Source: Candidatus Woesearchaeota archaeon
Lineage (GTDB): Archaea; Nanobdellota; Nanobdellia; Woesearchaeales; UBA11576
Direction: 5' to 3'
DNA: 64,000 bases
Assembly (NCBI GenBank): GCA_043819495.1
Contig: JBDRET010000024.1
Span: 7,177-71,176 of the forward strand
The notes beneath the pieces are model-generated. The model worked only from the letters and a program-made list of their open reading frames with translations, had not been told where the DNA came from and did not search any database. A program made the translations under genes and the position numbers. Positions 1-64,000 of this stretch are shown piece after piece. How positions within the stretch are numbered: the first letter of the stretch is position 1; each line of letters starts with the position of its first letter.

Positions 1-152
1 TTTACACCAATCTTTGAGAGGCGTTTCTTCAAGACTTTAGCTGCAAGATACTCATCACCCGGAGGATTGACTGTCTTTGTCCTTATGAGGTCGCATAGAA
101 ATTTAGTGTAGATATCTTTTCTTTGATTGATGAACTCTGATTTGTCTGGCAT
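1..152 (-). CDS. Partial CDS (N-terminus only, gene runs off the window): M20-family peptidase / ArgE-DapE-like deacylase
   Basis: Minus-strand translation from ATG (revcomp of cat ~150-152) gives MPDKSEFINQRKDIYTKFLCDLIRTKTVNPPGDEYLAAKVLKKRLSKIG, which resembles the N-terminal region of M20 peptidases. Not in the ORF track because it leaves the window. Confidence 0.4.
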   Translation of the reverse strand, partial: MPDKSEFINQRKDIYTKFLCDLIRTKTVNPPGDEYLAAKVLKKRLSKIGV

Positions 153-200
153 TCCGATAGCCTTCCAGTAATTCACGCTGTAGCTGTACTGCTTGTGATC

Positions 201-791
201 TCAGCGTATCTTATCATTGAGCTTAAGACTCAGGACCAAGTCATCAAGTTTCTTCAGGTCATACTTGACTGAATCGAACTTCTTCCTCAGTTCGCCACCT
301 GCAAAATCGAAAAGCATGAGTTCGTCATAAAGATCAGACACAAGATCCTTCAGCTTGACAGAAGTATCGTACTCTCCTTTGATCGCTGAGTTTATCGCTT
401 TTCGTACCAGCTCTCCAGTAAGATCGATCAGGCCCATCAGATAGAATTCAGGGTCCAGCTTAAGCTGTGTATTGCTAGGTATCTTGTTGTTCTTTGTGAG
501 TTCATAGAAACATAATGCTTCAACATATTCCTGGACCGCTACCTTGTATGAGCCAGAACTCAGGAGTTTAGGGCTCTTTGCATATGATGTGAGCTTCTTG
601 AAGAGTGCAGCCATATCTTTTGTAGCTGCCCCTGCTGACTTCAGGTCATTCCTATGTACAGCATATATGACTGTCTTTGAGAGTTTGATTACCTCACGCG
701 AGGTCTTTATGACAGCATCCCTCTGCTTGTCACAAGCATCAATATCATTCTTTATCCGCTCTAAATCTTTTTTGTCAAGCATCGATAACAC
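201..791 (-). CDS. Translin-family protein (archaeal translin-like nucleic-acid binding protein)
   Basis: 196 aa, all-helical composition, with 'GLIDLTGELVRKA' resembling the translin 'DLTGEL' signature. Homology is recalled from memory and not searched. Confidence 0.4.
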   Translation of the reverse strand: MLSMLDKKDLERIKNDIDACDKQRDAVIKTSREVIKLSKTVIYAVHRNDLKSAGAATKDMAALFKKLTSYAKSPKLLSSGSYKVAVQEYVEALCFYELTKNNKIPSNTQLKLDPEFYLMGLIDLTGELVRKAINSAIKGEYDTSVKLKDLVSDLYDELMLFDFAGGELRKKFDSVKYDLKKLDDLVLSLKLNDKIR

Positions 792-832
792 CAGTTTTTA
801 AAAAGTCGCTGTGCCATTATAAATCTTACGTT

Positions 833-1465
833 TTGGCCCGTAATTCGGCAATGGCATCAAATCTGTCCAACGAAAGATTTATATACTCTATTTCACAATG
901 CAGGACTTATATGGACAGTACATTTAGAGGTGTAATCGAATTTTTTGTACGGTTAGGAATCTACGATGTAGTCCTGCCTTTCTTGCTCGTTTTCACTGTA
1001 GTTTTCGCAATAATGGAGAAGACACGCGTGCTTGGAGTTGAAAAGACTGGCAGCGGTGAATTCACGCGAAAGAACCTCAATTCGATGGTCGCGTTTGTAA
1101 TAGCGTTCTTAGTTGTAGCGTCTTCCAGGCTTGTGGCAATAATAAACGAGACAATGGCAAACATGGTTCTCCTGCTCATGTTGAGCGTGTGCTTCCTGAT
1201 ACTTATAGGGAGCTTCATGAAGGAGACAAAAGATGGAGTGTTTCTTGAAGGTAGTTGGGCAAAGTTATTTACAATTATCATGTTCGTCGGATTATTACTT
1301 ATATTCGCAAATGCGCTTGGTTGGCTTGAGCCTTCCTGGCAATATCTGTTACATAATTATGACAGCACTGTCATGGCATCACTCCTGCTTATCGCAGGAA
1401 TGGTCGGTTTCGTGTATTGGATAGTAAAAGATCCAAAAAAAGATGGGTCAGGGTCATCATCATAA
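833..1465 (+). CDS. Polytopic small membrane protein, paralog 1 of 3 in tandem; the true start may be the internal Met near 911
   Basis: 4-5 predicted TM helices. Shares the N-terminal motif 'DVVLPFLLVFTVVFAIMEKTRVLG' with the next two ORFs. Confidence 0.5.
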   Translation: MARNSAMASNLSNERFIYSISQCRTYMDSTFRGVIEFFVRLGIYDVVLPFLLVFTVVFAIMEKTRVLGVEKTGSGEFTRKNLNSMVAFVIAFLVVASSRLVAIINETMANMVLLLMLSVCFLILIGSFMKETKDGVFLEGSWAKLFTIIMFVGLLLIFANALGWLEPSWQYLLHNYDSTVMASLLLIAGMVGFVYWIVKDPKKDGSGSSS

Positions 1466-1506
1466 AAGTGATGGACTGATTATCATATTCAAAGGAGGTA
1501 AGAAAA

Positions 1507-2133
1507 ATGGCATATCCTTATGGTGGTTACGGAGGCAGTGGCGGTGGTTACTTCGCGAACCTTCTTGGCGTCCTGCAGACCTGGGGTCTTACAGACGTTA
1601 TCCTGCCGTTCATACTTGTGTTTACGATAGTCTTTGCGGTAATGCAGAAAGTAAAACCGCTCGGACCTGCAGATGGCAGGACCAAGCCGTTCAATGTAGT
1701 GATATCATTAGTCATGTCACTTTCAGTAGTCATACCTCACGTCATGGGTTATTATCCTCCTGGAGCTGATGTAGTCAATATCATAAATGCAGCATTGCCG
1801 CAGGTATCAGTAGTGCTTGTCGCAGTCCTCATGGTCTTGTTGATCGTTGGACTCTTCGGCGGCAAGGCAGAATGGGGCGGCCCACTTTCAGGCTGGCTGG
1901 CATTCTTCTCATTCATGCTTGTGATATTCATCTTCGGCAGGGCAGCAGGATGGTTCTATTATCTCCCAAGCTGGTTGTACTGGCTGGACAACCCTGACAC
2001 GCAAGCTATGCTCCTCGTGGTCGCAGTATTCGCGATAATCATCTGGTACATAACCAAGGATGACAGCAAGGAGCAGAAAGGTATGAAGGATTTCGGTGAT
2101 GCCTGGGGCAAGCTCTTTAAGGGCACCAAATAA
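1507..2133 (+). CDS. Polytopic small membrane protein, paralog 2 (Gly/Tyr-rich N-terminal tail)
   Basis: Contains 'DVILPFILVFTIVFAVMQKVKPLG', the same motif as paralogs 1 and 3, and is hydrophobic throughout. Confidence 0.55.
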   Translation: MAYPYGGYGGSGGGYFANLLGVLQTWGLTDVILPFILVFTIVFAVMQKVKPLGPADGRTKPFNVVISLVMSLSVVIPHVMGYYPPGADVVNIINAALPQVSVVLVAVLMVLLIVGLFGGKAEWGGPLSGWLAFFSFMLVIFIFGRAAGWFYYLPSWLYWLDNPDTQAMLLVVAVFAIIIWYITKDDSKEQKGMKDFGDAWGKLFKGTK

Positions 2134-2188
2134 TTTTTTAAATCATATTTCATATCATTTTTTTAATCTACAGTAAAAAGAGGTCAAC

Positions 2189-2761
2189 ATGGCGACATTT
2201 TTAGATATAGGACTTGCAGAACATTTCGCGATAATATTCCCTATACTTCTAGTCTTTGTGATAGTATTTGCACTACTTGAGAAATCTAAGATATTGGGAG
2301 ACAATAAAGGGTTACATTCGCTGATTGCATTATCTATAGCCATAATGATGATCTTTGTCCCGGGTCTTGTCCAGGTCGTGGTCATAATGGCACCTTGGTT
2401 TGTTATACTGTTTTTGTTGGTTACATTCTTCCTGCTGCTGCTCATGTCTTTTGGCACTAAGTGGGATGCGATATCAGGAGTGGCAAATGTCTGGCAGACA
2501 CCACATTGGTTTCTTCTTATCATATCCTTAATAGTATTTATCGGTGCATTAGCACAGGTATATGGTGGGGCTATGCTTCCATTCTCAGACGATGGCAGCG
2601 TGCAGGTGTCTTCAGCAGCTGATACTAACCTCACGACAGATACAGGGAATTTCAACCAGAATGTCGGCAGGGTGATATTCCATCCGAAGACTATTGGCCT
2701 GTTCTTCATGCTTATGGTAGGCGCACTCACGATAAAGCTTCTCGCATCAACTCCGAAGTGA
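2189..2761 (+). CDS. Polytopic small membrane protein, paralog 3
   Basis: Contains 'FPILLVFVIVFALLEKSKILG', the same motif, and is hydrophobic throughout. Confidence 0.55.
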   Translation: MATFLDIGLAEHFAIIFPILLVFVIVFALLEKSKILGDNKGLHSLIALSIAIMMIFVPGLVQVVVIMAPWFVILFLLVTFFLLLLMSFGTKWDAISGVANVWQTPHWFLLIISLIVFIGALAQVYGGAMLPFSDDGSVQVSSAADTNLTTDTGNFNQNVGRVIFHPKTIGLFFMLMVGALTIKLLASTPK

Positions 2762-2798
2762 ACTGTATAGTCCTGGTAGGTCTTTCTTGAAACTTTTA

Positions 2799-2818
2799 AG
2801 AAATAGCTAAACAAATAC
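2799..2818 (+). repeat. Solo copy of the 20-mer 'agaaatagctaaacaaatac' (identical to 26025-26044)
   Basis: Exact 20/20 match in an intergenic spacer between convergent genes. Confidence 0.5.
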
Positions 2819-2851
2819 AAAATATCAATAAAATATTATTTCTATTGATAA

Positions 2852-3598
2852 TTAATGCTTAGAAGGCGCATGTGCTTTCATGCTGTCAGTTATCCTTGAG
2901 AGCTCTGAGATATTCTCTATGAAGCCTGGCAGCACCTTCTGGAACACTTTCTCCAGTGCCTTGACCTCAGTGCCCACATCACCAATGTGTTTGTCATATT
3001 CCCCTACACGCTCAAGAATGCCTTGGTGCATCTTATCAAAGTCATCCTTCATCGCCTTCATCAAGGTCTCAAGCTGTATCAATCTTGTCTCGGTCTTATC
3101 CTTCCATTCTATTATTCGGTTGATGTTCTCCATCAAGTCATTCCATTTCTCTTCGATGATCGCTTCTGCAATCTCTTCGATACGCTCATTGCTACCGCTT
3201 GAGTCCATCATCGCAAGCTCTTCACCTGCGACAGGAGCGCCTGGATAGCCTCCTTGAGCTGACATGTCTGGAGGAAGATTCGGATCTGCCATATTACCAC
3301 CTGCGCCGTTAAACGGCATCTTTGTTTGCATCCTCATATCTGCCTGGTTCATGGCATCCAAGACCTGATTTGTATTGTACCCTTGTCTCTGTAGTGCTGT
3401 CACAATCTGATTATTTGAGAGGCCCTGTTGCCTCATGCTCAGAACAGCTTCTGTAGGGGTATCTTCTGGCATATTAATCCTCGAACCAAGCAATATGTCT
3501 ATCAAGGGTAATGCTGTTTTTAAAGGTTTCGTTAGGCCCGGGTGCATCAAGCAGGTTTTTTTCGTATCTGTTTCGTATCTGTTTCGACGAAAAAACAT
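2852..3598 (-). CDS. Coiled-coil protein with an N-terminal Q/N-rich region; the likely true start is the internal Met at ~3547 or ~3472
   Basis: The C-terminal half has heptad-like charged repeats. The ORF's 5' end overlaps a hairpin/direct-repeat region (3555-3596), so an internal start is favoured. Confidence 0.45.
   Translation of the reverse strand: MFFRRNRYETDTKKTCLMHPGLTKPLKTALPLIDILLGSRINMPEDTPTEAVLSMRQQGLSNNQIVTALQRQGYNTNQVLDAMNQADMRMQTKMPFNGAGGNMADPNLPPDMSAQGGYPGAPVAGEELAMMDSSGSNERIEEIAEAIIEEKWNDLMENINRIIEWKDKTETRLIQLETLMKAMKDDFDKMHQGILERVGEYDKHIGDVGTEVKALEKVFQKVLPGFIENISELSRITDSMKAHAPSKH
3555..3596 (+). promoter_or_regulatory. Hairpin (gtttttttcg / cgacgaaaaaac) enclosing the direct repeat 2x 'tcgtatctgtt', in the divergent region between the coiled-coil gene and the DUF87 ATPase gene
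   Basis: Read directly from the sequence. Confidence 0.4.
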
Positions 3599-3638
3599 TT
3601 AAATACTCAGAGCCATAATACATTAAGCAGAGGCGAAG

Positions 3639-4991
3639 ATGTCGGACGAGAAAAAAGAGCAGCAAAAAGAGGAAGACTTACCCATAGTAATAGGCAGAAG
3701 CCCTGCTGATGTGAAAAAGTACGGCAAGAAGGGCGCGATACTTCTTGGAAGACAATATGTGGAGAAGCTTGACAAGCTGTTCATGGATAAGACGGTGTAT
3801 ATGGATGTTGCAGGAGCGCATGTCATCCTCATATGCGGAAAGAGAGGTGGCGGAAAGTCTTATACCATGGGAGTGATAGCAGAAGGGCTTTCCATGCTTG
3901 AACCTGAGGTCCAACAGAACCTCAGCATAATACTTCTTGATACGATGGGAATCTATTGGACGATGGGGCATGCAAACAAGAAAGAGAAAGATCTCCTCGC
4001 ACCATATGGGATAACCCCACACCCTGTAGAGCTGAAGATATTCACTCCTGAAAAATTCTATTATGAATACAAGAAGAAAGGTATCAGGACTGATGAGCCG
4101 TTCTCGCTTGAGCCGCACATGATAACAGGAGATGACTGGTGTGTAGCGTTCAAGCAGGACAAGTATTCTCCAAATGGGCTGTACATACAGAAGATCATGG
4201 AAGAGGTCTCAGAGAAGAATGAAAAATACCAGATGAAAGATATCTTTGCTTATATCTCGGCAGATAAAGAGACTGATAACCAGGTAATCTCGGCAATAAA
4301 AAGCATGTTCACTACAGCTGAAGGATGGGGAGTGTTCTCAGAGAAAGGGACTCCCATAGAAGATCTTGCCAAAGGCGGGCAGATAACTGTACTTGATGTG
4401 AGCTGTTATGCTACCATGCCAGGAGGATGGGATGTCAAAGCGCTGGTGGTCGGGATCGTGTCAAAACACCTATTTCTCACAAGGATGGCATTCCGAAAAG
4501 AGGAAGAGCTGTCATCAATAAAATATCTTGAGGATTACTTCACAGACAAGACATCTGATGATGCGCAGAAACAGGATATGCCATTGGTTTGGCTGGTCAT
4601 CGACGAAGCACATGAGTTCCTGCCTAAAGATGAGAATGACGTGAATGCCGCGACAGAACCTCTCAAGATAATAATGAGAGAAGGAAGACAACCAGGAATA
4701 TCACTTATTGTCGCTACACAGCAACCTGGAAAGATACATACTGATGTCATGACGCAATGTGATACGGTGCTCTCGCATAGGATAACTGCGCGGCTTGATG
4801 TCCAGGCATTAGGCCTTCTTGCACAGAGTTATATGGAGCATGGGATCGAGCGCGCGATGAATGACCTTCCCACAATGAAAGGTACTGCAGTCGTCTTTGA
4901 TGATCTCAATGAGAAGATAATGATGATAAGGGTACGTCCGCGGTTCACATGGCACGGTGGCGCAAGCCCGTCCGCAATAAAAGACGACTAG
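3639..4991 (+). CDS. DUF87 / HerA-FtsK-like P-loop ATPase
   Basis: Walker A 'ICGKRGGGKSYT', Walker B 'WLVIDEAHEFLP', and 'ATQQPGKIHTDVMTQCDTVLSHRITARLD', which is typical of the HerA/VirB4-like 'ATQRP...' arginine-finger region. Confidence 0.6.
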   Translation: MSDEKKEQQKEEDLPIVIGRSPADVKKYGKKGAILLGRQYVEKLDKLFMDKTVYMDVAGAHVILICGKRGGGKSYTMGVIAEGLSMLEPEVQQNLSIILLDTMGIYWTMGHANKKEKDLLAPYGITPHPVELKIFTPEKFYYEYKKKGIRTDEPFSLEPHMITGDDWCVAFKQDKYSPNGLYIQKIMEEVSEKNEKYQMKDIFAYISADKETDNQVISAIKSMFTTAEGWGVFSEKGTPIEDLAKGGQITVLDVSCYATMPGGWDVKALVVGIVSKHLFLTRMAFRKEEELSSIKYLEDYFTDKTSDDAQKQDMPLVWLVIDEAHEFLPKDENDVNAATEPLKIIMREGRQPGISLIVATQQPGKIHTDVMTQCDTVLSHRITARLDVQALGLLAQSYMEHGIERAMNDLPTMKGTAVVFDDLNEKIMMIRVRPRFTWHGGASPSAIKDD

Positions 4992-5072
4992 TCAATCACT
5001 GGCCTTGTCGGTCAGTCTATCATCAGGACCAGAATCTATTGAACCAGAAATCTACTCTACTGAAACAGAACT

Positions 5073-5633
5073 CTATTGATTAAGCTTAAGGTCGCGTAAT
5101 ACCAGCTGGATCTGCTCTTTGATATATTTCTCTTCCTGAAGACGGATGTTGAGGTCCTTGAACTGTGCATCCACCTGTTCTGCAATCATCTTGGTCACGG
5201 TATCGCGGGTCACGAAGTTTATCGGTTCCCAAATATTGATGTATTTCTGGAGCACATCAACATCCTGCCTTTTTGCGCATTCCTTGAGCTCGCGCACTAT
5301 GATCTTCATCTTCTCTATGATGTCGTCAAGCTGTTTCTTAAAATCATCTAGCTGTGAATGCATGGTCTGGATCTCAGTCATGATCTTCTTGTTGCTGTTG
5401 AGCATGTTCTGGTCAGTCACTTGGGTCTTCTTCCGAAGGTTAGTATACCGTTCTTCTATGACCATCATCCTTCGGCCTAGATTATTGACCTCACCAGCTA
5501 TATCAGAAACAGATTTAGACAGGTCAGCACCAGGCTTAGGCTTGGGTGCAAACAGGCCTCCAGAAGGTTTAGGCGGGGCTGCCGCTTGCAAAGACGCTCC
5601 AACTCCTGGGGGTACAGACATCTGATCAGCCAT
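5073..5633 (-). CDS. Coiled-coil protein with a Pro/Gly-rich N-terminus (trimmed to start MADQMSVPPG; the ORF track extends to 5723)
   Basis: Long heptad-rich helical sequence (e.g. 'LRKKTQVTDQNMLNSNKKIMTEIQTMHSQLDDFKKQLDDIIEKMK'). No catalytic motifs. Confidence 0.45.
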   Translation of the reverse strand: MADQMSVPPGVGASLQAAAPPKPSGGLFAPKPKPGADLSKSVSDIAGEVNNLGRRMMVIEERYTNLRKKTQVTDQNMLNSNKKIMTEIQTMHSQLDDFKKQLDDIIEKMKIIVRELKECAKRQDVDVLQKYINIWEPINFVTRDTVTKMIAEQVDAQFKDLNIRLQEEKYIKEQIQLVLRDLKLNQ

Positions 5634-5920
5634 TTTTAAACATTCACCTTCATTTCCTGATATGTATTCAGTTGTTTGCTCGCCAGAGCAACAAGCTGTA
5701 TGCTGGCGATATAAATGTATCAAAACCTTTATTAAATCAGACCGGGTCTGATACTTGCTATCTATATAGTCTTAATATGTAGTATTAAGCCAATACTATT
5801 ATAATAAAGTTTGTGTGAGTATGTTTTAGTGGTGTAGCCGCAGTGTAGCTTTCAGTGCTGTAGCAATCAAGGCATCCTGCTAAGGCTGCCTGTCCCAATA
5901 TAAGAAAATGGTGAATCTGT

Positions 5921-8251
5921 ATGATGTTCCATGCCAACAAACCCCTATATTCCTATGAGGTAGTGCGTGAGGGAGAGGATAATGTCCTTCGTGTAAATTA
6001 CGAAGGTGCTCCTGTGGTCCCTTCTATGGAGAACAATCCTATTGTCATGTCAAGGGTCTGTGATAACCTTATCGAATCAAAGAATGCGACCAAGATAATA
6101 TTCACCCAGAAACGGGAATATGAGTATGATTATAATCAGACACTCCTGATCAAGGAGATTGCAGAGGTGTACGACAAGCTGTCCAAGCAGAAGGACATGT
6201 TCACCCTGACTGCACTTCAGGTGGATGAATCATCCAAGAGATTCGCCAATAGATGGTATACTGAGGTACAGACACTCATCTTCCAGACATTGAGGGCTGA
6301 CCCGATAGGGATGTATGTTGACCTCAAGAGAAAAGCGAGAGAAGAGAAGGTCAACTTCATCAAGATTGTCGACGAGAAGATAAAGCCCGGCATAAGCAAT
6401 TACATCAAGCTGCTGACATATGTCATAAATGTCATGGAGAAGACACGTCTGATTACCGTCGCAAAACCTTTCCTTTCCGGTTACCATATAGGTGACAGGG
6501 AGATCTACAGTAATTTCTTCCATCCCATGATAAAGCCTGACTTCATGTGGACAAAGCTCATGGCGAATTATCCTCCTGATGGGGAAGAGATGGACAGTTA
6601 CGTAATAGGTGATGATACAGAGATAGTGATATTCAGGTTGCAGGATTCTGTACAGTACATATATCACATGACCCCTCCAGAATTCAAGCTATCAGAGGAT
6701 AAATATGAACTTCTTGACATGGCACGTAACATCCTTGCCGAGCACAAGCCGAGCAAGCAGGAATTCACTGATCCTGAAAGGATGAGAGAGGTCTTCACCA
6801 ATGTAGGCAAGGATCTCATGGCTGAGCTTGTCGCATACAAGAATATGGAGATGTCACAGAGTGAGATAGAGAAGCTTGCCAATATTCTCGTCAGGTATAC
6901 CGTAGGTTTCGGTCTGGTCGAGGTCCTGCTTCAGGATGATAAGATCCAGGACATATCAGTGAACAGCCCGCAAGGCAGGCTCCCTATATTTGTCGTCCAT
7001 GCGGATGCTGCTGATTGTGTCACTAATGTCATCCCGACGAAGACAGAGGCAGAGAGCTGGGCAACAAAACTAAGGATGATATCAGGCAGACCTCTTGATG
7101 AGGCAAATGTAATCCTTGATACTGAACTTGAGATGCCGGGAGCATCCATAAGGGTGTCTACGATAACCCAGCCGCTCAACCCATCAGGACTCGCATTCTC
7201 GTTCAGAAGGCATAGGGACAAGCCATGGACGCTGCCGCTTTTCATGAAATACAAGATGATCAGCCCTCTTGCAGCAGGACTTCTCAGTTTTCTTGTGGAT
7301 GGTACAAGGAGCATGATGGTGTGCGGTACCAGGTCAAGCGGAAAGTCTGCTTTCTTATCTTCCCTTCTCATAGAGATCATGCGTAGATACAGGATAATAA
7401 CTGTAGAGGATACTCTGGAGCTTCCTACAACATCAATGCGTCGACTGGGATTCAACGTGCAGCCGATGAAGGTAGCGAGCGCACTTGCAAAAGGGAGCAG
7501 TGAGATGAGTGCAGAAGACGGCATAAGGAGCACGTTAAGGTTGGGTGACAGCGCGTTGATAGTCGGTGAAGTAAGGAGCAGTGAAGCCAAAGCACTATAC
7601 GAAGCTATGCGAGTAGGTGCTGCAGCTAACGTCGTTGCAGGAACTATCCATGCTGACAGCCCTTTTGGTCTTTTTGATAGGGTAGTCAATGACATAGGCA
7701 TCCCGAAGACCAGCTTTAAGGCGACTGATATAGTGATAATCGCGACCCCTATAAAATCCGCAGATGGCCTTCACAGGGTCAGGAGGGTGACACAGATAAC
7801 TGAGATCCGAAAGAGCTGGCAGGAAGATCCGATGCTCGAACACGGATTTGTCGACCTGATGAAATATGATGCAAAGACAGACAGTCTTGAGCCGACCGAT
7901 GAATTGCTCGACGGTGATGCAGAGGTCCTCAAGGCAATCGCCGCAAACATACCTGACTTCGCAGGCAATTGGGATGCTGTATGGGATAATATAGTCCTGC
8001 GAGGGGAACTCAAAGAGATATTGTTGAATAAAGCGATAGAACTTGATGATATGGACATGCTAGAAGCACCATTTGTCATAAAATCCAATGATAAGTTCCA
8101 TCTGCTTGTAGAAGAGGTCAAGAAAGACACAGGGACACAGGATAACAAAGAGCTGAAGCGACGATGGGAGAACTGGTTTGACCGTGAACTGAAGAAAAGA
8201 AAACTTAATAAAGGCAAAACCGACTTCAATCCGTATGGATTGAGCTATTGA
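5921..8251 (+). CDS. Type II/IV secretion-system ATPase of the FlaI/GspE/TadA family, unusually long (776 aa) with N- and C-terminal extensions
   Basis: Walker A 'CGTRSSGKSAF' (a variant of GxTGSGKT), Asp-box/Walker B 'IITVEDTLEL', and a 'VGEVRSSEA' His-box-like region. The domain order matches the FlaI N-domain followed by the ATPase domain. Confidence 0.75.
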   Translation: MMFHANKPLYSYEVVREGEDNVLRVNYEGAPVVPSMENNPIVMSRVCDNLIESKNATKIIFTQKREYEYDYNQTLLIKEIAEVYDKLSKQKDMFTLTALQVDESSKRFANRWYTEVQTLIFQTLRADPIGMYVDLKRKAREEKVNFIKIVDEKIKPGISNYIKLLTYVINVMEKTRLITVAKPFLSGYHIGDREIYSNFFHPMIKPDFMWTKLMANYPPDGEEMDSYVIGDDTEIVIFRLQDSVQYIYHMTPPEFKLSEDKYELLDMARNILAEHKPSKQEFTDPERMREVFTNVGKDLMAELVAYKNMEMSQSEIEKLANILVRYTVGFGLVEVLLQDDKIQDISVNSPQGRLPIFVVHADAADCVTNVIPTKTEAESWATKLRMISGRPLDEANVILDTELEMPGASIRVSTITQPLNPSGLAFSFRRHRDKPWTLPLFMKYKMISPLAAGLLSFLVDGTRSMMVCGTRSSGKSAFLSSLLIEIMRRYRIITVEDTLELPTTSMRRLGFNVQPMKVASALAKGSSEMSAEDGIRSTLRLGDSALIVGEVRSSEAKALYEAMRVGAAANVVAGTIHADSPFGLFDRVVNDIGIPKTSFKATDIVIIATPIKSADGLHRVRRVTQITEIRKSWQEDPMLEHGFVDLMKYDAKTDSLEPTDELLDGDAEVLKAIAANIPDFAGNWDAVWDNIVLRGELKEILLNKAIELDDMDMLEAPFVIKSNDKFHLLVEEVKKDTGTQDNKELKRRWENWFDRELKKRKLNKGKTDFNPYGLSY

Positions 8252-8263
8252 TCTTCCGATCCA

Positions 8264-8671
8264 TTGTTGATAAAAAGAGGCATCAATATGGCAGTACCGA
8301 CAGCACAGGCACCACAGAATTATTATTCCAAATCACCTCCAGGTGCAAGACCTGGACCTTCTTACGCCAAACAGATGCCTGTAAGTCCTGGCGCTGCACG
8401 TAGCCCTTCTCAGAACACTGGAACTGCAACTCCTCAGCAGAGTGTCAAGAAAGAGTTTGATATAAATCTCTATTTCAAGGCAGTAGGATTGTTCTTCAAT
8501 GATTTCTTCGGAAAGAAAATGCCTTACTTCTTCCAGAATATGGGGCCTGTGATGCAGAATGCGCCTAACTGGTGGAACAAGCTCCCTCAGGATGAACAGA
8601 TATCATATGGTGTTATGGTATTTGGAGGATTCCTTTTTGTTGCAGGGATAGTGCTTTTTGTAGTGCTGTGA
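8264..8671 (+). CDS. Small Pro/Gln-rich protein with a C-terminal TM anchor (start probably the Met at ~8288)
   Basis: Low-complexity N-terminus, then 'VMVFGGFLFVAGIVLFVVL' as the terminal helix. Confidence 0.4.
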   Translation: MLIKRGINMAVPTAQAPQNYYSKSPPGARPGPSYAKQMPVSPGAARSPSQNTGTATPQQSVKKEFDINLYFKAVGLFFNDFFGKKMPYFFQNMGPVMQNAPNWWNKLPQDEQISYGVMVFGGFLFVAGIVLFVVL

Positions 8672-8674
8672 TGA

Positions 8675-10309
8675 TCACTGCCGTACCATTCCCTTTACAT
8701 TATATACTTGAATAGGATTAGATTTTCCTTTCACTCTTATCGGTTCAAGCTCTTCACACTTGACGAGCTTCTTGACTTCTGCATGCGTGGTCGCGGTAAT
8801 GAGGATCTCATCTGCTTTTGCAGCTCCGCAAAGACGTGCGGCGACATTGACGCTGTTTCCTATGACTGTGTAATCCATGCGCTGCCTTGCGCCGACATTA
8901 CCTACGATCATCTCACCAGTATTGATGCCTATTCCGATATTTATGTCGATGCCATACTTCTTCTTGAACTTCTTGGATAATATCTTCTGTGCTGCCTGCA
9001 TCTCGACGGCAGTCTTCACTGCCTTGAGCGCATGCGCTTCGGTGCGGACTGGAGCGCCGAATATCGCCATTATCTCGTCACCTACAAACTTGTCTAGTGT
9101 CCCGTTGTTCTGGTGTATTATCTGCAACATCGTCTCGAAGTGCTCGTTGAGTATCTCTATTGTGTGTTCTGGTGCGAGCTGCTCTGACCATGCTGTGAAG
9201 TCACGCAGGTCTGAGAACAGTACGCTCATCTCACGTTTCTCTGTCCTGAGATAATTCTCTTCAGGGTTTGCAAGTATCTGCTTCATTACTTCAGGACTGA
9301 CGTAGCTCTGGAAGGCAGTCTTTATCTCGGTCTTTGCAAGATCCTCAAATACTGCTGAGTCTGCCTGCTTTGCGATAGCATTGAGAAGATTCTTGTCTAT
9401 CTTCGTGAACCCGTCAGATGAGCTTGAGTTTATCACTCCGAAGACACCCATAGTATCATCATTGAGCATGAATGGTGTACAGATAGCTGAGTCTATATCC
9501 TTGTTGACATTCTTGAACTCTGTAAGCTCTCCCTTGTTCAGTGTCGTACGTGCAGTATCATATAATGCATTTGAATTGTTATGGACAAATGTGGATGACT
9601 TGAGCTTGCCTGCGGTCTTGAGCTCCGTGGTGTTCATCTTCCTATTATTTATCATGAAGAATGCGAGCTTTGCATCTATGACATCAGTTATCTCCTGCAA
9701 TATCGCTTCCATCATCGTGTCAAAGTCTTTTATCGTGTCTCTGATCCGGTCTATGGCGTATATCGTCGAGAGCTCTTTGTCCTTCTCACTCAGTTCCCTG
9801 CGGCTCTTTGCGTGCTCGACAGCTACAGCAGTAAATTTACATATCATCCTGAAAAGTATGAGGTCCTTCTTCTTGAACAGTCTGCGGCTCTTGTTCATTA
9901 TCATGAAGACGCCGATCGGTTCTGATCCGTACATCAATGGCAATGCCATCACATTCTGTATCCTGCATCGTCTCATGCGCTTGTGCATACGGGTGTCATT
10001 CACTATTATCTGCTTCCCTGTCTTGACCAGGTTGTCACATATATCCCTGACCAATGCCTGATCCTCAAGCTGTTCGGAAGTGTTGGTCGCACCATACTCG
10101 AATGGGTTCATGTTGTCTTTGTTGTATAAGATTATGAATCCCAATTCTACTCCAATTGTCTTGACTGTCAGAAGAAGTATCTCCTTAAGGAGCTGGTAGA
10201 ATTCCTTTGTATTGGTCTCTATGGTCACCAATTCGCTCAATATGTATGAACGGGTATTCTGGGACCTGATCTTAGCTGCCAGTCTTTTGATCTTATCAGA
10301 GGATTTCAT
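8675..10309 (-). CDS. Class III adenylate/guanylate cyclase with two N-terminal GAF-like domains
   Basis: Cyclase homology domain motifs are present: 'VLFSDLRDFT', 'KFVGDEIMAIFGAP', 'INTGEMIVGNVG' and 'DYTVIGNSVNVAARL'. The N-terminal ~350 aa looks like tandem GAF sensor domains. Confidence 0.7.
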   Translation of the reverse strand: MKSSDKIKRLAAKIRSQNTRSYILSELVTIETNTKEFYQLLKEILLLTVKTIGVELGFIILYNKDNMNPFEYGATNTSEQLEDQALVRDICDNLVKTGKQIIVNDTRMHKRMRRCRIQNVMALPLMYGSEPIGVFMIMNKSRRLFKKKDLILFRMICKFTAVAVEHAKSRRELSEKDKELSTIYAIDRIRDTIKDFDTMMEAILQEITDVIDAKLAFFMINNRKMNTTELKTAGKLKSSTFVHNNSNALYDTARTTLNKGELTEFKNVNKDIDSAICTPFMLNDDTMGVFGVINSSSSDGFTKIDKNLLNAIAKQADSAVFEDLAKTEIKTAFQSYVSPEVMKQILANPEENYLRTEKREMSVLFSDLRDFTAWSEQLAPEHTIEILNEHFETMLQIIHQNNGTLDKFVGDEIMAIFGAPVRTEAHALKAVKTAVEMQAAQKILSKKFKKKYGIDINIGIGINTGEMIVGNVGARQRMDYTVIGNSVNVAARLCGAAKADEILITATTHAEVKKLVKCEELEPIRVKGKSNPIQVYNVKGMVRQ

Positions 10310-10699
10310 ATTATGGGTAATTTGTTATTCCACGCAAGTAGTAAACTTGTATAAGTTATATTTAAATGTTTTGTTTATTGGTTTTTTCCGGTGATCTGCC
10401 GGCCATTTTTTGCACGTGTTTAAACTGCTTTATTCTGTATTATTAGAGCTTCTATGGTTTTTTTATTGTGCTCTGTTTTACTATACTGCTTATTTTATTG
10501 TTGTTTTTAGTCTTTTATATTTATGTGCGAACAGAAAGATTTAAATATTGGTTTGTAGAGCTATTTAATATAGGCAGAAACAGTAACGGCTTTGGTTTAA
10601 TGACTTTCAGAGGATTCCGTTTGTTAAACGGTCTCCCTTTGCTATCGAATCGGGTTATTTCACCTTTAGCCGTACTGTGGTTTTATCTGCAAGCAAGAG

Positions 10700-11386
10700 G
10701 TGTTTGAAATGCCAGCCCCCACAAACAATGTTTTCAATAGTGTTGCAGCACAGTATCTGCAGAAAGACAGCGCATTCTATTCTAATGTGTCAAAAGCACA
10801 TGATATCTTATGTAAGGTCAGGAATCAGTCAGATGGACACGGCATAACATTTGTAGTGAGACGTAATGAGTATATGCCAAGTCTTGACCGTCGCCTCAGG
10901 AACGCAAAGCAGTATAACGAAGAATCACACCTGCTTGATGATCAGGATATAGTCGAAGTAGTTGCAGACCACCGTGAGGTCGACCTTGCGACCATAGTCA
11001 ATAATGAGGGTCAGATAACCGCTGCGAGCGTATACCTGCCTGCGGATGATCTCATGTATCAGGATAAGTATGGGATCCAATGCGACATCTCAACCTTCCT
11101 CGGTTATGCTCCGGATGAGGATGGTGCAGGTGGACGGGCGATAAGCTCTCTCTGTGCGTCAGATATGTTCAATGGTGACGTCGCCATATTGACACTTGGC
11201 GAGACATCGCCTACTGGGAAGAAAGGTGAGATAAACCTGTATTTCCAAGGTGATAGGCTGTATAACAGTAAAGGGAGAGCTGTACGTTGGGACCTTGCAG
11301 ATCCTTTGAGGTTACCTAAGACGCGGAGACAGTTGTACAGTATTCCTTACTTGAGTGAGAGCACCATTGCGCTCACTCCGTTTTAG
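10700..11386 (+). CDS. Hypothetical protein with a divergent DisA_N/DAC-like (diadenylate cyclase) domain
   Basis: Aligns by eye to the CdaA DAC core. 'IVNNEGQITAASVYLPADD' matches 'IIQGxxIAAAASYLPLSD', and 'GGRAISSLCASDMFNGDVAILTLGETSPTG' matches '[29 protein letters not shown]'. The catalytic DGA and RHR motifs are replaced by DLA and GGRA. Confidence 0.35.
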   Translation: MFEMPAPTNNVFNSVAAQYLQKDSAFYSNVSKAHDILCKVRNQSDGHGITFVVRRNEYMPSLDRRLRNAKQYNEESHLLDDQDIVEVVADHREVDLATIVNNEGQITAASVYLPADDLMYQDKYGIQCDISTFLGYAPDEDGAGGRAISSLCASDMFNGDVAILTLGETSPTGKKGEINLYFQGDRLYNSKGRAVRWDLADPLRLPKTRRQLYSIPYLSESTIALTPF

Positions 11387-11462
11387 GCATCGTCACTTTA
11401 TGCTGAACTGCATCAGCTTTTTCTTCTATTTTTTTTCAGCTCGCTAGGCAGTGGTGCTCTCA
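11356..11462 (+). repeat. Hairpin element family 1, copy A (107 nt)
   Basis: Terminal inverted repeat tgagagcacca / tggtgctctca, with internal 'ttgcgctcac ... aactgca ... cagctcgctaggcag'. It overlaps the last codons of the 10700-11386 ORF. Confidence 0.6.
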
Positions 11463-11535
11463 TTTATACAGTAATTCGGGTAGGTGTGTGGATCAGAACA
11501 TAATCTTTATAAGAAAACACTTCATCTTTGGGGTT

Positions 11536-12774
11536 ATGAGCATGAAGAAAGAGCTTGAGGCAGTCGTTGAGCAGATACGGCCTTCCGATAAGAAACTCCT
11601 TAAAGAAGTCAATGATTTCATCAAGAAGCTCAATGCAGAACTCAAGGTAAAAGGCATACGCGCAAAGACAGTCATGGGTGGGTCTATAGCTAAAGATACC
11701 TACCTGAAAGGTGACCATGATTGCGACCTATTTGTCAGGTTCCATAAGAGCTATGCTGACAAAGACATATCAAAACTTCTTGGAGCAGTACTAAAACCAT
11801 TCAGACCTGTCAAAGTACACGGAAGCAGAGATTATTATCATATAAAGAACGGTATCAATTATGAGATTGTCCCGGTACTCGAGATAACTGATGCAAAAGA
11901 TGCAGTGAATGTCACTGACATGAGCCCTATGCATGTCACCTGGGTGAAAGACCATCCTGGGTTGACTGATGAGATACGTCTCGCAAAACAGTTCTGCAAA
12001 GCAAGCGGAGTATATGGTGCAGAATCTTACATCAAAGGATTTTCCGGTCATGTTCTTGATATATTGGTCATACAGTACGGCGGTTTTGTCAATTTCCTGA
12101 AGGCAACTCAGAAATGGAAAGACAAGGAAGTGATAGACCCTGAGAAGCATTACAAAAAAGATGCGCTCCAAAAGCTAAACAGGTCAAAGATAGACAGTCC
12201 AATAATAGTCATAGATCCAGTATGTCCTGAAAGGAATGCTGCTGCTGCATTATCCGGAGAGAAACTAGATATGCTCAAAGCTGCTGCTGCAAAGTTCCTC
12301 AAGGAACCATCAAAGGATCTATTCGTCGTGCGTGAGAAGAGCACTGTTGACATAAAGACCGGCGCAGGCAAGAACAAGACAATAATGCTTGAGGTCACTG
12401 CGTTCCGCGGAAAAGAGGATGTTGTCGGTGCGAAATTGCTCAAGGCATTCCAGCAGATCCACAACCAGCTCAGGTTCTATGATTTTGAGGTCATCGATGC
12501 AGGATGGAAATGGAACAAGAAGGAGAAAGCGCTCTTCTGGTATGTGCTTGACCCAAAAGACCTGATCCAGATAAAGAAATGGATCGGACCTCCTCTGCGC
12601 GAGACAGAACGGATAAAGAATTTTGAGAGCAAGCACGGAAATACATTCGTCGAGGATGGCAGGGTATGCACTTACGTTAAGCGTAAGTATGTGAATGCAG
12701 AAGCGCTGATAGATGATATAATCAAGGATGATGAGCATCTATATGAAAAGGTGAAGAGGGTGGTCCGTAAATGA
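11536..12774 (+). CDS. cca: Archaeal CCA-adding enzyme (class I tRNA nucleotidyltransferase)
   Basis: 'GGSIAKDTYLKGDHDCDLFVRF' is the class-I polymerase-beta-like motif. Length ~412 aa. The track's start at 11488 is trimmed to the MSMKK Met. Confidence 0.85.
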   Translation: MSMKKELEAVVEQIRPSDKKLLKEVNDFIKKLNAELKVKGIRAKTVMGGSIAKDTYLKGDHDCDLFVRFHKSYADKDISKLLGAVLKPFRPVKVHGSRDYYHIKNGINYEIVPVLEITDAKDAVNVTDMSPMHVTWVKDHPGLTDEIRLAKQFCKASGVYGAESYIKGFSGHVLDILVIQYGGFVNFLKATQKWKDKEVIDPEKHYKKDALQKLNRSKIDSPIIVIDPVCPERNAAAALSGEKLDMLKAAAAKFLKEPSKDLFVVREKSTVDIKTGAGKNKTIMLEVTAFRGKEDVVGAKLLKAFQQIHNQLRFYDFEVIDAGWKWNKKEKALFWYVLDPKDLIQIKKWIGPPLRETERIKNFESKHGNTFVEDGRVCTYVKRKYVNAEALIDDIIKDDEHLYEKVKRVVRK

Positions 12775-13511
12775 AAGCGATAATACTTGCAGCAGGGTAT
12801 GCGACAAGGCTATATCCTTTGACATTGAATACCCCAAAACCACTGATTGAAGTGGGCCGGAAGAAGATGGTCGAGCACATCCTGCATAAGCTTGAGGAGC
12901 TTGATGGGCTTGATGAAGTGCATATAGTCACAAACTCAAAATTCTATCAACATTTTGTCGACTGGAGAAGAAGTTTCCCAAGTACGGTCAACATAAAGAT
13001 ACATGATGACGGTACTAAGACCAATGAAGACCGGCTCGGAGCTGTCGGTGATATACATTTTGTCGTACAGAAAGAGAAGATGGCAGATGATGTGGTGATA
13101 GTCGGCGGGGATAACCTGTTTGACTTCAGTCTCTTGGGCATGCGATCATTGTTTGACTCCAGGAAAGGGCCGGTGGTCGCTGCGCGCGATCTTGGTGATC
13201 CTGCAAAGCTTGCGAAAAAGTTTGGCACCATGGAGATTGATTCTTCCAATAAAGTGATCAGTTTTGAGGAGAAACCAGAAAAACCAAGATCATCTCTTGC
13301 TGCAACCTGCGTGTACATGTACACAAAGGAAGACATAGAAGAGCTTGAGCGACATGTCGAGAAAGAGGGCCTGCCAGATAATACTGGTGATTTTGTCAAG
13401 CATCTGATGAGCGTGCGTGATGTGTTCGCATATCCTTTCGAGGAGCACTGGTATGACATCGGCAGCCATGAGCAGCTCGAAGAGGCAAACTTGATATTCA
13501 AGGACAGGTAA
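12771..13511 (+). CDS. Sugar-phosphate nucleotidyltransferase (glucose-1-P thymidylyl/uridylyltransferase family)
   Basis: N-terminal 'MKAIILAAGYATRLYPLTLNTPKPL' matches the NTP-transferase GxGTRL motif. The start overlaps the cca stop (ATGA), suggesting an operon. Confidence 0.7.
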   Translation: MKAIILAAGYATRLYPLTLNTPKPLIEVGRKKMVEHILHKLEELDGLDEVHIVTNSKFYQHFVDWRRSFPSTVNIKIHDDGTKTNEDRLGAVGDIHFVVQKEKMADDVVIVGGDNLFDFSLLGMRSLFDSRKGPVVAARDLGDPAKLAKKFGTMEIDSSNKVISFEEKPEKPRSSLAATCVYMYTKEDIEELERHVEKEGLPDNTGDFVKHLMSVRDVFAYPFEEHWYDIGSHEQLEEANLIFKDR

Positions 13512-13709
13512 TTCTCTGTATTTTGCTGAGGAGTGTATTGAAGATAGGTAATGATATCCTATCATGATGATTTCATATTCCTAACAATACTATTTCTGAG
13601 GAGCCTGATTTTCATGTTCTGGTAAAAAAGTTGCGCGGCGCATGGCTTTCCGATATATAAACTTTCTCAGAAAAGGTATATAAGCGAGCAGCGCGTCAGA
13701 ATCTGGACA

Positions 13710-14741
13710 ATGAAACTCGCAGAACAACTACGGCAAGAATTCCTCGACCATGGGAGAGGATTCGAGAACATAATAGGACAGGACCCTGTCAAACAGCAGG
13801 TAAAGTCAGCACTCATCGCAGGAAGGCATATACTGATAGTAGGTCCTCCAGGGATAGGGAAGACAACTCTTGCAAAGAGCATCGCAGGACTGCTGCCTGA
13901 GACTGAGGTCAAGAACTGCCCTTACAACTGCCTGCCTGAAAGGCCTGTGTGCCCTGAATGCAAGACGGGTAGGACAGATGGAACAAAGATAGTCGCAGGT
14001 CTTGATTTTTTTGTAAGGGTACAGGGAAGCCCCGACCTTACTGCTGAAGATCTTATAGGTGATATCGATCCTGCAAAAGCGATGGAACACGGACCGCTCA
14101 GTATTGAAGCATTCACTCCAGGAAAGATATTCAAGGCAAACAATGGCGTGCTGTTCTTTGATGAGCTCAACAGGGCTCCGGAGAAACTCCAGAATGCACT
14201 GCTTCAGGCATTGCAGGAGAGGACAGTTACGATCGGCAGCTATGACGTTGACCTTGAGGCAAATTTCATATTCATAGCGACCATGAATCCTGATGATTCA
14301 AGTACAGAACCCCTCTCTGATGTCCTTCTTGACCGTTTTGATGTTGCATACATGGTATATCCTGAGAGCATCGAGAATGAGGTACGCATAGTAGAAGAGA
14401 ACTCCCAGCATTTTCTTGAGTTCCCTGAAAATGTACGCAATCTCACAGTGCTTTTTGTCAGGCTCCTGCGTGAGAGCGACAAGCTTGAGAAGCTTCCTAG
14501 TGTCAGGGCGTCAATAGGATTGTATGAACGGGCGCAGACAAATGCCCTGGTGAAAGGCAAACAAAAAGTAGAATGGCAAGATGTACAGGATGTTCTAGTG
14601 TCCGTGCTCAGCCATAGGATAAAACTCAAGCCATCTTCACAATATCTGCAGACCCCGCAGGAACTCATAAAGGAACAGCTCTCAAAGTTTGTGGAACAGC
14701 ACGGGATCCAGAGAGAAGCCGAAGAGGGTGATGTTCCCTAG
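13710..14741 (+). CDS. MoxR/magnesium-chelatase-like AAA+ ATPase with a zinc-ribbon insertion
   Basis: Walker A 'GPPGIGKTT', Walker B 'VLFFDELNRA', sensor 'ATMNPDD', and an inserted 'CPYNCLPERPVCPECKTG' zinc ribbon. Confidence 0.7.
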   Translation: MKLAEQLRQEFLDHGRGFENIIGQDPVKQQVKSALIAGRHILIVGPPGIGKTTLAKSIAGLLPETEVKNCPYNCLPERPVCPECKTGRTDGTKIVAGLDFFVRVQGSPDLTAEDLIGDIDPAKAMEHGPLSIEAFTPGKIFKANNGVLFFDELNRAPEKLQNALLQALQERTVTIGSYDVDLEANFIFIATMNPDDSSTEPLSDVLLDRFDVAYMVYPESIENEVRIVEENSQHFLEFPENVRNLTVLFVRLLRESDKLEKLPSVRASIGLYERAQTNALVKGKQKVEWQDVQDVLVSVLSHRIKLKPSSQYLQTPQELIKEQLSKFVEQHGIQREAEEGDVP

Positions 14742-15942
14742 TAGTGCTGAGGCAAAAGATAAGGATACTGTAAAACTCGATATCTCAAGCCTTACACCTC
14801 TACAGGAGATGGATGGCAAGCTTAAGCTTGACAATGTAGATGACAAGCTCATGCACTCTGTTCTTGAGAATGACCAGGAAGTCATAGATGAAGGTATGGT
14901 GATAGAAGAAGCCATAAACAGGGGAATAGGATCATTTAGCCCTGACATGATGTTCGAGAAGCTCGTCAAGAATTATACAATGGCAAAGAGCATCTTTGGA
15001 GAGGCTCTGATCAGAGCAATCTCAGGATACGATCCTGAATATCTGGACAAAAATATAGGCATACCTGAATTCCAAAGAGAGCTCAAGAAAAGGATCGAGG
15101 AAAAACTGGACAGATTCAAGAAAGATGGGATAATAGACAAACAGGGCATAATCACTGACAAAGGGATAGAACTCGCATCACTCATAATGTGCATCCAAGA
15201 GCTTGACAATATCGTACCCAAAGGGATATCTGGCGAGAGAGTGCACAAGAGACATTCTATATATGGCGGAAAGAGTGATGTGCGCAACTATAGGAAAGGT
15301 GACCGGTATCGTGATATCGCTGTCAAGATGTCTGCCAAGACTGCGATACGCAGAGGACATCACGAGATAGGTATGGGGGATCTCAAGACATACGAACGGC
15401 AGAGTAAGGGCGAAGTGTATCTCATCTATGCACTTGATGCTAGCGGAAGCATGAAAGGAGATAAGATAGGGGTGTGCAAGAAAGCAGGTGTTGCACTTGC
15501 GTATCGTGCTATCCAGGAGAAAGATAGGGTCGGGCTCATAGTTTTTGGCACAGATGTGAAAGAAGCGATACCACCGACAACAGATTTTTCATTATTGCTC
15601 AATTCCATAACACGAGTAAAAGCATCAGCAGAGACTGACATGGCAGCCACCATCAGAAGGGCTGTCGAACTTTTCCCCAATACTGATGTGACCAAGCATC
15701 TTCTTGTACTCAGTGATGCGCTGCCGACAAAAGGTGATGATCCAGAGAAAGAGACACTTGAAGCTGCAGCAGTCGCAAGGGCTGCAGGAGTGACAATATC
15801 ATTGATAGGAATAGACTTGGATGCCAAGGGCAAGAAGCTTGCAGAGAAACTTGTGGAACTCGGGAACGGGAAGCTCTATGTGGTCAAGGACCTGAAAGAT
15901 ATAGACAAGATAGTGCTTGAGGATTATTATAGTGTGATGTGA
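14731..15942 (+). CDS. von Willebrand factor A (vWA) domain protein partnered with the preceding AAA+ ATPase
   Basis: MIDAS-like 'YALDASGSMKGDK', then 'LIVFGTD' and 'LVLSDALPTKGDD'. The start overlaps the ATPase stop. This is the classic MoxR-vWA (ChlI/ChlD-like) pair. Confidence 0.65.
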   Translation: MFPSSAEAKDKDTVKLDISSLTPLQEMDGKLKLDNVDDKLMHSVLENDQEVIDEGMVIEEAINRGIGSFSPDMMFEKLVKNYTMAKSIFGEALIRAISGYDPEYLDKNIGIPEFQRELKKRIEEKLDRFKKDGIIDKQGIITDKGIELASLIMCIQELDNIVPKGISGERVHKRHSIYGGKSDVRNYRKGDRYRDIAVKMSAKTAIRRGHHEIGMGDLKTYERQSKGEVYLIYALDASGSMKGDKIGVCKKAGVALAYRAIQEKDRVGLIVFGTDVKEAIPPTTDFSLLLNSITRVKASAETDMAATIRRAVELFPNTDVTKHLLVLSDALPTKGDDPEKETLEAAAVARAAGVTISLIGIDLDAKGKKLAEKLVELGNGKLYVVKDLKDIDKIVLEDYYSVM

Positions 15943-15955
15943 GTCAGGTGTGATA

Positions 15956-16489
15956 TCATTCTTTGGGTATTAACCTGACCAGGAAATGAAAGTTGTAGTC
16001 TGAGAATGACTCTTCTTCTATCGGTTTCAACTGGTTGAATATGACTGATATTCCGCTTATTGTACCACCTAGCTGTTCAATGAGGGATATTGCAGATCTG
16101 CCTGTTTCACCAGACTCAAACCAATCATCAATCAGCAGTATCCTATCTGTTTTTTTGATGGATGACTTGAATAGTTCTATTGATTTTCTCTTGCCAGAAT
16201 AATCTATAAATCCTTCACCTTGAACTACAAGTTCGCGATCACCTATCTTCCCTCCTTTGAGAATAGGAACGAAGGGGACTTTCAGACGGTCTGCGATTAC
16301 AGGTCCATACATCAATCCTTTCATATCCAGTCCTACAACCTTGTTTATGTCTGAGTTCTTGAAGGGACTTGCCATCTGATTCAGCACTTTTTGGTATACT
16401 TCTGAATGACTTGGTATCAGGTAATCACTTTCAGAATCCTTAATCCTTAGAAGTTCTTTCTCCAGTTCTCTATTGATCATATTGTTCAC
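15956..16489 (-). CDS. Type I phosphoribosyltransferase (adenine/hypoxanthine PRT-like)
   Basis: PRPP-binding motif 'ILLIDDWFESGETGRSAISL'. Confidence 0.6.
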   Translation of the reverse strand: MNNMINRELEKELLRIKDSESDYLIPSHSEVYQKVLNQMASPFKNSDINKVVGLDMKGLMYGPVIADRLKVPFVPILKGGKIGDRELVVQGEGFIDYSGKRKSIELFKSSIKKTDRILLIDDWFESGETGRSAISLIEQLGGTISGISVIFNQLKPIEEESFSDYNFHFLVRLIPKE

Positions 16490-17010
16490 TTAAGAAGCTC
16501 AGGAGGCTTATACTTGTCATGCATGTGCTTATGCCTGTACTCTGCTGTGTGGAGCGCAAAGCCGAGCACGAGAATTACTATGAACATCCCTACTGCAGTA
16601 CTTACGAATTGGTTGGCCGCGACTTTCGATACACTGGTCACAGCAGCACCTGTGATTGTAGGGTCACTGAATAATATATAGAATGATGCTGTGAACAACA
16701 GTACTGCGGCACCGATCATCGTGTATGCAGTGAAAGGAAACTTTTCCTGGCGGTCAGTGCTTGATGTGATAAGATCAGTCACGTACTTCTGCTTGTAATA
16801 TCTCTGTTTGACATCTGAAAGAAGATCATCATAAGGCCGGTTGTAGTTTCCGAGCTTATTGAGACGTCCTTGTATCTCATCCATCTGCTTTATCAGCTGG
16901 TTGTCAGATCTTATGCGTTCTACTTTAAGTTTGAGGATGCGAGCTTCTTCTTTCCTCTTCTCTGCAGCGCTGGTATTCTTGCCTGATGCTTTCCTCTTTT
17001 TGGTTGGCAT
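16486..17010 (-). CDS. Membrane protein with an N-terminal basic/coiled-coil segment and two C-terminal TM helices
   Basis: Hydrophobic stretches 'MIGAAVLLFTASFYILF' and 'MFIVILVLGFAL'. A 4-nt overlap with the downstream PRT gene suggests an operon. Confidence 0.4.
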   Translation of the reverse strand: MPTKKRKASGKNTSAAEKRKEEARILKLKVERIRSDNQLIKQMDEIQGRLNKLGNYNRPYDDLLSDVKQRYYKQKYVTDLITSSTDRQEKFPFTAYTMIGAAVLLFTASFYILFSDPTITGAAVTSVSKVAANQFVSTAVGMFIVILVLGFALHTAEYRHKHMHDKYKPPELLK

Positions 17011-17118
17011 AGGGTATCCTATGCCCGGAGTATTTATAAACTTTATTCATTTCTTTTTCGGATACCCACAGTACTTATGCCCATATCTTTAGTACAATCA
17101 TCTGCGGAGCGGATAAAT

Positions 17119-17715
17119 ATGAAACTACTTGCATTCGTTGACCTGCATGGTTCTTTGAGCATGATAAAGAAGATCGCATCCACTGTGAAAAAAGAGGATG
17201 TGGATTGCATCATCTGCGCAGGAGATGTGACCATATTCGGAGATTCTATGAAGCAACTTGTGCGAAAGCTCGATGGAATAGGTCCAACAGTATTCATGCT
17301 GCATGGAAACCATGAAGACCGTATCTCTCTGAAGCGTGCCTGTGAAAATACAAAGAATGTCAAGTTCATGCATAAGGCAGTCTTTGAGACTGATGAATAT
17401 GTTATCATGGCTTATGGGGGAGGGGGCTTTTCCACAAAGGATGCAGAGTTTGAGAAATGGACAAAAGAGGCTATGAAAACAATCGGCAAGGACAAGAAGA
17501 TAATCCTTGTCACGCATGCTCCTCCTTATGGAACAAAGTTAGATCTCATACTTGACCAGCCTGCAGGTAATAAGTCGATACGTGCGTTCATAGAGAAAGA
17601 GAAGCCGGTATTGGCCATAAGCGGGCATCTGCATGAGAATTCTTATGTCAAGGATAAGATAGGTAAGACAATCATAGTCAACCCTGGACCTGGTGGGATG
17701 GTTTTTGAGGTATGA
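17119..17715 (+). CDS. Calcineurin-like metallophosphoesterase
   Basis: 'LAFVDLHGS', 'CAGDVTIFG', 'LHGNHED', 'THAPPYG' and 'ISGHLHE' are the canonical MPE motifs. The start is trimmed to MKLLAF. Confidence 0.7.
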   Translation: MKLLAFVDLHGSLSMIKKIASTVKKEDVDCIICAGDVTIFGDSMKQLVRKLDGIGPTVFMLHGNHEDRISLKRACENTKNVKFMHKAVFETDEYVIMAYGGGGFSTKDAEFEKWTKEAMKTIGKDKKIILVTHAPPYGTKLDLILDQPAGNKSIRAFIEKEKPVLAISGHLHENSYVKDKIGKTIIVNPGPGGMVFEV

Positions 17716-17830
17716 TCAGGAACAGTTTATGATGATAGATTATACAATGGAATTTATCAGAATCACATAATCCTTCCATCGACACGATAATTCTACCTTC
17801 GTATTTTATGATAACCGCATCTCCGGTAGA

Positions 17831-17894
17831 ATTGTGGGGTCAAGAACCCTGTGGCTATTTTATCATTCTACTGAATGAGGGTTCTTGACAATCT
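17831..17894 (+). repeat. Hairpin element family 2, copy 1
   Basis: 'attgtggggtcaagaaccc' + 29-nt loop + 'gggttcttgac'. It overlaps the 3' end of taw1. Confidence 0.5.
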
Positions 17895-18796
17895 TCTTTC
17901 ATCAGGAGGACAACTCTTGATGCTTCCTGCTCATCTATCATCTTATAGCCGCAGTGCTTGCAGAGCTCTTCTGCAAACTCTCTGACCTCTGGATGTAGAG
18001 GCATGTTCTCCATGGTAAGGCGTAGCTGTGAGGCCCCTACAAACATGTAAGCCTTCACCTCAACAAAGTGCGGCTCTGCCATCTGTATCAGTTCTGCGTA
18101 CTTTTCAGGGCTGTGCATATTCATCCCTTTGATGGTTGTGAGCCTCAAGCAGGTCCTGGTCCTATCCTTCATCTTATTCAGAATTGCCAAGCTTGTAAGC
18201 AGGCGCTTCCAGCTGTCATTACGCTCTGGTCTGCATATCTTCTTGTGAAGCTCTTCATCAGGAGCATCTATCGAGAGGTATATCTGTGTTGGTGGTTCGA
18301 GCTTTTCCATCACTTCTGGCAGCATGCCATTTGTCACGACAAATGATGAGAAGTTACGCTTCTTGAGCTCTCTTATGAATTCGCTGAGATGCGGGTAGTA
18401 GAGGGTCTCTCCTGTAAGTGATATCGCGAACTGATTAGGATTTTGGGCCTCTTCCAGTTTCTTCCTGTTTGTCTTCTCAAGCCCTCCAAAGCCTGAGATG
18501 AGCTTACGTTGGGCAGCTATGGCCTTATCAATCAGCGCCTTAGGATCGTCAATATTTGTGAATGGCTCATTGTAATGCTCGCGCCAGCAGTATACACAAT
18601 CCATGTCACAGTAATTGGTAGTCACAGACATCTGGCAGCAACGGTGGCAGCTGATGCCGTAGAACTTCTCCTTGTAGCATACTCCCTCATCTCTCAGGGA
18701 CTTCTTTGTCCAGGTACATATCTTGATAGCAGAATGGTCTCCTATGAACTTATACTGCTGTTTTTCTAGGAGTTTCTTGTGGGCTTCCTTGACCAT
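17855..18796 (-). CDS. taw1: tRNA 4-demethylwyosine synthase (Taw1/TYW1, radical SAM)
   Basis: 'GDHSAIKICTWTKKSL' together with the radical-SAM cluster 'CDMDCVYCWRE' is characteristic of TYW1. The start is trimmed to MVKEAH to avoid a 5' overlap with the divergent gene. Confidence 0.65.
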   Translation of the reverse strand: MVKEAHKKLLEKQQYKFIGDHSAIKICTWTKKSLRDEGVCYKEKFYGISCHRCCQMSVTTNYCDMDCVYCWREHYNEPFTNIDDPKALIDKAIAAQRKLISGFGGLEKTNRKKLEEAQNPNQFAISLTGETLYYPHLSEFIRELKKRNFSSFVVTNGMLPEVMEKLEPPTQIYLSIDAPDEELHKKICRPERNDSWKRLLTSLAILNKMKDRTRTCLRLTTIKGMNMHSPEKYAELIQMAEPHFVEVKAYMFVGASQLRLTMENMPLHPEVREFAEELCKHCGYKMIDEQEASRVVLLMKEDCQEPSFSRMIK

Positions 18797-18873
18797 TGCA
18801 TAGAGGAGTAGAGAGGGTTTTTTAAGGGTTGCGGCAGAGTAATATTTAAAAAGCAGAGGATATATAGCATCAT

Positions 18874-19302
18874 ATGCAAATAAAGTCCAAATCAATATTC
18901 ATCATTGTTTTAACATTGCTGCTGATTCTTATTATGGGTTGCAGCGTACCTGTGTGGAAATTAGAGTCAAAGCAGACAAGAAAGGTCTTGAATATCTATG
19001 TGGACGGCGGCTCAGGGGACGATGTCGGAGCCATACTCATATCAAAGATACGTATTGATTCCGGAAAGATAAACCTGACTATACTCGCTGAAGACCCACA
19101 GAACGACGTGCTCAAAGATGCGCTCAATGATATTGAATCCAAGGGCAACTTGTCTCTGACAGCAGAGAACATGGAAGGCGGCAATCTGGTGATGTTTGCG
19201 AAGCCTGTTGCTCCAGATGACCCTAATTATATATATGCTGTCAGCGAATCGCTCAGGATCGATTACGGTATCAGATCAGTGGTCGGAAAGGAAACTATTT
19301 AA
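18874..19302 (+). CDS. Small secreted protein / putative lipoprotein
   Basis: Signal peptide with a lipobox-like 'LILIMGC' sequence. Confidence 0.4.
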   Translation: MQIKSKSIFIIVLTLLLILIMGCSVPVWKLESKQTRKVLNIYVDGGSGDDVGAILISKIRIDSGKINLTILAEDPQNDVLKDALNDIESKGNLSLTAENMEGGNLVMFAKPVAPDDPNYIYAVSESLRIDYGIRSVVGKETI

Positions 19303-19355
19303 ACACTAAAAGCGGAGTGTCTTAGAGTTTCATAATATATCAAAAGAGGCACGAT

Positions 19356-21218
19356 ATGTCAAGATACGCAGGCATAACTATCATTCTTGTATTTCTGCTC
19401 TGTTTAAGTTCTGTATCTTTGACTGCTCTTGCACCAATACCTGATGTCGGACCGAGCGGATGCGTGCCTGCACCAGGGATGCCGTGCGGTTCGACAAGCG
19501 GAAGCAGCGGAACAAAGACAACAACCCAGCAGGCGACGCAGACAAAAACAACAACACCGCAGACTGGCGGATATACTGCAACAAAGCCGGATGAAGGAGA
19601 GAGGACAACCGATACAGGAATACCGCAGCATGTCGAGATAGCCATCAAGAATTATAAGAATCCTGGATGGGGAATTGTATACGATGTCTACACAGGAGAA
19701 CTTCCAGATGATCAAGCATGCCCTCCTGTCGATATAATGGATTGTTATAACCAATGCGGTGATCGTAAATATGGTGATTGTTTAGATCCCTGCGAGGAAT
19801 GGTATGAGCCTTTAGCAAAACAGTGGCAAGAGTGCTATGCTGCTTGGAACGCCAGACACAACCAGTTGATGGAAGCATATCTTATGCAAGAAAATCAGGG
19901 CTATGTGTGCTATGGGGATGATTGCTCTGATGAAGAAGAGATTGATGTTCCAGACGATCTAAAAGACTCTGTCTCAGATAACAAACGTGGCGCGTCATCT
20001 CCCATGGCTCAGCTTGTAGCGCAAATAATACTGCTGACAGATGAAGCAATGACTCCGGGGCAGACAAGAGACTTCACAGCACTTCTTGATCTGCTGAACA
20101 AGGCAGCGACCTCAAAGACAATGAGTGATGCAGAGCTTGAACATTTCATAGGTTCTCTGCAGAAATACCTTGCAGGAAGGATACCTTTTGTTACGGGTAC
20201 TGAAGATTACACTGCACTGACTTCTGCGATGGTCTCGCTTGGCGTGGCAATAGATGAGGCCAAAGCAAGAGGCAATACGCAACTTGTCAACAGGCTGCAG
20301 TCAGACTTTGAAAAAGCAGTGAATGACGTCATAATCACGATAGAAAAAAACAAGCTGGAGAAGGGCAGTCAACTTACAAAAGAACAGATAGGATGGGCCG
20401 ACAATGTGATAGATGGCATGACTCAGGGAGCGAAACAGATGAGGAACCTTGGCCAGAATGCCAATGCCGACAAGGCCCAGAAGCTGGCAAGTGATCTCAA
20501 AGGGGCTTTAGATACATCAGTCGGTAATGTGATGGATACCACAGAAGTGCAGCTTGATCTTGATGACTCAAAACAAAGGACAATCATAGAAGAGATGGAA
20601 CGCAAGCAGTCAAAACCGAGCGTGAACAAGAAGTACATAAACCAGAAACTCGATGAGGCCCGCGTAAGGGTGCAGGAGATGCTCGAAGCAAATTACAGGA
20701 AAACGATGACACTCGAGGAGTTTGAAGCAAAGAATGCTGATTACCAGGCAAGCAGGGATGCAGCAGTGAACATATTCAAGGAGGTCCTGAGCCAGGACAA
20801 AGGTAACACAGAAGCCAATTTTGCGCTTGGGACAATATACAGGAAAGAAAACAGGAAAGAAGACGCAAAAGAACTATATGAACGCGCAATACTGGGAGCA
20901 AGCCCTCAAGACAGGCAAATACTGATCAATGGAATGAAAGATCCTGAACTTACAGCACGGGTCCTGGAAGGAGCAGGATTGGCACAACTCCCAAATAAGG
21001 GCAAAGTCATGAATCACGTAAGGACTGATACAATAAATGAGAATGCCTATGCAGACAAAGCAAAAGAGGAACTGGCATACTTCACCACAAAGATAAGCAA
21101 AGGCCTTGCTATACTTGGAGACAATCCTTTCAGTAATGCCTATGGCACAGTCAAAGGACTGTTTGTAGAGCAGAGAGATAACGCGAATGTAAATGAGGTA
21201 GCGTATGGCACGCCATAA
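19356..21218 (+). CDS. Large secreted protein: signal peptide, Thr/Gln-rich linker, Cys-rich module, then a long helical/TPR-like region
   Basis: Signal peptide 'ITIILVFLLCLSSVSLTALA', then 'TKTTTQQATQTKTTTPQTGGYTATKP', then 10 Cys in ~120 aa, then a TPR-like 'NFALGTIYRKENRKEDAKELYERAILG'. Confidence 0.5.
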   Translation: MSRYAGITIILVFLLCLSSVSLTALAPIPDVGPSGCVPAPGMPCGSTSGSSGTKTTTQQATQTKTTTPQTGGYTATKPDEGERTTDTGIPQHVEIAIKNYKNPGWGIVYDVYTGELPDDQACPPVDIMDCYNQCGDRKYGDCLDPCEEWYEPLAKQWQECYAAWNARHNQLMEAYLMQENQGYVCYGDDCSDEEEIDVPDDLKDSVSDNKRGASSPMAQLVAQIILLTDEAMTPGQTRDFTALLDLLNKAATSKTMSDAELEHFIGSLQKYLAGRIPFVTGTEDYTALTSAMVSLGVAIDEAKARGNTQLVNRLQSDFEKAVNDVIITIEKNKLEKGSQLTKEQIGWADNVIDGMTQGAKQMRNLGQNANADKAQKLASDLKGALDTSVGNVMDTTEVQLDLDDSKQRTIIEEMERKQSKPSVNKKYINQKLDEARVRVQEMLEANYRKTMTLEEFEAKNADYQASRDAAVNIFKEVLSQDKGNTEANFALGTIYRKENRKEDAKELYERAILGASPQDRQILINGMKDPELTARVLEGAGLAQLPNKGKVMNHVRTDTINENAYADKAKEELAYFTTKISKGLAILGDNPFSNAYGTVKGLFVEQRDNANVNEVAYGTP

Positions 21219-21726
21219 AACTGAATCGCACAAGCAGGAACAGCATAAGCAGGAATTGCATAAGAAGGAACAGCATAAGCAGGAATCGCATGAGCAGGAA
21301 ATTGCTCCTGAGAAGCCCAAGCGCAAGATACATTTGGGGTTGCTCATATTAGGGCTATTTATCATATTCGTAGGGTGCACAATCATCGGTTATTTCGGTG
21401 GAACAGTCAAACTAGGCACATGCCAGAACGAGATTTGCTTCATCAATGCATCAGACCAGTGCCTGGTGGCAGACCTCAGATTGCAGGAAGACTTTGGCAT
21501 AGTGAAATATCACTCAGAAAACTGCACATTCCAGAAGACCATAGAACAGGTGACAGACCCTGATTCACAGGACCTGAAGCCTGTGCTTGAAGGCAAGACC
21601 ATGAACTGCACATATGAGAAAGACGATTTTGACGCGCAATGGGTATACTCACTCACTTCAGGAATTGAGAAGTGCGAGGGGGAACTCGTGACAACTATCG
21701 CGCAGCTGATTCTTCTAGCTGAATAG
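21205..21726 (+). CDS. Membrane-anchored Cys-containing extracytoplasmic protein with N-terminal HKQE repeats
   Basis: N-terminal tandem 'QHKQE(L/S)HK' repeats (15-nt DNA repeats at ~21225-21300), then a TM helix, then a Cys-rich domain. It overlaps the upstream gene by 14 nt. Confidence 0.5.
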   Translation: MARHKTESHKQEQHKQELHKKEQHKQESHEQEIAPEKPKRKIHLGLLILGLFIIFVGCTIIGYFGGTVKLGTCQNEICFINASDQCLVADLRLQEDFGIVKYHSENCTFQKTIEQVTDPDSQDLKPVLEGKTMNCTYEKDDFDAQWVYSLTSGIEKCEGELVTTIAQLILLAE

Positions 21727-21867
21727 GGGTAAAGTAAGTTAATGGTGTTAAGTGGGATGCAGCGCTCGCACAGCTTCTTTAATCGCTTCTATCTGCCCAA
21801 CTGCAATACTTACCGCTTATGTCCCCACAGCTCGCTAGGCGGCATCCCACTTAATCTTATTTTACCC
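21727..21867 (+). repeat. Hairpin element family 1, copy B (141 nt), flanked by 9-bp direct repeats
   Basis: Long imperfect terminal IR 'gggtaaagtaagttaa..ttaagtgggatgc / gcatcccacttaatcttattttaccc'. Core 'agcgctcgc ... aactgca ... cagctcgctaggcgg'. Direct repeat 'ctgaatagg' at 21719-21727 and 21867-21875. Confidence 0.6.
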
Positions 21868-21912
21868 TGAATAGGCAAAATATAAAAACCACAAGTCTTG
21901 TGCTTGTCTTTT

Positions 21913-22416
21913 ATGAAATCACTTGATGTAATAACCAAACTACGTGAACTGCAAAAGTTCAAGGAATGGAAGGAGAAGAATAAAGAATCGAATCTTGTCC
22001 ATCTGTTCATAATGATTGAACCAGGGAAGGATATCAAGTATGACATCGGTTTCTTTGATCTGAAGAAAAGTCTTATGACATCATTCCTTGTTGATGATAC
22101 AGTGAAAGACGCAGAAGTGACGGAGACCAAGGAAATATTCACGCAAGACAACCAGAAGATAACTCCACTTGAGCTGGAGAAGGTGAAGATAGGATTCGAG
22201 GAGGCTTTTGAGACTTCACGTACTCTGCAGAAAGAGAAGTACAGGCAGCACGAACCGCTCAAAAAGATAGTGATACTGCAGAATCTTCCAGATGGACAGG
22301 TCTGGAACATAACTTACATCACACAGACATTCCAGACACTGAACATGAAGATTGATGCAGAGACAGGACTTGTCGTCGAGGATTCACTGCACCAGATAAT
22401 CAGCTTCGATAAGTGA
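21913..22416 (+). CDS. Hypothetical protein
   Basis: Open frame with plausible composition. No recognisable motifs. Confidence 0.4.
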   Translation: MKSLDVITKLRELQKFKEWKEKNKESNLVHLFIMIEPGKDIKYDIGFFDLKKSLMTSFLVDDTVKDAEVTETKEIFTQDNQKITPLELEKVKIGFEEAFETSRTLQKEKYRQHEPLKKIVILQNLPDGQVWNITYITQTFQTLNMKIDAETGLVVEDSLHQIISFDK

Positions 22417-22949
22417 TCATTTTAAGATGTCACTGGCTTCATGTAAAGCAAAAACTTCTTCTTATTTTTTTACAAAATTCAAAACCATCATGCAGTGGTG
22501 CAATTCAGTTTCACTGAGTAATGATGTCGAACTGCAGACTATATGTTATTAACGATACTTTTCATCCTAGCTTAATTTAAATACCTGAATATCTTTTACG
22601 AAACATATCCGGTTCTGAATTCTTCATGATTTCAGGACCACCCCAACTTAAAGGCTTCGCTGGGAGAAAAAGAGCCTAAAAAAAGGAGGTTGGAAATTGG
22701 TTCCACAGAGTAACATAAGCTATAAAGATCAACAGAAATGCAAGACTCTTTTTGACTGCGTCGACATGAACTGCGTTGAAGTGGAAACTGAAAACGAAGA
22801 AGAATAAGTGATTACAGTGATATCATCCTTCTGAATCTTTTACCCAGCGGACTTTTTTATTCTCTTCCAACAGAGATTTTAGAATAACTTTCTTAGAAAG
22901 TGGAGAATTCAGATAGTCTGTTTTAACCTATACTCTCTGATCCTGATAT

Positions 22950-23834
22950 TCACTGTATAGGATAATTGAATTTTTGACCATCAGATAGCTTCCCTTCTTT
23001 GAACATCTCTAAGACCTTAAGTGCTGCAGAGACAGTATCCTCATGGCTTGTGGGCCTGTCAGTATTCACATACACGATCATTGACCCGTAAGAGTTTAGT
23101 AATGCCTTCAGCCACTCTGACCTGTACTTACCTTCAATCCTGCGCTGGAACTCAGGGACCTCAAATTTGCATTGGTCATCTTTGACCCTTTGAGCTTTCC
23201 GCTCCATAGCAGTATCTGCACTAAGATCGCATATCACGTAAAGATGAGGTGAATTCTCTGCAGCATAACTATTCCCTTGCATCCTCATTATATCATCAAC
23301 ACTGAGAGGATTGTCCATGGATGATTGGTATACTACGCTTGAGCAGAAGTTCCTTTCACAGTACACATCGATACCATCAAGTATTGCAGGCCTTATCAGC
23401 TTGGATATCAGTTCATGCCTATCCTCTGCATATGCTTCAGCAGCATCTTTTGCAGTATAACCAATGCCCTTCACTTCATGTATTATTTTTTTTCTTATCT
23501 TGAGCCCTATCCTGGCCCAGGTGGGTTCGCATACAAATAGTGTCTTGAGAGGCGCCCCGTTCTCATGCAGGTATCGCTCCTTGAGCATATTGTAATCAGG
23601 AATGATATCATCTGTGCCGTATATATCGTATAGTGAATTTCCTACTTCTGCAGGTATCTTCCCTTCTTCATCAGAAGGCCATAGAAGACGCATATCAAGG
23701 AAGCCATCACCTTCAGCTAAAAGCTTCTTCTTTATCGCATTTATTATGGAGCCTTTTCCGCCGCAGTCAATAGACTCTGCGACAAGGTATAATCCTGAAT
23801 CTTTCGAGTATCTTGAAATAGCCAGCATGATCAC
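22950..23834 (-). CDS. Thymidylate kinase-like P-loop kinase (long form, 294 aa)
   Basis: P-loop 'ESIDCGGKGS', 'FVCEPTWARIGLKIRKKI' (Tmk 'EPggt..g..iR'), and 'ERNFCSSVVYQSS' (Tmk DRY..S..AYQ). Confidence 0.5.
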   Translation of the reverse strand: MIMLAISRYSKDSGLYLVAESIDCGGKGSIINAIKKKLLAEGDGFLDMRLLWPSDEEGKIPAEVGNSLYDIYGTDDIIPDYNMLKERYLHENGAPLKTLFVCEPTWARIGLKIRKKIIHEVKGIGYTAKDAAEAYAEDRHELISKLIRPAILDGIDVYCERNFCSSVVYQSSMDNPLSVDDIMRMQGNSYAAENSPHLYVICDLSADTAMERKAQRVKDDQCKFEVPEFQRRIEGKYRSEWLKALLNSYGSMIVYVNTDRPTSHEDTVSAALKVLEMFKEGKLSDGQKFNYPIQ

Positions 23835-24034
23835 CGATTTATACTGTGATTCCCCTAATTCTCACCTCTCGTTCAAGGCGTATATAAACCTTTTCTTGAG
23901 ATATTTTCATGCTGGTTTTATGTCTTTTAAGTCAAACAAAAATCTTAAATATGCTCTAGAATCCGGTTGCTATACAGTTAGGGTAAGCATAGTGTATTAG
24001 GACATCGTGTTCATATGATGTCCAGATAAAAACG

Positions 24035-25801
24035 GTGCGATACAAGGGGTGTGACAGTTTGACAGAAGATATAGTGAACGATATTCTAGATTCAGAGGGA
24101 AATCTCAAACCGGGATTCAGTGGTATAGGTAAGCTAAGAGGCAAGACAGATTATACAAAAGATGAGGAGACAGTACTAAAGCATTTCTTCACCAATACGC
24201 ACTCAAATGTGTACTGCGCTACAGATAACATGCCAGGAGAGCTATGGGCATTGATAATGGGCCAGTATGCACGGAGCAGCATGACCGGAAGAGATAGGCT
24301 GCTCAAGCTGTTCACTGACATGGAAGAGAAAGGTGAAGCGATATCAGTATCCGAGCTAGCAGAGATGATACGATCTGGACGCGATGTCGCAGGAGCACTT
24401 CAAGCATACCTCAATAAAGCAGGGAATTTCATCGAGATATATGGTGTGAAGTACGGCCATGCATCACTACGAGATTCAGGTGTAATCAGAATATGTTTCG
24501 AAGGGGTGAGCCAGAGAGCCACCAAGTTCCTTGAGAGCGCCAGAGAGGGGGCATATCAGGAACAGTCTACCCGTGCCATCCCTTATGAGATGGAGAATCT
24601 TGGCGTCCCATATGAGATCCGTGACACCAAGTATGAGATCATCATACATGAGCTGGATGAGAAGCTCATCGAACTATACAATAAGATATACAATAAGCTG
24701 ATAGTATACCTGCCTAGTAAGTTTGCTCATCTCAGGGCCAAGGCCGATGAGAAGCTGGCTTCTGAGCTTGGCCGTGATGACGTGACGATAACTGACAGGG
24801 AGTGGAGCAGTATCATAGCTGCAAAGGCATTCGATGTCGCGAGATACCTGCTGCCTCAGAACATGACAACATCTTTAGGCATCACATTGAACACCCGAAG
24901 GTTCCAGGACAAGCTCACTGAATGGCAGTCCTCAGACATCATGGAGATGCAGGTGCTTGGAAAGGTGGCTCAGGTCGAGTCCATGAAGATAAGCCCTACG
25001 CTCATGAAGTACGGCAACAAGAGCCCGTATCATGTGAAGATACCTTCTGCACTTAAGGCGCTCAATAAGAAATTTGTAGTCAACAACAAGGCCTGTGCAG
25101 CTTTCCCTTACACACATTATGATGTCAGCTCAAAGATGATATCTGCCCCTGACGACCTGCAGGAACTGGTCCTTGCAAGCATACTGCTCAATGGTTCAGA
25201 TGGCAGTGTGAGCATGGATGAATTCAAGCAGATTGTAGGGAACATGTCATTTGATGAGAAACGTGAGGTCGCTGAGAGCGTAGCGTCAGATAAACCGTCT
25301 CATGACATATTCTCCAAGACGATGGAATGCGGATCAGTCATCTTTGAGAGAGTCTATGATATAGGTGCATTCAGGGACCTTCAGAGACAGAGAGGGGATA
25401 GGCAGCAATTCAACAGATATTCAGTCATAGGTTACAACATGCCTAAAGAGGTCGCAGAGATCGGTTTAAAGGCTGAGTTTGTCACTCTTATGAATGAAGT
25501 CAAGAATGTATATGATATGATGTGTGAAGAGGGTATCGCTGCGGCAGAGTATGTGCCTGTGATGGCAAATGTCCTGCGACACGTCGTCACAAAAGATCCT
25601 GTCCAGTGTTTCTATGAGGCGAAACTTAGAGCGCAGCCTGCAGGCATCGATTCTTACAGATCAATAGCTCAGCAGGAGATAACCCAACTTCTTGATGTGA
25701 TGCCTGTCTTCAAAGGTCTGGTACCCTACGATGCAGAATATTATAATCTTGGCAGGCTCGAAGAGACAGTCAATGGCAAGCTGAGGAAGCATAAGAAATA
25801 A
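24035..25801 (+). CDS. ThyX-like (flavin-dependent thymidylate synthase family) protein, tandem duplication of the ThyX domain with non-canonical RHR motifs
   Basis: First domain: 'GHASLRDSGVIRICFEG...FLESAREGAYQEQSTRA' aligns to ThyX 'GHETPFEHIVFTFHV...WFRHRIASYNELSGRY', and 'ARYLLPQNMTTSLGITLNTRRFQDKL' matches ThyX 'ARxvLPxNxxTxxxxTxNxRxLxxFL'. Second domain: 'AFRDLQRQRGDRQQFNRYS' and 'YVPVMANVLRHVVTKDPVQCFYEAKLR'. Confidence 0.45.
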   Translation: MRYKGCDSLTEDIVNDILDSEGNLKPGFSGIGKLRGKTDYTKDEETVLKHFFTNTHSNVYCATDNMPGELWALIMGQYARSSMTGRDRLLKLFTDMEEKGEAISVSELAEMIRSGRDVAGALQAYLNKAGNFIEIYGVKYGHASLRDSGVIRICFEGVSQRATKFLESAREGAYQEQSTRAIPYEMENLGVPYEIRDTKYEIIIHELDEKLIELYNKIYNKLIVYLPSKFAHLRAKADEKLASELGRDDVTITDREWSSIIAAKAFDVARYLLPQNMTTSLGITLNTRRFQDKLTEWQSSDIMEMQVLGKVAQVESMKISPTLMKYGNKSPYHVKIPSALKALNKKFVVNNKACAAFPYTHYDVSSKMISAPDDLQELVLASILLNGSDGSVSMDEFKQIVGNMSFDEKREVAESVASDKPSHDIFSKTMECGSVIFERVYDIGAFRDLQRQRGDRQQFNRYSVIGYNMPKEVAEIGLKAEFVTLMNEVKNVYDMMCEEGIAAAEYVPVMANVLRHVVTKDPVQCFYEAKLRAQPAGIDSYRSIAQQEITQLLDVMPVFKGLVPYDAEYYNLGRLEETVNGKLRKHKK

Positions 25802-25811
25802 TATTTTTATC

Positions 25812-26044
25812 GTATTTGTTTAGCCCTATACTCTTTGGCAGTGCCGCGCTGCTATGTATGCGTACCGGGAATAATGCGCAATCAGTCTTGCAGTGGCTAA
25901 AGCCAATCAGTCATCAATATGGCTACGCCCCGGTCTTCGTATCTTGACTCTACCGACGCTAAGCAGCGCCACACTACGTGCGGCTGGTCTTCGAGCATAG
26001 CTCAAAGGAGCGGCGGCACTGCCAGAAATAGCTAAACAAATACT
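25812..26044 (+). repeat. GC-rich 233-bp element bounded by 13-bp perfect inverted repeats (gtatttgtttagc / gctaaacaaatac) with extended imperfect inner IRs; candidate structured ncRNA or MITE
   Basis: Inner IR 'ctttggcagtgccgc' / 'gcggcactgccag'. The interior is GC-rich in an AT-rich genome and carries direct 'ggtcttcg' repeats. The right end's 20-mer 'agaaatagctaaacaaatac' recurs at 2799-2818. Confidence 0.5.
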
Positions 26045-26075
26045 TGTTATCTATTTTTTCTTCAGATATATATTA

Positions 26076-26891
26076 TCAACTGAGCGCTAATCTGGTCCTC
26101 ACATTTTTCTGTATCTGGTCTTTTCTCAGCCACCATACCCCCAGATAAGCGAATGGAGTGTCAAGCAGGGCGCAGAATATCTTGAATATCCAGAACGGAA
26201 CGATAAGAGATATGACAAATATTGCGTCCCACATAGGGGCGGTCTTGTAAAATGCCACAAACATGAACACTACACTGTCAATCAGTTGGCTCACTACCGT
26301 CGATGCGTTGTTACGCAGCCATAAGTGCTTACCTTCTGTCTTTCGTTTCCAGAACTCGAATGCCCACAGGTCATGCACCTGGGCGATGACAAATGCGAGT
26401 ATGCTTGCGATCGTCATGCGGATGGTCGCCTTGAATATCATAGAGAAACTGTTGTTGTCTATCGATCGTTCAGAAGCAGGGACTGCTATTGCGATAGATG
26501 TTATGACTATCATCAGAAGAAGCGCTATCACCCCTGTGGTGATGAACTCCATCACTTTCTTTTTCCCATGCACCTCAGCGATAATGTCAGTTATCAGGAA
26601 CATCAGAGGGACTGTGAGGATGCCTACAGAGACACTTATAGTATTGAAGAAGCCTAGTGATATCTCCCGTCCACCCATGGTGAGGAGGAAAGTCTTGAGA
26701 GCATATATTATCGGGAAGAACAGGATGTTGAGCGGTGTAGAAATGAATGAAGGCAGGTCAAACTGAGTTATCTTGCTGCCCAGCACATTCGCCAATATCA
26801 ATGAAGCGACAAATAGGCCTAATAATATGTTGGTCTTCTCTTTCATGTCAAACCGCATGTATCTAACCCCCGAATCAAGCAGTTTTGACAT
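26076..26891 (-). CDS. YhhQ/DUF165-family queuosine/archaeosine precursor (preQ0) transporter
   Basis: 7-TM protein with 'FLITDIIAEVHGKKK', 'ILANVLGSK' and 'FVIAQVHDLWAFEF', resembling YhhQ/QueT-family motifs. Confidence 0.55.
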   Translation of the reverse strand: MSKLLDSGVRYMRFDMKEKTNILLGLFVASLILANVLGSKITQFDLPSFISTPLNILFFPIIYALKTFLLTMGGREISLGFFNTISVSVGILTVPLMFLITDIIAEVHGKKKVMEFITTGVIALLLMIVITSIAIAVPASERSIDNNSFSMIFKATIRMTIASILAFVIAQVHDLWAFEFWKRKTEGKHLWLRNNASTVVSQLIDSVVFMFVAFYKTAPMWDAIFVISLIVPFWIFKIFCALLDTPFAYLGVWWLRKDQIQKNVRTRLALS

Positions 26892-27010
26892 TGATTATAA
26901 ACATTTCGCTTGGCTATTAAACTGCCATTTAAAAGTCATTTCAAGAATCAGCATTTTAATCCCATCTCGCCGGGTACATATTTAAATAAGGTCTTTTCTC
27001 TTCAGGTATC

Positions 27011-28195
27011 ATGGATGTCCAAATTACATATGATGATGTATTGAAGCACATGAACAGCATGGAGTTCTCAGGCATGAAGCTCGGGATAGAGCGGATACAG
27101 AACGCACTGGCCTTGCTTGGCAACCCTGAGAGACTGCTAAAGATAATACACATAACAGGCACGAATGGAAAAGGCTCTGTGGCAGCCATGCTGTCCACTA
27201 TGCTGAAGAATGCAGGCCATAGCGTGGGGATGTTCACTTCACCACATCTTGTCGATGTCAGGGAAAGGATACAGATAAATGATGTCCTTATCAGCAAAGA
27301 TGCTCTTAAAGAGACATTCCTGGAAGCAAAAGATGTACTGTCTGAACTGACGTTCTTTGAACTGTTCACATTGATGGCAGTGCTTTATTTTGTGAAGAAT
27401 AAAGTTGATTATGCAATATTTGAGGTAGGTCTCGGGGGCACTTACGATGCGACCAATTTCAAGAACTCTTTCATCTCAGTCATAACCAAGATTGCCCTTG
27501 ACCATACTGCAATATTAGGGGATTCTGTGGATCAGATAGCGCAGGACAAGTGCGGCATAATAAAACATGGCCAGAAGGTTGTCACGACGCAAGCTAACGA
27601 GCAGGTCATGGGGGTGATATCATCTGTTGCCAGGAAGAAAGAAGCACAACTCATTGTAGCCCGCAATACCGACAGACCCCTGTCGCTCAATGGACAGTTC
27701 CAAAGAGAGAATGCAGGAGTCGCAATCCAGGTTGCCAAAGAGTTATGCATACCTGATAAGGTAATATCCGATTCATTGCTTTCAGTCAGATGGCCTGGAA
27801 GGGCAGAATTCATAGAAAAGAATGTTCTGCTTGACTGTGCCCATAACCCTTCAGGTGTAGATGCATTGAGACATTATGTCGATACGCTGGACCATCAACG
27901 CATAATAATCGTTTTTGCTGTAAGCAAAAATAAGGACTATATGGAGATGCTTAGCTTGTTACCGAAGCATGATGAGCTCATATTTACACAATCCACAGTG
28001 ACCCGAAGGCTTCCGATAGAGGATATCCCTAAGGGCATATCATGTACGAGAATAAGTGATCCTATCAAGGCGCTTGAGCATGCAAAATCAATATCGAAAG
28101 AGGGAGACCTCATAGTCGTCTGTGGATCGATATTCCTGATAGGCGACATAAAAGCGGCACTAACCGACAAGCTTGTCCATGATATTGTTTCCTAA
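27011..28195 (+). CDS. folC: Folylpolyglutamate synthase / dihydrofolate synthase (Mur-ligase family)
   Basis: 'HITGTNGKGSVAAM' P-loop, 'TSPHL', and 'FEVGLGG' Mur-ligase motifs. Confidence 0.7.
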   Translation: MDVQITYDDVLKHMNSMEFSGMKLGIERIQNALALLGNPERLLKIIHITGTNGKGSVAAMLSTMLKNAGHSVGMFTSPHLVDVRERIQINDVLISKDALKETFLEAKDVLSELTFFELFTLMAVLYFVKNKVDYAIFEVGLGGTYDATNFKNSFISVITKIALDHTAILGDSVDQIAQDKCGIIKHGQKVVTTQANEQVMGVISSVARKKEAQLIVARNTDRPLSLNGQFQRENAGVAIQVAKELCIPDKVISDSLLSVRWPGRAEFIEKNVLLDCAHNPSGVDALRHYVDTLDHQRIIIVFAVSKNKDYMEMLSLLPKHDELIFTQSTVTRRLPIEDIPKGISCTRISDPIKALEHAKSISKEGDLIVVCGSIFLIGDIKAALTDKLVHDIVS

Positions 28196-28708
28196 ATCTA
28201 TGCAGGCCAGCTTTGTGTCTTCTTGTCTGTCGACATCTCCAGGGTCTTCTGCCTGTGCAATAACAGAGCCTACAGGGAGCACACCCATGACCTCGCAGTA
28301 TTTCTCGAGAATCTGTACAACGACCTTTGTCTCTTCTATGGCTCTGGCACCTACGCAAACTATTGCAGTAGCCTTCCCTTTGAGCAGTTGTGGATCTGAT
28401 AGCGGATTGGTACGGTCGATGAAATTCTTCATCAATCCAGTGACATTATCGAAGTAATTAGGGCTTCCAAAGACGATGGCATCAACTTCGAGCATCTTCG
28501 ATAACAACTGTTCCATGTCATCATTGATGACACAAGGACGTTCACTCCCGTAGCAGACGCCACAGCCATTGCAGAATTTTATATCAAAATCGCTGATCTT
28601 GATGATCTCGGTCTGGGCGTCACGTGCTCTGCAGGAATCCAGGATCCACGTGAGCAATCTTTTCGTGTTGCCTTCCTGCGGACTTCCACAGATGCCTAGG
28701 ACCTTCAT
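28160..28708 (-). CDS. NADPH-dependent FMN reductase / iron-sulfur flavoprotein-like
   Basis: '[14 protein letters not shown]', the Cys cluster '[14 protein letters not shown]', and '[10 protein letters not shown]'. Confidence 0.6.
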
Positions 28709-29985
28709 TCTATTAACCCTTCATATATCGGGAATCTCCTGCAGAGATCGAGTACTTCTGCTTTCACCTTTGATTTGGCATAGACATTATTCGGGTTCTT
28801 GATTATCTGTGATATGAATACGCCGATTATGCGCATCTCGTCTTCCTTCATGCCCCTTGTTGTCAGGGCAGGTGTGCCTATCCTTATCCCAGAAGGGTTG
28901 AATGGAGAACGGGTGTCAAAAGGTATCATGTTCTTGTTCGTGAATATCAATGCCTCATCAAGGGCTTTCTCAATCTCCTTTCCGCCGAATCCAGTCGGAG
29001 AGATATCGATGAGCATGAGGTGGTTATCAGTCCCACCTGAGACGAGCTTGACTCCTTGGTCCATGAGGGTCTCTGCAAGCACCTTAGCATTCTTGAGCAC
29101 TTGTCTCTGGTAAACATTGAAATCAGGATGGAGCGCCTCTCCGAAAGCTACTGCCTTTGCAGCTATTATGTGATCAAGAGGTCCGCCCTGCATGCCAGGG
29201 AACACTGCAGAATCTATCTTCTGGGCCAGGTTCTTCTTATCATCAGGTCTCAGCTTGTCATCTATCTTAGAGAGTATCATAGCGCCTCTTGGTCCTCTCA
29301 GTGTCTTGTGTGTCGTAGTGGTAACTACATCACAGAAAGGCACAGGATTCTGGTGGAGTCCTGCTGCGATGAGGCCTGCAATGTGAGCGATATCTGCCAT
29401 GTGGTATGCACCTACCTCATCAGCGATCTCCTGGAATTCCTCGAAGTCAAGCTTCCGCGGATATGCGCTGAAACCTGACAGTATGAGCTTTGGTCTTTCT
29501 CTCTTTGCTATCTTCCTTACCTGGTCCATGTCCAGGCGATGCGTCTTTGGGTCGACGCCATAGCTTGTAAAATTGTAGAACTTTCCAGAGAAATTGACCG
29601 GGCTGCCATGAGTGAGGTGACCTCCATGCGCAAGGTCCATACCTAGAATCTTATCACCCAGGTTAAGAAGTGCGAAGTACGCCTCCATATTGGCCTGTGA
29701 TCCTGCATGCGGCTGAACATTTGCATGCTCTGCACCGAACAGCATCTTTGCCCTGTCAATCGCGAGCTTTTCAGATACATCTATGTGCTCATTGCCAGCA
29801 TAGTAGCGCTTTCCTGCGTATCCCTCACTGTACTTGTTCGTGAGGACAGAACCCATCGCCTGCATGACAGCTTTAGAGACATAATTCTCAGATGCTATGA
29901 GCTCAACGCCCTTCCTCTGCCTGGCCAGCTCATTCTTCACGACGGAGAATATTTCAGGATCTTTCTCTTCCAGATTTCGCATCAT
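28705..29985 (-). CDS. glyA: Serine hydroxymethyltransferase
   Basis: 'LIASENYVS', the PLP-lysine region '[16 protein letters not shown]', and '[13 protein letters not shown]'. 4-nt overlap with the downstream flavoprotein gene. Confidence 0.9.
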
Positions 29986-30032
29986 CTTGTGTCAAAGGTC
30001 CAGTACAGAATATTTATACCTTTCTATTAGGT

Positions 30033-30096
30033 ATCTATCAAGATATCAGGCATCTATCAAGATATCAGGCATCTATCAAGGCATCTATCATGCAGG
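30033..30096 (+). repeat. Tandem direct repeats 'atctatcaagatatcaggc' (two full and two partial units) in the divergent glyA / kinase-deaminase promoter region
   Basis: Each 19-bp unit contains a 'gatatc' palindrome. The repeats lie between the divergent starts at 29985(-) and 30188(+). Confidence 0.55.
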
Positions 30097-30187
30097 TTTG
30101 GGCAGGTGATCTATCCTGTTTTCTTGGTGTCTTTTAAACTGAAGGTTTTTGTCTCCCTGTCTGGACAACACAACAAATAAATAAAAT

Positions 30188-31252
30188 ATGAAATCCTGTC
30201 AAAAGATGATAATCGGACTTGTCGGCATGTATGCATCAGGAAAGGATTCTGTCGCAGAGCATCTTGTCGAGAAAGGATTCACACATCTTTCCCTTTCTGA
30301 TATGTTACGAGAAGAGCTGAGGAAGAGAGGTCTAGATATAACCCGTGATAACCTTATAAATGTAGGAAACGAATTAAGAACGGTTCACGGGCATGGCGTG
30401 CTGGGGAAAAGAGCATTAGAGAACATAAAAGGCAAAGAAGGTGATTTTGTAGTCAGTTCTATCAGACATCCTGCAGAAGTAAAAGAGCTCATGCAGCATG
30501 GACATTTCTTCCTTGTTGACGTGCGGGCACCGATCAAGACGCGTTTTAAATGGATAAAGAAACGCAATAGGGAGAACGATCCTAAGACCCTGTCTGATCT
30601 AAAGGCAAAAGAAGCTCTTGAGAGTCAGAAAGAAGGACCTGGACAGCAGCTGACTAATACTATGAAGCTTGCGACGTTTGTGTTGTCCAATGACAGCACA
30701 CTCAAGAAACTTCAGGATAAGACTGACAAACTGGCCGTAGACCTCAAGAAGAAGGCTGAGACTATGTCAGAGTATGTGCGGCCTAGTTGGGATGAGTATT
30801 TCATGGGTATAATGGAAGCGGTCGCAGTGAGAGCAACATGTGCCCGTGGAAGGACCGCTTCAGTCATAGTCAAGGATAAGAGGATACTTGCGACAGGATA
30901 TGTCGGAAGTCCTGTAGGAGTACCTCATTGTGATGAGGCAGGTCATGAGTTCAAGCGGATGATACATGATGATGGAAGTGTCTCCCAGCACTGTGTCAGG
31001 ACAAGCCATGCAGAGCAGAACGCAATCTGTCTTGCAGCAAGGAATGGTGTTGCGATAGATGGAGCGACAATTTATTGCAAACTTGCCCCTTGCTATACCT
31101 GTGCAAAGATGATAATCAACTCAGGGATAGTAAGAGTGGTCTGCAAGATGAGATATCATGCAGATAAGGATAGCATGCGCATCTTCAAGCAGGCAGGCAT
31201 AGATATTGTCGTGTTGAATGATGATGTAGCTACATATGATGGGATGAAGTGA
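30188..31252 (+). CDS. Fusion protein: N-terminal UPF0200-like P-loop (d)NMP kinase, C-terminal dCMP deaminase
   Basis: N-terminal 'MIIGLVGMYASGKDS'. C-terminal zinc motifs 'HAEQNAI' and 'APCYTCAKMI' (CMP/dCMP deaminase). Confidence 0.65.
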   Translation: MKSCQKMIIGLVGMYASGKDSVAEHLVEKGFTHLSLSDMLREELRKRGLDITRDNLINVGNELRTVHGHGVLGKRALENIKGKEGDFVVSSIRHPAEVKELMQHGHFFLVDVRAPIKTRFKWIKKRNRENDPKTLSDLKAKEALESQKEGPGQQLTNTMKLATFVLSNDSTLKKLQDKTDKLAVDLKKKAETMSEYVRPSWDEYFMGIMEAVAVRATCARGRTASVIVKDKRILATGYVGSPVGVPHCDEAGHEFKRMIHDDGSVSQHCVRTSHAEQNAICLAARNGVAIDGATIYCKLAPCYTCAKMIINSGIVRVVCKMRYHADKDSMRIFKQAGIDIVVLNDDVATYDGMK

Positions 31253-31308
31253 CTTTTTAGATAGCTTCATAAATATTTATAAACTCCATTTCTTTTTGCA
31301 TGATTGAT

Positions 31309-31884
31309 ATGATAATCGCTATCACAGGCACGATAAGTTCCGGCAAAGGCAAAGTCGCAGAGCTGTTCCGGGACAAGGGATTCAAGCATCATAGTTTTTC
31401 TTCTGAGATACGTCAGGTCGCAAAGGAACATGGTATCGAGATAAACAGGAAGAACCTGAGCAAGCTTGGGCACGATTTGCGAGTCGAGAGTCCAAAAGAG
31501 TCAATTCTTGGTAAGCGGCTTCTTGATAAAATATTGAAAGAGATCGATAAGGGTGAGAAGAACTTTGTCATTGAGGGGTTGCGTGATTCTGATGAGGTTG
31601 ACATGTTTAGGAAGCACGAACTTGAGCGACCAGAGCAACGTTTCATACTCATCGGTGTCGATGCTCTGCAGGAAGTGCGTTTTGAACGGATGAAGAAGCG
31701 CGGAAGGCATGGTGAGCCAGAGACATTCGAGGAATTCAAGGCCATCGATGACCACGAATTGCTCGGTGACCAGGGACAGGAAGTCGGGAAGACGCTGAAT
31801 ATGTCTGATTATGTGATACAGAATGATAAGGGTCTCGAAGAGCTCAAGCAGAAGGTCGAGGATATCTCTTCGGAGATACTATAG
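31309..31884 (+). CDS. UPF0200-family P-loop kinase (paralog of the N-domain of the previous gene)
   Basis: 'MIIAITGTISSGKGKVAELFRDKGF' parallels 'MIIGLVGMYASGKDSVAEHLVEKGF'. 'tttataaa' lies ~30 nt upstream. Confidence 0.55.
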   Translation: MIIAITGTISSGKGKVAELFRDKGFKHHSFSSEIRQVAKEHGIEINRKNLSKLGHDLRVESPKESILGKRLLDKILKEIDKGEKNFVIEGLRDSDEVDMFRKHELERPEQRFILIGVDALQEVRFERMKKRGRHGEPETFEEFKAIDDHELLGDQGQEVGKTLNMSDYVIQNDKGLEELKQKVEDISSEIL

Positions 31885-32955
31885 TCTGCTGTCAGTAGCT
31901 CCAGTCTGTTCATTGTACTGTGATTTATCTTTATCTTCTAGTTCCCATGGCGAGTGCAGATAATACAGATGGAAATCTGCGAGCCGTTCTCCAGGTCTTA
32001 TTGTCACATCAGTCATAGCATAATTCTCGAATGTTATCTTACCACTGAATCTTGGGAATGGATCTATCTTTGGCGCACCTGCATGCGTCTGGAGCGAAGA
32101 GTGTCGTGAATACTCGTGGATGCCTGGCCCCACATATCCTGAAGTCGGCATCAGGTGATTCCATTCATGCACCCAACCCACAAAATGCTTGTCGATGCTT
32201 ACCTCTTCAGCGCTTGCTGAGAGAAAGAAAGTACCTGCTTTGATATATGTTCCTCTGTTTGCGAGCCTTCTCTCTTTAAACCATGTCGGGCTAGGCTCCT
32301 TTGGGTCGATTACCTCTCCGGTGTATATCTTTATTATCGGATCATGGGTAAGGGTGAATCCGCTGTTCATCTTCCTGCCGCCGGGAACTTTGGCACCTAC
32401 CTTGTATCCTTCATCTATTGCAAAAGTCTGCACAAGACGTTGTATCTCTTTACCTCGTCTTGTTATCTTCAGCTGTCCTGTCTTAATCTCTTCCCTGAGA
32501 ACATCGTCCAGAGCAGGGATGAAACCTCCGAACGCTATATGTGCCTGGGCAATCGTATCGCCAGGTCTTATCTTCACAGTCGTTCCGAGAGTGCGTATGC
32601 TGCAGATCACCTTGCCATAGAAATCACCATGCGGTTCAGAGAACTCATCGTGGACATCTGCAGATGCAACACCATACCTTGCCCAGCTGCTACGTGAGTT
32701 TATCTTACCATGGAACCAGTGTGAGAACCTGAATCTCTCTACTGTCTCGTATAAGAAAAAATCTCCTGGTTTCAGGAGCCAATATTCACCATCAATGAGA
32801 GGGACTTCTTTCATATCTTTACGGTCCTGAGAAGGAGTGAGAAGCTGACCTATCCGTACATCAAGAGAAGTCGCATTGATTTCTGTAATGCCTTCTATAT
32901 CTATAAGACCATGGTCTCTTGCAGCAGTCATATCTTGTTTACAGAGTATAGGCAT
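31879..32955 (-). CDS. Tandem dCTP deaminase/dUTPase-fold protein (Dcd-like, duplicated)
   Basis: 'INSRSSWARYGV' (Dcd 'RSSLARxGL'), 'VHDEFSEPHGDFYGKVICSIRTLG', and a second degenerate copy 'GAPKIDPFPRFSGKITFEN...IRPGERLADF'. Confidence 0.5.
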   Translation of the reverse strand: MPILCKQDMTAARDHGLIDIEGITEINATSLDVRIGQLLTPSQDRKDMKEVPLIDGEYWLLKPGDFFLYETVERFRFSHWFHGKINSRSSWARYGVASADVHDEFSEPHGDFYGKVICSIRTLGTTVKIRPGDTIAQAHIAFGGFIPALDDVLREEIKTGQLKITRRGKEIQRLVQTFAIDEGYKVGAKVPGGRKMNSGFTLTHDPIIKIYTGEVIDPKEPSPTWFKERRLANRGTYIKAGTFFLSASAEEVSIDKHFVGWVHEWNHLMPTSGYVGPGIHEYSRHSSLQTHAGAPKIDPFPRFSGKITFENYAMTDVTIRPGERLADFHLYYLHSPWELEDKDKSQYNEQTGATDSRL

Positions 32956-33003
32956 TTCAGGAGCCTCGATGTGTCATTGACTATAATCTTGTGGCGTGTC
33001 GGT

Positions 33004-33246
33004 TCAAGAGAATTGTATGACTTTCTCTCTTGACCTGGCACCTGCCTTGAGTTCACATCTTTTTCCTGTCTGCCTCTTCAAGAATTTGAGGAGTTCAGTG
33101 TTCGCTTTGTCCTTGTCAGGGACTGCTGCGACGGCGATACGCAGCATCTGTTTGTTCTCATCCCAACCTATGACTTCTGTTTTTGGAGCGTTGGGTTTGA
33201 CTACTACTTTTAGGATGTTGTTGTTGATATGATTGGTGATGTCCAT
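33004..33246 (-). CDS. DUF167/YggU-family small protein
   Basis: 'LRIAVAAVPDKDKANTELLKFLKRQTGKRCELKAGARSREKV' matches the UPF0235 pattern. Confidence 0.5.
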   Translation of the reverse strand: MDITNHINNNILKVVVKPNAPKTEVIGWDENKQMLRIAVAAVPDKDKANTELLKFLKRQTGKRCELKAGARSREKVIQFS

Positions 33247-33255
33247 CTTTTACAC

Positions 33256-33359
33256 GTCAGCACCGCAGCGCTCGCTTTGCGTATTCTTTTGAATATTCAT
33301 GCACAACTGCATCTTTAATCGTATATATCATTGTCAGCTCGCTAGGCGGCGGTGCTGAC
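33256..33359 (+). repeat. Hairpin element family 1, copy C (104 nt)
   Basis: Terminal IR gtcagcaccgc / gcggtgctgac. Core 'agcgctcgc ... aactgca..ctttaatcg ... cagctcgctaggcgg'. Confidence 0.6.
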
Positions 33360-33392
33360 TTTGTAAGTGGAACTTGCGTTGCTGTTTGACTA

Positions 33393-33710
33393 TCAGTCGT
33401 AATCACGCCAGGTGTGCCTACATTTGGTACATCTCAGGAACTTAGTCATCGCTTCATCTGCAGAACGGGTCTGGATGAGCCAATAGTATGCGCCATTATT
33501 GCCGCATTTTGGACAATCTTCTTTTGCGATCGGAAGGGTCTCAAAATCCTGTTCAACGACCTCTATTTCTGCAGTCGCTTTGACGGTCTCCTTCAGAGAA
33601 CCTGCATTGCTCCCTTCGCTTGTATAACCACATGAGCAGTGCAAGACAACCTTATCACCTTCTTTCTGTGGCCTGAGTATCGATTTGCATTTTGGACAGA
33701 ATTGTATCAT
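33393..33710 (-). CDS. tfs: Transcription factor S / RNA polymerase subunit M
   Basis: N-terminal Zn ribbon 'CPKCKS...CSCG' and C-terminal TFIIS-type ribbon 'CPKCGNNGAYYWLIQTRSADEAMTKFLRCTKCRHTW'. Confidence 0.8.
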   Translation of the reverse strand: MIQFCPKCKSILRPQKEGDKVVLHCSCGYTSEGSNAGSLKETVKATAEIEVVEQDFETLPIAKEDCPKCGNNGAYYWLIQTRSADEAMTKFLRCTKCRHTWRDYD

Positions 33711-33726
33711 CTTTGAAACCCCTAAC

Positions 33727-34353
33727 TTATAGCACACCTATGATCTGCATGAGCCTGACAAAACTTATCTTTATGTAACCTACCCAAGGTATCCGTACCA
33801 CTGCTTTTCCGATGTAGTTCTGCTCCATTATGCCAGTCTCAAATGCGAATGATGCAGGGTTATTATCTCCTTTTGTGGTGAACAGTCTTCCTTTCTCACC
33901 ATCTTCTATGATTATTATCCTGTGGATTATCGGATCAGGCCTTCCCGCATTGAATACTATCACGTCACCCACATTGAGCAGTGAGGGGTCAGTCCGGTAT
34001 AGGATCATTATATCTCCTTTATTGAAACCATTGCTGAACCTGAATTCCTGGAAGTTCTCTTTTGTGTACCCCAGAGCAAAATAGAACCTTCCCTGAGTGC
34101 AGTCGTATCTCTGCTCACAGTTCGCTTTCTGCTGCCACCAATACTCAAAGCCTCCATCATGCTCCATAGAGCTTGAGACCACTGCAACAATAGGGTGTGT
34201 TGTGGCGAGAACAAGACCCAGCGTTGGGTAGACTACAAACTTTATAAGTACAAATGCGAGTATTACGTTCACGAACCAGCTTGCCCAGCTGTCATCTTCC
34301 CAAATGAAATACCATACCTGCTTCCATGTATTCTTGGCCTTTTTCCAGTCCAT
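33727..34353 (-). CDS. Archaeal signal peptidase I (SEC11-like)
   Basis: 'IVAVVSSSMEH' carries the catalytic Ser. 'GDVIVFNAGRPDPIIHRIIII' and 'TKGDNNP' are present. The start is trimmed to MDWKK. Confidence 0.65.
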   Translation of the reverse strand: MDWKKAKNTWKQVWYFIWEDDSWASWFVNVILAFVLIKFVVYPTLGLVLATTHPIVAVVSSSMEHDGGFEYWWQQKANCEQRYDCTQGRFYFALGYTKENFQEFRFSNGFNKGDIMILYRTDPSLLNVGDVIVFNAGRPDPIIHRIIIIEDGEKGRLFTTKGDNNPASFAFETGIMEQNYIGKAVVRIPWVGYIKISFVRLMQIIGVL

Positions 34354-34396
34354 CCTTATTATGTCTCTGGAAAGTTTTAATAAGGTTTCGGTTAAC

Positions 34397-35182
34397 ATGA
34401 CCTGCATGAGATTCTGTCCAAAATGCGGTAAGAACGGCATACAAGGAGATTTCTGCAGTGAATGCGCTGAAAAAGAGCTTGACCTAACATTCAATGAGGT
34501 AGTCATCAAGAAATGCATCAGCTGTGCTAGATTCATGCTCCGTAATAGCTGGAAAGAGTTCAGGAACCTTGATGAAGGCATAATACGTGCAGCACATATC
34601 AAGATAAAGAACCCAAAGAATGCCGTGCTTGATATAACGCCAGATTACAAGGAATTGAAGAACAAACCAGGCGCAAAGCAGGAAATAAACCTTGAGATAG
34701 TTGCAGAGGGTCAGGATTTCGTCATACCTGCCACTATAGAGTTCACTTATTGCGACAAATGCGCAAAAGCAGGAACTCAGTATTTTGAAGGGGTGCTCCA
34801 GTTACGAGACGCAACTCCTGAACTGCTTGCTTTTGTCGAGAAAGATATAGCTGCTAATGTGAATGAAGGTGCGCATGTAACAACAAAGACCGGAAAAGGT
34901 GGTAATATCGATTTCATCATGACCTCTACAAAGTACATGCTTGCATTGGGGAAGAGGCTAAATCAGAAATTCAATGGTGAGCTCACTGTCACAGCAAAGC
35001 TATTTTCGCGGAACAGGCAGACAAGCAAGGAAGTATTTAGGACCAGTATACTGTTCAGGATGAGGACGTATAAGATCGGTGAGATAATCGAGACTCGAGG
35101 GAAAAAAATCAAGATAACAACCATAGGAAAGAAAGTGTCAGGCATAGATACAGAGACAGGGAAGAAAGTGTTTGTGGATTGA
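34397..35182 (+). CDS. NMD3-family (60S export adapter-like) zinc-binding protein
   Basis: N-terminal CxxC pairs 'CPKCG', 'CSEC', 'CISC', 'CDKC'. Basic C-terminus. Confidence 0.35.
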   Translation: MTCMRFCPKCGKNGIQGDFCSECAEKELDLTFNEVVIKKCISCARFMLRNSWKEFRNLDEGIIRAAHIKIKNPKNAVLDITPDYKELKNKPGAKQEINLEIVAEGQDFVIPATIEFTYCDKCAKAGTQYFEGVLQLRDATPELLAFVEKDIAANVNEGAHVTTKTGKGGNIDFIMTSTKYMLALGKRLNQKFNGELTVTAKLFSRNRQTSKEVFRTSILFRMRTYKIGEIIETRGKKIKITTIGKKVSGIDTETGKKVFVD

Positions 35183-35741
35183 TAATGTGAATGAGGAAAT
35201 CGAGATAAAGGTGGCATTGAAGAATCCTGAAGAGGTTCTCAATAAGTTAAGCCATTCAGCTAAGTTTGTGAAAGATAAGAGACAGAAAGATGAATACTTT
35301 GTACCTAAGCATAATGACTTCTTCGCTGTCAAGAATACAGTTGAATATCTGCGTATACGATCTCAAGATGGAAAGGCTGAGATAGGATACCACTTCTGCC
35401 ATCTGGCGCCTGATGGAAGTCTCCTGAAAACGGACGAGTACGAGACCAAAGTAGATGACCCCCAGATGATGTCAACAATACTCAAGAAATTAGATATGAT
35501 ACTCAAGGTGACAGTTACTAAGGACAGGAAATACTTTGACTATAAAGATTTCGAAGTGCTTGTGGATAATGTAGAGAATCTAGGGTATTTTCTTGAGGTA
35601 GAGGCCAAGAATGTTGTGGGTGATATAGGCGCAGTCAAAAAAAGTTGTTATGTTGTCCTGGATGAGTTGGGTGTAAAATGGGAGAAATTACCTGATATGG
35701 GTTATCCTGACCTGCTTCTTGAGAAGATGAGTGAGAATTAA
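35172..35741 (+). CDS. CYTH-domain protein (CyaB/thiamine-triphosphatase-like triphosphate tunnel enzyme)
   Basis: N-terminal 'EIEIKVAL', and 'YLRIR' and 'EYETKV' acidic tunnel motifs. ~190 aa. Confidence 0.55.
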   Translation: MWIDNVNEEIEIKVALKNPEEVLNKLSHSAKFVKDKRQKDEYFVPKHNDFFAVKNTVEYLRIRSQDGKAEIGYHFCHLAPDGSLLKTDEYETKVDDPQMMSTILKKLDMILKVTVTKDRKYFDYKDFEVLVDNVENLGYFLEVEAKNVVGDIGAVKKSCYVVLDELGVKWEKLPDMGYPDLLLEKMSEN

Positions 35742-35771
35742 ATAAAATAAAAATTAATTTAAAATATTTCT

Positions 35772-37586
35772 TTATCCGCATCCACCTGCATCAGAAGCAG
35801 GTGCAGGTTCATCACCAGCAAGAGCTGCTAATTTAGCAGGGTTACATGCGTCAGGAGCTGTTGTGAATCCCTGACATAAGGCCTGTGCAAATCCTGCAGC
35901 AGCCCTAGATCCTGAGTAAGCAGCACCTTCAACAAATACTGTCGGTGAACCGCTCACACCAAGCGCCTTGTTCAATGCCAGCTCTCCAGCAAGAATAGTT
36001 TCCCATTCGTCAGCTTCACATCCCTTTATCTTTGCGACATCAAGTCCAAGACCCTTTGCGACAGGCTCCCAGCAGCTGTCTGCATTACTTGCACTGCACT
36101 TCTTGTTCATCTCCAATACGAACTTGAAGTATGCATCGATACCGATGTACTTGTCTACACATAGCTCGCGCAGTCCCTGGTTAAGCTCCTGCACCCCATG
36201 CATGGAACAGTACTTACTCTCTTTGTCAAGGCAGAAATTAGGTCCTCCGCCCTGGTAGTTCGAGTATATCACATAATGCGGGTTGAAGTCTGCCTTGCCT
36301 TTCAGCAGCTGATATGCAGGTTCTATCGCTTCTTCTGCCATATTACCATATGGGCAATAGCTCATGACATAGAAATCTATCTGTGGCCTGTTATCTCCTT
36401 TCGTGACTCCAGTCAGCTTCTCTATCTCGTCTCTCTTCTTCTTATCGAGAATATATGTAGCTCCGCTCGCATCATCCAGGATGATGAACTTTTCACCGAC
36501 CTTCCTGAATGCATTAGGTATGTTAGGGTTGTTCTGCCAAGAATAGGTCTCGCTCACATCTCCTGTGAAAACATATGCTGGTGCCTTCTCTAAGTTCAGG
36601 CTTTTTACCAATGCAGCTCCTTCTACATTTGATGCATCAACCTCTTCAACTTCCATGTTCAGGAAGACTTGACTGAGAACTGCTACTAGCTGGGATGCAT
36701 CACAGTTGAGGCATTCTTTACTGCTTACGACAGTCAGCTTGACCTCTGCGTCATCCTTGTAAGTGCATGTTGCGTCAGCTTTTCCAGGATTATTACATAC
36801 TCCTACCTTTCCTGGCTCTCCAGCGCATTCAACATCATTTGCGCAGGCAGGCATGTTTGCACAGACAGGGTGTTCACCTAGTCCTTGGCATATGGTCCTC
36901 TTGAATGAGGTCTCATCTCTCTGGCCTTGGTATAGCTTGCCGTCGATATATATTGTCGGGCTTCCTTGCGCATTGACTTCCATGCTCTTTGAGATAGATT
37001 CAGACATCAGTTTTTTGCCCTGAGCACCTTCAAAACAGGATCTTATCTTATCTGCATCTGCACCGATCTGTTTAGCGCATTTATCTATGGATCCTACAAG
37101 GTCCCTGACATCCTTGTTCTGACATACTACAAACTCAATCAGTCTTTCAGGATACTGCTCCTGTACACAGAGCTGGATTATATCTCCGTCAACTTCTGGC
37201 TGGCCGTGAAGGCTTTGGAATCCTCCATCCACTTCACCTGCTATGAATTCTAACCGGAAATCGATATTTGTGCCGATCTCTTTCATTACAGGTTCAATAG
37301 CATCCTCTACCTGAGTCCCATAAGGACATTGACTCATCACATAGAAAGTGACAGGAACAGATCCATACTGATCAGCATCAGTCACTTCAATATGTCTGGA
37401 CATAGATTGTGATAGTATCACTACAATCAGAACCAATACGATACCACCGATGATGTATTTAGTATAATTGCACTTCTTTTTTCTCTTCTTGTGTACATGA
37501 CTGTGTGTCTTGTGCGTATTCTTATGCGCATGTTCAGCTCCCTTGTGATGGCTTTCTGTATGCGCGGTCTTATCATGCTCTGTCAT
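35772..37586 (-). CDS. Membrane-anchored protein with a His-rich N-tail and two thioredoxin/DsbA-like domains
   Basis: 'FYVMSQCPYG' and 'FYVMSYCPYG' (single-Cys CPYG motif), 'GSPTIYIDG' and 'GSPTVFVEG' cis-Pro loops, and an N-terminal 'HTESHHKGAEHAHKNTHKTHSHVH'. Confidence 0.45.
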   Translation of the reverse strand: MTEHDKTAHTESHHKGAEHAHKNTHKTHSHVHKKRKKKCNYTKYIIGGIVLVLIVVILSQSMSRHIEVTDADQYGSVPVTFYVMSQCPYGTQVEDAIEPVMKEIGTNIDFRLEFIAGEVDGGFQSLHGQPEVDGDIIQLCVQEQYPERLIEFVVCQNKDVRDLVGSIDKCAKQIGADADKIRSCFEGAQGKKLMSESISKSMEVNAQGSPTIYIDGKLYQGQRDETSFKRTICQGLGEHPVCANMPACANDVECAGEPGKVGVCNNPGKADATCTYKDDAEVKLTVVSSKECLNCDASQLVAVLSQVFLNMEVEEVDASNVEGAALVKSLNLEKAPAYVFTGDVSETYSWQNNPNIPNAFRKVGEKFIILDDASGATYILDKKKRDEIEKLTGVTKGDNRPQIDFYVMSYCPYGNMAEEAIEPAYQLLKGKADFNPHYVIYSNYQGGGPNFCLDKESKYCSMHGVQELNQGLRELCVDKYIGIDAYFKFVLEMNKKCSASNADSCWEPVAKGLGLDVAKIKGCEADEWETILAGELALNKALGVSGSPTVFVEGAAYSGSRAAAGFAQALCQGFTTAPDACNPAKLAALAGDEPAPASDAGGCG

Positions 37587-37716
37587 ATTATACCCCTCTA
37601 TATGTGTAGATTTGTAGTCAGCACATATGTGCTTTTTTAAATCTTTCTAAACACAGAAGGCCGTTTAATACGGCAATCCCCCCAGTGTACTCACGGGTGG
37701 TTTGAATGTCTGTTGG

Positions 37717-37791
37717 ATTGTGGAGTCAAGAACCACTTGACAGAATATCCTGTAATACCTGGCACCAGTCTATTTGACCGGTGGTTCTTGA
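37717..37791 (+). repeat. Hairpin element family 2, copy 2
   Basis: 'attgtggagtcaagaaccac' + 44-nt loop + 'gtggttcttga'. It shares the first 20 nt with copy 1 at 18/20 identity. Confidence 0.5.
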
Positions 37792-37956
37792 TATATTAAC
37801 AATCGTTTCAAGGGGTTGCGAACTGCAGACCTGTGAGAATATTTTTTAATCCCCACCATAGAAGAAGTATAGCAAGTGTGAGCAAGACATAATTCCAGAT
37901 GTCTTTAATATCAAAATTCAGATACCATTTCAGGAATTCCGTGACTTTTCCCAATT

Positions 37957-38187
37957 TTACCTCTTCTTCTGCTTCTTTAGCTGCATCTCTTTAGGGTGAT
38001 GTATAGTCTCATCTGCAATCTTCACTTTTTTCGTACGGAGCAGCCGTTTTAGGAATGACTCTTCTTTCTTCAGCACAGTATCTTCTTTGTCCAATTCAGG
38101 AAGCTTTGAAAGTTCTTTATCTTCCTGTTTCAGATGATCTATCTTCCGCTTATCGGGTCGTGTCATTTTTTCTCCTCGATAGTTCAT
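37957..38187 (-). CDS. Small Lys-rich hypothetical protein
   Basis: ORF only. Low complexity. Confidence 0.25.
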   Translation of the reverse strand: MNYRGEKMTRPDKRKIDHLKQEDKELSKLPELDKEDTVLKKEESFLKRLLRTKKVKIADETIHHPKEMQLKKQKKR

Positions 38188-38196
38188 ATGTCCTGT

Positions 38197-38541
38197 TCAT
38201 AACATCGGCAGCTTTCCTGTCACCTTATCTATAGCATCTTCGTTATCAGGGCCGATACCGACACAGGTCTTTGTCCCTGGAGCTATACAGGTCTTGCCGG
38301 CATCAGTTATGACTGCTGCGACAAGTTTTTCTGTCTTTGCCTGATTGACATAGCTGAGCATAGTTTTCTCATCCGGGACTTTCAGCACAATCTTCTTCTG
38401 ACCTTGAGAACGCCATTCATCAATTTTAGAACTGGATGATTTCAGAGTCGCTTCGACTGCTGCGTGCGCTACCTGAGCTGCAAGCTTACCTTTAGGTAAC
38501 TTAAGATCTTGCCTTACCAGAATGACCAGTTTCATATCCAT
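38197..38541 (-). CDS. pth2: Peptidyl-tRNA hydrolase, archaeal/eukaryotic type
   Basis: 'MKLVILVRQDLKLPKGKLAAQVAHAA' is the PTH2 signature. Confidence 0.8.
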   Translation of the reverse strand: MDMKLVILVRQDLKLPKGKLAAQVAHAAVEATLKSSSSKIDEWRSQGQKKIVLKVPDEKTMLSYVNQAKTEKLVAAVITDAGKTCIAPGTKTCVGIGPDNEDAIDKVTGKLPML

Positions 38542-38612
38542 CGATTAACAACCTCTGATACAACAGATAATGTGATATTATACTACAATATCTTACAACA
38601 TCTGATGACCCT

Positions 38613-39695
38613 TTAAAAACTAAGCAAGCTTTTAAAAGTTTGGTTTTTCGGGGTGTACTTCGGCTTGTTCAGTGACTGCATCTCTTTTACAATATCAAGA
38701 TGCTCTATGCCTATCTTACCAACATAAAGGTCATTGATAGAACCTCCTTCTGCAAGATACTTCTTCACCTTAAGATACCCATCTATGTAGACATAGTCTT
38801 TCTGGCAGCCTCCAGGTCTTGATGTATCTGCGATGCCGCGTTTGACCCTTGTGGTTATCCTGAATGCTGTCGATGGCTGGAAGAACTGAAGAAGATACTT
38901 ATATATCTCTGAGAAGCTCTTAGTGAGTGCCATCTGGACAGCGACTGCTCTTGCGGCATAATTCTTGATATTCTCATTATTCAACAGTCCGAATCGCTCT
39001 TCATTGACTACTGCAAGTCCCTCTTCTGTAGCGAGATAATCAGGGAATCCGTGGAAGAACATCATGAATGGCTGTTCCCTGCCGTTCTCAGCGCGAAGGA
39101 CATGAGTACCTATCTCGTGTATCACCAGCCTTTTGATGAAATTGTCTGAGAACATGAAATTATCTTTGATGAATATCTTTTTTTTTGATACCAACACTGC
39201 AGCGCTTGCGCTCATGTTCTTTGTATCGACATCATAACCGAAACCGTAATGGTTGACTTCTGCCTGTATCCTATGCTTAGCAGTGATTGGATCTATGGTC
39301 TTTGCTTCTTTCTCGCATTCAAGTGTGAGAAGGTTTGCGGAATGATCAAGGGCTTCATTTGAGGGAGTCCCATACACTTTACGAGAGAACACTGTGAATT
39401 TCTTTGATCCTCTATTGTTCAACATCTCGCACTTGTCTATGAAAAGGTTACGTTTCCTGCTCAAGAGCTCTCCAAAAGCAGAATCATGATCATCTATAGA
39501 ATTCAGCCTGGACTGTACTGCATCATAATCAAAATCAAGCTCAGGGTATATGAAATACGGGTCATAATCAGGATCCGCAAGCACTTTAATCTTTTCAGAT
39601 TCGTTGTTTATCGGATTTATCTCGAAAAAGCTGACTGGATTGATCACTTGCTGTAGACTTGCATCTATGTTCTTGAGTTTGAAAAAATCTGCCAT
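38613..39695 (-). CDS. DUF1704-family putative zinc metallopeptidase (HExxH plus QEGLA-type motif), paralog 1
   Basis: 'HEIGTH' and 'TEEGLAVV'. Confidence 0.5.
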   Translation of the reverse strand: MADFFKLKNIDASLQQVINPVSFFEINPINNESEKIKVLADPDYDPYFIYPELDFDYDAVQSRLNSIDDHDSAFGELLSRKRNLFIDKCEMLNNRGSKKFTVFSRKVYGTPSNEALDHSANLLTLECEKEAKTIDPITAKHRIQAEVNHYGFGYDVDTKNMSASAAVLVSKKKIFIKDNFMFSDNFIKRLVIHEIGTHVLRAENGREQPFMMFFHGFPDYLATEEGLAVVNEERFGLLNNENIKNYAARAVAVQMALTKSFSEIYKYLLQFFQPSTAFRITTRVKRGIADTSRPGGCQKDYVYIDGYLKVKKYLAEGGSINDLYVGKIGIEHLDIVKEMQSLNKPKYTPKNQTFKSLLSF

Positions 39696-39798
39696 CGTCC
39701 CTGAAATTATCCGCTTTCTTCAATATATAAACTTGTTGTTTTATTCTCCTCGAGAGTAGGGACAAAAGTTTAAATAGCGTATAACCCAGTTCCAAAGT

Positions 39799-40740
39799 AT
39801 GATAGATATATATTACAGGCCTGAAAATCGGGTGGTTCAGGGCAAACTCAAGAACCTGAAATCACGGAAGACTGTCTGGGTAGATTGTTTTAACCCTTCG
39901 AAGCAGGAGATTGATGATGTCTGTGCTATTGCAGGGATTCCCAAGCAAGAGTTCAAGGAACATCTTCTTGGATACGAACGTCCAACAACACTTGAGACAG
40001 AGGATTATTCTCTAGTCGTATTCGGTGCACCTATACAGCGAGGCAATACCCGCGTAAGTTCTCTAGCGTTATTCATATGCAAGAACCAGACTGTTGTAAC
40101 ACTCAGGACTGCAGAGATAGACGCTCTGGCAAGGGTCAAGCGCGAGATGCTTGATAAGAACCCAAAGTATCTTGATTCTTCTACTGCATTATTACAGATC
40201 ATCCTTGAAAGGATAATAAGCAGCTATTTTGAACATATGGAGCGATTCCAGGAGCATACGGATCATATAGAGGCAATAGTGTTCAAGGCTCCTCAGAAAG
40301 AAGCAGTCGAAGAGACCTTCAAGATCCGTAAATCAGTGCTCCTTTTCCAGAAAGCGCTGGTGGCAAACAAGGAAGCGATACTTTCAATAGAAAAAGGCAA
40401 TCTTAGCAGACTTTCAAAGAAAGATGTTGTTGATTTCAGGGATATACGAGAAGATGTTATGCAGCTGATAGATTCCGGTGATACCCAAAGGATAATTCTT
40501 ACAGGAGTGCTTGACATCTATACCTCTTCAGTGTCAAACCAGATGAGTGAAGTCATAAAGAAGCTGACAGTCGTCGCATCTTATGTTCTCATCCCTACGC
40601 TCATAGCAAGCATCTATGGCATGAACTTCAAGAACATGCCTGAACTGTCCTGGCAGTGGGGATACCCTTTCTCAATGGGAGTCATGGCGCTTTCCATATT
40701 CTCGGTATGGTATTATTTCAGGAAGTCAAAGATGATATGA
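39799..40740 (+). CDS. corA: CorA-family magnesium transporter
   Basis: 'YGMNFKNMPEL' (GMN motif) followed by two C-terminal TM helices. Confidence 0.8.
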   Translation: MIDIYYRPENRVVQGKLKNLKSRKTVWVDCFNPSKQEIDDVCAIAGIPKQEFKEHLLGYERPTTLETEDYSLVVFGAPIQRGNTRVSSLALFICKNQTVVTLRTAEIDALARVKREMLDKNPKYLDSSTALLQIILERIISSYFEHMERFQEHTDHIEAIVFKAPQKEAVEETFKIRKSVLLFQKALVANKEAILSIEKGNLSRLSKKDVVDFRDIREDVMQLIDSGDTQRIILTGVLDIYTSSVSNQMSEVIKKLTVVASYVLIPTLIASIYGMNFKNMPELSWQWGYPFSMGVMALSIFSVWYYFRKSKMI

Positions 40741-41115
40741 GTTTTTGTGTCAAATGCATTTTCTTCAGTTATTTGAGTTACTGATAGAGTGAAAAAGCCG
40801 ATGACGCCAATATTCAGTCATTCTATGTGCTGAAATTAATCACATAAAATAATCAATAAATAATGAACCCCTTCGGGGAAATTTCTAATTTACGTCCTAG
40901 AGCGTGCGTGGCGCTTGCAAACTTATTTGTAAGCTCAATAATTCCGATAAGTTTGTGAGTGTAACGAGCAAGCGAATTAGGTCTTAGTTGAGTGATCAGA
41001 GCTGAAAAGCTTGAGTTGGCTTTTTATTTCGATATCAGACAAAACCTTTATATTGTACTGTGGTGCTCCATATACTGACGACTTGCTGTTGTAGGGCAGG
41101 TCAGGAGGTAATAAG

Positions 41116-43008
41116 ATGGTAATAGTTAAGTTCCCTGATGGGGCAACCAAGGAATACACTGTTGGTACCACGGGCCTACAGATTGCTGAAGATATCTCTT
41201 CAGAACTTGCTTCTCAAGCAGTCGCGATGAAGCTCAATGATAAGGTTGTAGAGTTATCTACGCCAGTGGTCGAAGATTCTGAAGTGAAGATAATGACACC
41301 AAAAGACCCTGAAGGAATGGACGTCTTTAGGCACAGTACAGCACACCTTCTCGCGCACGCAGTAACTGAACTTTATCCTTATGCAAAACTTACTATAGGT
41401 CCTGTTGTCCAGGAAGGATTCTATTATGACATAGATCATGAGCCGTTCCAGCCTGCTGACATGAAGAAAATCGAGCAGAAGATGCATGAGATCATGAAGC
41501 AGAAGCAGCCGATAATCCGACATGAATTATCAAAGAATGATGCTCTTGAGCTGTTCAAGGATAATGAGTTTAAGGTTGAGATGATCAATGATCTTGAAGA
41601 TGGGACACTTACAGTATATCGACAGGGAAGTTTTGTCGACTTGTGTAGAGGACCACATGTCAGGCATACAGGGATGATAAAAGCATTCAAGCTCACGAAG
41701 ATTGCAGGTGCGTATTGGAGAGCCGATGCAAAGAACAAGCAGCTCCAGAGGATATACGGTATAAGCTTCCCTACAAAAGAAGAGCTGAAAGAATACTTGA
41801 GACTTCTTGAAGAGGCAGAGAAACGCGATCACAGGAAGATAGGGAAGAAGCTTGACCTGTTCAGTTTCCATGAAGAGGCTCCAGGAATGGCATTCATGCA
41901 TGCAAAAGGTATGGTCATGTGGAATGAGCTTATGAAATTCTGGCGTGAAAAGCATTCTAAAGCAGGATATGTCGAGACGAGGACACCAATAATGCTCAAT
42001 AAGTCTCTTTGGGAGACTAGCGGGCATTGGGATAACTATCGGGAGAACATGTACATCACTAAGGTCGATGAAGTAGAGTATGCGATAAAACCTATGAACT
42101 GTCCTGGCGGCATGTTGCTATACAAAGAAAAAGTGCATTCTTATCGTGAGTTCCCATTGAAAGTCGCTGAGATCGGTCTTGTACATAGGCATGAACTCAG
42201 CGGGGTAATCGGTGGGATGCTGCGAGTAAGAGAGTTTCATCAAGATGATGCGCATATATTCATGACAGAGTCCCAGATTGTCCAAGAAGTACTTGGTGTA
42301 ATCAATCTGTGTGAAGAGATGTATTCTGTGTTTGGGCTGGAATATAATCTGGAGCTTTCTACAAGGCCTGAGAAATCAATAGGCACAGATGAACAATGGG
42401 AGAAAGCGACAGAAGGTCTGAGAAAAGCGCTTGAAGAAAAAGGAAAGGAGTATGTCCTCAATGAAGGTGATGGTGCTTTTTATGGTCCGAAAATTGATTT
42501 CCATCTTAAGGATGCTCTAGGAAGGACGTGGCAATGCGCAACAATACAGCTGGATATGTCTTTGCCAGAAAGATTCGACTTGAATTATGAGGGAGAAGAT
42601 GGCAAGAAACATAGGCCGGTAATGATACATAGGACAGTATATGGTGGAATCGAAAGGTTCTTAGGAGTGCTTATCGAGCATTATGCAGGAAAGTTCCCTC
42701 TCTGGCTCAGCCCAGTACAGGTTCGCGTGCTTACTGTGGCAGACAGGCATGATGGATATGCAGAAGATATCCGCAAGAGATTCTTTGATGCAGGTATACG
42801 GGCAGAGCTTGACTCACGTTCTGAATCTATATCTAAGAAGGTGAGAGAAGCGCAGATACAGCAGGTGAACTACATCCTGGTCATAGGCGATACTGAATTG
42901 GAGAATGGGACTGTGAATGTCCGGACTCGTGATAATATTGTACATGGTGAGAAGAAGCCTGAAGAGTTCATGGATTCTGTGCTTGGTGAGATAAAAGGAA
43001 GAAAGTAA
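41116..43008 (+). CDS. thrS: Threonyl-tRNA synthetase
   Basis: N-terminal TGS domain, class II motifs 'FRHSTAHLLAHA' and 'HRTVYGGIERFLG', and a C-terminal anticodon-binding domain. 630 aa. Confidence 0.9.
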   Translation: MVIVKFPDGATKEYTVGTTGLQIAEDISSELASQAVAMKLNDKVVELSTPVVEDSEVKIMTPKDPEGMDVFRHSTAHLLAHAVTELYPYAKLTIGPVVQEGFYYDIDHEPFQPADMKKIEQKMHEIMKQKQPIIRHELSKNDALELFKDNEFKVEMINDLEDGTLTVYRQGSFVDLCRGPHVRHTGMIKAFKLTKIAGAYWRADAKNKQLQRIYGISFPTKEELKEYLRLLEEAEKRDHRKIGKKLDLFSFHEEAPGMAFMHAKGMVMWNELMKFWREKHSKAGYVETRTPIMLNKSLWETSGHWDNYRENMYITKVDEVEYAIKPMNCPGGMLLYKEKVHSYREFPLKVAEIGLVHRHELSGVIGGMLRVREFHQDDAHIFMTESQIVQEVLGVINLCEEMYSVFGLEYNLELSTRPEKSIGTDEQWEKATEGLRKALEEKGKEYVLNEGDGAFYGPKIDFHLKDALGRTWQCATIQLDMSLPERFDLNYEGEDGKKHRPVMIHRTVYGGIERFLGVLIEHYAGKFPLWLSPVQVRVLTVADRHDGYAEDIRKRFFDAGIRAELDSRSESISKKVREAQIQQVNYILVIGDTELENGTVNVRTRDNIVHGEKKPEEFMDSVLGEIKGRK

Positions 43009-43045
43009 AATATTTAAATATTTTTTTCACCTTTTTTTGATTCTT

Positions 43046-43186
43046 ATCTGTGAAGTCTTTCTCTACTCCAACGCAGCGCTTGTTTTGCATATCATCTCTA
43101 TTCAGTCAGCCCTACTGCGATATCTATCGCTCAAGTCATCGTAAACTCGCTAGGCAGCGTTGGCGTCTGTATCGACTTCACAGATT
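43046..43186 (+). repeat. Hairpin element family 1, copy D (141 nt)
   Basis: Terminal IR atctgtgaagtc / gacttcacagat plus an inner ccaacgc / gcgttgg pair. Core 'agcgct ... ctactgcga ... aactcgctaggcag'. Confidence 0.55.
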
Positions 43187-44729
43187 ATGCTGCTTTTCTG
43201 TATTCTCTTAGCGAGGGTAGGGGTGGTGGTATCATTGCGCTCCACAACTTGACTTCATTCCCTTTCTGCTTCTGCATAGATGGCAACAGATACTGCACCC
43301 ATACAGGTGCAATGTTCCTGGTCTGGATCTTCCTGTGCTTTTGGGCCTGTTCCTTTTGTCTCATCTGCCTATGCTCTGCAAGGGATATTATCCTGCTTTC
43401 CACATCTTTCTTTGTACGTACGCTTGCCAGATAACTCTCAGGTAATGGTGGCGGAGTCTGTGATGCTTTTCTTGCTCTCACTTCATTCAGGTATGATTCT
43501 GGCAGGGGTGGTGGTGTCTGTATCGCTCTTTTTGCCTGTATGCTGTCCAAGTATGCTTTTGGCAATGGCAGGGGCATCATCTGCTGCGCTTTCTTCACCC
43601 TGACTTCATTCAGGTATGATTCTGGCAGGGGTGGCGGTGTTATCGTTATCTTGCTCGTGACTGCACGTGCACCTACAGGTGCATCCTTGTAAGGACTTTC
43701 TGATTTTACCTGTTCGAGCAGCAAGAGATTATCCCTCAGAGACTGCCTGTCATGCTTCACATATCTCCTGTTTGACAGTGTAGTTATCACATCAAGGGAT
43801 CTCTTCAGCTCATCACCTTTGAAATAAGTCTTTGCCAGTTCATATGCATCAGCGATGCTGTTTTCATCATTCTTGAAGATGAGTGTCTTGTACATCTGCC
43901 TTACAATCTTCTCGCATGATTCTGCAGCATCTTCTTTTGTGAAGTATTCTTTTGCTATCTTCATCGCTCTTTTCAGGTCATCAATCTGCCCGCTCTTCAT
44001 TATAGAGTCATACGTGCGTATTGCAGACATAGCCTCTTTGACATATTCTTTTGATGTCCTTCGGCCTTTAGATCCTCTGTTTTCAGAGACTACATATCTG
44101 AATTCCATACTTTCATTACCTTTGTTTTCAGGATCTGTCGAATAGTCAATGCTCAATCCGAGCTCTTTCCTTGACTTGAATATCTTGTCATAGATGCTGG
44201 CCTCAAAGAATCTTGCAGTCTTCTTCGGATTGTCATATCTGTTGGCTGTATCCACAACATCATCCGTCTTGACAGCTGATCTGCTATCCATCTCTTCAAG
44301 TATATCTGATATCTCATTACCCAGATTGTAGGTGCTGCGTACAGCTCTTTCTCTATTCATTCCGTCCATCTTAATTCCCTCATTATCTCTACCTTTTGCA
44401 GATATTGCCTGATTGCGAATCTCTGTATCTACCAGTATCGGTCTGATTCCTTCCTGTGTCAAGACTTGGCTTAAGCTTCCCATCTTCTTGTATGCAGTAT
44501 TTCCTATCCCTTTGATTATCGGCGTGTCTTCCCTGCATAGTTCTGGTACGTAAGAATTGATGATTGCAAGAGTCCGTGCATCATTGCAGAATATACCTTT
44601 AGCATATATCTCTCCTTTCTCTCTCCTGTCATCAGGGCTGTTCAGCTTTAATATCCAGTCTCCTGTAGTTGAGAGCAAATCGTACAAGTTTGGTTTTTCT
44701 GTTTCCATTTTGTCATACATCTCCTTCAC
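43185..44729 (-). CDS. Hypothetical protein with C-terminal tandem 'PPLPESYLNEVRxKKAxQ' repeats
   Basis: ~105-nt DNA tandem repeats at ~43380-43680 encode four or more 'PPPLPESYL' units. Confidence 0.45.
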   Translation of the reverse strand: MKEMYDKMETEKPNLYDLLSTTGDWILKLNSPDDRREKGEIYAKGIFCNDARTLAIINSYVPELCREDTPIIKGIGNTAYKKMGSLSQVLTQEGIRPILVDTEIRNQAISAKGRDNEGIKMDGMNRERAVRSTYNLGNEISDILEEMDSRSAVKTDDVVDTANRYDNPKKTARFFEASIYDKIFKSRKELGLSIDYSTDPENKGNESMEFRYVVSENRGSKGRRTSKEYVKEAMSAIRTYDSIMKSGQIDDLKRAMKIAKEYFTKEDAAESCEKIVRQMYKTLIFKNDENSIADAYELAKTYFKGDELKRSLDVITTLSNRRYVKHDRQSLRDNLLLLEQVKSESPYKDAPVGARAVTSKITITPPPLPESYLNEVRVKKAQQMMPLPLPKAYLDSIQAKRAIQTPPPLPESYLNEVRARKASQTPPPLPESYLASVRTKKDVESRIISLAEHRQMRQKEQAQKHRKIQTRNIAPVWVQYLLPSMQKQKGNEVKLWSAMIPPPLPSLREYRKAA

Positions 44730-45156
44730 CTTCGCTTGTTTTTTTTTTGCTCCCCTATGGCATAGCTCACGCTATTCCTGGACATTGTCCGATCTGTTGC
44801 AAAACCCCCTACTATGCAGCTCAGGAACCTGGAGAAAGCGAAAAAGATCAGAAGGTTGTCCTTGCGAACAACCCCTGATATCGAGCTATCTCCGAAGAGC
44901 ATGATAGTATGTATTGTCTACTTTGTTTGTTGGTGATAGCTCGATTTATGGAACCGGTCTTAGGTGTGGAAACTTAGGACCATCTTCCATATACCCCTCT
45001 AAGGCTTGACAAGTATATAAGCACTTCTGTGATTATTTTTGCTAAAATCTTTATTTTTTTAGTATTATCCATATTTAGTAAATTTATTGGTTATTAATTT
45101 ACTTATTAACCTAATGCTTGATTGTCGCACCATATATACGAGAAGGGAGTTCTTCG

Positions 45157-47046
45157 TTATCTTTTTACGGCAAGATCATTGATGTCCTTCTTCTTGGAAG
45201 GTTCTGAAGCTGTAAGACTTGCTTTAGCCTTGTCCCTGAGCTTTATGTTCCCGAAGTGTATGCTGTTGAAATGTGTGAATGAAAGCCTGCGTAATGCGTT
45301 CTGCATGATGATGAGAAGTACGAAGATCCCTATAGCATATGCCATAAGCATAGATAATCCATGAAGCAGGACATCAAATCCTGAGTTGAATATTATCGCC
45401 TGTTTCAATGCATTCTCGCTGATCACGAATGGATTGAGCAAAGCCAGGCTCTTCAGGTATCCTGGAAGGCTCTCAAGTGGGATGACTACTCTTGAGAATA
45501 GCATGAATACTGAAATGAGGGTTATCGCTGCAAGGTTGGATGTCTCTTCAGTCTTGAAGATGAACCCCACAAACATCCCTATGCAGATGAATACTGTGGC
45601 AGTCAACAGGACTATCAGCAGAATCATGAGTATCGATGCCAATACCTGTGTCTCAAAGAACACTGCACTCACGCTCACGAACAGCAAGAGCTGTATGAAC
45701 AGGACAGTGAGTGAAGTCAGGTAGGTGGATATGTTGAACGTGAAATATGATGTCGGCGTGAAATTGTTCCTGAAAAAAGATCTTGATTTCTTCTCTACCA
45801 TGACTAAAGTGGTGGACAGGAGTATCCCTGTTATCATCATTATCAACACAATAAGTGTCGGGAAAAGTGAATTGAAATGTGTCTTCTGGGTCGCAAGGGG
45901 TTCTATCTTGGTGGTTATCGGTGTCGATATCCCTTCTGCACTTTTGCCTTTCACTGCTTTTATCTTCTGCAGAGCCTCATCAAGCGTCCCCTGCAGTGAG
46001 GTCATGCTGGTCACCATACTGTCTATCTCTGTAGATGTCTGGTCGAACTGTGGGAGCAGCTCATCCCTCTTCTGTTTGATCGTGGTTATCTTTGACTGTG
46101 TCTCTGAAATCTTCTGACCTATCGCATCAAGAGAGGATCTTATCGTCACCAGTCGTGAAGAAGCATTATCTGCATCAGAGCGTATCAATGCAATAGCATC
46201 ATCGATCGTATCCTGTATCTCATCAGTATCTTGGTCTATATCATCAAGCTCATCCAAGACTCCAGACTCATTCGTCAGAGATTGTGCAGATGCGGCAGAA
46301 TTCTCGATGCTATCGATCACATCGTTGATGCTGTCTGAGAGGTTAGCTGCCTGGCTCCTTATTGCAGCAAGGTCCGTCTCTAATCTATCTGATATCCCCT
46401 TATCATTCTGGATATCAATATTGTTGAAATCTACTGATATGTCAAGCTCTTTGATGCCTGCCTGCGTAGAGCTGCTCTTTGTCTTTAACCCATCGCTCTT
46501 TGTCCGCATCTCTCCCAAGGTCTTCTGGCCATAGCTGATCCTTTCCTCTACAAACCACATCCTTTCAAGAAGGTCTGCGGTCATCTCCTTGGACAGTTCC
46601 GAAGACCGTTCAGATATGCGGGCAGACATGACATCCAGCATGAGCCATACAAGGTTTATCTGTGAATAATCGACATAGAACGTAAGCTCATTGCTCTGTC
46701 CGGTATTAATGTCCATACCTGCAGGGAACAATACGCACGCCTGTGATTCTCCAGTCTTCACTGCACTTATGCAATCATCCTCTGAATCCAGGCGCAGTAT
46801 GTCGAAGTTCTGGTTCGTCATCTTAGTTATCAATGATTCTGAAAGTTCAGTGTATCCTTCTGAGTATATCGATGCTGTGAGAGAAAATCCGCTCGATTGG
46901 CTGAACGCAAGACCGAGTAGAGTCACGAGCAGGAGCGGACCTATGAATATGACAAGTGAAGATATCTTAGCCCTTACCAGGAGCTTGAAATTCTTCTTCA
47001 ACATCTCTAATAGTCCTTTCATATCACATACCTTCTTATCCATCAC
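45157..47046 (-). CDS. ABC-2/YhgE-type transporter permease with a large extracytoplasmic coiled-coil domain
   Basis: N-terminal TM, then a ~350-aa helical domain, then five C-terminal TM helices. Overlaps the upstream ABC ATPase gene. Confidence 0.6.
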   Translation of the reverse strand: MMDKKVCDMKGLLEMLKKNFKLLVRAKISSLVIFIGPLLLVTLLGLAFSQSSGFSLTASIYSEGYTELSESLITKMTNQNFDILRLDSEDDCISAVKTGESQACVLFPAGMDINTGQSNELTFYVDYSQINLVWLMLDVMSARISERSSELSKEMTADLLERMWFVEERISYGQKTLGEMRTKSDGLKTKSSSTQAGIKELDISVDFNNIDIQNDKGISDRLETDLAAIRSQAANLSDSINDVIDSIENSAASAQSLTNESGVLDELDDIDQDTDEIQDTIDDAIALIRSDADNASSRLVTIRSSLDAIGQKISETQSKITTIKQKRDELLPQFDQTSTEIDSMVTSMTSLQGTLDEALQKIKAVKGKSAEGISTPITTKIEPLATQKTHFNSLFPTLIVLIMMITGILLSTTLVMVEKKSRSFFRNNFTPTSYFTFNISTYLTSLTVLFIQLLLFVSVSAVFFETQVLASILMILLIVLLTATVFICIGMFVGFIFKTEETSNLAAITLISVFMLFSRVVIPLESLPGYLKSLALLNPFVISENALKQAIIFNSGFDVLLHGLSMLMAYAIGIFVLLIIMQNALRRLSFTHFNSIHFGNIKLRDKAKASLTASEPSKKKDINDLAVKR

Positions 47047-48142
47047 TCTTCTTTGTCAATCTCTCAAATATCTCAGTCAGTGTAGAGTCAGATACATCCA
47101 GGCTGACCAGCCTCTCCTTACACGACTCTACTGCTTTTATCACGCGTCGTATTGTCAGGTCATCGCCTGATACAAAAACAATAAGCTCATTGTCCTGTTC
47201 AGATGTCCTTTCTACTCCCTTCACTTTCTTCAGCTTCTTTCTGAGCGCATCATACCTGTTATCATCAAACATAACCTTGACGATACGACCTTTCTTGAAC
47301 ATATCCTTGAGCTCTTTTAATGTACCATGGCCCAGGATTTTCCTATCATGCAGTATCGCGACTTTAGTACATAGCTGCTCGACCTCATCCAGTATGTGCG
47401 AGGCTATGACAATGGTCGTACCCTGTGAATTTATCTGTTTGATCAGACGCCATATCTGTTTGCGCATGACAGGATCAAGGTCAGATGTCGGTTCGTCAAG
47501 GAACAGCATCTTAGGTTCATGTATGAGAGAGCATGCGATATCCAGGCGTCTCTGCATACCTCCTGAAAGCTCTGCAGCTATGCTGTCCCTGTCTTCAGTC
47601 AGGTCAACAAGACGCAGGAGCTTTTCCATGTTCTCCATTATCCTCTTCTTCTTCAGGCCATATAAAGAGCCATAGAACATGAGGTTCTCTTCGACAGTCA
47701 AGTGATCGTAGAAAGAAGGTATCTGTGAAGCGAAGCCGAAATTCTGCTTGACACGTGATTGATTCCTTAATACAGAGACATAATCAGGTGAGTCACTCTT
47801 ATTATCGAAAAGAAGATCATTCCTGACAAGGACATCACCTGATTGTGGGTTGAGTATGCCCGACATAAGCTGGAATATCGTCGTCTTTCCAGAACCGCTC
47901 ATACCGATGATGCCAAATATATCTTTATGGAAGATGTCAAAGTCCACATCTTTGAGCACAAGCTTGTCCTTGTAGCTCTTTGAGACCTTTCTTAGCATCA
48001 GGACTGGCTGGTTACTTGGAGATATTGCTTTCTTGAGACTCTCAGATATCGGTTTAATCTCTTCAGCCTTATCTTTATTTTCTTTAGAATTATCTTTAGA
48101 CTTAGAACTACCTGCCTTTTCACCCTCTTTTTTCCAAAACAT
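47036..48142 (-). CDS. ABC transporter ATP-binding protein
   Basis: 'GIIGMSGSGKTT', 'LSGGMQRRLDIA', 'LFLDEPTSDLD'. The track ORF extends to 48565 as an antisense read-through of SRP54 and is trimmed to MFWKKEG. Confidence 0.75.
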   Translation of the reverse strand: MFWKKEGEKAGSSKSKDNSKENKDKAEEIKPISESLKKAISPSNQPVLMLRKVSKSYKDKLVLKDVDFDIFHKDIFGIIGMSGSGKTTIFQLMSGILNPQSGDVLVRNDLLFDNKSDSPDYVSVLRNQSRVKQNFGFASQIPSFYDHLTVEENLMFYGSLYGLKKKRIMENMEKLLRLVDLTEDRDSIAAELSGGMQRRLDIACSLIHEPKMLFLDEPTSDLDPVMRKQIWRLIKQINSQGTTIVIASHILDEVEQLCTKVAILHDRKILGHGTLKELKDMFKKGRIVKVMFDDNRYDALRKKLKKVKGVERTSEQDNELIVFVSGDDLTIRRVIKAVESCKERLVSLDVSDSTLTEIFERLTKKSDG

Positions 48143-48224
48143 TTTGTTTAAAAATGCTGATTGGAGTTTATAAAGTTTTTGGTGATTTTGCTGCTCTTTC
48201 TTTGGAAATCCGTCTTCGAAAACC

Positions 48225-48232
48225 TTTATAAA
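48225..48232 (+). promoter_or_regulatory. TATA-box-like 'tttataaa' ~23 nt upstream of the SRP54 start (leaderless-type promoter)
   Basis: The same 'tttataaa(c)' octamer sits 20-70 nt upstream of other starts: ~17031 (metallophosphoesterase), ~31276 (kinase), ~56409 (mscS), ~60968 (eIF5A). 'ttttatata' at 58936 precedes aRF1. Confidence 0.35.
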
Positions 48233-48254
48233 CATTATACCATTCGTAGATACT

Positions 48255-51200
48255 ATGGTACTTGAGAAACTTGGAACTTCACTCAGAGACACACTCCACA
48301 AGATAAGTAAAGCAGTCTTTGTAGATGAAAAACTGGTCAATGAGCTGGTCAAGGATATCCAGCGGGCCCTTCTCCAGTCAGATGTCAATGTCAAGATGGT
48401 ATTTGAGCTCTCCAAGAAGATAAAGGAGAGGCTGATGAATGATGATGCACCTCCAGGCCTGACAAAGAAAGAATTCCTCATAAAGATAGTGTATGAAGAG
48501 CTTGTGAACTTCCTTGGGGCTGAAGCATCAACTATAGAGATAACGAAGAAACCAACTAAGATCATGATGGTAGGACTTTTTGGTCATGGAAAATGTGTAC
48601 ATAAGGACAGCAACATACTTCTTTTTGACGGTACAACTGTCGGGGTGCAGCAACTATACGACTCCTACAGGTGCAATGGGGAGGTCGACATAGAGGATGG
48701 ATGTATCATACCTCTTGATGCAGAGCTTTCTGTCCCTTCGATGAACACAAAAAGCCTGAAGATCGAGAAAAAGAGAGTGACTCATCTCTGGAAACTGAAA
48801 TCAAAAGACCTGATGGCTGTATCGCTCGATATGGGAAATGACTTCAACGTCAAGACCACCTGTGAGCACCCGTTCTTTGTACTGAAAGATGGCTTGGTGG
48901 AGCAAAGAAGGGCAGATGAATTAAGGAGAGGGGATTATGTAGCAATACCTGCGAAGGTCACTACAGAATCTGGCAGCATCAACTTTGAGGACTCTCTGAA
49001 GAGACTCAACCTCAACGTGAAGATATCTGATGATAAGACCTTAAGAACACTCAAGAAAAAGATAATAGCAGAACATGGAACACTGATGCGCGCAGCTTAC
49101 TCACTCCCCCATAAACGTAATTATGCTGTATTTACGAGTTCCTTAAAGAAAGGAGAGATCCCAATCCAGCTATGTGGCCTCGGAACATCTGATGCTGTGC
49201 ACTTAAAGCTGCAGAACTCCCAAGATTATATCGATTTTCCCACAAGATCAACACCTGAAATGGCAGAATTCTTGGGCTACATCATAGGCGATGGTCATCT
49301 TTCCCATAATAGTGTCAACATATCAAATAAGGACCCTGAAATAATCGAGAGACTGAAAACATTGTCGAAAGACCTCTTCGGCAGGGAGCTGAAGCTTACC
49401 CCCTGCAAAAGGTCCAAAGGATTGTATGATCTCAGGATAAACTCTAAGACCCTTGTCACGCTCATACATGGGCTGTTCGGCATACCGATAGGAAAGAAAG
49501 GGACTGGACTGGAAGTCCCTCAACTCGTACAACTGTCTTCGCAAGATGTAATCTCCAGATTCCTGAGGGCTTATTTCGATTGCGATGGGTATTTCTGCCG
49601 TACCCAAAGGCAGATTGAAGCAGTATCTGAAAGCAGAGTGCTGCTAAGACAGATACAGCATATGCTGCTAAGGTTCGGGATTGTCGCGAAGATGATCAAT
49701 AAGAGAACCGATGGGAAGGACTATTCCAGGCTAATGGTGCAGGCGAGGGATACTGTCATATTCGGTGAGAGGATAGGCGCATCAATCGCAAGGAAAAGGG
49801 AAGCGCTTGAGAACCATGTTATCATGACCATCAAGCAAGGTGATGGAAAGAAAGACATGATACCGGTCGGCAGCCTCCTGAGAGAATTAAGGGAAATGTC
49901 CGGTTTCTCTTTAAGCCAGATACAGGATGCTGTAAGTTCATATGGCCTGTACGAGAAGAAAGGCATGATATCCAGGACACAATTACGCAATGTCGTCTGT
50001 TTCTATGAGCGTGGCGAGAGCGGCAATTTCCGTAAGTTGATAGGCCTGGTGGAGAACTCGCAAAAAGACAAGCTCAGCGAACAGCTACGGATAAGCCAAC
50101 CATTGGTAAACGCGCTTGTGGGAGAGCTGAGGAACAGAAACATGATCGCAGAAGTCACGAACTCACCTACCAGACTTGTCCTTACAGAAAAAGGGAGTAA
50201 GTATTTTGATGGCATGAAACGATCCTCGGACAGACTGTTCGGGATCCTGAGAACCCTTGCGTATGCTGATGTCTGCTGGGCCAAAGTCAAAGACGTCTCT
50301 AAAGTCAAGAATGACCATCCATATGTGTATGATCTCACTGTCGAGGACAGCCATAACTTCATCGCTGATGGCATTGTGGTGCATAATACGACGACTGCCG
50401 CTAAGTTAGCTAAATACTACCAGAAACGTGGCAATAAATTGGCATTGATATCCACAGATACCTGGAGGCCGGCAGCATTTGAGCAATTGAGACAGTTAGG
50501 TGCGCAGATAAACGTCCCGGTATTCGGAAATCCTAAAGCAAAGAGTCCTGTAGCGATATACAAAGAATTCGAAGACAAGCTTGGCGAGTTTGATCTTGTC
50601 ATCATAGATACTGCAGGAAGGGATGCATTGTCTGATGAGCTCATCAGGGAACTGAATGATATCAATAATGCTGTGCAGGCAGATGAGAAACTTCTTGTCA
50701 TAGGCGGTGATGTCGGGCAGGCTGCGGAAAGGCAGGCACAGACATTCCACGATACCTGTAATGTGACTGGTGTGATAATAACAAAGCTTGAAGGTACAGC
50801 AAAAGGTGGCGGTGCACTGATAGCATGCTCCGTGACCGGCGCAAAAGTAAAGTTCATAGGAGTAGGAGAGAAGATTGATGACCTTGAAGTGTACTCTCCT
50901 GAAAGGTTCGTCGGAAAGATGCTTGGCATGGGCGATCTTGAAGGCCTCCTTGAGAAAGCACGTGAAGCGATAACAGAAGAAGATGCACAGGACCTCGGTA
51001 AGAAACTCCTGAAAGGTGATTTTAACCTCCTTGACCTTTATGAGCAGATGCAGGCGATGAAGAAGATGGGGCCTTTGGGCAAGGTGATGGACATGATACC
51101 TGGCTTTGGTCAGATCAAGCTGCCAAAGGATGCATTGAAAGTCCAAGAAGAGAAGATCAAGAAATGGAAATTCATACTCGACAGCTGCACCAAAGAGGAG

Positions 51201-51437
51201 CTGGAAGACCCTGACAGCAACATGAGCGCACAGCGCATCGACAGGATATCAAAAGGCTCAGGTGTCGGGCCTGGAGAGATACGCGAACTGCTTAAACAGT
51301 ACAAACAGAGCAAGAAGATGATGAAGTCACTGAAAGGACTGGGTGGAGGATCACCTGCGCAGATGGAAAAGATGATGAAGCGCATGGGTGGCGGGATGCC
51401 TGGGATGAAAGATGGAAAGAACATGATGTTCAAGTAA
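48255..51437 (+). CDS. srp54: Signal recognition particle protein SRP54 interrupted by an intein (extein ~462 aa)
   Basis: N domain, then P-loop 'GLFGHGK' + [intein] + 'TTTAAKLA', then 'DTAGR', 'TKLEGTAKGG' and the M domain 'GMGDLEGLLEK...MKKMGPLGKVMDMIPG'. Confidence 0.85.
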   Translation: MVLEKLGTSLRDTLHKISKAVFVDEKLVNELVKDIQRALLQSDVNVKMVFELSKKIKERLMNDDAPPGLTKKEFLIKIVYEELVNFLGAEASTIEITKKPTKIMMVGLFGHGKCVHKDSNILLFDGTTVGVQQLYDSYRCNGEVDIEDGCIIPLDAELSVPSMNTKSLKIEKKRVTHLWKLKSKDLMAVSLDMGNDFNVKTTCEHPFFVLKDGLVEQRRADELRRGDYVAIPAKVTTESGSINFEDSLKRLNLNVKISDDKTLRTLKKKIIAEHGTLMRAAYSLPHKRNYAVFTSSLKKGEIPIQLCGLGTSDAVHLKLQNSQDYIDFPTRSTPEMAEFLGYIIGDGHLSHNSVNISNKDPEIIERLKTLSKDLFGRELKLTPCKRSKGLYDLRINSKTLVTLIHGLFGIPIGKKGTGLEVPQLVQLSSQDVISRFLRAYFDCDGYFCRTQRQIEAVSESRVLLRQIQHMLLRFGIVAKMINKRTDGKDYSRLMVQARDTVIFGERIGASIARKREALENHVIMTIKQGDGKKDMIPVGSLLRELREMSGFSLSQIQDAVSSYGLYEKKGMISRTQLRNVVCFYERGESGNFRKLIGLVENSQKDKLSEQLRISQPLVNALVGELRNRNMIAEVTNSPTRLVLTEKGSKYFDGMKRSSDRLFGILRTLAYADVCWAKVKDVSKVKNDHPYVYDLTVEDSHNFIADGIVVHNTTTAAKLAKYYQKRGNKLALISTDTWRPAAFEQLRQLGAQINVPVFGNPKAKSPVAIYKEFEDKLGEFDLVIIDTAGRDALSDELIRELNDINNAVQADEKLLVIGGDVGQAAERQAQTFHDTCNVTGVIITKLEGTAKGGGALIACSVTGAKVKFIGVGEKIDDLEVYSPERFVGKMLGMGDLEGLLEKAREAITEEDAQDLGKKLLKGDFNLLDLYEQMQAMKKMGPLGKVMDMIPGFGQIKLPKDALKVQEEKIKKWKFILDSCTKEELEDPDSNMSAQRIDRISKGSGVGPGEIRELLKQYKQSKKMMKSLKGLGGGSPAQMEKMMKRMGGGMPGMKDGKNMMFK
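48594..50387 (+). mobile_element. Intein (~598 aa) with a LAGLIDADG homing-endonuclease domain, inserted in the SRP54 P-loop
   Basis: Begins Cys ('K|CVHKDSNILLFDG'), ends 'VVHN|T'. Block B 'THLW'. LAGLIDADG motifs 'LGYIIGDGHL' and 'YFDCDGYF'. Confidence 0.8.
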
Positions 51438-51449
51438 TTATTTCCTAAG

Positions 51450-51944
51450 ATGGTCAAGATACGCAAAGCAAAAAGAGAAGACCTTCAAGGTGTATACAAC
51501 CTATTTCTTGAACTTTGTGACTCAGAAGATTCTTCTGAACTAAAAATCGCAAAACACCTCAAAAGCATGAGGAAGAGAAGACCTGACTTTGAGAAAAGCG
51601 CTAAACGAGCACTACTTAAGTCAATATCAGATAGAAAGGCACTTTATCTTGTCGCTGAGAATGAAGGTGAACTTCTCGGTTATGGTTATGGGACTGTCCT
51701 CTCTGCCAAAGACAGTTTCTTCATCTCTCAAAAGATAGGATGCCTCAATGCGTTGGTAGTCAGCAGAAAACATAGAGGTAAAGGTGTCGCTTCAGGATTG
51801 CATGCTGAACTTCTCGATTGGTTCAGAAAAAAAGGGTGTTCATCTGCATCTCTTGAGGTGTTTACCACTAATGCTGCGCAAGATATCTACAAGAAGTGGG
51901 GATATAGTTCTTTTACTTGTAAGATGAATAAGAAGTTGAAATAA
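51450..51944 (+). CDS. GNAT-family N-acetyltransferase
   Basis: 'LVVSRKHRGKGVASGL' acetyl-CoA binding motif. Confidence 0.65.
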   Translation: MVKIRKAKREDLQGVYNLFLELCDSEDSSELKIAKHLKSMRKRRPDFEKSAKRALLKSISDRKALYLVAENEGELLGYGYGTVLSAKDSFFISQKIGCLNALVVSRKHRGKGVASGLHAELLDWFRKKGCSSASLEVFTTNAAQDIYKKWGYSSFTCKMNKKLK

Positions 51945-52053
51945 TATCCTTTGAAAATGTTGATCTTTGTTGCCCGGAGCTTTTACCGTTGTTGTCGGAA
52001 TATCTCCCGTAAATGTTCACAGGACAGTATACATTAAGACGTGAAATATATAA

Positions 52054-52920
52054 ATGACTATCGCTTACATAAGGACTATGGCTGATGACTCTGGTACTTT
52101 AGCAGTCTTTCAAGGGAAACGCATACGAAAGACTTGGCAAGTTGACGAATGGTGGTTCGTGATAGAGGATATTATCGTTGCGTTGACTGATTCTCATGAC
52201 CCTAAACAGTATATCCAGAAGATGAAACAGAGGGATGAAGAGTTGGCTAAAGGGTGGGTACAGATTGTACGTACCCTTTCAATAAAAACCTCTGGGGGCT
52301 CTCAGAACATGAATTGTACCAATACTGAAGGCGCTTTCAGGATAATACAATCTATACCGTCCCAAAAAGCAGAGCCGTTCAAGCTTTGGCTTGCAAAGGT
52401 AGGTCATGAACGTGTACAGGAGATAGAAAATCCGGAAATCGCACAGAAACGCATGAAAGAGCTTTATAGGCAGAAAGGCTATTCTGACGATTGGATTGAG
52501 AAAAGAGTGCGTGGAATCGCCATAAGGGATGAGCTCACTGACCAATGGAGTACAAGAGGAGTCAAAGAAGAAAAGGAATACGCGATACTCACTGCGCAGA
52601 TATCGAAGGCAACATTCGGGATGACCCCGTCAGAGTATCAAAAGTTCAAAGGTCTGAAACGGCAAAACTTAAGGGATCACATGAACGATCTCGAACTCAT
52701 ATTCTCCATGCTTGGCGAAAGGGCGACAACAGAGATAGCAGTCACTAAGGATGCACAAGGATTCCTTCAAAATGAACAGGCAGCAAAGAAAGGTGGGACT
52801 ATCGCAGGTGATGCTCGAGAGAAACTAGAGGTTGAGACCGGAAAAAGAGTATCTACGCCTCTGAATTATCGTGATGAACCCGAAAACGTGAAGAAAATTG
52901 AAGCAAAGAAAAAAAGATGA
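52054..52920 (+). CDS. DinD-like (DNA-damage-inducible protein D family) with a Bro-N/KilA-N-like N-domain
   Basis: N-terminal 'FQGKRIRKTWQVDEWWFVIEDIIVAL' (Bro-N-like). The C-terminal 'KGLKRQNLRDHMNDLELIFSMLGERATTE' is recalled as similar to E. coli DinD 'KGLKKNQKILDHMGSTELAANLFRATQTE'. Confidence 0.45.
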   Translation: MTIAYIRTMADDSGTLAVFQGKRIRKTWQVDEWWFVIEDIIVALTDSHDPKQYIQKMKQRDEELAKGWVQIVRTLSIKTSGGSQNMNCTNTEGAFRIIQSIPSQKAEPFKLWLAKVGHERVQEIENPEIAQKRMKELYRQKGYSDDWIEKRVRGIAIRDELTDQWSTRGVKEEKEYAILTAQISKATFGMTPSEYQKFKGLKRQNLRDHMNDLELIFSMLGERATTEIAVTKDAQGFLQNEQAAKKGGTIAGDAREKLEVETGKRVSTPLNYRDEPENVKKIEAKKKR

Positions 52921-53302
52921 TGCTCATATACCTGTATTCGTCGTACAAGAGCACCATGCGAGAAATTTACATTGGGACTTCCGCTTAGAGATTGATGGCG
53001 TGCTGAAAAGCTGGGCAGTGCCTAAAGAACCGCCGCTGGAACCCGGCGTGAAAAGAATTGCAGTCGCAGTCCCTGACCATGAATTATCTTATGCAGACTT
53101 CCAGGGCGAGATACCTGAAGGACAGTACGGCGCAGGCGAAGTAAAGAGATGGGACAAAGGCACATACAAGATGATCAGCGAGCACAAGTCAAAGATGGTG
53201 TTCGAGCTCAAAGGCAAGAAGATGAAAGGAGAGTACGTGCTGCTGAAGTTCGCTAAGGCAGGAGAGAAAGATTGGTTATTGTTCAAGAAGCAGGAAGAAT
53301 GA
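52898..53302 (+). CDS. Stand-alone DNA ligase D 3'-phosphoesterase (LigD PE) domain protein
   Basis: 'FVVQEHHARNLHWDFRLEIDGVLKSWAVPKEPP' is the canonical LigD phosphoesterase N-terminus. Confidence 0.7.
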   Translation: MKQRKKDDAHIPVFVVQEHHARNLHWDFRLEIDGVLKSWAVPKEPPLEPGVKRIAVAVPDHELSYADFQGEIPEGQYGAGEVKRWDKGTYKMISEHKSKMVFELKGKKMKGEYVLLKFAKAGEKDWLLFKKQEE

Positions 53303-53451
53303 GGTGGTGCTGATGGACATTTTCAAGAGAAAAAAAGGAAAGACTAAACTTGAGGACGAGGTCGATGAGCTGTACGAGGTCGATGAGGACAGCGACCTGC
53401 CAGTCCATGAGCCACGCACCAAGCAGAAGAAGATACGGACGCTGAAATAAC

Positions 53452-54093
53452 ATGGATTATGATGCGAAAAGGCGTGACATGGTAGCTACACAGCTGAAAG
53501 CACGCGACATAGTAGATGCAGCTGTGCTCAAAGCGATGAGCGAGGTACCGCGTCATGAATTTCTCCCTCCTGAACTGCGCGACATAGCATATTCTGATGT
53601 CCCTCTTCCGATAGGGGAGGACCAGACAATATCGCAGCCTTATATCGTCGCATTGATCACTCAGGAACTATCATTGAAACCAGGATACAAGGTGCTTGAG
53701 ATCGGTGCGGGCTGTGGATATCAGGCAGCAGTATTGTCAAGGATAGTCGATAAGGTATATTCTGTCGAGAGGATACCTGCACTCGCTGCACATGCAGAGA
53801 GCATGATGAAAAAGATGTGCTACATGAACGTCACTATCATTGTCGGTGATGGCACTCTAGGACTTGCGAAGAATGCACCATATGATGCGATAATCGTGAG
53901 TGCTGCTGCACCACAGGTACCGGGCGCTCTTGTCGAGCAATTGAAAGTCGGTGGCAGGTTGATCATCCCTGTCGGAGAGATGTTCGGCCAACAGCTGCTT
54001 AAGCTGACTAAGACAAAAGAAGGTGTTGACAAGAAAAAGATATGTGATTGTGCATTTGTCCCTCTTATAGGGGAGGATGGATGGCATGAATAA
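53452..54093 (+). CDS. pcm: Protein-L-isoaspartate O-methyltransferase
   Basis: 'VLEIGAGCGYQAAVL' SAM motif and 'DAIIVSAAAPQVP'. Confidence 0.85.
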   Translation: MDYDAKRRDMVATQLKARDIVDAAVLKAMSEVPRHEFLPPELRDIAYSDVPLPIGEDQTISQPYIVALITQELSLKPGYKVLEIGAGCGYQAAVLSRIVDKVYSVERIPALAAHAESMMKKMCYMNVTIIVGDGTLGLAKNAPYDAIIVSAAAPQVPGALVEQLKVGGRLIIPVGEMFGQQLLKLTKTKEGVDKKKICDCAFVPLIGEDGWHE

Positions 54094-54114
54094 TTCTGAA
54101 TCATCCAGGATAGC

Positions 54115-55182
54115 CTACTCAGTTTCAAGAATCTTAGGAAAATATACTGGAGGTCTAAGAATTCCTTTTTTCAGCAGATTCCTTACAAGAGTCAGGTCAT
54201 CTAGTCCGATTGCACCTGCGTACAATGTCTTGAAATCACCATCCTCTTCTGCGAACTTCCGTATCTTTACAAGACCTTGAAGATATATGTGATCCTTGAT
54301 GTAGCCCCCTCCCCTGAAAACCCTAAACGTCAGATCCCACGCCTGATCATCACTAAGACCTTCTGTTTTCATGATGTCAAATGTCTTTCGGAAATCCTTA
54401 CCTTTCATGACAGAGTCAACCGCCACTACACGGAGTGCGCAGTCCCTTAACCTTTCAGTGCTCAGAGTGCCTGTCTTTTCCTCCAGAAACGATGCGAGCC
54501 CTTCTTCTGTGTCCAAGTAGCCTGGAAGACCCAGGCCCATTATCTTCAAGGGTTGGGCGTATCCATTTGCACACCTGAACACATGCCCCAGGACTTCATG
54601 GATGCAAATCCTTGCGAGCTCAGCTTCACTCACGACGCGATCCCTACCGACACCAATCTTATTTTCAGCAGAATAAACTGTGGTAAGCCTCTTGTCAGAA
54701 AGTTCCACTTTCCACCCGATGAGCTTATTTTCCCTAAGAACAGTCTCAATCTTCTCTTTTATCCTTGATGCCGGAATTGTATTCTCCTGTTCAGCTGGGG
54801 GAGTCTCTTTTGATATTTTTAGAGAGTACTCCAGAAGATATTTAGAAGGATATCCATAAAGCTGCATTGTCAGCTCTTTTATTTTTTCGCTTCTCCCAAT
54901 ATTCATCACTATTGTATTCGCAGTCAGAAGTTCTGTTCTTTTTCTCTCAAATATGTCCTTGAGATCACACTCCGGAATCGTGATATCCTGCAGCAGGTCA
55001 TTGATTGCAGATGGATCGTACCCAATCTTGCGGTATTGGAACTCTGGCGCTTCAATTTCTCCTCTCAGAAACCTGCTTTTTTGTTGTGCTCCATTGAGGG
55101 GAGTACAATAAAGCAACGGTTTTATCTGCTCAGAGCATCCTTTCAAGATGTCTGTAATCCTGTTGAGGTGGTCTATGTTCAT
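54115..55182 (-). CDS. DUF1704-family putative zinc metallopeptidase, paralog 2
   Basis: 'HEVLGH' and 'TEEGLASF'. Paralog of 38613-39695. The start is trimmed to MNIDHL. Confidence 0.5.
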   Translation of the reverse strand: MNIDHLNRITDILKGCSEQIKPLLYCTPLNGAQQKSRFLRGEIEAPEFQYRKIGYDPSAINDLLQDITIPECDLKDIFERKRTELLTANTIVMNIGRSEKIKELTMQLYGYPSKYLLEYSLKISKETPPAEQENTIPASRIKEKIETVLRENKLIGWKVELSDKRLTTVYSAENKIGVGRDRVVSEAELARICIHEVLGHVFRCANGYAQPLKIMGLGLPGYLDTEEGLASFLEEKTGTLSTERLRDCALRVVAVDSVMKGKDFRKTFDIMKTEGLSDDQAWDLTFRVFRGGGYIKDHIYLQGLVKIRKFAEEDGDFKTLYAGAIGLDDLTLVRNLLKKGILRPPVYFPKILETE

Positions 55183-55184
55183 TT

Positions 55185-56339
55185 TCACTTCAGGAATATC
55201 TGTACAACATCCCCGTCCTGGAGGACATGATTCAGCATGAGCCGCTGACCTGGGAACTTCGCGCTCTTGCCCCATACTTTTGAGAAGCGGAACTTTGTCA
55301 CGAAATCTTTATGTAGTTTTGAACACATATCTCGTATGGTGTTCCCGTTCCGCATTATGAGCGGTTCTTCAAGATCTGCTTTCTTCCCTCCTTCCTTGCA
55401 GTAGATGCGTATGAAATTGAGTTTCTGGAATATGGCGTCCTTCAGCTCTTCGATATTGATCTTTTCTTCAGCAGATATGCATATGTCCGGATTTATCTCT
55501 GCCTTTATCTCTGCTAGGCGTTGCTCATCGATAAGGTCTATCTTGTTCAGGACAATGAGGCCTGGGATGTAGACCCTGTTTCCTTCAAGTACATCGATCA
55601 GGTCATCGACGCCGATCTCTGAACGTATCAGTATCTCCGCATTGTTGATTCGCATCTCTTTACATATTGCCTTGATGGTTTCATCTGAAAGCGTGTCGAG
55701 CTTCACAGTCTTACCTACCCTGATACCATCTTTTGATTTCTTCGTTATCTTGACATCAGGTTTTCGTATATTTAACCTGAGGTGAGCATCACGTACCTCT
55801 TTGAGTATCACCTTGTATGCGTTCGGCCGCAGGGCATCCACCAGTATGATGCCAAGATCAGCGTTCTGCATGACTGATAGGACTTCTCTTCCTCTTCCTC
55901 TGCCTGATGCTGCTCCGTATACGATACCAGGGACATCAAGGATCTGGATCTTTGCCTGTTTGTATTCCAGAAGTCCTGGAACGACTGAAAGAGTGGTGAA
56001 CTCATATGCGCCTACGGGGGAGTCTGCATTCGTGATTATGTTAAGGAGACTTGATTTGCCTGCAGATGGGAACCCGACAAGTATGACTGTAGCATCACCG
56101 CTCTTTCTCACAGAATATCCTGAAGTTGCAGGACCTTTCCTTTGGCGGAGCTCATCTTTCTTCTTAAGTTCAGCTATCTTCGCACGTACCAGCCCATAAT
56201 GATGCTGGGTCCGTTTATTGTACTGCATCTTACTGAGTTCAGCTTCCATTTCCTGGATACGATCCCAGTTAGATGCTTTCTTCTTGTTAGACTCAGGTTT
56301 CTCTTTCGTGCTTACCTGCTTAGTTTTCTTTTCAGCCAT
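55185..56339 (-). CDS. DRG/Obg-family GTPase with a C-terminal TGS domain
   Basis: G1 'GFPSAGKSS', G3 'DVPG', 'NKID', and a C-terminal TGS-like 'GDVVQIFLK'. Confidence 0.75.
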   Translation of the reverse strand: MAEKKTKQVSTKEKPESNKKKASNWDRIQEMEAELSKMQYNKRTQHHYGLVRAKIAELKKKDELRQRKGPATSGYSVRKSGDATVILVGFPSAGKSSLLNIITNADSPVGAYEFTTLSVVPGLLEYKQAKIQILDVPGIVYGAASGRGRGREVLSVMQNADLGIILVDALRPNAYKVILKEVRDAHLRLNIRKPDVKITKKSKDGIRVGKTVKLDTLSDETIKAICKEMRINNAEILIRSEIGVDDLIDVLEGNRVYIPGLIVLNKIDLIDEQRLAEIKAEINPDICISAEEKINIEELKDAIFQKLNFIRIYCKEGGKKADLEEPLIMRNGNTIRDMCSKLHKDFVTKFRFSKVWGKSAKFPGQRLMLNHVLQDGDVVQIFLK

Positions 56340-56432
56340 GCTGTGAAATTGAGAATAAGGGTATTTAATGCTTTCTGTGGGTTTTATGTCAAAACTCCTT
56401 CAATAAAATTTATAAACCCTGTACTTCTTAGA

Positions 56433-57050
56433 ATGGCCATGGCTGAATTTGCGGATGTTGTGGCGAGCGCGTATGAGACTGTGAAACAGTCAACTTCAGG
56501 CATATTCTATAAGTTCCTGGTATCCATAGTCCTGCTGCTCATAGGATTCATAATAGGCAAGATACTCGGTAGGCTGATATTCAAGTTCCTCCATAGCTTT
56601 GAGGTCGATGAGACGTTCTCAAAGCTTACCGGCACCTCACTCAAGATTGAGGTCATTGCAGAGTCATTCACAACATACTTCGTCTACTTCGTGACCATCG
56701 TAATAGTGCTGCAGCAGCTCGGACTCGCATCGACCATATTGAACATGATCGCAGCAGGTGTCCTGATACTGATAATACTCTCCACGTTCCTGGGAATAAA
56801 GGATTTTGTCCCGAATGCAATCTCAGGATTCATACTCCAGAACAAGAAAAAGTTCAAGATCGGTCAGCTCATAAAGGTCAAGGGTATGCAGGGAAAGATA
56901 ATAGAGATCACTCTCCTTGAGACTAAAATAGAGACAAAGAGTGGAGACATAATATTCATACCTAATTCAGTCCTGAGCAAGACAGAAGTAACTTATGTGA
57001 AAGCGAAACAGAGAAATTCTAAGAAGACAGTTAAGCGAAAAGAAGATTGA
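56433..57050 (+). CDS. MscS-family small-conductance mechanosensitive channel
   Basis: Three TM helices followed by a beta-rich MscS domain, 'IGQLIKVKGMQGKIIEITLLETKIETKSGDIIFIPNSVL'. The start is trimmed from 56142. 'tttataaa' at ~56409. Confidence 0.65.
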   Translation: MAMAEFADVVASAYETVKQSTSGIFYKFLVSIVLLLIGFIIGKILGRLIFKFLHSFEVDETFSKLTGTSLKIEVIAESFTTYFVYFVTIVIVLQQLGLASTILNMIAAGVLILIILSTFLGIKDFVPNAISGFILQNKKKFKIGQLIKVKGMQGKIIEITLLETKIETKSGDIIFIPNSVLSKTEVTYVKAKQRNSKKTVKRKED

Positions 57051-57059
57051 ATCTTTGGA

Positions 57060-57308
57060 TCATATCATCTCAAGCAGGCTCGCTATATTCCATATCTGGG
57101 TCCTAGTGTAAGCCTGTATATTGGTATCATCAGAAATCTCGTCGAGTGTGCTAAGGACCTTGTTGATCTTCATCGACATGTCTTCTCCATTCTCTTCTTT
57201 TAGGATAGAGACGATCTCTTCGACCTTGGACTTTACGTTTCGTGGAACAGTATTATCATTGGCAAGCTCTTCTAAAGACTCGATGATGTTGCCAATCTTT
57301 TCATCCAT
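57060..57308 (-). CDS. Small archaeal protein, possibly UPF0147 family
   Basis: 82 aa, acidic and helical. Assignment is by size and composition only. Confidence 0.3.
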   Translation of the reverse strand: MDEKIGNIIESLEELANDNTVPRNVKSKVEEIVSILKEENGEDMSMKINKVLSTLDEISDDTNIQAYTRTQIWNIASLLEMI

Positions 57309-57345
57309 ATTGTGTTCCCCGTAGTTAGCATAAGAATGTCCATTC

Positions 57346-57711
57346 TCAGCTTGACATCTCCTTCATGACTTCAGCCTGTAGTGCTGCTGTCTTCTCTCGC
57401 ATCTTCTCTTCCTGCCTCTCAAGGCTCTTCACCCGTAATTCGGCAGTCTCTTTCTTCTGTGAAAGGTCTTTTGTAAGTTCATCCTTATTTGATCTGACCA
57501 TGACATTACCTATTATCTTGTAGGCTTCTTCAGATGTCTTGAGCTCTTCCAGTGCTGATGTTATCTCCATAAGTTGTGCCTGGAATGCCTGTTTCTGTGC
57601 CAAGAAATTCTGCAAGGAATGTTCCATTGTAGAAAGCTTGTTTATCTTCTCCTGAACATCTGTCTTGACATCATCCATCTTACTTCTTCTCCTCCTTAGC
57701 CGCGCCTTCAA
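57346..57711 (-). CDS. pfdB: Prefoldin beta subunit
   Basis: Coiled coil, beta-hairpin, coiled coil in ~120 aa. 'VMVRSNKDELTKDLSQKKE' forms the hairpin region. Confidence 0.7.
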   Translation of the reverse strand: MKARLRRRRSKMDDVKTDVQEKINKLSTMEHSLQNFLAQKQAFQAQLMEITSALEELKTSEEAYKIIGNVMVRSNKDELTKDLSQKKETAELRVKSLERQEEKMREKTAALQAEVMKEMSS

Positions 57712-57910
57712 ACACGATAAGGAGCTGTGATATTGAATTCAATGTCGCACGCAGAGCGACTGCATCATTAGCGGTTATGTCAAACTCCACGCCATCATCT
57801 TTTTTCGTGACTGTGAATGATGATCTGTCAAAGGAAGTCTCTTCCGGCACAAGGCATTCCAATAGCCTGCCAGGAGCCCCCTTTGCGAAAAGCTTTGCAG
57901 CATAATCCAT
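57680..57910 (-). CDS. KEOPS subunit Pcc1-like
   Basis: ~76 aa with 'NDAVALRATLNSISQLLIV', matching the Pcc1 'ALRASLNS' motif. Located in a conserved archaeal L37ae/RpoP/prefoldin neighbourhood. Confidence 0.45.
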   Translation of the reverse strand: MDYAAKLFAKGAPGRLLECLVPEETSFDRSSFTVTKKDDGVEFDITANDAVALRATLNSISQLLIVFEGAAKEEKK

Positions 57911-57913
57911 GTT

Positions 57914-58051
57914 TTACCTTGCCTTGATCTTAGTCGAGACAAGCCTTGGCTTGAATAGCATCTTACTGCCGCAGTAAGGGCATCGCACTTTCTTGCGGAT
58001 ATACTCCATACCGACTTTCTTGTTGCAGTCAAAGCACTTGTATTCAACCAT
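57914..58051 (-). CDS. rpoP: DNA-directed RNA polymerase subunit P (Rpb12 homolog), 45 aa; missed by the ORF track (too short)
   Basis: Minus-strand ATG translates to MVEYKCFDCNKKVGMEYIRKKVRCPYCGSKMLFKPRLVSTKIKAR, with two CxxC pairs. The frame depends on the length of a T-run near 58018-58022; this call follows the ORF track's implied sequence. Confidence 0.55.
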   Translation of the reverse strand: MVEYKCFDCNKKVGMEYIRKKVRCPYCGSKMLFKPRLVSTKIKAR

Positions 58052-58052
58052 C

Positions 58053-58463
58053 TTATGCTACCTCTGCATCCTCGGCAGGTGTTTTTTGCTCTTCCAGCTC
58101 TGGAGGGATGTCTGATTCTGGTGCTGATGCTTCTTTCTCTTCTTCAGCATCTTGGTCGTCCTCTAAATCTTCCTCTTCTGTGACCTCTTCCTGGATGACC
58201 TCGACCTCTTCTGCCTTGATTATATCCCTTGCAGAAGCTTTCTTAACTTGTTCGTAAGTGTAAGCCTTACCAGCGAACTTTGCTTTGCATTTATCACAGA
58301 ACCAGATGCCTCTTGATTCCCTTTTAACCTTTACATAATTACAGAAAGGGCATTTATGAAGTCCTCTGTGTCCTTTCTCTATTGCAGCGACTTTTTCTTT
58401 GTTTCTACGACCGTATCTTGGTCCATATCGATTTGTAGAACCTGAATTTGTTTTTTTAGCCAT
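58053..58463 (-). CDS. rpl37ae: Ribosomal protein L37Ae with an acidic C-terminal extension
   Basis: 'GPRYGRRNKEKV...HKCPFCNY...GIWFCDKCKAKFAGKAYT' zinc ribbon. Confidence 0.8.
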   Translation of the reverse strand: MAKKTNSGSTNRYGPRYGRRNKEKVAAIEKGHRGLHKCPFCNYVKVKRESRGIWFCDKCKAKFAGKAYTYEQVKKASARDIIKAEEVEVIQEEVTEEEDLEDDQDAEEEKEASAPESDIPPELEEQKTPAEDAEVA

Positions 58464-58599
58464 TTTAACCCTTTAATGTTTTTAAACTGTCTTTTTGACC
58501 GTTATTTTGGATATTATTTGCTTTTTAGTCATTAAAAGCAGATATTGTGTCAATTTTTGTTTGTTTATAAAATTTGCTTGATTTGTTGTGGTTTGAGGG

Positions 58600-58760
58600 A
58601 ATATAAATGCAAAAATCCTCAAAATCCTGTTAGGGATTTTGGGATGCCAAAACGTTTTCGTTTTGAGCATAATCTCGATTCCCTGCGGTCATCGGGATTG
58701 TTGAGCATATAAAAACACAAAATCCCGACTCGCAAGCTCATCGGAATTTTGTCTTTCTTA
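58600..58760 (+). repeat. Three related hairpin repeats ('aaaatcc(c/t)g ... (c)ggatttt') between the tRNA and the rpl37ae start
   Basis: 'aaaatcctgttagggatttt', a 'gattccctgcggtcatcgggatt' region, and 'aaaatcccgactcgcaagctcatcggaatttt'. Confidence 0.35.
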
Positions 58761-58763
58761 AAT

Positions 58764-58873
58764 GGGGCTACCCGGATTTGAACCGGGGTCACATGGCCCC
58801 AAACCACGAATGATAGTTGCTTCAACGTAACCCAGTAAACTGGTTTACGCTGGCCAAGCTACACCATAGCCCC
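58764..58873 (-). tRNA. Intron-containing tRNA (110 nt; anticodon not resolved, GAA/Phe is one candidate)
   Basis: Minus strand: acceptor 5' GGGGCUA paired with 3' UAGCCCC-A, T-arm CCCGG-UUCAAAU-CCGGG, and ~35 extra nt in the anticodon/variable region that imply one or more non-canonical introns. A possible anticodon loop 'UUGAAGC' has G37. Confidence 0.6.
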
Positions 58874-58967
58874 ATATGTCTTTCTGGGTTTTTGAGGCGG
58901 TATTTAAAGGTTTTGTAGTTAGGTTCAGTCTAATGTTTTATATACCACCTTTTTCTCTTGTTGATAC

Positions 58968-60074
58968 GTGGCACAGATCGATGAGATTCAGAGGTATCAC
59001 CTCAAGAAATTCGTGAAAGAGTTAAGCAAGCATAGAGGCAGGCATACAGAGCTTGTCAGCGTGTATATCCCTGCAGGCTATGACCTCAACCTCATCATGA
59101 ACCATATCTCTCAGGAGCAGGGTACAGCCTCCAATATCAAGAGTAAGCAGACAAGGGAGAATGTAATAGGTGCACTTGAGAGGATAATCCAGCATCTGAG
59201 ACTGTTCAAGAAGACTCCAACGAACGGACTTGCAGTATTTGCAGGGAATGTTGCAGAGAAAGAAGGACAGGAAAATCTGCAGGTATGGAGCATAGAGCCA
59301 CCAGTGCCTCTGAAATTCCGGACATACAGATGTGACAAGGAATTCGTCATCGAACCGCTACGTGACATGCTTGATAATAAAGAAGTATATGGGCTGGTAG
59401 TGCTTGACAGAAGGGATGCGATGCTTGCACTGCTGAAAGGCAAAGCACTCATACCGATGCGCAAGACACATTCAGAAGTCCCTGGAAAGATGCGGGCAGG
59501 AGGACAGTCTGCACCAAGGTTCGCCCGTCTAAGGGAAGGAGCGATCAAGGACCATTACAAGAAAGTTGCAGAATACATGAAAGAGGAATTTCTCAAGCTC
59601 GAAGGCCTTAAGGGCATAATCATAGGAGGGCCTGGAGTCACCATAAATGATTTCATAGGTCATGATTACCTGACAGGTGACCTGAAGAAGAAGATCATCG
59701 GGACAAAAGACCTGTCATACACAGAAGAGTTCGGACTTCAAGAGCTGCTTGAGAAGAGCGAGGACCTGCTTTCCGCAGAAGAGGTCTCTGCAGAGAAGAA
59801 GATAGTCAGCCAGTTCCTCCAGTATCTTGCAAAGAGTCCCGAGATGGTCAGCTACGGGCAAGACCATGTCAAGAAAGTGCTTGCGATGGGCGCTGTTAAC
59901 ATTTTGCTCCTTTCTGAAAGTCTAGACGAAGATGAACTTGAAGCGTTTGAGGAAGATGCAAAGAAAGTAGGATCTGAAGTCAGGATAATCTCGGTCGATA
60001 CCCGTGAAGGGGTGCAGCTCCGTGAACTTGGCAAGATTGCTGCGATATTGCGATACCCAGTCAGCACAGAGTAG
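58968..60074 (+). CDS. prf1: Peptide chain release factor aRF1
   Basis: 'GGQSAPRFARL' (GGQ motif) and NIKS-like 'TASNIKS'. GTG start ~24 nt downstream of 'ttttatata'. Confidence 0.9.
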   Translation: MAQIDEIQRYHLKKFVKELSKHRGRHTELVSVYIPAGYDLNLIMNHISQEQGTASNIKSKQTRENVIGALERIIQHLRLFKKTPTNGLAVFAGNVAEKEGQENLQVWSIEPPVPLKFRTYRCDKEFVIEPLRDMLDNKEVYGLVVLDRRDAMLALLKGKALIPMRKTHSEVPGKMRAGGQSAPRFARLREGAIKDHYKKVAEYMKEEFLKLEGLKGIIIGGPGVTINDFIGHDYLTGDLKKKIIGTKDLSYTEEFGLQELLEKSEDLLSAEEVSAEKKIVSQFLQYLAKSPEMVSYGQDHVKKVLAMGAVNILLLSESLDEDELEAFEEDAKKVGSEVRIISVDTREGVQLRELGKIAAILRYPVSTE

Positions 60075-60076
60075 AG

Positions 60077-60841
60077 GTGTGCACACTAACAGATAAAATG
60101 GAAGATACCAACCTCGCGGAAACTGCGTACAGGTCATTGTTCCCTGATTCTACATTTAACTATACTTTTATCGTTACATATTCCGGCCGATTGAAAGATT
60201 ATGGTGCGTATGTCTCAATGAAAGGCACGTTGCTTGAATTCAAGATGTCCTGTCTATGGTATCAGATATCACCCGAGATACAGATGGGTCTGATGCAGGA
60301 ACTGATATTGAAATTATTCAAGCGGAAGAAGTCATCGATGTATATCGATCTGTATAACAGTTTCGTGAAGAATCTGCATATCGCAGTGCCTAAGGATGAT
60401 GTCGATCCTGAGCTTCAGCAGTGTTTTGACAGGGTGAATGAAAGGTATTTTTTGGGTCTTGTCGAGATGCCTAATCTTGTATGGGGAAAGTTCGCTACGA
60501 CCACATTCGGCAGCTATGATTTCAAGTGTGACAGGATCACAATCAGCAGAGTGTTCAAGGAGATCGATGATCAGCAGTATATCGATTACATAATGTTCCA
60601 TGAGATGCTGCATAAGCAGAGAAAATTCTTCAAGTCAGGAGCACGCACATATTACCATGACAAGAAGTTCAAGAGGCTTGAGAAAGTGTTTGAGCAGGGC
60701 CCTCAGATAGAGAAAGACCTGAGCAGAGTTGTTGCAAGGGCAAAGGCAACAGCTGCGTACAGGGACAGGACTGTAAAGAAGAAGGATGATTCAATATCAA
60801 GACAGAAGACGACTATGGGTAGGTTGTTTGGGTGGCTGTGA
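60077..60841 (+). CDS. YgjP/DUF45 (SprT/WLM-like) metal-dependent hydrolase
   Basis: 'FGSYDFKCDRITISRVF' then 'IDYIMFHEMLHK' (HExxH) then 'HDKKF'. Confidence 0.5.
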   Translation: MCTLTDKMEDTNLAETAYRSLFPDSTFNYTFIVTYSGRLKDYGAYVSMKGTLLEFKMSCLWYQISPEIQMGLMQELILKLFKRKKSSMYIDLYNSFVKNLHIAVPKDDVDPELQQCFDRVNERYFLGLVEMPNLVWGKFATTTFGSYDFKCDRITISRVFKEIDDQQYIDYIMFHEMLHKQRKFFKSGARTYYHDKKFKRLEKVFEQGPQIEKDLSRVVARAKATAAYRDRTVKKKDDSISRQKTTMGRLFGWL

Positions 60842-61037
60842 GCCAGTTTTTATGTCCCTTTTATGTTATCTTAATCTTGTTTTATATCATAATTCTGCTT
60901 TATACTGCAATTATGCTTTGATCGCATCACCTAATTAATAGTATATTTGTGCAATCCACCAAAATATTTATAAACATGGTCAGAAAAAGGGTTTGTAGGT
61001 TCTTTATTACTGAAAAACGGATTATTAAGGGATATAT

Positions 61038-61448
61038 ATGGAAACAGAGGGAGAAACCAAGAAAGCAAGTGTAGGCGGTCTGCAGAAAGGTGCATACATC
61101 GTTGTTGATGGTGTAGCATGCAAGATAGTCTCTACAGCGACTTCCAGACCTGGAAAACACGGCCATGCGAAAGTTAATCTGATGGCTGTAGGTATACTTG
61201 ATGGCAAGAAAAGGAACATGATACTTCCAGGGCATGATAGTGTTGACGTTCCTATAATAGGTAAGATGAGCGCACAGGTGCTCTCAATAACCGGTGACAA
61301 AGCAAGTGTAATGGATATCGAGACATATGAGACATTCGATCTGGATATACCTGATGAGCTGAAAGGTCAGATAACTGAAGGTGCAGAGGTACTGTACTGG
61401 GTCGTGCTGACTGAGCGAGTCATGAAGCAGGTCAAAGGCGCTGAGTAA
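61038..61448 (+). CDS. eif5a: Translation initiation factor 5A
   Basis: Hypusination loop 'TSRPGKHGHAKVNL'. Confidence 0.9.
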   Translation: METEGETKKASVGGLQKGAYIVVDGVACKIVSTATSRPGKHGHAKVNLMAVGILDGKKRNMILPGHDSVDVPIIGKMSAQVLSITGDKASVMDIETYETFDLDIPDELKGQITEGAEVLYWVVLTERVMKQVKGAE

Positions 61449-61461
61449 GGAGTGAATAAAA

Positions 61462-61623
61462 ATGGCAAAATTCGATGAGGCTATAGCAAGAAAATTCGCA
61501 AATATCTTCGTATGCAGAAGGTGCAAGTCAAAGGTCCGGGCCCCTAACCTGAAAGTGATTGCAGGCAAGGTAAGCTGCAGGAAGTGCGGAACCAAAGCTC
61601 TCAAGCCTAAGAGAAGGAAGTAA
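61462..61623 (+). CDS. rpl40e: Ribosomal protein L40e (53 aa; missed by the ORF track)
   Basis: Translates to MAKFDEAIARKFANIFVCRRCKSKVRAPNLKVIAGKVSCRKCGTKALKPKRRK, a C4 zinc ribbon. It starts 14 nt after the eIF5A stop. Confidence 0.6.
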   Translation: MAKFDEAIARKFANIFVCRRCKSKVRAPNLKVIAGKVSCRKCGTKALKPKRRK

Positions 61624-61684
61624 ACATCCTATTCATAAATAGTTAAATATTTTCTAGTATCTAAAAAAGAAGTGAATTGATAAA

Positions 61685-62878
61685 ATGGGATTTTTCCAAG
61701 ACTACCGCTGGGTCATCTTATTCTATTCTACTATCATATTGTTGGTCTATATCTTCAGGAAGAAATTTGATGTGCATCATAAGTTCCTTGCGATGTACCG
61801 GACCAAGGTCGGCATCAAGCTGATGGATAAGATTGGGGTGAAGCACTCAGAGACTGTAAAGCTGCTGGGCTATATAGGGATTGGTGTCGGGTACAGCGGT
61901 CTTGTATTGATAGTATATTACCTTATGAAGAACCTGTTCAATCTTCTTACAGTACCTACTGCGACTTCTGCAATAAGCCTGGTCATTCCGGGAGTCAAGA
62001 TCCCGGGCAGTCCGATAATGATACCTTTGATAACCGGATGGATAGCGTTATTCATTGTCATACTCGTGCATGAATTCTCTCATGGTGTTGTCGCTCGCGC
62101 ACATAAGATCCCTGTCAAGTCATCAGGAATATTCTTCATGGGACCTCTCATGGGTGCGTTTGTCGAGCCTGAAGAGAAAAAACTGAGAAAAGCATCTGAC
62201 ACGACACAATATTCAGTATATGCTGCAGGACCTTTCTCTAATGTCCTGCTCGCAATGCTCTGCCTGTTCATGCTCACTTATGCATTTGATCCTGTACTTA
62301 GTTCAATGTCAACAGAAGTCGGGGTATCTGTTGTTGGCGTCACTGAAGGATACCCTGCAATGGATGCCGGACTTGAAGGAGGCATGGTGATAACTGCAGT
62401 AAATGATGTCTCAATAACAAATCATGCAAAGTTCACTGAAACCATGCAGGATATAGGTCCTGGAGAAGAGATCACGATAACTACTGACAGTGCTGTGTAT
62501 GATATAGTGACTGTTGAAAATCCTTCAGATGCGAAGAAAGGATACATAGGTATAATGGCCTCGACTAAGTCAAAGACTGAGCTGAACAACCAGGCATCAT
62601 ACTATAAGATATTGCATAGGATACTCATGTGGTTAGGAGAGCTCATGGCCATAACAGGACTATTGAGCCTCGGTATAGGTCTTGCAAACCTGCTGCCTCT
62701 TGGTCCTGTAGATGGCGGAAGGATGCTACAGGTATCTTTAGAGAAGATAAAAGGACTAGAGACAGGCGAATCATGGTGGCGGAAAGTAAGTGTCGCTACA
62801 TTATGCCTGTTGGCAATAAACATATTCTGGCCTGTGATAAAATGGGTTACAGGACAGATAGGAAAGATATTCCTTTAA
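61685..62878 (+). CDS. Site-2 protease (M50 family) with a PDZ domain
   Basis: 'ILVHEFSHGVVA' (HExxH within a TM helix), PDZ 'GMVITAVNDVSITN', and 'LANLLPLGPVDGGRM'. Confidence 0.7.
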   Translation: MGFFQDYRWVILFYSTIILLVYIFRKKFDVHHKFLAMYRTKVGIKLMDKIGVKHSETVKLLGYIGIGVGYSGLVLIVYYLMKNLFNLLTVPTATSAISLVIPGVKIPGSPIMIPLITGWIALFIVILVHEFSHGVVARAHKIPVKSSGIFFMGPLMGAFVEPEEKKLRKASDTTQYSVYAAGPFSNVLLAMLCLFMLTYAFDPVLSSMSTEVGVSVVGVTEGYPAMDAGLEGGMVITAVNDVSITNHAKFTETMQDIGPGEEITITTDSAVYDIVTVENPSDAKKGYIGIMASTKSKTELNNQASYYKILHRILMWLGELMAITGLLSLGIGLANLLPLGPVDGGRMLQVSLEKIKGLETGESWWRKVSVATLCLLAINIFWPVIKWVTGQIGKIFL

Positions 62879-62908
62879 TTCCTGCATCATCATAGAGGTA
62901 TTTTTGAT

Positions 62909-63763
62909 ATGATACACATAATACTTCTCGAACCTGTAATCCCTGGAAATGTTGGAGCGATAGCAAGGGTGATGAAGAACTTCGGTTTTGAAAAGCTCGT
63001 CCTTGTCGGGCCGCATTGTGACCATCTTTGTGATGAAGCCAGGAACAGGGCAAAGCACGCGCAGGAGATACTTGATAATGCTGAAGTGTCTGAATTCTTT
63101 GTGGTGGAAGAATATGATTATCTTATCGCGACGACAGCGAAGATGGGGAGCGAGTACAACATCTCACGGTCTCCATTGACTCCTGAGGAACTGGCAAGAA
63201 AAGTCAAGGGGATCGACCCTAATAAGAGGATCGCTTTGGTCATAGGCCGTGAAGGTCCTGGAATGTTCAACGAAGAGATCGCAAAATGTGACTTCATAAC
63301 GACTATACCTGCGGATCCTGCCTACCCGACGCTGAACATATCACATTCTGTTGCGGTGCTGCTCTACGCATTGCATAGTGAGCTTGCAGCGAACAGTTCC
63401 GCAAGCCATGTCATCCCGATAGGTAAGCAGGAGAAGGATCATCTGCTCCGCATGTTCAATGAACTTTTTGACAGGCTGCACTGGGAGACTCCTGAACGCA
63501 GAGAGACCCAGGAGACGCTCTGGAAGCGAGTGCTCGGAAAGGCGATGTTGACTAAGCGAGAAGCGTTTGCTGTGATGGGGTTGTTGACAAAAGTGCTGTA
63601 TAAGATAGGGGATGGTAATCCTAAACCCGTATTGAAATCATCATCTAAACCAAAGCAGAAGCAAAGACCTCAGGCAAAGCCAAATAAGCCAACACTGAAG
63701 ACAAATACCCTGACAAAGGTAAGAAAGCCTGTTCACAAGAAAAATGGCAAAAGATATAAATAA
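62909..63763 (+). CDS. SPOUT-class RNA 2'-O-methyltransferase (TrmJ-like) with a Lys-rich C-terminal tail
   Basis: 'ILLEPVIPGNVGAIARVMKNFGF', 'LVIGREGPG' and 'ISHSVAVLLYAL' are SpoU motifs. Confidence 0.6.
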   Translation: MIHIILLEPVIPGNVGAIARVMKNFGFEKLVLVGPHCDHLCDEARNRAKHAQEILDNAEVSEFFVVEEYDYLIATTAKMGSEYNISRSPLTPEELARKVKGIDPNKRIALVIGREGPGMFNEEIAKCDFITTIPADPAYPTLNISHSVAVLLYALHSELAANSSASHVIPIGKQEKDHLLRMFNELFDRLHWETPERRETQETLWKRVLGKAMLTKREAFAVMGLLTKVLYKIGDGNPKPVLKSSSKPKQKQRPQAKPNKPTLKTNTLTKVRKPVHKKNGKRYK

Positions 63764-63799
63764 TCGCCAGACAATATCGCACACTATCAAGGTAATAAA

Positions 63800-64000
63800 A
63801 TGGCAGATGAGAAGGAAAACAAGGGAATAACCGTCAAGAAGTCAGAGAATTTCTCTGAATGGTATACTCAGACCATACAGAAAGCAGAGCTTGCTGATTA
63901 CTCAAAAGTCTCAGGGTGTATGATATTTCGGCCTCGTGCATATTCTATGTGGGAAGTTGTCCAGCAGGTTGTAGGAAATGAGTTCAAACGTGCAGGCATA
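63800..64000 (+). CDS. proS: Partial CDS (N-terminus only): archaeal-type prolyl-tRNA synthetase
   Basis: Translates to MADEKENKGITVKKSENFSEWYTQTIQKAELADYSKVSGCMIFRPRAYSMWEVVQQVVGNEFKRAGI. Runs off the window. Confidence 0.65.
   Translation, partial: MADEKENKGITVKKSENFSEWYTQTIQKAELADYSKVSGCMIFRPRAYSMWEVVQQVVGNEFKRAGI

Follow-up and report, generated by a model that had tools for sequence, protein, structure and literature searches.

Small, non-coding mobile DNA elements with a conserved folded core form a previously undescribed family in DPANN archaea

The window, a stretch of 64,000 nucleotides from a Candidatus Woesearchaeota archaeon, contains four copies of a hairpin element, c1 to c4, which lie about 10 kb apart among housekeeping genes and all on the same strand (Table 1). 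A pattern search and a covariance model returned exactly these four. The pattern GCGCT-N(50-80)-CTCGCTAGGC was matched on the plus strand at the four cores listed in Table 1 and nowhere else in the window, with zero matches expected in shuffled sequence, and the covariance model, run with the filters off, scored the four copies at 70-88 bits and found nothing else in the window. Each copy reads GCGCT-N33-ACTGC-N26-28-CTCGCTAGGC inside inverted repeats of its own, and the load in the window is one element per about 10-16 kb, or roughly 1% of the DNA. The original prediction had placed four similar intergenic hairpins here, which the sequences and the pattern matches bear out, and paired arms were located in every copy, as expected from its claim that the terminal repeats are complementary within each copy. 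The left and right boxes that it described as shared were found overall, but the left box is altered in c1 and c4, as is the right box in c4. A proposed common internal motif, ctttaatcg, had to be dropped, being present in just two copies at differing, non-homologous positions. The terminal repeats are indeed not shared between copies, but to call them unrelated goes too far, as c1 and c3 both carry AGCACC and a (RCC)n/(GGY)n pattern is found family-wide. The extent proposed for c2, 21727-21867, was corrected to that in Table 1, with the outer stems included. The 9-bp flanking repeats of c2 are exact, the flanking 9-mers of c1 match at 8 of 9 positions, leaving the boundary of c1 approximate, and no target duplication was detectable in the flanks of c3.

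Table 1. Positions of the elements and their flanking repeats in the window
Feature	Position (strand)	Arms or repeat	Core	Basis	Setting
c1, whole element	11345..11466 (-)	arms 11356-11366 / 11452-11462	11369-11449	pattern match; covariance model 70.6 bits, minus strand; boundaries from flanking near-duplication	
c1, putative left target-site duplication	11336..11344	TACAGTATT; partner TACAGTAAT at 11467-11475			
c2, whole element (139 bp)	21728..21866 (-)	outer inverted repeat GGTAAAGTAAG / CTTATTTTACC; inner arms 21748-21760 / 21842-21854	21762-21840	covariance model 85.3 bits	
c2, left target-site duplication	21719..21727	CTGAATAGG			includes TAG stop codon of ORF 21205-21726
c2, right target-site duplication	21867..21875	CTGAATAGG		exact 9-mer copy of the left one	
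c3, whole element	33250..33366 (-)	arms 33256-33266 / 33349-33359	33268-33347	covariance model 87.7 bits	between TFS gene (33393-33737, minus) and DUF167 gene (33004-33246, minus)
c4, whole element	43046..43185 (-)	outer arms 43046-43057 / 43174-43185; inner arms 43068-43074 / 43157-43163	43076-43155	covariance model 77.7 bits	between converging ThrRS gene (41116-43008, +) and 514-aa ORF (43185-44729, minus)

Of the two strands, the window minus strand, the one reading GCCTAGCGAG, folds best, which is the opposite of the strand on which the elements had been described. On this strand the 5′ half consists of arm-GC-(CUA bulge)-GC-G.A/A.G-GCU, followed by an interior of ~60 nt, and the 3′ half of AGC-GA-GC-GC-arm-3′. 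The helix accordingly runs from the arm through G-C/C-G pairs, a 3-nt bulge, a second set of G-C/C-G pairs, tandem G.A/A.G and three further pairs into an open loop, which is purine-rich and unstructured with an invariant GCAGU inside. The fixed parts are two GCGAGC boxes ~70 nt apart, the CUA bulge and GCAGU at a set spacing, and nucleotides located inside helices are invariant. The two interior segments keep a tight spacing (33 +/- 1 and 27 +/- 2 nt) and are variable in sequence. No conserved structure was found in the interior, and in the window it showed no complementarity to other sequence beyond chance.

In the arms, the sequence drifts freely while the complementarity stays, and the tips are variable. 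Over 126 distinct copies, 94.1% of cells were paired, whereas shuffles reached 75.6% and slid controls 21-64%, and there were 360 double-sided changes compared to 102 in shuffles. Changes on both sides occurred at 13 of the 15 pairs, including core pairs, where G-C was replaced by A-U (8) or C-G (4) and C-G by U-A (9). RNAalifold recovered both the arm helix and the core helices, and an unbiased scan of all column pairs showed covariation confined to the arms. A conserved core with covarying, copy-specific stems, as first proposed for the four window copies, is thus a property of the family. The fold is also strand-specific. The tandem G.A is present on the minus strand only, the folding strand has 41 G.U pairs compared to 14 A.C mismatches (p = 4e-4), and it is the more stable strand, by a mean of -1.1 kcal/mol when DNA parameters are used (p = 1e-8) and of -0.9 kcal/mol under RNA parameters.

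The covariance model detected 128 copies in 733 kb of DNA from ~8 related genome bins, and more than 107 pattern matches were obtained, nearly all in Woesearchaeota/Nanoarchaeota genome bins. Further copies, whose absence would have spoken against the original prediction, thus number >120 in related archaeal genome bins. Across the family the elements are 105-190 bp long, and no reading frame is open across the copies. Long ORFs contain only 3 of 100 copies, and there is clustering near gene 3′ ends, with many copies 0-30 nt from a stop codon and 17 between divergent genes. The copies are co-oriented with the upstream gene somewhat more often than not (58 vs 38 overall, and 30 vs 16 where both neighbouring genes run in the same direction). 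Within a contig, copies tend toward a shared orientation, abutting pairs in opposite orientation occur, and element orientation was not correlated with local GC skew. The suggested search of Rfam 15 gave no match to the family at gathering thresholds, and on the elements none even at E <= 5. The family is an undescribed group of small non-coding jumping DNA elements of DPANN archaea.

Signs of mobility came from genome bin JAHJSS01, where three identical 132-bp copies occupy three loci, each within a different exact 9-bp direct repeat (GATCTTCAG, AACAAATAC and CTCAAGGGC, respectively). Duplications of 8-9 bp were also found in a second subfamily and in L079 and L063. Among 122 copies, exact flanking 8-mers numbered 11 compared to 2.2 in permuted controls, and flanking 9-mers with at most one mismatch 33 compared to 14.8. 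A target duplication is detectable in about 15-25% of copies, with the exact ones on the youngest copies, and one copy is flanked by a 19-bp repeat. Insertion sites are also polymorphic among relatives. The site orthologous to that of c4 is empty in four relatives, L108, L110 and L111, which have spacers of 18-41 nt, and L109. The spacer after a VWA gene contains a copy in two relatives, L066 and L070, but in the window it is empty and 13 nt long. The spacer of c3 is also occupied in L109 and L057, and where copies occupy orthologous sites, neither their arms nor their interiors are related. In L089 and L092, new copies have inserted right at the termini of resident ones. The ends of the elements fall at the foot of a long stem, whatever its sequence, and the best-defined copies differ at their termini (GGTAAAGTNAAG..., GTATGTAATAAG/GTATTTGTTTAG..., RGCTCTGTCCCG...). 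Neither the window nor the 733-kb sample showed an autonomous element or a multi-copy transposase, no transposase of any kind was detected in the window, and the sample showed neither a multi-copy protein nor a parent element with matching ends.

These features resemble those of MITEs such as the Correia elements of Neisseria, which are small, non-coding, bounded by terminal inverted repeats and short target-site duplications, present in tens of copies per genome, found between genes and preferentially at gene ends, and inserted differently between relatives. The elements lie within the 50-800 bp of multicopy, non-coding MITEs, have exact 9-bp duplications at c2 and at the three identical copies and 8-bp duplications elsewhere, and differ in occupancy at the c4 site and the spacer after the VWA gene. 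MITE terminal repeats carry a shared sequence because the transposase binds them, and this sequence is common to the family and its parent. Here, in contrast, every copy has terminal repeats but their sequences differ, and what the copies have in common is an internal core of fixed spacing with an invariant bulge and tandem G.A motif. To our knowledge, the elements have no parent insertion sequence. The original prediction had set them apart from classic MITEs, which stands for the unshared termini and not for their mode of spread, since 8-9-bp duplications and filled or empty sites are MITE-like. It had also offered either a structured RNA family or a DNA element recognised by its core; the latter fits better because the copies carry transposition hallmarks, and an RNA gene found no direct support. 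Archaeal MITEs have been catalogued with MITE Tracker, in a census where a Woesearchaeal genome reached 105 MITEs per Mb (PMC11602168).

On balance, the copies are probably a non-autonomous, MITE-like DNA transposon with 8-9-bp target duplications that has spread through Woesearchaeota-type DPANN genomes, although we hold this with modest confidence. A transposase supplied in trans would cut the target with an 8-9-bp stagger, and the staggered cuts would leave short direct duplications that decay with age. The ends would be set by complementarity rather than by sequence, and the mobilising machinery, or a later step of the life cycle, might read a folded single strand instead of double-stranded terminal sequence, which could explain why only the complementarity of the arms is kept. 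The family, the fold and its covarying pairs, the asymmetry between strands, the target duplications and the polymorphic insertion sites are observed. We infer the type of transposase and the recognition of the fold, as well as effects on neighbouring genes, which may include a 3′ hairpin on read-through transcripts. A sequence-specific transposase is not expected to tolerate termini that differ to this degree. About 80% of the copies have no detectable duplication yet retain intact boxes and paired arms, which points to constraint on resident copies or to arm-to-arm conversion, with selfish spread alone being insufficient; in part, this reflects ascertainment, because the scan by which the copies were collected demanded exact boxes. 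IS200/IS605 elements and integron attC sites act through folded single strands and make no target duplication, and we know of no precedent for folded single-strand recognition combined with target duplication.

Two less conventional readings can be put forward tentatively. Either the ends are chosen by structure, with the core read on one strand, processing at the base of the enclosing stem and insertion at an 8-9-bp stagger, or the folded core has been retained by the host as an RNA module that binds a protein and was spread by MITE-like carriers. With structure-chosen ends, the core would comprise the CUA bulge, the tandem G.A and GCAGU, and the machinery could be DNA- or RNA-based.

It is rather unlikely that the elements are in the first place RNAs, either a structured non-coding family or modules acting in cis, with transcription from the window minus strand. 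In that case the closing helix would form, together with the CUA bulge and the tandem G.A, a platform for a protein, e.g. an L7Ae-like protein, the variable interior of fixed length would be a guide or recognition segment, and mobility would merely spread a module that the host retains for what it does. Covariation of arm and core pairs, the excess of G.U over A.C on one strand, the invariance of helix-internal nucleotides, the constrained interior length, the mild co-orientation with the upstream gene, and boxes and arms that stay intact where target duplications have decayed would all fit such a module. However, Rfam gave no match, no promoter-like motif was found at a fixed distance, and copies lie close to a stop codon, in many cases, or between divergent genes. 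The interior has neither conserved structure nor, in the window, above-chance complementarity, guide RNAs would be conserved at orthologous sites whereas the arms and interiors there are unrelated, and close relatives differ in whether a site is filled. The likeness to kink-turn RNAs, which bind L7Ae and occur in archaeal C/D and H/ACA sRNAs, extends to the helix, 3-nt bulge and tandem G.A/A.G and to an invariant sequence within an otherwise variable small multicopy element. The bulge lies two pairs, a G-C and a C-G, from the G.A/A.G, hence no canonical K-turn is formed, and there are no C/D or ACA boxes.

Other known structures were compared and rejected. The archaeal bulge-helix-bulge needs two opposite 3-nt bulges and a 4-bp helix, whereas the elements have one bulge with the other strand paired throughout. 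The boxes of C/D box sRNAs (RUGAUGA/CUGA in the order C-D′-C′-D) are absent from the consensus on both strands, and no Rfam C/D match was obtained. Neither ARAGORN, with and without introns, nor the Rfam tRNA model gave a tRNA or tRNA-derived match on the elements. Integron attC sites are similar as recombination substrates set by a one-strand fold, in which bases are extrahelical and the stem sequence is little conserved, but they conserve the outermost R boxes (GTTRRRY; R″/R′) and vary in the middle, the reverse of the elements, which are not in cassette arrays and, unlike attC sites, have target duplications.

A retro-mobile structured RNA, in effect an archaeal SINE analogue, is improbable. 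A hairpin RNA trimmed at the base of its stem, reverse-transcribed and inserted at a staggered nick would account for structure-defined ends together with target duplications, and the long stems of any sequence, the strand-specific fold and the odd 19-bp duplication agree with it. Yet almost all duplications measure 8-9 bp instead of varying in length, the elements have neither an A-rich nor a templated tail, the sampled DNA showed no reverse transcriptase, and we know of no SINE-like retro-mobile system in archaea. Least probable are palindromes of the REP/BIME or IS200/IS605-derived (PATE) type, which are recognised as folded single strands and moved as ssDNA by a Y1 HUH transposase: they are likewise abundant, hairpin-forming and intergenic, prefer gene 3′ ends and form abutting opposite pairs, and the strand-specific fold and shared orientation within contigs would suit them, but HUH single-strand transposition makes no target duplication, REPs served by RAYT measure 20-40 nt and conserve a head tetranucleotide whereas the elements, 3-5 times longer, have a 60-nt open loop and no conserved tetranucleotide at the hairpin foot, and orientation does not follow GC skew.

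DPANN genomes are among the smallest cellular genomes, and yet the window carries a load of such elements that is unexpected. The family separates two properties that are usually linked in MITEs, in that the terminal sequence is free but the termini stay complementary and an internal folded motif is conserved, a pattern that points to a folded single strand being recognised. Such recognition could reveal a transposition chemistry or an archaeal RNA-protein module that is new, and structure-chosen ends, if true, would be a mode of transposition undescribed for any IS or MITE family. The covariance model lets annotators mask these repeats and flags insertion hot spots at gene ends, and the elements provide strain-level markers for metagenomes.

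Reading all four sites bore out four copies of one element (c1–c4) in the window, with motifs in common and inverted repeats specific to each copy. The pattern GCGCT...CTCGCTAGGC had exactly four matches in the window, all on the plus strand, with none expected in shuffles, and the complete right-hand box had no window occurrence outside the four copies. The internal spacing held in all four: GCGCT, 33 nt, ACTGC and then 26–28 nt to CTCGCTAGGC. Each copy had a long closing stem, with folding z-scores of -2.1 to -5.8 against shuffles, and a covariance model run with filters off recovered c1–c4 at 70–88 bits and no weaker copies in the window. A few minor points of the original prediction required correction. 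The motif 'ctttaatcg' was not common to the copies, and the arms (the terminal inverted repeats), described as completely different between copies, were related in composition. In their boxes, c1 and c4 depart from the common sequences. Finally, the fold sits on the complement of the strand originally written. The gaps between element centres are 10.4, 11.5 and 9.8 kb, with one orientation throughout; gaps that even for four random points have P ~0.0055, a post hoc value. The even spacing is not conserved in the syntenic relative L109, where a single copy occupies the corresponding stretch. A shared orientation was also a tendency among copies on other contigs.

Coordinates of the elements and of features mentioned in the text
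Feature	Locus	Position	Strand	Remarks
Element c1	window	11345-11466	minus	centre 11409
Element c2	window	21728-21866	minus	centre 21801
Element c3	window	33250-33366	minus	centre 33307; TFS-DUF167 spacer
Element c4	window	43046-43185	minus	centre 43116; spacer between ThrRS and 514-aa ORF
ThyX-like ORF	window	24035-25801	plus	588 aa
514-aa ORF	window	43185-44729	minus	adjoins c4
Fragment at 3' end of 514-aa ORF	window	43207-43245
53-nt repeat in 514-aa ORF	window	43465-43517, 43588-43640
SRP54 gene	window	48255-51437	plus	1060 aa in total
tRNA (Rfam)	window	58763-58834	minus
tRNA-Lys (ARAGORN)	window	58762-58874		27-nt intron
Insertion variant	L076	4086-4237		42-nt insertion
Copy with 19-nt repeat	L078	~258-369
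Abutting pair	L029	6098-6321
Abutting pair	L081	1743-1972
Abutting pair	L081	6934-7148
Abutting pair	L048	1787-2002
Abutting pair	L067	7576-7799
Abutting pair	L056	3975-4200
Abutting pair	L086	2274-2495
Abutting pair	L020	3964-4191
Abutting pair	L036	3077-3299
Abutting pair	L008	894-1113

A spaced-pattern scan of species-representative genomes gave at least 107 loci. Among the matches listed, about 96 of 107 came from about eight Woesearchaeota/Nanoarchaeota bins, and the rest were scattered single chance matches in bacteria. A model built from an alignment of 98 copies (R1) then showed that the family extends beyond the window, with 128 copies in 733 kb of related-bin loci, including variants missed by the pattern. 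These variants were copies with ACC...GCGAGCGU ends, a 'B' type, GCCUAGCGACC...AAGUUAGCUCGA...GGGAGCGC, and a copy in L076 in which a 42-nt insertion of two small hairpins sits exactly within the conserved GCAGUUGG^GC motif. Element-rich bins include JABMQF01, JAHWIS01, CAZLYC01, CAZNGE01 and JAHJSS01. No description of the family was found in the literature, by sequence or by topic. Three of the bins (CAZNGE01, CAZLYC01 and CAZXTQ01) are labelled 'uncultured Methanosarcinales' and have gene order in common with the other bins. All three carry the Woesearchaeal element. CAZNGE01 also has a ThrRS 76% identical to that of the window, and a JGI contig with the same ThrRS as CAZNGE01 has the gene order of the window. 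The label of these three bins is probably wrong.

Written on the complement of the strand first described, the consensus reads 5'-(RCC)n arm-GC-[CUA]-GC-GA-GCU, followed by ~27 nt, GCAGU UGGGC, ~33 nt and AGC-GA-GC-GC-(GGY)n arm-3'. RNAalifold paired the arms and, within them, G-C/C-G, a CUA bulge, G-C/C-G, a G.A/A.G tandem mismatch and three further pairs. Among 126 distinct copies, 94.1% of the cells were paired, compared to 75.6% in shuffles and 21–64% with the partners slid, a pairing somewhat inflated because the alignment was fitted to the model. Double-sided changes occupied 360 cells compared to 102 in shuffles, and 13 of the 15 pairs showed covariation. These included pairs within the 'invariant' core, where G-C was replaced by A-U eight times and by C-G four times, and C-G by U-A nine times. 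The arms lie outside the pattern by which the copies were collected. On the window minus strand, G.U pairs outnumbered A.C mismatches by 41 to 14 (one of the latter in c1), and folding was more stable than on the complement, where the tandem G.A would become C.U/U.C. The window minus strand is therefore the folded strand. The interior of ~60 nt was purine-rich (A 38%, G 24%), and its segments were constrained in length (33 ± 1 and 27 ± 2 nt) and variable in sequence. When pair probabilities were averaged, on either strand, or all column pairs were scanned for covariation, only the arm and core helices emerged, and the interior had no conserved pairing. Two candidate interior structures, a pairing of CUGAC with GUUGG and the small hairpin YGC-AGUUGG-GCR, did not recur consistently between subfamilies and were rejected.

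The elements are mobile, and their flanks carried traces of insertion. Three 100%-identical copies of 132 bp were present on three JAHJSS01 contigs with unrelated flanks, each with its own exact 9-bp direct repeat (GATCTTCAG, AACAAATAC and CTCAAGGGC). In a second JAHJSS01 subfamily (L001, L088 and L089) the repeated unit included 14-bp outer stems and the duplications were 8–9 bp, and L079 and L063 had GTATGTAATAAG termini in common and duplications of 8 bp. In the window, c2 had an exact CTGAATAGG on either side, the first containing the stop codon of the upstream ORF; the putative duplication at c1 matched at 8 of 9 positions, and c3 and c4 had none. Exact flanking 8-mers were found at 11 of 122 copies compared to 2.2 in permuted controls, and 9-mers with at most one mismatch at 33 of 122 compared to 14.8. 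L078 had a 19-nt flanking direct repeat (TGTCAGAATTTCGGTTTTG) in place of 8–9 bp, perhaps the product of another kind of insertion or duplication.

Occupied and empty sites could also be compared. In the window, where c4 occupies it, the spacer between ThrRS and the 514-aa ORF measured 176 nt; three relatives had 18, 28 and 41 nt there, and a fourth had 100 nt of A/T-rich sequence without the element. The spacer after a VWA gene was occupied in L066 and L070 and was an empty 13 nt in the window. The TFS-DUF167 spacer was occupied in the window, L109 and L057 by elements with unrelated arms and interiors; judged from these sequences, it looks as if the same spacer was used repeatedly rather than the element inherited. 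Newer copies were inserted at the very tips of resident copies in L089 and L092. At least nine abutting pairs consisted of a main-type and a diverged-subtype copy 0–8 nt apart, always tail-to-tail (3' ends facing), like BIME composites or insertions at resident tips. In a published MITE census (PMC11602168), one Woesearchaeal genome reaches 105 MITEs per Mb; the window, at ~60 elements per Mb, has a density of similar magnitude.

The termini of well-bounded copies differed between subfamilies, and the arms differed between nearly all copies of one genome, yet were still complementary. Homologous arms across genomes showed compensatory changes, as in c2 (AAGTGGGATGCC/...ATCCCACTT) compared to JAHJSS01 set A (AAGTGTCATGCC/...ATGACACTT). 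Most copies had lost the duplications and kept the boxes and pairing, and positions outside the search-pattern requirement (GCG before AGCGC; U and GC around GCAGU) were at least 90% conserved. Thus, something preserves the fold, which may be selection for continued mobility via the folded single strand, arm-to-arm conversion or a function of the resident copies. In the 733-kb sample there was no multi-copy protein and no autonomous parent in the form of a long element flanked by a duplication and having inverted ends that match, and 40 scanned window proteins contained no transposase domain. A core-less 'solo' hairpin, GCCTAGCGAGCGC, was rejected as a common precursor because it occurred only once.

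Taken together, we favour the reading that these elements are an uncharacterised MITE-like family of non-autonomous transposons, specific to Woesearchaeota-type DPANN archaea, with 8–9-bp target duplications, a conserved strand-specific folded core and sequence-free complementary ends. A structured-RNA function could draw on the same covarying, strand-specific fold; the elements matched no Rfam family at gathering thresholds or at E <= 5, and we regard this function as unlikely. Spread by way of RNA, with which the folded strand and the presence of target duplications would agree, seems distinctly improbable, and a REP/PATE-like single-strand mechanism, in spite of the BIME-like pairs, more improbable still.

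Several further readings were rejected. The elements were non-coding, with no consistently open frame in six-frame translations of c1–c4 or in open-frame statistics of 100 copies, 3 of which lay inside a long ORF. A tRNA, a split tRNA and a tRNA intron were set aside since ARAGORN and Rfam gave no match on the elements and removal of the core leaves a perfect hairpin instead of a tRNA. The consensus fold was also compared by eye with the C/D box, H/ACA, hammerhead, bulge-helix-bulge and canonical K-turn motifs, and in every case a defining feature was missing. Interior k-mers were shared with the rest of the window at chance level only (guide or antisense function), and orientation was uncorrelated with the GC skew of 8-kb flanks (replication strand). 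A pattern search of the viral collection (IMG/VR) gave a single chance match, inside a 1750-aa ORF (phage or virus origin). By inspection, TATA-like boxes were at no fixed distance and several were directed away from the element (dedicated promoter).

Among the host genes in the window are those for ThrRS, SHMT, a wyosine-synthesis enzyme and two archaeal proteins, a TFS/RPB9-type factor and a CCA-adding enzyme, and the nearest ThrRS sequences (76–79% identity) belong to 'Candidatus Woesearchaeota' and 'Nanoarchaeota' genome bins. The SRP54 gene contains an intein with a LAGLIDADG homing-endonuclease domain; its orthologue in L109 has 467 aa and no intein. The ThyX-like ORF has roughly double the normal length and two separate matches to the Thy1 domain; a tandem duplication or another insertion may account for this. 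The 514-aa ORF had no Pfam domain. Its internal 53-nt repeat (ACCACCACCCCTGCC) encodes a Pro/Thr-rich segment and is similar in sequence to element arms, and near the 3' end of the ORF CTTAGCGAG and cattGCGCTC, 20 nt apart, resemble box fragments and had no covariance-model score. Genes for tRNA were very sparse: ARAGORN with intron detection gave about five in ~815 kb (window and loci L001–L111), including the one in the window. About 30 are expected in a 1-Mb archaeal genome, and either most of the tRNA genes here are unusual in their introns or architecture or they are located elsewhere.

In an ordinary MITE the ends are conserved and the interior is free. The Woesearchaeal elements invert this rule, which makes them of greater interest than an ordinary MITE; so far they do not demonstrate a new class of system.

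Follow-up and report, generated by a model that had tools for sequence, protein, structure and literature searches.

A probable MITE-like foldback element and its repeat family in Woesearchaeota

Prokaryotic MITEs include the SM1-SM4 elements of Sulfolobus, the Correia elements of Neisseria and the enterobacterial ERIC/MITEEc1 elements. A second group of small intergenic repeats, the REP, BIME and REPIN sequences, consists of 20-40-nt palindromes that carry a conserved 5' tetranucleotide, are mobilised by RAYT (Y1 HUH) transposases and make no target duplication. For the DPANN archaea, whose genomes are tiny and gene-dense, mobile DNA is poorly described. An automated MITE-Tracker census of archaeal genomes counted 105 MITEs/Mb in one Woesearchaeal genome, the families not being described (PMC11602168).

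The stretch of DNA analysed here (64 kb; the window) is chromosomal Woesearchaeota DNA with genes for an archaeal CCA-adding enzyme, ThrRS, ThyX, SHMT, aRF1 and an intein-containing SRP54, and its positions 17205-25726 are 99.977% identical to contig JAZDHU010000095.1 of GCA_043805635.1. Four copies of a repeat designated family 1 (A, B, C and D) lie on its + strand and have the pattern GCGCT-N33-ACTGC-N26-28-CTCGCTAGGC in common. Copy B, a non-coding element of 139 bp (21728-21866), stands between two genes and has the 9-mer CTGAATAGG on either side. An earlier note on this DNA had read the 9-mer as a target-site duplication and family 1 as mobile and non-autonomous, or derived from such an element. 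Both claims are supported by our analysis, the first of them mainly by evidence from the family. We propose, with a probability of roughly 0.78, that copy B is a non-autonomous MITE-like foldback element that was inserted between a stop codon and a TATA box by target-duplicating transposition, the mechanism of which we infer. Support for the mobility of copy B itself comes from geometry and statistics, and that for the mobility of the family from direct comparative evidence.

With prokaryotic MITEs, copy B shares its small size, the lack of coding capacity, terminal inverted repeats (TIRs) and a short direct target duplication, and family 1 as a whole is multi-copy, intergenic, expanded in genome-specific bursts and devoid of a transposase of its own. 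Duplications of fixed length and differing sequence are also found, as are near-identical copies within one genome, the latter in subtypes other than that of copy B. Unlike MITEs, family 1 is most conserved in its centre and not at its termini, the inner stem differs, and in many copies neither a TIR nor a duplication can be recognised. A conserved centre with variable ends is the reverse of the usual MITE design. Like REP, BIME and REPIN sequences, family 1 forms intergenic imperfect palindromes with a conserved motif beside the stem, mosaic head-to-head doublets that are repeated at several loci within a genome, and genome-specific types, whereas its modules measure ~105 nt, carry TIRs and duplications in several subfamilies and reside in an archaeal host. 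A GTAG-type 5' tetranucleotide before the stem was not seen when a few short-stem copies were inspected informally by eye, and no gene for a Y1 transposase or RAYT occurred among the proteins scanned. We place family 1 neither with the RAYT-mobilised REP/BIME sequences nor with att-flanked site-specific integrative elements. Foldback transposable elements are similar in having long complementary arms around a unique centre and a strand-symmetric, DNA-level complementarity, but the arms of family 1 are short (11-35 bp) and its centre is the conserved part. Family 1, a large repeat family not described before, occurs in several Woesearchaeota/Nanoarchaeota MAGs and is, as a MITE-like foldback, an ordinary kind of element.

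Distribution and mobility of family 1

The family-1 module is ~105 nt long and consists of a lineage-specific closing stem and a pyrimidine-rich core of ~80 nt with the motifs GCGCTCGC, GCCCAACTGC and AGCTCGCTAGGC. A covariance model detected exactly the 4 copies in the window (71-91 bits; next match 13 bits) and 127 copies in 735 kb made up of the window and the fetched loci, nearly all of them DPANN. When one genome per species was searched with the exact core pattern, at least 107 loci matched; among the matches listed, ~91 had a closing stem and counted as true copies, all of them in Woesearchaeota/Nanoarchaeota (DPANN) MAGs, and the remaining 16, which are bacterial and have no stem, were rejected as copies. 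Three copy-bearing MAGs are labelled Methanosarcinales; in CAZNGE, the one checked, the proteins are 64-80% identical to those of the window. The density amounts to ~1 copy per 16 kb in the window, some MAGs hold dozens, and 90 of 95 copies are intergenic. Since the copies are frequent and located exactly at gene ends and promoters, family 1 can affect gene expression and cause assemblies to break, and its copies can mark breakpoints of synteny and be used to tell strains apart.

A protein-coding reading was rejected, as no frame is consistently open across the 95 copies and spacer lengths are not multiples of three; coding-like hints are a 3' arm that looks 3-periodic (GGN GGN GCN...) and a 42-aa ORF across copy B, which is not conserved. 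ARAGORN returned nothing on the element, which is not a tRNA. A viral origin was likewise discarded, the family being absent from IMG/VR, where the single match (13 bits, stemless) is a chance one.

Direct evidence for mobility comes from three other genomes, in which near-identical family-1 copies occupy different loci and have identical TIRs and differing 8-bp duplications. For JAHJSS, the TIR is GTATTTGTTTAGC and the duplications are GTTTTATT at L001, ATTCTTTT at L090 and [A/G]AAGGTTG (7/8) at L091, where one TIR pair holds two modules. Two CAZNGE copies have the TIR GTATGTAATAAGTC, with the duplication TTTTAACC at L081 and GGTCACT[T/C] (GGTCACTT, or C as the last base) at L065. The JABMQF copy at L004 combines the TIR GCATGTAATAAGTC with the duplication GATATAAT, and the more than 20 copies of this genome form one near-identical subfamily. 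As judged from the sequences, near-identical copies within a genome that share TIRs and differ in their 8-bp duplications are a signature of transposition. Because the duplications differ between copies, site-specific integration is excluded. The claim of mobility made in the earlier note is thus supported by these three DPANN genomes.

A blind test of 95 copies, in which an 8-bp repeat (at most 1 mismatch) had to lie beside a 10-nt TIR (at most 2 mismatches), gave 8 positives (controls, 0-4); G[TC]AT[GT]T termini are shared by six of these. Exact repeats of at least 7 nt at symmetric offsets were present in 24 of 85 copies vs 8-9 in three controls. Among short-stem copies of other genomes, a duplication at the stem ends was not enriched; either these copies are old insertions with decayed termini or the bare module spreads differently.

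Similarity is higher among the copies of one genome than between copies that different genomes carry at one gene junction. Such genome-specific sequence types, present even at shared junctions, point to lineage-specific expansion. About 27 copy pairs share a neighbouring gene and ~10 the exact junction, and by our rough estimate a random occupancy of ~10% of permissive spacers would yield similar numbers of shared junctions. Positional orthology as a sign of an ancient functional element was not used as an argument, given the genome-specific types of the shared-junction copies.

Four forms of the module occur. It can stand alone, lie in one of several different TIR shells flanked by 8-bp duplications, be paired in tandem within a single shell, or form head-to-head doublets; the TIRs found around it are of at least three types. 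Doublets are often seen in CAZLYC, CAZNGE and JAHWIS, where the partner is a related, distinct module type (GCTCGCTCTGA...GCTAGCTCGCTAGG or GCGCTCCCAGCG...GGGTCGCAGGC). All 11 adjacent pairs are arranged 5'-to-5', ten with a spacing of 0-12 nt and one with a spacing of 46 nt. Neither doublets nor either of the two partner types were found in the 64-kb window.

Closing stem and core

When 73 non-redundant copies were aligned, 91% of the stem cells were paired, compared to 75% in column shuffles and 23-59% with a slid partner, and 182 double-sided changes were counted where 55 were expected, a number reached by 0 of 500 shuffles. As both pairing and double-sided changes exceed the shuffles, the stem arms are truly complementary while differing in sequence. 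The non-Watson-Crick cells comprise 16 G·U, 16 A·C and 68 others, and one-sided changes from G-C to G-U are rare (15, vs 182 double-sided changes). With G·T and A·C mismatches equally frequent, the complementarity would be a matter of the DNA, as in a palindrome, foldback or cruciform, and the constraint on pairing appears to act at the DNA rather than the RNA level.

The core interior contains CTG(C) motifs at intervals of 10-12 nt and is pyrimidine-rich on one strand. Its search-pattern blocks are invariant by construction, the copies having been collected with the exact pattern. Outside the pattern, the CGC after GCGCT, GCC, the A before ACTGC and the G before CTCGC are conserved to at least 90%, and copies found by the covariance model alone vary in all core blocks. 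Neither RNAalifold nor a pair-frequency scan supported an interior helix other than the hairpin UGC-CCAACU-GCR (3 bp), and covariation is no more than partial in a short P2 (GCTGAC/GUCAGC or GCA/UGC). A K-turn or bulge-helix-bulge at the junction of stem and core was considered and not seen in an informal look at the consensus.

The conserved core could be a mobilisation site, a protein-binding hairpin or an exapted element. Most likely, though we hold this with low confidence, it would be the cis part that is recognised by the mobilising machinery or by a DNA-binding host factor. A more far-reaching reading, which we consider possible and rather doubtful, takes the ~105-nt module for an autonomous functional unit, that is a DNA hairpin or cruciform serving a DPANN-specific protein for mobilisation or chromosome organisation, or an exapted element captured repeatedly by TIR transposons. 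If true, this reading would account for a centre that is conserved across genera, for ends that are not conserved, and for the recurrence of BIME-like doublets.

It is improbable that family 1 consists primarily of structured small-RNA genes or RNA-level cis elements, with a closing stem maintained as an RNA helix by compensatory changes, TIR shells as occasional carriers and the repeat around copy B belonging to such a shell or arising by chance. This reading could draw on the strong complementarity of arms that differ in sequence, on the strand-asymmetric pyrimidine-rich core with motifs kept across genomes, and on copy C and L059, which lie at the same gene junction and have unrelated stems that are both perfectly paired. 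As RNA, copy B folds better than its shuffles (z -2.98). However, G·U is no more frequent than A·C in the stem, one-sided changes to G-U are rare, and the support for interior helices ends with the 3-bp hairpin. Rfam gave no match at the gathering threshold, and none fell on the family-1 element even at E<=5. Orientation relative to the neighbouring genes is unbiased (19/18/17/15), and a conserved promoter was not seen by eye. Shared junctions such as that of copy C are close to what random occupancy of permissive spacers would give by the rough estimate above, and the near-identical copies with duplications within single genomes speak for transposition. From the alignments and the database search, family 1 would thus not pass for a structured non-coding RNA, showing neither a preference for G·U nor a match to a curated family.

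Copy B and its probable insertion site

The MITE-like foldback reading of copy B starts from a regular architecture, all parts of which are given on the + strand. The left 9-mer CTGAATAGG (21719-21727), the putative target-site duplication, is followed directly by the left TIR GGTAAAGTAAG (21728-21738), a bulge of 9 nt (TTAATGGTG, 21739-21747) that is present in the left arm alone, and the 5' arm TTAAGTGGGATGC of the inner closing stem P1 (21748-21760). The family-1 core, pyrimidine-rich on this strand, extends from 21762 to 21840 (GCGCTCGC ... GCCCAACTGCA ... CAGCTCGCTAGGC). On the other side lie the 3' arm of P1 (GCATCCCACTTAA, 21842-21854), which is complementary to 21748-21760 at 13 of 13 positions, the right TIR CTTATTTTACC (21856-21866), which matches the left one at 10 of 11 positions, and the right 9-mer CTGAATAGG (21867-21875). 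The inverted repeat hence resumes past the bulge as a perfect 13-bp stem that encloses a 79-nt centre. Imperfect TIRs of ~35 bp, as given in the earlier note, have to be corrected to arms of 33 and 25 nt with 24 bp paired. That note had also called the TIRs non-shared, which holds for the inner stem, different from copy to copy, and not strictly for the termini; outer TIR types are common within subfamilies, and the termini of copy B (GGTAAAGTAAGTT / GGTAAAATAAGAT) and of copy D (ATCTGTGAAGTC) loosely resemble the GTATGTAATAAGTC type.

Both occurrences of CTGAATAGG were confirmed at copy B, and there is no third one on either strand of the 64-kb window. Its count by itself is not significant, with 0.61 occurrences expected and at least two in 7 of 100 shuffles; the significance lies in the geometry. 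Each 9-mer touches an 11-nt TIR. Of the 287 exact 9-mer direct-repeat pairs that are 60-400 nt apart in the whole window, none but the CTGAATAGG pair directly flanks an 11-nt inverted repeat of no more than 1 mismatch, and 0 of 50 locally shuffled windows reproduced this arrangement. The junctions carry G/C, the last base of the repeat and the first of the TIR both being G, which allows the duplication a length of 7, 8 or 9 bp. A tension is seen in the lengths, the repeat of copy B reading 9 bp and those of the well-resolved relatives 8 bp.

These figures also bear on the view that the 9-mer is coincidental and that copy B never transposed by a cut-and-paste process making duplications, being a palindromic repeat resident between the genes (REP/BIME-like or a gene-end hairpin). 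Apart from the insignificant count and the hundreds of 9-mer pairs in the window, it could be argued from copies C and D and from the short-stem copies, all without duplications, and from the head-to-head doublets of related modules, which recall a BIME organisation. We nevertheless consider it very unlikely: a 9/9 repeat that abuts a 10/11 TIR has by our estimate a chance of ~1e-4 to 1e-3, with four copies and freedom of the boundaries allowed for, the shuffled windows do not reproduce the geometry, and the same geometry with other sequences is found in five or six relatives.

The other window copies are less informative, a perfect duplication being present in 1 of the 4. A search of them for duplications, which the earlier note had proposed, gave an ambiguous, degenerate repeat at copy A and none at copies C and D. 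Copy A (11355-11463, core 11369-11449, + strand) is accompanied by TACAGTA[T/A]TTC (10/11) at 11336-11346 and 11467-11477; this possible degenerate flanking repeat is ambiguous because it is offset from the stem by 9 and 3 nt and is nearly self-complementary. Copy C (33254-33361, core 33268-33347, + strand) has - strand genes on both sides; the stop of one is at 33393, and the other, which is DUF167-like, starts at 33246. Copy D (43046-43185, core 43076-43155, + strand) is bounded by an outer inverted repeat of 12 bp without mismatch (ATCTGTGAAGTC, 43046-43057; GACTTCACAGAT, 43174-43185), and the final T of the copy belongs to the stop codon of a - strand ORF (43185-44729).

Copy B separates the stop of the gene at 21205-21726 from the TATA-like box AAAATATAAAAAC (21877-21889, + strand; function inferred from sequence) of the gene at 21913-22416. 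The left 9-mer indeed supplies the upstream stop codon, as the earlier note had said: the TAG at 21724-21726 lies within it. In L108 the upstream gene has an ortholog that likewise ends with Glu-stop (GTC GAA TGA vs GCT GAA TAG), which makes the left 9-mer part of the native gene. The box AAAATATAAAAAC starts one base past the right 9-mer and lies 24 nt ahead of the ATG at 21913, and similar boxes precede the orthologs of the downstream gene in L072 and L115. Before insertion, the stop codon would have been separated by 4 nt from the TATA box, a plausible spacing in a compact genome.

An empty-site allele of copy B was not found among the fetched homologs of both flanking genes, as either synteny or alignability breaks at this position. 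In four relatives (L072, L113, L114 and L115) the downstream gene adjoins a wyosine or metallophosphoesterase gene, and both the element and the block of upstream genes are missing. This block, composed of a 122-aa ORF, a TPR protein and the upstream gene (18.9-21.7 kb), is confined to the lineage of the window and, in part, L108, and copy B is positioned exactly at its right edge. L108 is the sole relative with the upstream gene (67% aa identity), and there an unrelated downstream gene follows after an elementless spacer of 241 nt that cannot be aligned. By exact protein look-up the downstream gene occurs in this organism alone, and the only close homolog of the upstream gene (99% identity) is from the same organism. 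An exact search of metagenomes for the joined flanks (...TTCTAGCTGAATAGGCAAAATATAAAAACC...) gave 0 matches, as did a search for a sibling with the stem of copy B.

That copy B is a remnant of site-specific integration, be it an att-flanked cassette or the boundary of the three-gene block with CTGAATAGG as recombination core, is hardly credible despite its place at the edge of a block missing from four relatives, for the 9-mer is found neither at the left edge of the block nor elsewhere in the window, the flanking repeats of related copies all differ, and no integrase is present among the window ORFs tested.

For transposition of copy B, a transposase supplied in trans would cut the target ...CTAG/CTGAATAGG/CAAAATAT... 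with a stagger of 8-9 bp, and gap repair would copy CTGAATAGG onto both sides of the element. By Pfam, no transposase or integrase was detected among 30 large window ORFs or among 10 recurrent neighbour genes of copies elsewhere (~0.7 Mb of loci); all of these scanned genes are housekeeping genes, and an autonomous partner with matching TIRs and a transposase did not emerge from either set. Duplications of 8 or 8-9 bp are made by members of the IS256, ISL3, IS6 and IS66 families (ISfinder). The 8-bp duplication of family 1 (8-9 bp for copy B) fits these families in length, which makes them a lead. The covariance model, the TIR types and the 8-bp duplication together provide a handle for finding the transposase or another protein that recognises the core.

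A separate element of 232 bp (25812-26043, no strand assigned) is bounded by perfect 13-bp TIRs (GTATTTGTTTAGC / GCTAAACAAATAC) and by flanks that match at 7 of 8 positions (TTTTTATC / TTGTTATC), and contains a different structured cargo of 206 nt. Its TIR type is the one that encloses family-1 modules in JAHJSS (L001, L090 and L091), which shows, as far as the match of termini and flanks can tell, that the GTATTTGTTTAGC TIR/8-bp-duplication system is present in the genome of the window as well.

Gene content and palindromic elements around copy B

Copy B of family 1 (21728-21866), a non-coding hairpin repeat, lies at the right edge of a three-gene block at 18874-21726 that encodes a 122/142-aa ORF, a 620-aa TPR protein and the 173-aa product of the gene directly upstream of copy B. 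Between the wyosine gene and the ortholog of the gene downstream of copy B (21913-22416), this block is missing in four relatives (loci L072, L113, L114 and L115), and part of it is present in a fifth locus, L108. In L115 (genome JAUVBP), the TATA box of the downstream-gene ortholog is directly preceded by a palindromic element (920-1085) that differs from copy B and has 14-bp arms (GCAGCAGATAAGCC/GGCTTATCTGCTGC) separated by ~125 nt. Relative to this gene, both elements occupy the same position.

The window also contains a 232-bp element (25812-26043) that is bounded by perfect 13-bp terminal inverted repeats (TIRs; GTATTTGTTTAGC/GCTAAACAAATAC) and by flanks agreeing at 7 of 8 positions (TTTTTATC/TTGTTATC). 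Its interior is GC-rich and folds strongly (z -5.55), and Rfam returned no match for the element. In another genome the same TIR also surrounds family-1 modules. A lone end of the 232-bp element, the 20-mer AGAAATAGCTAAACAAATAC, occurs again at 2799-2818.

Head-to-head doublets and the family-1 core

Family-1 modules are frequently joined head-to-head (5'-to-5') to a related but distinct hairpin module (loci L030, L049, L058, L069, L083, L088, L008, L037, L021 and L095), while the window itself contains none of these doublets. The spacing is 0-12 nt for 10 pairs; that of L095 is 46 nt. Relative orientation is identical in all 11 adjacent pairs, an arrangement that resembles the mosaics of REP palindromes (BIMEs) in bacteria. 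One strand of the core (e.g., 21762-21840) is strongly pyrimidine-rich and shows CTG(C) at intervals of 10-12 nt, and the heptamer GCTCGCT forms a direct repeat with one copy at either end of the core. Judged by this sequence pattern, the core may present phased protein-binding sites.

Taxonomic label of repeat-bearing MAGs

The DPANN repeat family was also found in MAGs named 'uncultured Methanosarcinales archaeon' (CAZNGE, including L065 and L068; CAZLYC; CAZXTQ). For CAZNGE, the one such MAG that we checked, this label looks wrong, because the L068 proteins are 64-80% identical to those of the Woesearchaeota window and the gene order is syntenic.

Other genes of the window

The minus-strand ORF at 43185-44729, whose end coincides with the last base of copy D, contains an internal 123-bp tandem duplication (43465-43517 and 43588-43640, 87% identity across 53 nt); Pfam returned no match for this ORF. 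An intein that carries a homing-endonuclease domain of the LAGLIDADG type splits the SRP54 gene (48255-51437, plus strand; Pfam Intein_splicing, LAGLIDADG_3). At 58763-58834 (minus strand), a tRNA-like match (Rfam RF00005, 29.5 bits vs. a gathering score of 29) was obtained only in the E-value mode of the Rfam scan; since ARAGORN and the gathering-mode scan missed this locus, an atypical tRNA gene is suggested. Two paralogous minus-strand proteins (38613-39695, E 4e-56; 54115-55275, E 8e-61) match Pfam MATCAP, microtubule-associated tyrosine carboxypeptidase, a family name unexpected in an archaeon.

Follow-up and report, generated by a model that had tools for sequence, protein, structure and literature searches.

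A conserved neighbourhood of long-form enzymes, probably for thymidylate supply, on a Woesearchaeota chromosome

Does a cluster of pyrimidine deoxynucleotide genes on a DPANN chromosome serve ordinary thymidylate supply, a modified DNA base or antiviral defence, or does it have no shared function at all? DPANN archaea, whose genomes are very small, are thought to rely on hosts for nucleotides. We analysed a 64-kb stretch of DNA (the window) from a Candidatus Woesearchaeota (DPANN) MAG, and our reading is that the cluster is probably a housekeeping thymidylate-supply neighbourhood on the Woesearchaeota chromosome, divided among about five transcription units. A first-pass annotation had listed a Tmk, a tandem ThyX, a preQ0-type transporter, FolC, an FMN reductase, SHMT, a kinase::dCMP deaminase fusion, a second kinase and a Dcd. 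All nine ORFs were located where it had placed them, and Pfam and NCBIfam profiles of each ORF confirmed nine of nine families. The features are as follows.

22950 to 23834, minus strand: divergent, Tmk-like putative thymidylate kinase (Pfam Thymidylate_kin)
24035 to 25801, plus strand: ThyX, a flavin-dependent thymidylate synthase of two domains (internal duplication) whose active-site motif is split (Pfam Thy1, two stretches)
25812 to 26043, no strand assigned: 232-nt element bounded by inverted repeats, inside the ThyX–FolC insertion
26076 to 26891, minus strand: Vut_1/YhhQ-family transporter of the queuosine/archaeosine-precursor type (Pfam Vut_1)
27011 to 28195, plus strand: FolC, folylpolyglutamate/dihydrofolate synthase (TIGR01499)
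28160 to 28708, minus strand: predicted iron-sulfur flavoprotein, ISF-type FMN_red (Pfam FMN_red, 105.8 bits)
28705 to 29985, minus strand: serine hydroxymethyltransferase, GlyA (Pfam SHMT)
30025 to 30092, no strand assigned: tandem array of a 19-nt unit (2.9 copies, core ATCTATCAA) in the divergent promoter region between SHMT and kinase::deaminase
30163 to 30187, plus strand: promoter-like box GGACAACACAACAAATAAATAAAAT upstream of kinase::deaminase
30188 to 31252, plus strand: UPF0200/dNMP-kinase-like P-loop domain fused to a dCMP deaminase domain (P-loop kinase plus dCMP_cyt_deam_1)
31300 to 31884, plus strand: separate UPF0200/dNMP-kinase-like P-loop kinase, paralogous to the kinase domain of the fusion (SSO1041 match)
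31879 to 32955, minus strand: long two-barrel dCTP deaminase, Dcd, with one composite motif set (Pfam DCD, two stretches)

The order Tmk, ThyX, FolC, flavoprotein, SHMT, kinase::deaminase, kinase, long Dcd is kept in five other Woese-/Nanoarchaeota species (L001, L002, L006, L007 and L008), with protein identities of 54–83%, and because it recurs in this way the co-localisation is not attributable to chance. Reduced modules of ThyX and SHMT, with or without Tmk, kinase and deaminase, recur in more distant DPANN, and SHMT adjoins a two-domain ThyX in distant DPANN/CPR loci (L010–L012, L015, L036, L037 and L048). Genome streamlining could in principle have juxtaposed unrelated housekeeping genes with no functional meaning, an account that fits the use of both strands and several transcription units, the dispersal of the genes in L004 and L005, and the presence of a clearly unrelated insertion, the Vut_1 gene. 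We regard this account as extremely unlikely, since eight contiguous genes of one pathway hold their order across six species, and ThyX–SHMT adjacency arises again in DPANN/CPR loci in which ThyX is only 25–31% identical, though no other bacterial locus tested shows it. The scattering of the cluster genes in the more distant relatives L004 and L005 shows that function does not require clustering.

The genomic setting is that of an ordinary archaeal chromosome. Genes for wyosine synthase, the CCA enzyme, TFS, NMD3, ThrRS, SRP54, eRF1, aIF5A and L37ae flank the cluster, the synteny of these flanks extends to L001 and L002, and GC content is uniform across the window, which is a housekeeping chromosome segment and not a viral one. 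The cluster is not a single operon and has three divergent intergenic regions. The predicted transporter (156 bits with Pfam Vut_1; 146.7 with the queuosine-precursor transporter equivalog TIGR00697, cut-off 50.95) is absent from the matching position in L001, L002 and L006–L008 and, among the genomes compared, occurs only in the source genome; it is a lineage-specific insertion between ThyX and FolC and is probably unrelated to thymidylate metabolism. The 232-nt element in the same insertion, which lies outside the conserved cluster and has no match in Rfam, folds with −92 and −97.6 kcal/mol on its two strands (z = −4.7 and −5.2). Between the divergent SHMT and kinase::deaminase genes, the tandem array (TRF score 98) contains all strict matches to the ATCTATCAA core in the 64 kb and is a candidate regulator-binding array; the equivalent intergenic region of L002 contains ATCTATT[AC]A four times, with a spacing of 11 nt, and repeats of this type are lacking there in L001 and L006–L008. 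The nearby GGACAACACAACAAATAAATAAAAT box is near-identical across all six genomes compared.

The ThyX gene likely begins at a TTG at 24059, as in the NCBI call (580 aa), and its product has the same sequence as a Woesearchaeota MAG protein at NCBI (100% identity). Pfam Thy1 matches it in two stretches (63.8 bits against a cut-off of 24.8), and the equivalog TIGR02170, a model that derives from single-domain ThyX, gives 18.2 bits, below its cut-off of 87.9. At the level of the predicted structure the ThyX fold is confirmed: the AF2 model has a pLDDT of 92, and the top 50 Foldseek matches in the PDB are all ThyX-family chains, each covering one half, with no PDB chain spanning both. Aligned with each other, the two halves are in register (hhalign E=6e-4), and they divide the active-site residues between them. 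Half 1 (S-A-R-E-G-A-Y-Q-E-Q-S-T-R; invariant E176, S178, T179, R180, D267 and R270) retains E-x-S-T-R and the R147 equivalent, and half 2 (R-Q-R-G-D-R-Q-Q-F-N-R; invariant R451, R453, L531 and R532) retains R-(H/Q)-R and the R174 equivalent. A contiguous RHRxxSxxxxSxR is thus not present within either domain and is complete only when both halves are combined. The first-pass annotation had taken these motifs as non-canonical and as a possible sign of exotic chemistry; the motif is indeed not contiguous, but it reads oddly because the canonical motif is divided between halves across a widespread two-domain class, so the exotic cue falls away.

That class is defined by two patterns, [GA]AY[QL]E[QK]STR in half 1 and GA[YF]RD[LV][QH]R[QH]R in half 2, both of which occur in the window protein. 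When the two split-motif patterns were used to retrieve 600 genomic stretches, 584 encoded full-length two-domain ThyX relatives, placing the class at no fewer than 584 loci in Chlamydiae, Chloroflexi, Actinobacteria, Myxococcota, Cyanobacteria, CPR and DPANN, and also in giant viruses. The window protein resembles the long enzymes (~530–590 aa) of Chlamydiae, Chloroflexi, Actinobacteria and others in having two Thy1 domains per chain and a split motif, whereas its DPANN clade has only 25–30% identity to other two-domain ThyX, carries RQR in place of RHR, has ~40 extra N-terminal residues relative to the bacterial enzymes, and sits in a conserved thymidylate gene neighbourhood that bacterial loci lack. 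The ThyX of C. trachomatis is, we presume, of the long two-domain type. It is active in NADPH-oxidation assays (PMC3498832). With canonical homotetrameric ThyX (T. maritima TM0449, M. tuberculosis Rv2754c) the window protein shares the fold (Foldseek TM ~0.65–0.70 per half), and equivalents of E86, S88, R90, R147, R78, R80 and R174 are all found in the one polypeptide, although spread over two non-identical domains, neither of which holds the full RHRxxS...SxR. Residues were mapped by aligning the family profile to Mtb ThyX, a remote similarity (E=3e-7). Among the pattern-search matches, no second two-domain ThyX was found in L006–L008, the three species genomes with this ThyX clade, which fits replacement and not an extra paralogue.

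A modified pyrimidine had been the other option for this cluster, by analogy with phage: a divergent ThyX would modify C5, and dedicated kinases would carry a 5-hydroxymethyl or other C5-substituted dU or dC to the triphosphate. ThyX and Tmk do fall below NCBIfam equivalog cut-offs, the DPANN ThyX clade is divergent and has the RQR change, the additional kinases have relatives among the dNMP kinases of phages (phrog_139, Pfam DNMK), and a ThyX homologue with an altered substrate range exists, the PolB UMP/dUMP methylase, which is the top Foldseek match. Yet the DPANN clade and bacterial two-domain enzymes of ~27% identity have 23 invariant residues in common, among them the equivalents of T. 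maritima E86, S88, R90, R147, R78, R80 and R174; the dUMP- and FAD-binding residues of canonical ThyX do not vary between the two groups, and the split motif characterises the class as a whole and is not peculiar to the window protein. Co-localisation of pyrimidine-modifying enzymes, deaminases and dNMP kinases does recall phage thymidine/cytidine hypermodification clusters, but here the genes are chromosomal and syntenic, viral genes and post-replicative transferases are missing, and the C5 enzyme is of ThyX type with the residues common to bona fide thymidylate synthases. The cluster and the genes next to it include no glycosyltransferase, glycosylase, aminotransferase, amidotransferase, DNA-base transferase or partner of nuclease type, and the PHROG matches are to generic nucleotide-metabolism families only; the chromosome is stable and non-viral, and viral two-domain ThyX are at most 32% identical. 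To our knowledge, hypermodification pathways begin with ThyA-type hydroxymethylases and not with ThyX, which also counts against this reading. The modified-pyrimidine option is thus unsupported and, in our view, highly improbable. We give almost no credence to its strongest form, in which T or C in the DNA would give way to a non-canonical C5-modified pyrimidine, made and activated by the DPANN ThyX, the divergent Tmk and the kinase paralogues; if true, this would be a cellular pathway of DNA base modification built on ThyX, the first of its kind.

Thymidylate supply, the reading that we prefer, is consistent with the enzymes that would act before and after ThyX. The deaminase at the end of the cluster had been described as a duplicated Dcd; two DCD stretches are indeed there, but they hold one composite motif set and not two. 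SRSSxARxG is invariant in the N-half, and TFEN, with the catalytic Glu309, and an SRYxGQxxAxxSR tail are invariant in the C-half, so that the hallmarks of dCTP deaminases (the RSSxAR loop, the catalytic Glu and the C-terminal YxGQ...S(R/K) tail) are all present; the invariants among 18 sequences are S86, R87, S88, S89, A91, R92, E309 and S344-R-Y-x-G-Q349. When the family profile was aligned to Mtb Dcd (2QXX), residues 1–109 of the latter matched the N-half and 110–183 the C-half. Relative to homotrimeric Dcd and bifunctional DCD-DUT enzymes (E. coli, M. tuberculosis, M. jannaschii), the window protein thus retains RSSxAR, the Glu in T-F-E-N and the (S)RYxGQxxAxxSR tail, but ~190 inserted residues split the motifs and form a second, degenerate barrel. 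The AF2 model (pLDDT 85) has its best match, over the full length, in the two-barrel long dCTP deaminase of A. tumefaciens (2R9Q, PF06559 type; E=5e-14, TM 0.64–0.69), although sequence identity is only 13%. TIGR02274 gives 77.9, under its cut-off of 92.8, and PF06559 (DCD_N) does not match the window Dcd, whereas it matches the distant family members P0134 and P0140. The close family members found number only 21, all from Woese-/Nanoarchaeota.

Tmk is likewise divergent. It probably starts at an ATG at 23828, and scores 48.6 bits with Pfam Thymidylate_kin (cut-off 27) and 71.5 with TIGR00041, under the cut-off of 83.25. Its P-loop is of the adenylate-kinase style (D-C-G-G-K-G-S), with GKG(S/T/V) and not GK(S/T), and is followed by an insertion of ~45 aa. 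In the match to S. aureus TMK (2CCJ, E=1e-5), EPT, IRK, (E/D)R and SSxxYQ are kept, and the canonical DRY is ERN, the Arg being retained. Orthologues in L002, L006 and L007 are 63–67% identical and conserve the GKG P-loop.

The fusion gene probably starts at an ATG at 30206. The zinc motifs of its deaminase domain, HAE and PCxxC, are intact (SHAEQNA, APCYTCAK), and its closest relatives in the PDB are dCMP deaminases, led by those of S. mutans (2HVV, E=7e-25) and T4 (1VQ2, E=4e-17), with 4P9C and 2W4L; ComEB TIGR02571 gives 113.7, below its cut-off of 219. The kinase half matches UPF0200 SSO1041 of S. solfataricus (E=4e-13), which is also the closest solved protein to the stand-alone kinase (E=5e-9), and both copies align to SSO1041 end to end. 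Both also match dNMP-kinase profiles (for the stand-alone copy, 28.3 bits with Pfam DNMK and E=5e-15 with phrog_139, a dNMP kinase family). The fusion P-loop, S-G-K-D-S/T, resembles what we take to be the GKDT of the dNMP kinase T4 gp1; that of the stand-alone copy differs, being conserved as G-K-G-K/R. A third kinase paralogue with a canonical GSGKS loop occurs in some relatives.

An N-terminal P-loop kinase-like domain followed by a C-terminal zinc deaminase is also the architecture of the defensive dCTP deaminase (bioRxiv 10.1101/2021.04.26.441389), and homology to the anti-phage dCTP deaminase/AvcD is detectable: the fusion scores 130 bits with the PADLOC dCTPase model and 102.4 bits with NF041025, and the stand-alone kinase scores 73 bits with the former. 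The fusion, with or without the long Dcd, might therefore be a nucleotide-depletion module that lies beside thymidylate genes by chance. The NF041025 score is, however, far under the cut-off of 400, the fusion is much shorter than the defence enzyme (354 versus 576 aa), and the nearest relatives of its deaminase domain are dCMP deaminases of housekeeping and phage origin (2HVV). The place of the fusion between SHMT and the second kinase is fixed in six species, kinase–deaminase adjacency beside ThyX/SHMT recurs in other DPANN, and the 1972 homologues of the fusion are widespread, mostly in small-genome Woesearchaeota and CPR. No further PADLOC match or defence gene was found nearby, and neither an antitoxin RNA nor a defence island was seen. 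A defence role is on this evidence very improbable, and the fusion looks like a housekeeping relative of the anti-phage enzymes. The joint presence of dCTP and dCMP deaminases has precedent (PMC10733785).

The folate genes are close to canonical. FolC scores 335 bits with TIGR01499 (cut-off 162.65) and adjoins ThyX in five relatives at 60–64% identity; SHMT scores 568 bits with Pfam SHMT and 628 bits with NF000586 and is 79–83% identical to its counterparts in relatives. The gene first labelled an FMN reductase does belong to the FMN_red family, but C46-X2-C49-X2-C52-X6-C59 is conserved in all five orthologues, and because of this CX2CX2CX6C motif we re-identify the product as a predicted iron-sulfur flavoprotein and not a plain reductase. 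The ISF motif is CX2CX2CX5-7C (PMC3164229), and the protein combines this compact Cys motif with an FMN_red fold, as judged from sequence. Its gene overlaps the SHMT stop codon by 4 nt, and the two genes are therefore probably co-transcribed. The flavoprotein may supply reduced flavin to ThyX, a role that we only infer. ISFs are usually tied to oxidative-stress defence, which counts against flavin supply.

The route first proposed for the cluster, from dCTP/dCMP through dUMP and dTMP to dTDP with a supply of CH2-THF, is supported by the family assignments and by conserved catalytic motifs, family motifs being kept in Dcd, in dCMP deaminase and, apart from the variant P-loop and ERN for DRY, in Tmk. 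The long Dcd would deaminate dCTP to dUTP or dUMP; a dUTPase gene was not detected in the window. The deaminase domain of the fusion would convert dCMP to dUMP, and its kinase domain and the stand-alone copy may phosphorylate dCMP or other salvaged dNMPs; if they act on dCMP, the fusion would be the branch point at which dCMP goes to dCDP or dUMP. ThyX would methylate dUMP to dTMP with CH2-THF and reduced FAD, SHMT would regenerate CH2-THF from THF and serine, FolC would polyglutamylate folate and so retain it, and Tmk would yield dTDP. A dimer of the two-domain ThyX may form a pseudo-tetramer, in which only the interfaces that join half 1 (E-x-S-T-R, R270) to half 2 (R-Q-R, R532) would be active. 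The flavoprotein could pass low-potential electrons to flavin chemistry or protect it from oxygen. We conclude that the locus is most probably a compact, multi-promoter dTMP/dTDP supply neighbourhood of long-form enzymes.

The locus does not overturn current knowledge. It unites three under-studied long or fused enzymes, the two-domain ThyX, the two-barrel Dcd and the kinase::dCMP deaminase, and the last could help to show how defence by nucleotide depletion grew out of metabolism, or metabolism out of defence. The probable co-transcription of the flavoprotein with SHMT suggests that low-potential electron carriers may be linked to flavin-dependent thymidylate synthesis in anaerobes. Together, a conserved, near-complete dC-to-dT module suggests that these DPANN archaea keep dTTP supply in-house, and makes visible the enzyme forms that they use to do so.

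All nine ORFs that the first-pass annotation had assigned to pyrimidine deoxynucleotide and thymidylate metabolism were found where it had placed them, and Pfam and NCBIfam profile scores bore out its family names, with SHMT and FolC canonical by score:

22950–23834 (−), Tmk-like kinase (Pfam 48.6 bits; TIGR00041 71.5, below 83.25)
24035–25801 (+), ThyX, a protein with two Thy1 stretches (Pfam 63.8 bits; TIGR02170 only 18 bits)
26076–26891 (−), Vut_1/YhhQ-type transporter (TIGR00697 146.7, above 50.95)
27011–28195 (+), FolC (TIGR01499 335 bits)
28160–28708 (−), FMN_red flavoprotein (Pfam 105.8 bits)
28705–29985 (−), SHMT (Pfam 568 bits)
30188–31252 (+), P-loop kinase fused to dCMP deaminase (Pfam dCMP_cyt_deam_1 75.2 bits)
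31300–31884 (+), second kinase (closest solved relative UPF0200 SSO1041, E=5e-9)
31879–32955 (−), Dcd, a protein with two DCD stretches (Pfam 75.7 bits)

The cluster is not one operon: its genes fall into some five transcription units, and three of the spacers are divergent (23835–24034, 26892–27010 and 29986–30187). Its co-localisation is meaningful: the order Tmk, ThyX, FolC, (flavoprotein), SHMT, kinase::deaminase, kinase, (long Dcd) is kept in five other Woese-/Nanoarchaeota species (L001, L002 and L006–L008), whose ThyX proteins are 67–74% identical to that of the window. At more distant loci (L010–L012, L015, L036, L037 and L048; DPANN plus one CPR locus), ThyX is 25–31% identical yet still adjoins SHMT, and sometimes also lies beside a kinase, a dCMP deaminase and Tmk; at the sensitivity used, SHMT, kinase, deaminase and Tmk neighbours were absent from all other bacterial loci tested. 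Among further relatives, L004 (61% identical) retains only Tmk and a PF06559 Dcd nearby, and the genes are scattered in the closed genome that contains L005 (43% identical). The order kept in five species and the recurrence of ThyX–SHMT in distant DPANN indicate that, as judged from gene order, this lineage has consolidated a recurrent DPANN theme into the supercluster. The Vut_1 gene is not counted in the thymidylate system, nor is a 232-nt inverted-repeat element beside it; both occur in this genome only, inserted between ThyX and FolC. Just past Tmk, six genomes conserve a 172-aa protein (21898–22416, +), also encoded near ThyX in L015 (33% identical), for which Pfam, NCBIfam and PDB gave no match. 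The spacer downstream of its gene (22486–22726) shows 68–77% nucleotide identity and is overlapped by a 36-aa Cys-containing ORF (22697–22807, +) preceded by AAGGAGG; protein, spacer and ORF may be candidate members of the thymidylate neighbourhood.

The two-domain ThyX belongs to a widespread family, with 940 matches in a protein search and at least 584 loci in a search of one genome per species. Hosts include Chlamydiae/Parachlamydiaceae, Chloroflexus/Roseiflexus, Sorangium, cyanobacteria, Acidimicrobiia, Patescibacteria and Micrarchaeota, and viral contigs, many longer than 200 kb, carry 30 further loci. Alignments revealed that the two halves retain the canonical ThyX motif in complementary parts. 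Half 1 reads S-A-R-E-G-A-Y-Q-E-Q-S-T-R: RHR has lost its first Arg and its His; counterparts of T. maritima E86, S88 and R90 remain, as does D267/R270, the R147-region equivalent. Half 2 reads G-A-F-R-D-L-Q-R-Q-R, with RQR in this clade versus RHR in bacterial members; it keeps L531-R532, the R174 equivalent, and lacks the SxR part and an R147 equivalent. Residues were mapped by profile alignment to M. tuberculosis ThyX and by aligning one half to the other with hhalign, which placed the halves in register (E=6e-4), using the T. maritima sequence and its known residue roles. Because 23 positions are invariant across 60 sequences, spanning the DPANN clade and bacterial enzymes around 27% identical to it, the alignment argues for the same chemistry in DPANN and bacterial two-domain enzymes. 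The AlphaFold model (pLDDT 92, pTM 0.90) matched only ThyX-family structures, each covering one half (TM around 0.65–0.70 by target, at most 0.29 by query), and that structure search returned no PDB chain spanning both halves. Among the two-domain loci found, no second copy occurs in L006–L008, the species genomes carrying this clade, which suggests that the clade is a replacement rather than an added paralogue. Chlamydia is not known to carry thyA, and its long ThyX is described as a genuine thymidylate synthase. In NADPH-oxidation assays, C. trachomatis ThyX is an active enzyme (PMC3498832). A literature search for DPANN or chlamydial two-domain ThyX, or for a woesearchaeotal thymidylate synthase, returned no relevant paper.

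The Dcd-like gene, described earlier as duplicated, does hold two DCD stretches by Pfam. Its 358-aa product has 20 detectable relatives, all from Woese-/Nanoarchaeota, and PF06559 is found in more distant ones. SRSSxARxG is invariant in the N-half, as are T-F-E-N (with the catalytic Glu309) and the tail SRYxGQxxAxxSR in the C-half. When the family profile was compared with M. tuberculosis Dcd, residues 1–109 aligned to the N-half and 110–183 to the C-half, with a degenerate second barrel of around 190 residues between the aligned parts. The structural model (pLDDT 85) had a full-length match (E=5e-14) in 2R9Q, a 370-aa A. tumefaciens '2'-deoxycytidine 5'-triphosphate deaminase'. BLASTP against the PF06559 Dcd beside ThyX in L004 aligned the N-barrel only (E=1e-5); kinship to PF06559 Dcd is suggested by structure and distant family members.

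Each of the two kinases aligns with UPF0200 SSO1041 from one end to the other and is matched by dNMP-kinase profiles (Pfam DNMK and phrog_139). Their unusual P-loops could be taken as a sign of pseudo-kinases, a reading we rejected since orthologues keep the GKG and GKD variants: the fusion has SGKD[ST], the stand-alone kinase GKG[KR] and Tmk GKG[STV]. These loops also resemble those of adenylate kinase and T4 gp1. The deaminase domain of the fusion has intact HAE and PCxxC motifs, and its nearest matches are bona fide dCMP deaminases (2HVV, E=7e-25; T4 1VQ2; human 2W4L). The fusion may act as a dCMP branch point, either phosphorylating or deaminating this nucleotide. The fusion has 1972 relatives, mostly from Woesearchaeota and CPR. 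Anti-phage dCTP deaminases have the same architecture and are detectably homologous to it (PADLOC 130 bits; NF041025 102, below 400), but the fusion is much shorter and has a fixed metabolic neighbourhood, and we read it as a putative housekeeping relative of these defence proteins. A third UPF0200-type kinase, whose P-loop is the canonical GSGKS, is present in some relatives, located between the fused and stand-alone kinases in L006 (~16523) and L007 (~10189) and directly upstream of an unfused dCMP deaminase in L015 (~11480) and L036 (~5214). Where L006 and L007 hold this kinase, L001 has a HIT-family hydrolase (16189–16623).

The flavoprotein had been called an FMN reductase; its FMN_red family membership stands, and its type is that of an iron-sulfur flavoprotein (ISF), as defined by C46X2C49X2C52X6C59, kept in all five orthologues. 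This is the compact ISF motif described previously (PMC3164229). The ISF and SHMT genes overlap by 4 nt at the SHMT stop codon, and we conjecture that ISF reduces the ThyX flavin or shields it from oxygen.

Upstream of kinase::deaminase, the box GACAACACAACAAATAAATAAA (30163–30187) is nearly invariant in all six genomes and is probably a promoter; its position implies that the true start is ATG 30206, with a very short leader. The same divergent spacer, between SHMT and kinase::deaminase, holds a tandem array (30025–30092; 19-nt unit, 2.9 copies) with core ATCTATCAA, a possible regulator-binding array. The equivalent spacer of L002 holds four copies of ATCTATT[AC]A at 11-nt spacing (15140–15181), and the other four relatives have no array. 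With the array confined to this spacer in two of six genomes, a regulatory motif common to all divergent promoters was rejected. The 232-nt element (25812–26043) separates the 3' ends of ThyX and Vut_1 and has nested inverted repeats at its boundaries (GTATTTGTTTAGC...GCTAAACAAATAC and GGCAGTGCCGC...GCGGCACTGCC); on both strands it folds much more stably than shuffles (z −4.7 and −5.2); 20 nt from its right end are repeated at 2799–2818. It matched no Rfam family, and a metagenome scan with its stem sequences yielded 33 loci sharing 11-mers only and no true homologues. Candidate identities are an ncRNA gene, a MITE-like remnant or a bidirectional terminator.

The window is a stable chromosomal region, neither virus nor island. 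GC content is uniform, the genes flanking the cluster are syntenic in relatives, and archaeal housekeeping genes lie elsewhere in the window (a TYW1-like wyosine enzyme, CCA-adding enzyme, TFS, NMD3, ThrRS, intein-containing SRP54, eRF1, aIF5A, L37ae and prefoldin). Viral or mobile origin was rejected, as PHROG and PADLOC scans gave only generic nucleotide-metabolism matches and two-domain ThyX proteins in the viral contig scan were at most 32% identical. Both the ThyX-like and the Dcd-like protein have 100% identical counterparts in an NCBI 'Candidatus Woesearchaeota archaeon' MAG (126-kb contig). No tRNA genes or Rfam families were found in the window, and Pfam scans of its other ORFs of at least 120 aa, plus two shorter ones, detected no second thymidylate synthase or dUTPase. 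An intein carrying a LAGLIDADG homing-endonuclease domain splits the SRP54 gene (48255–51437, +). Families best known from eukaryotes are represented by two MATCAP-family (tubulin tyrosine carboxypeptidase-like) proteins (38613–39695, −; 54115–55275, −), a GILT/DsbA protein with a VSR-type thioredoxin-like domain (35772–37586, −) and NMD3 (34304–35182, +). Also present are a GAF-domain adenylate/guanylate cyclase (8675–10309, −), an adenine phosphoribosyltransferase-like salvage enzyme (15956–16489, −) and a protein with Bro-N, a domain family common in viruses (52054–52920, +), adjoining a LigD 3'-phosphoesterase domain protein (52898–53302, +).

From the family membership, motif conservation, fold and neighbourhood conservation observed for the cluster, we infer its substrates, electron donor and active-site number per oligomer. 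In the proposed pathway, dCTP and dCMP would be deaminated to dU nucleotides, and two-domain ThyX would methylate dUMP with CH2-THF. Because ThyX releases THF rather than DHF, as is established for its chemistry, no DHFR would be needed; SHMT would recharge the folate, FolC would keep it as polyglutamate, and Tmk would make dTDP. The first-pass annotation had also raised a pathway to a modified pyrimidine, as in phage hypermodification; this suggestion found no positive support in the sequence evidence, and we regard it as very improbable that the cluster makes a modified base. A literature search returned no paper describing the cluster. All components of the proposed thymidylate pathway belong to known kinds, and the long ThyX, the long Dcd and the kinase::deaminase fusion represent known architectures that have been little characterised.
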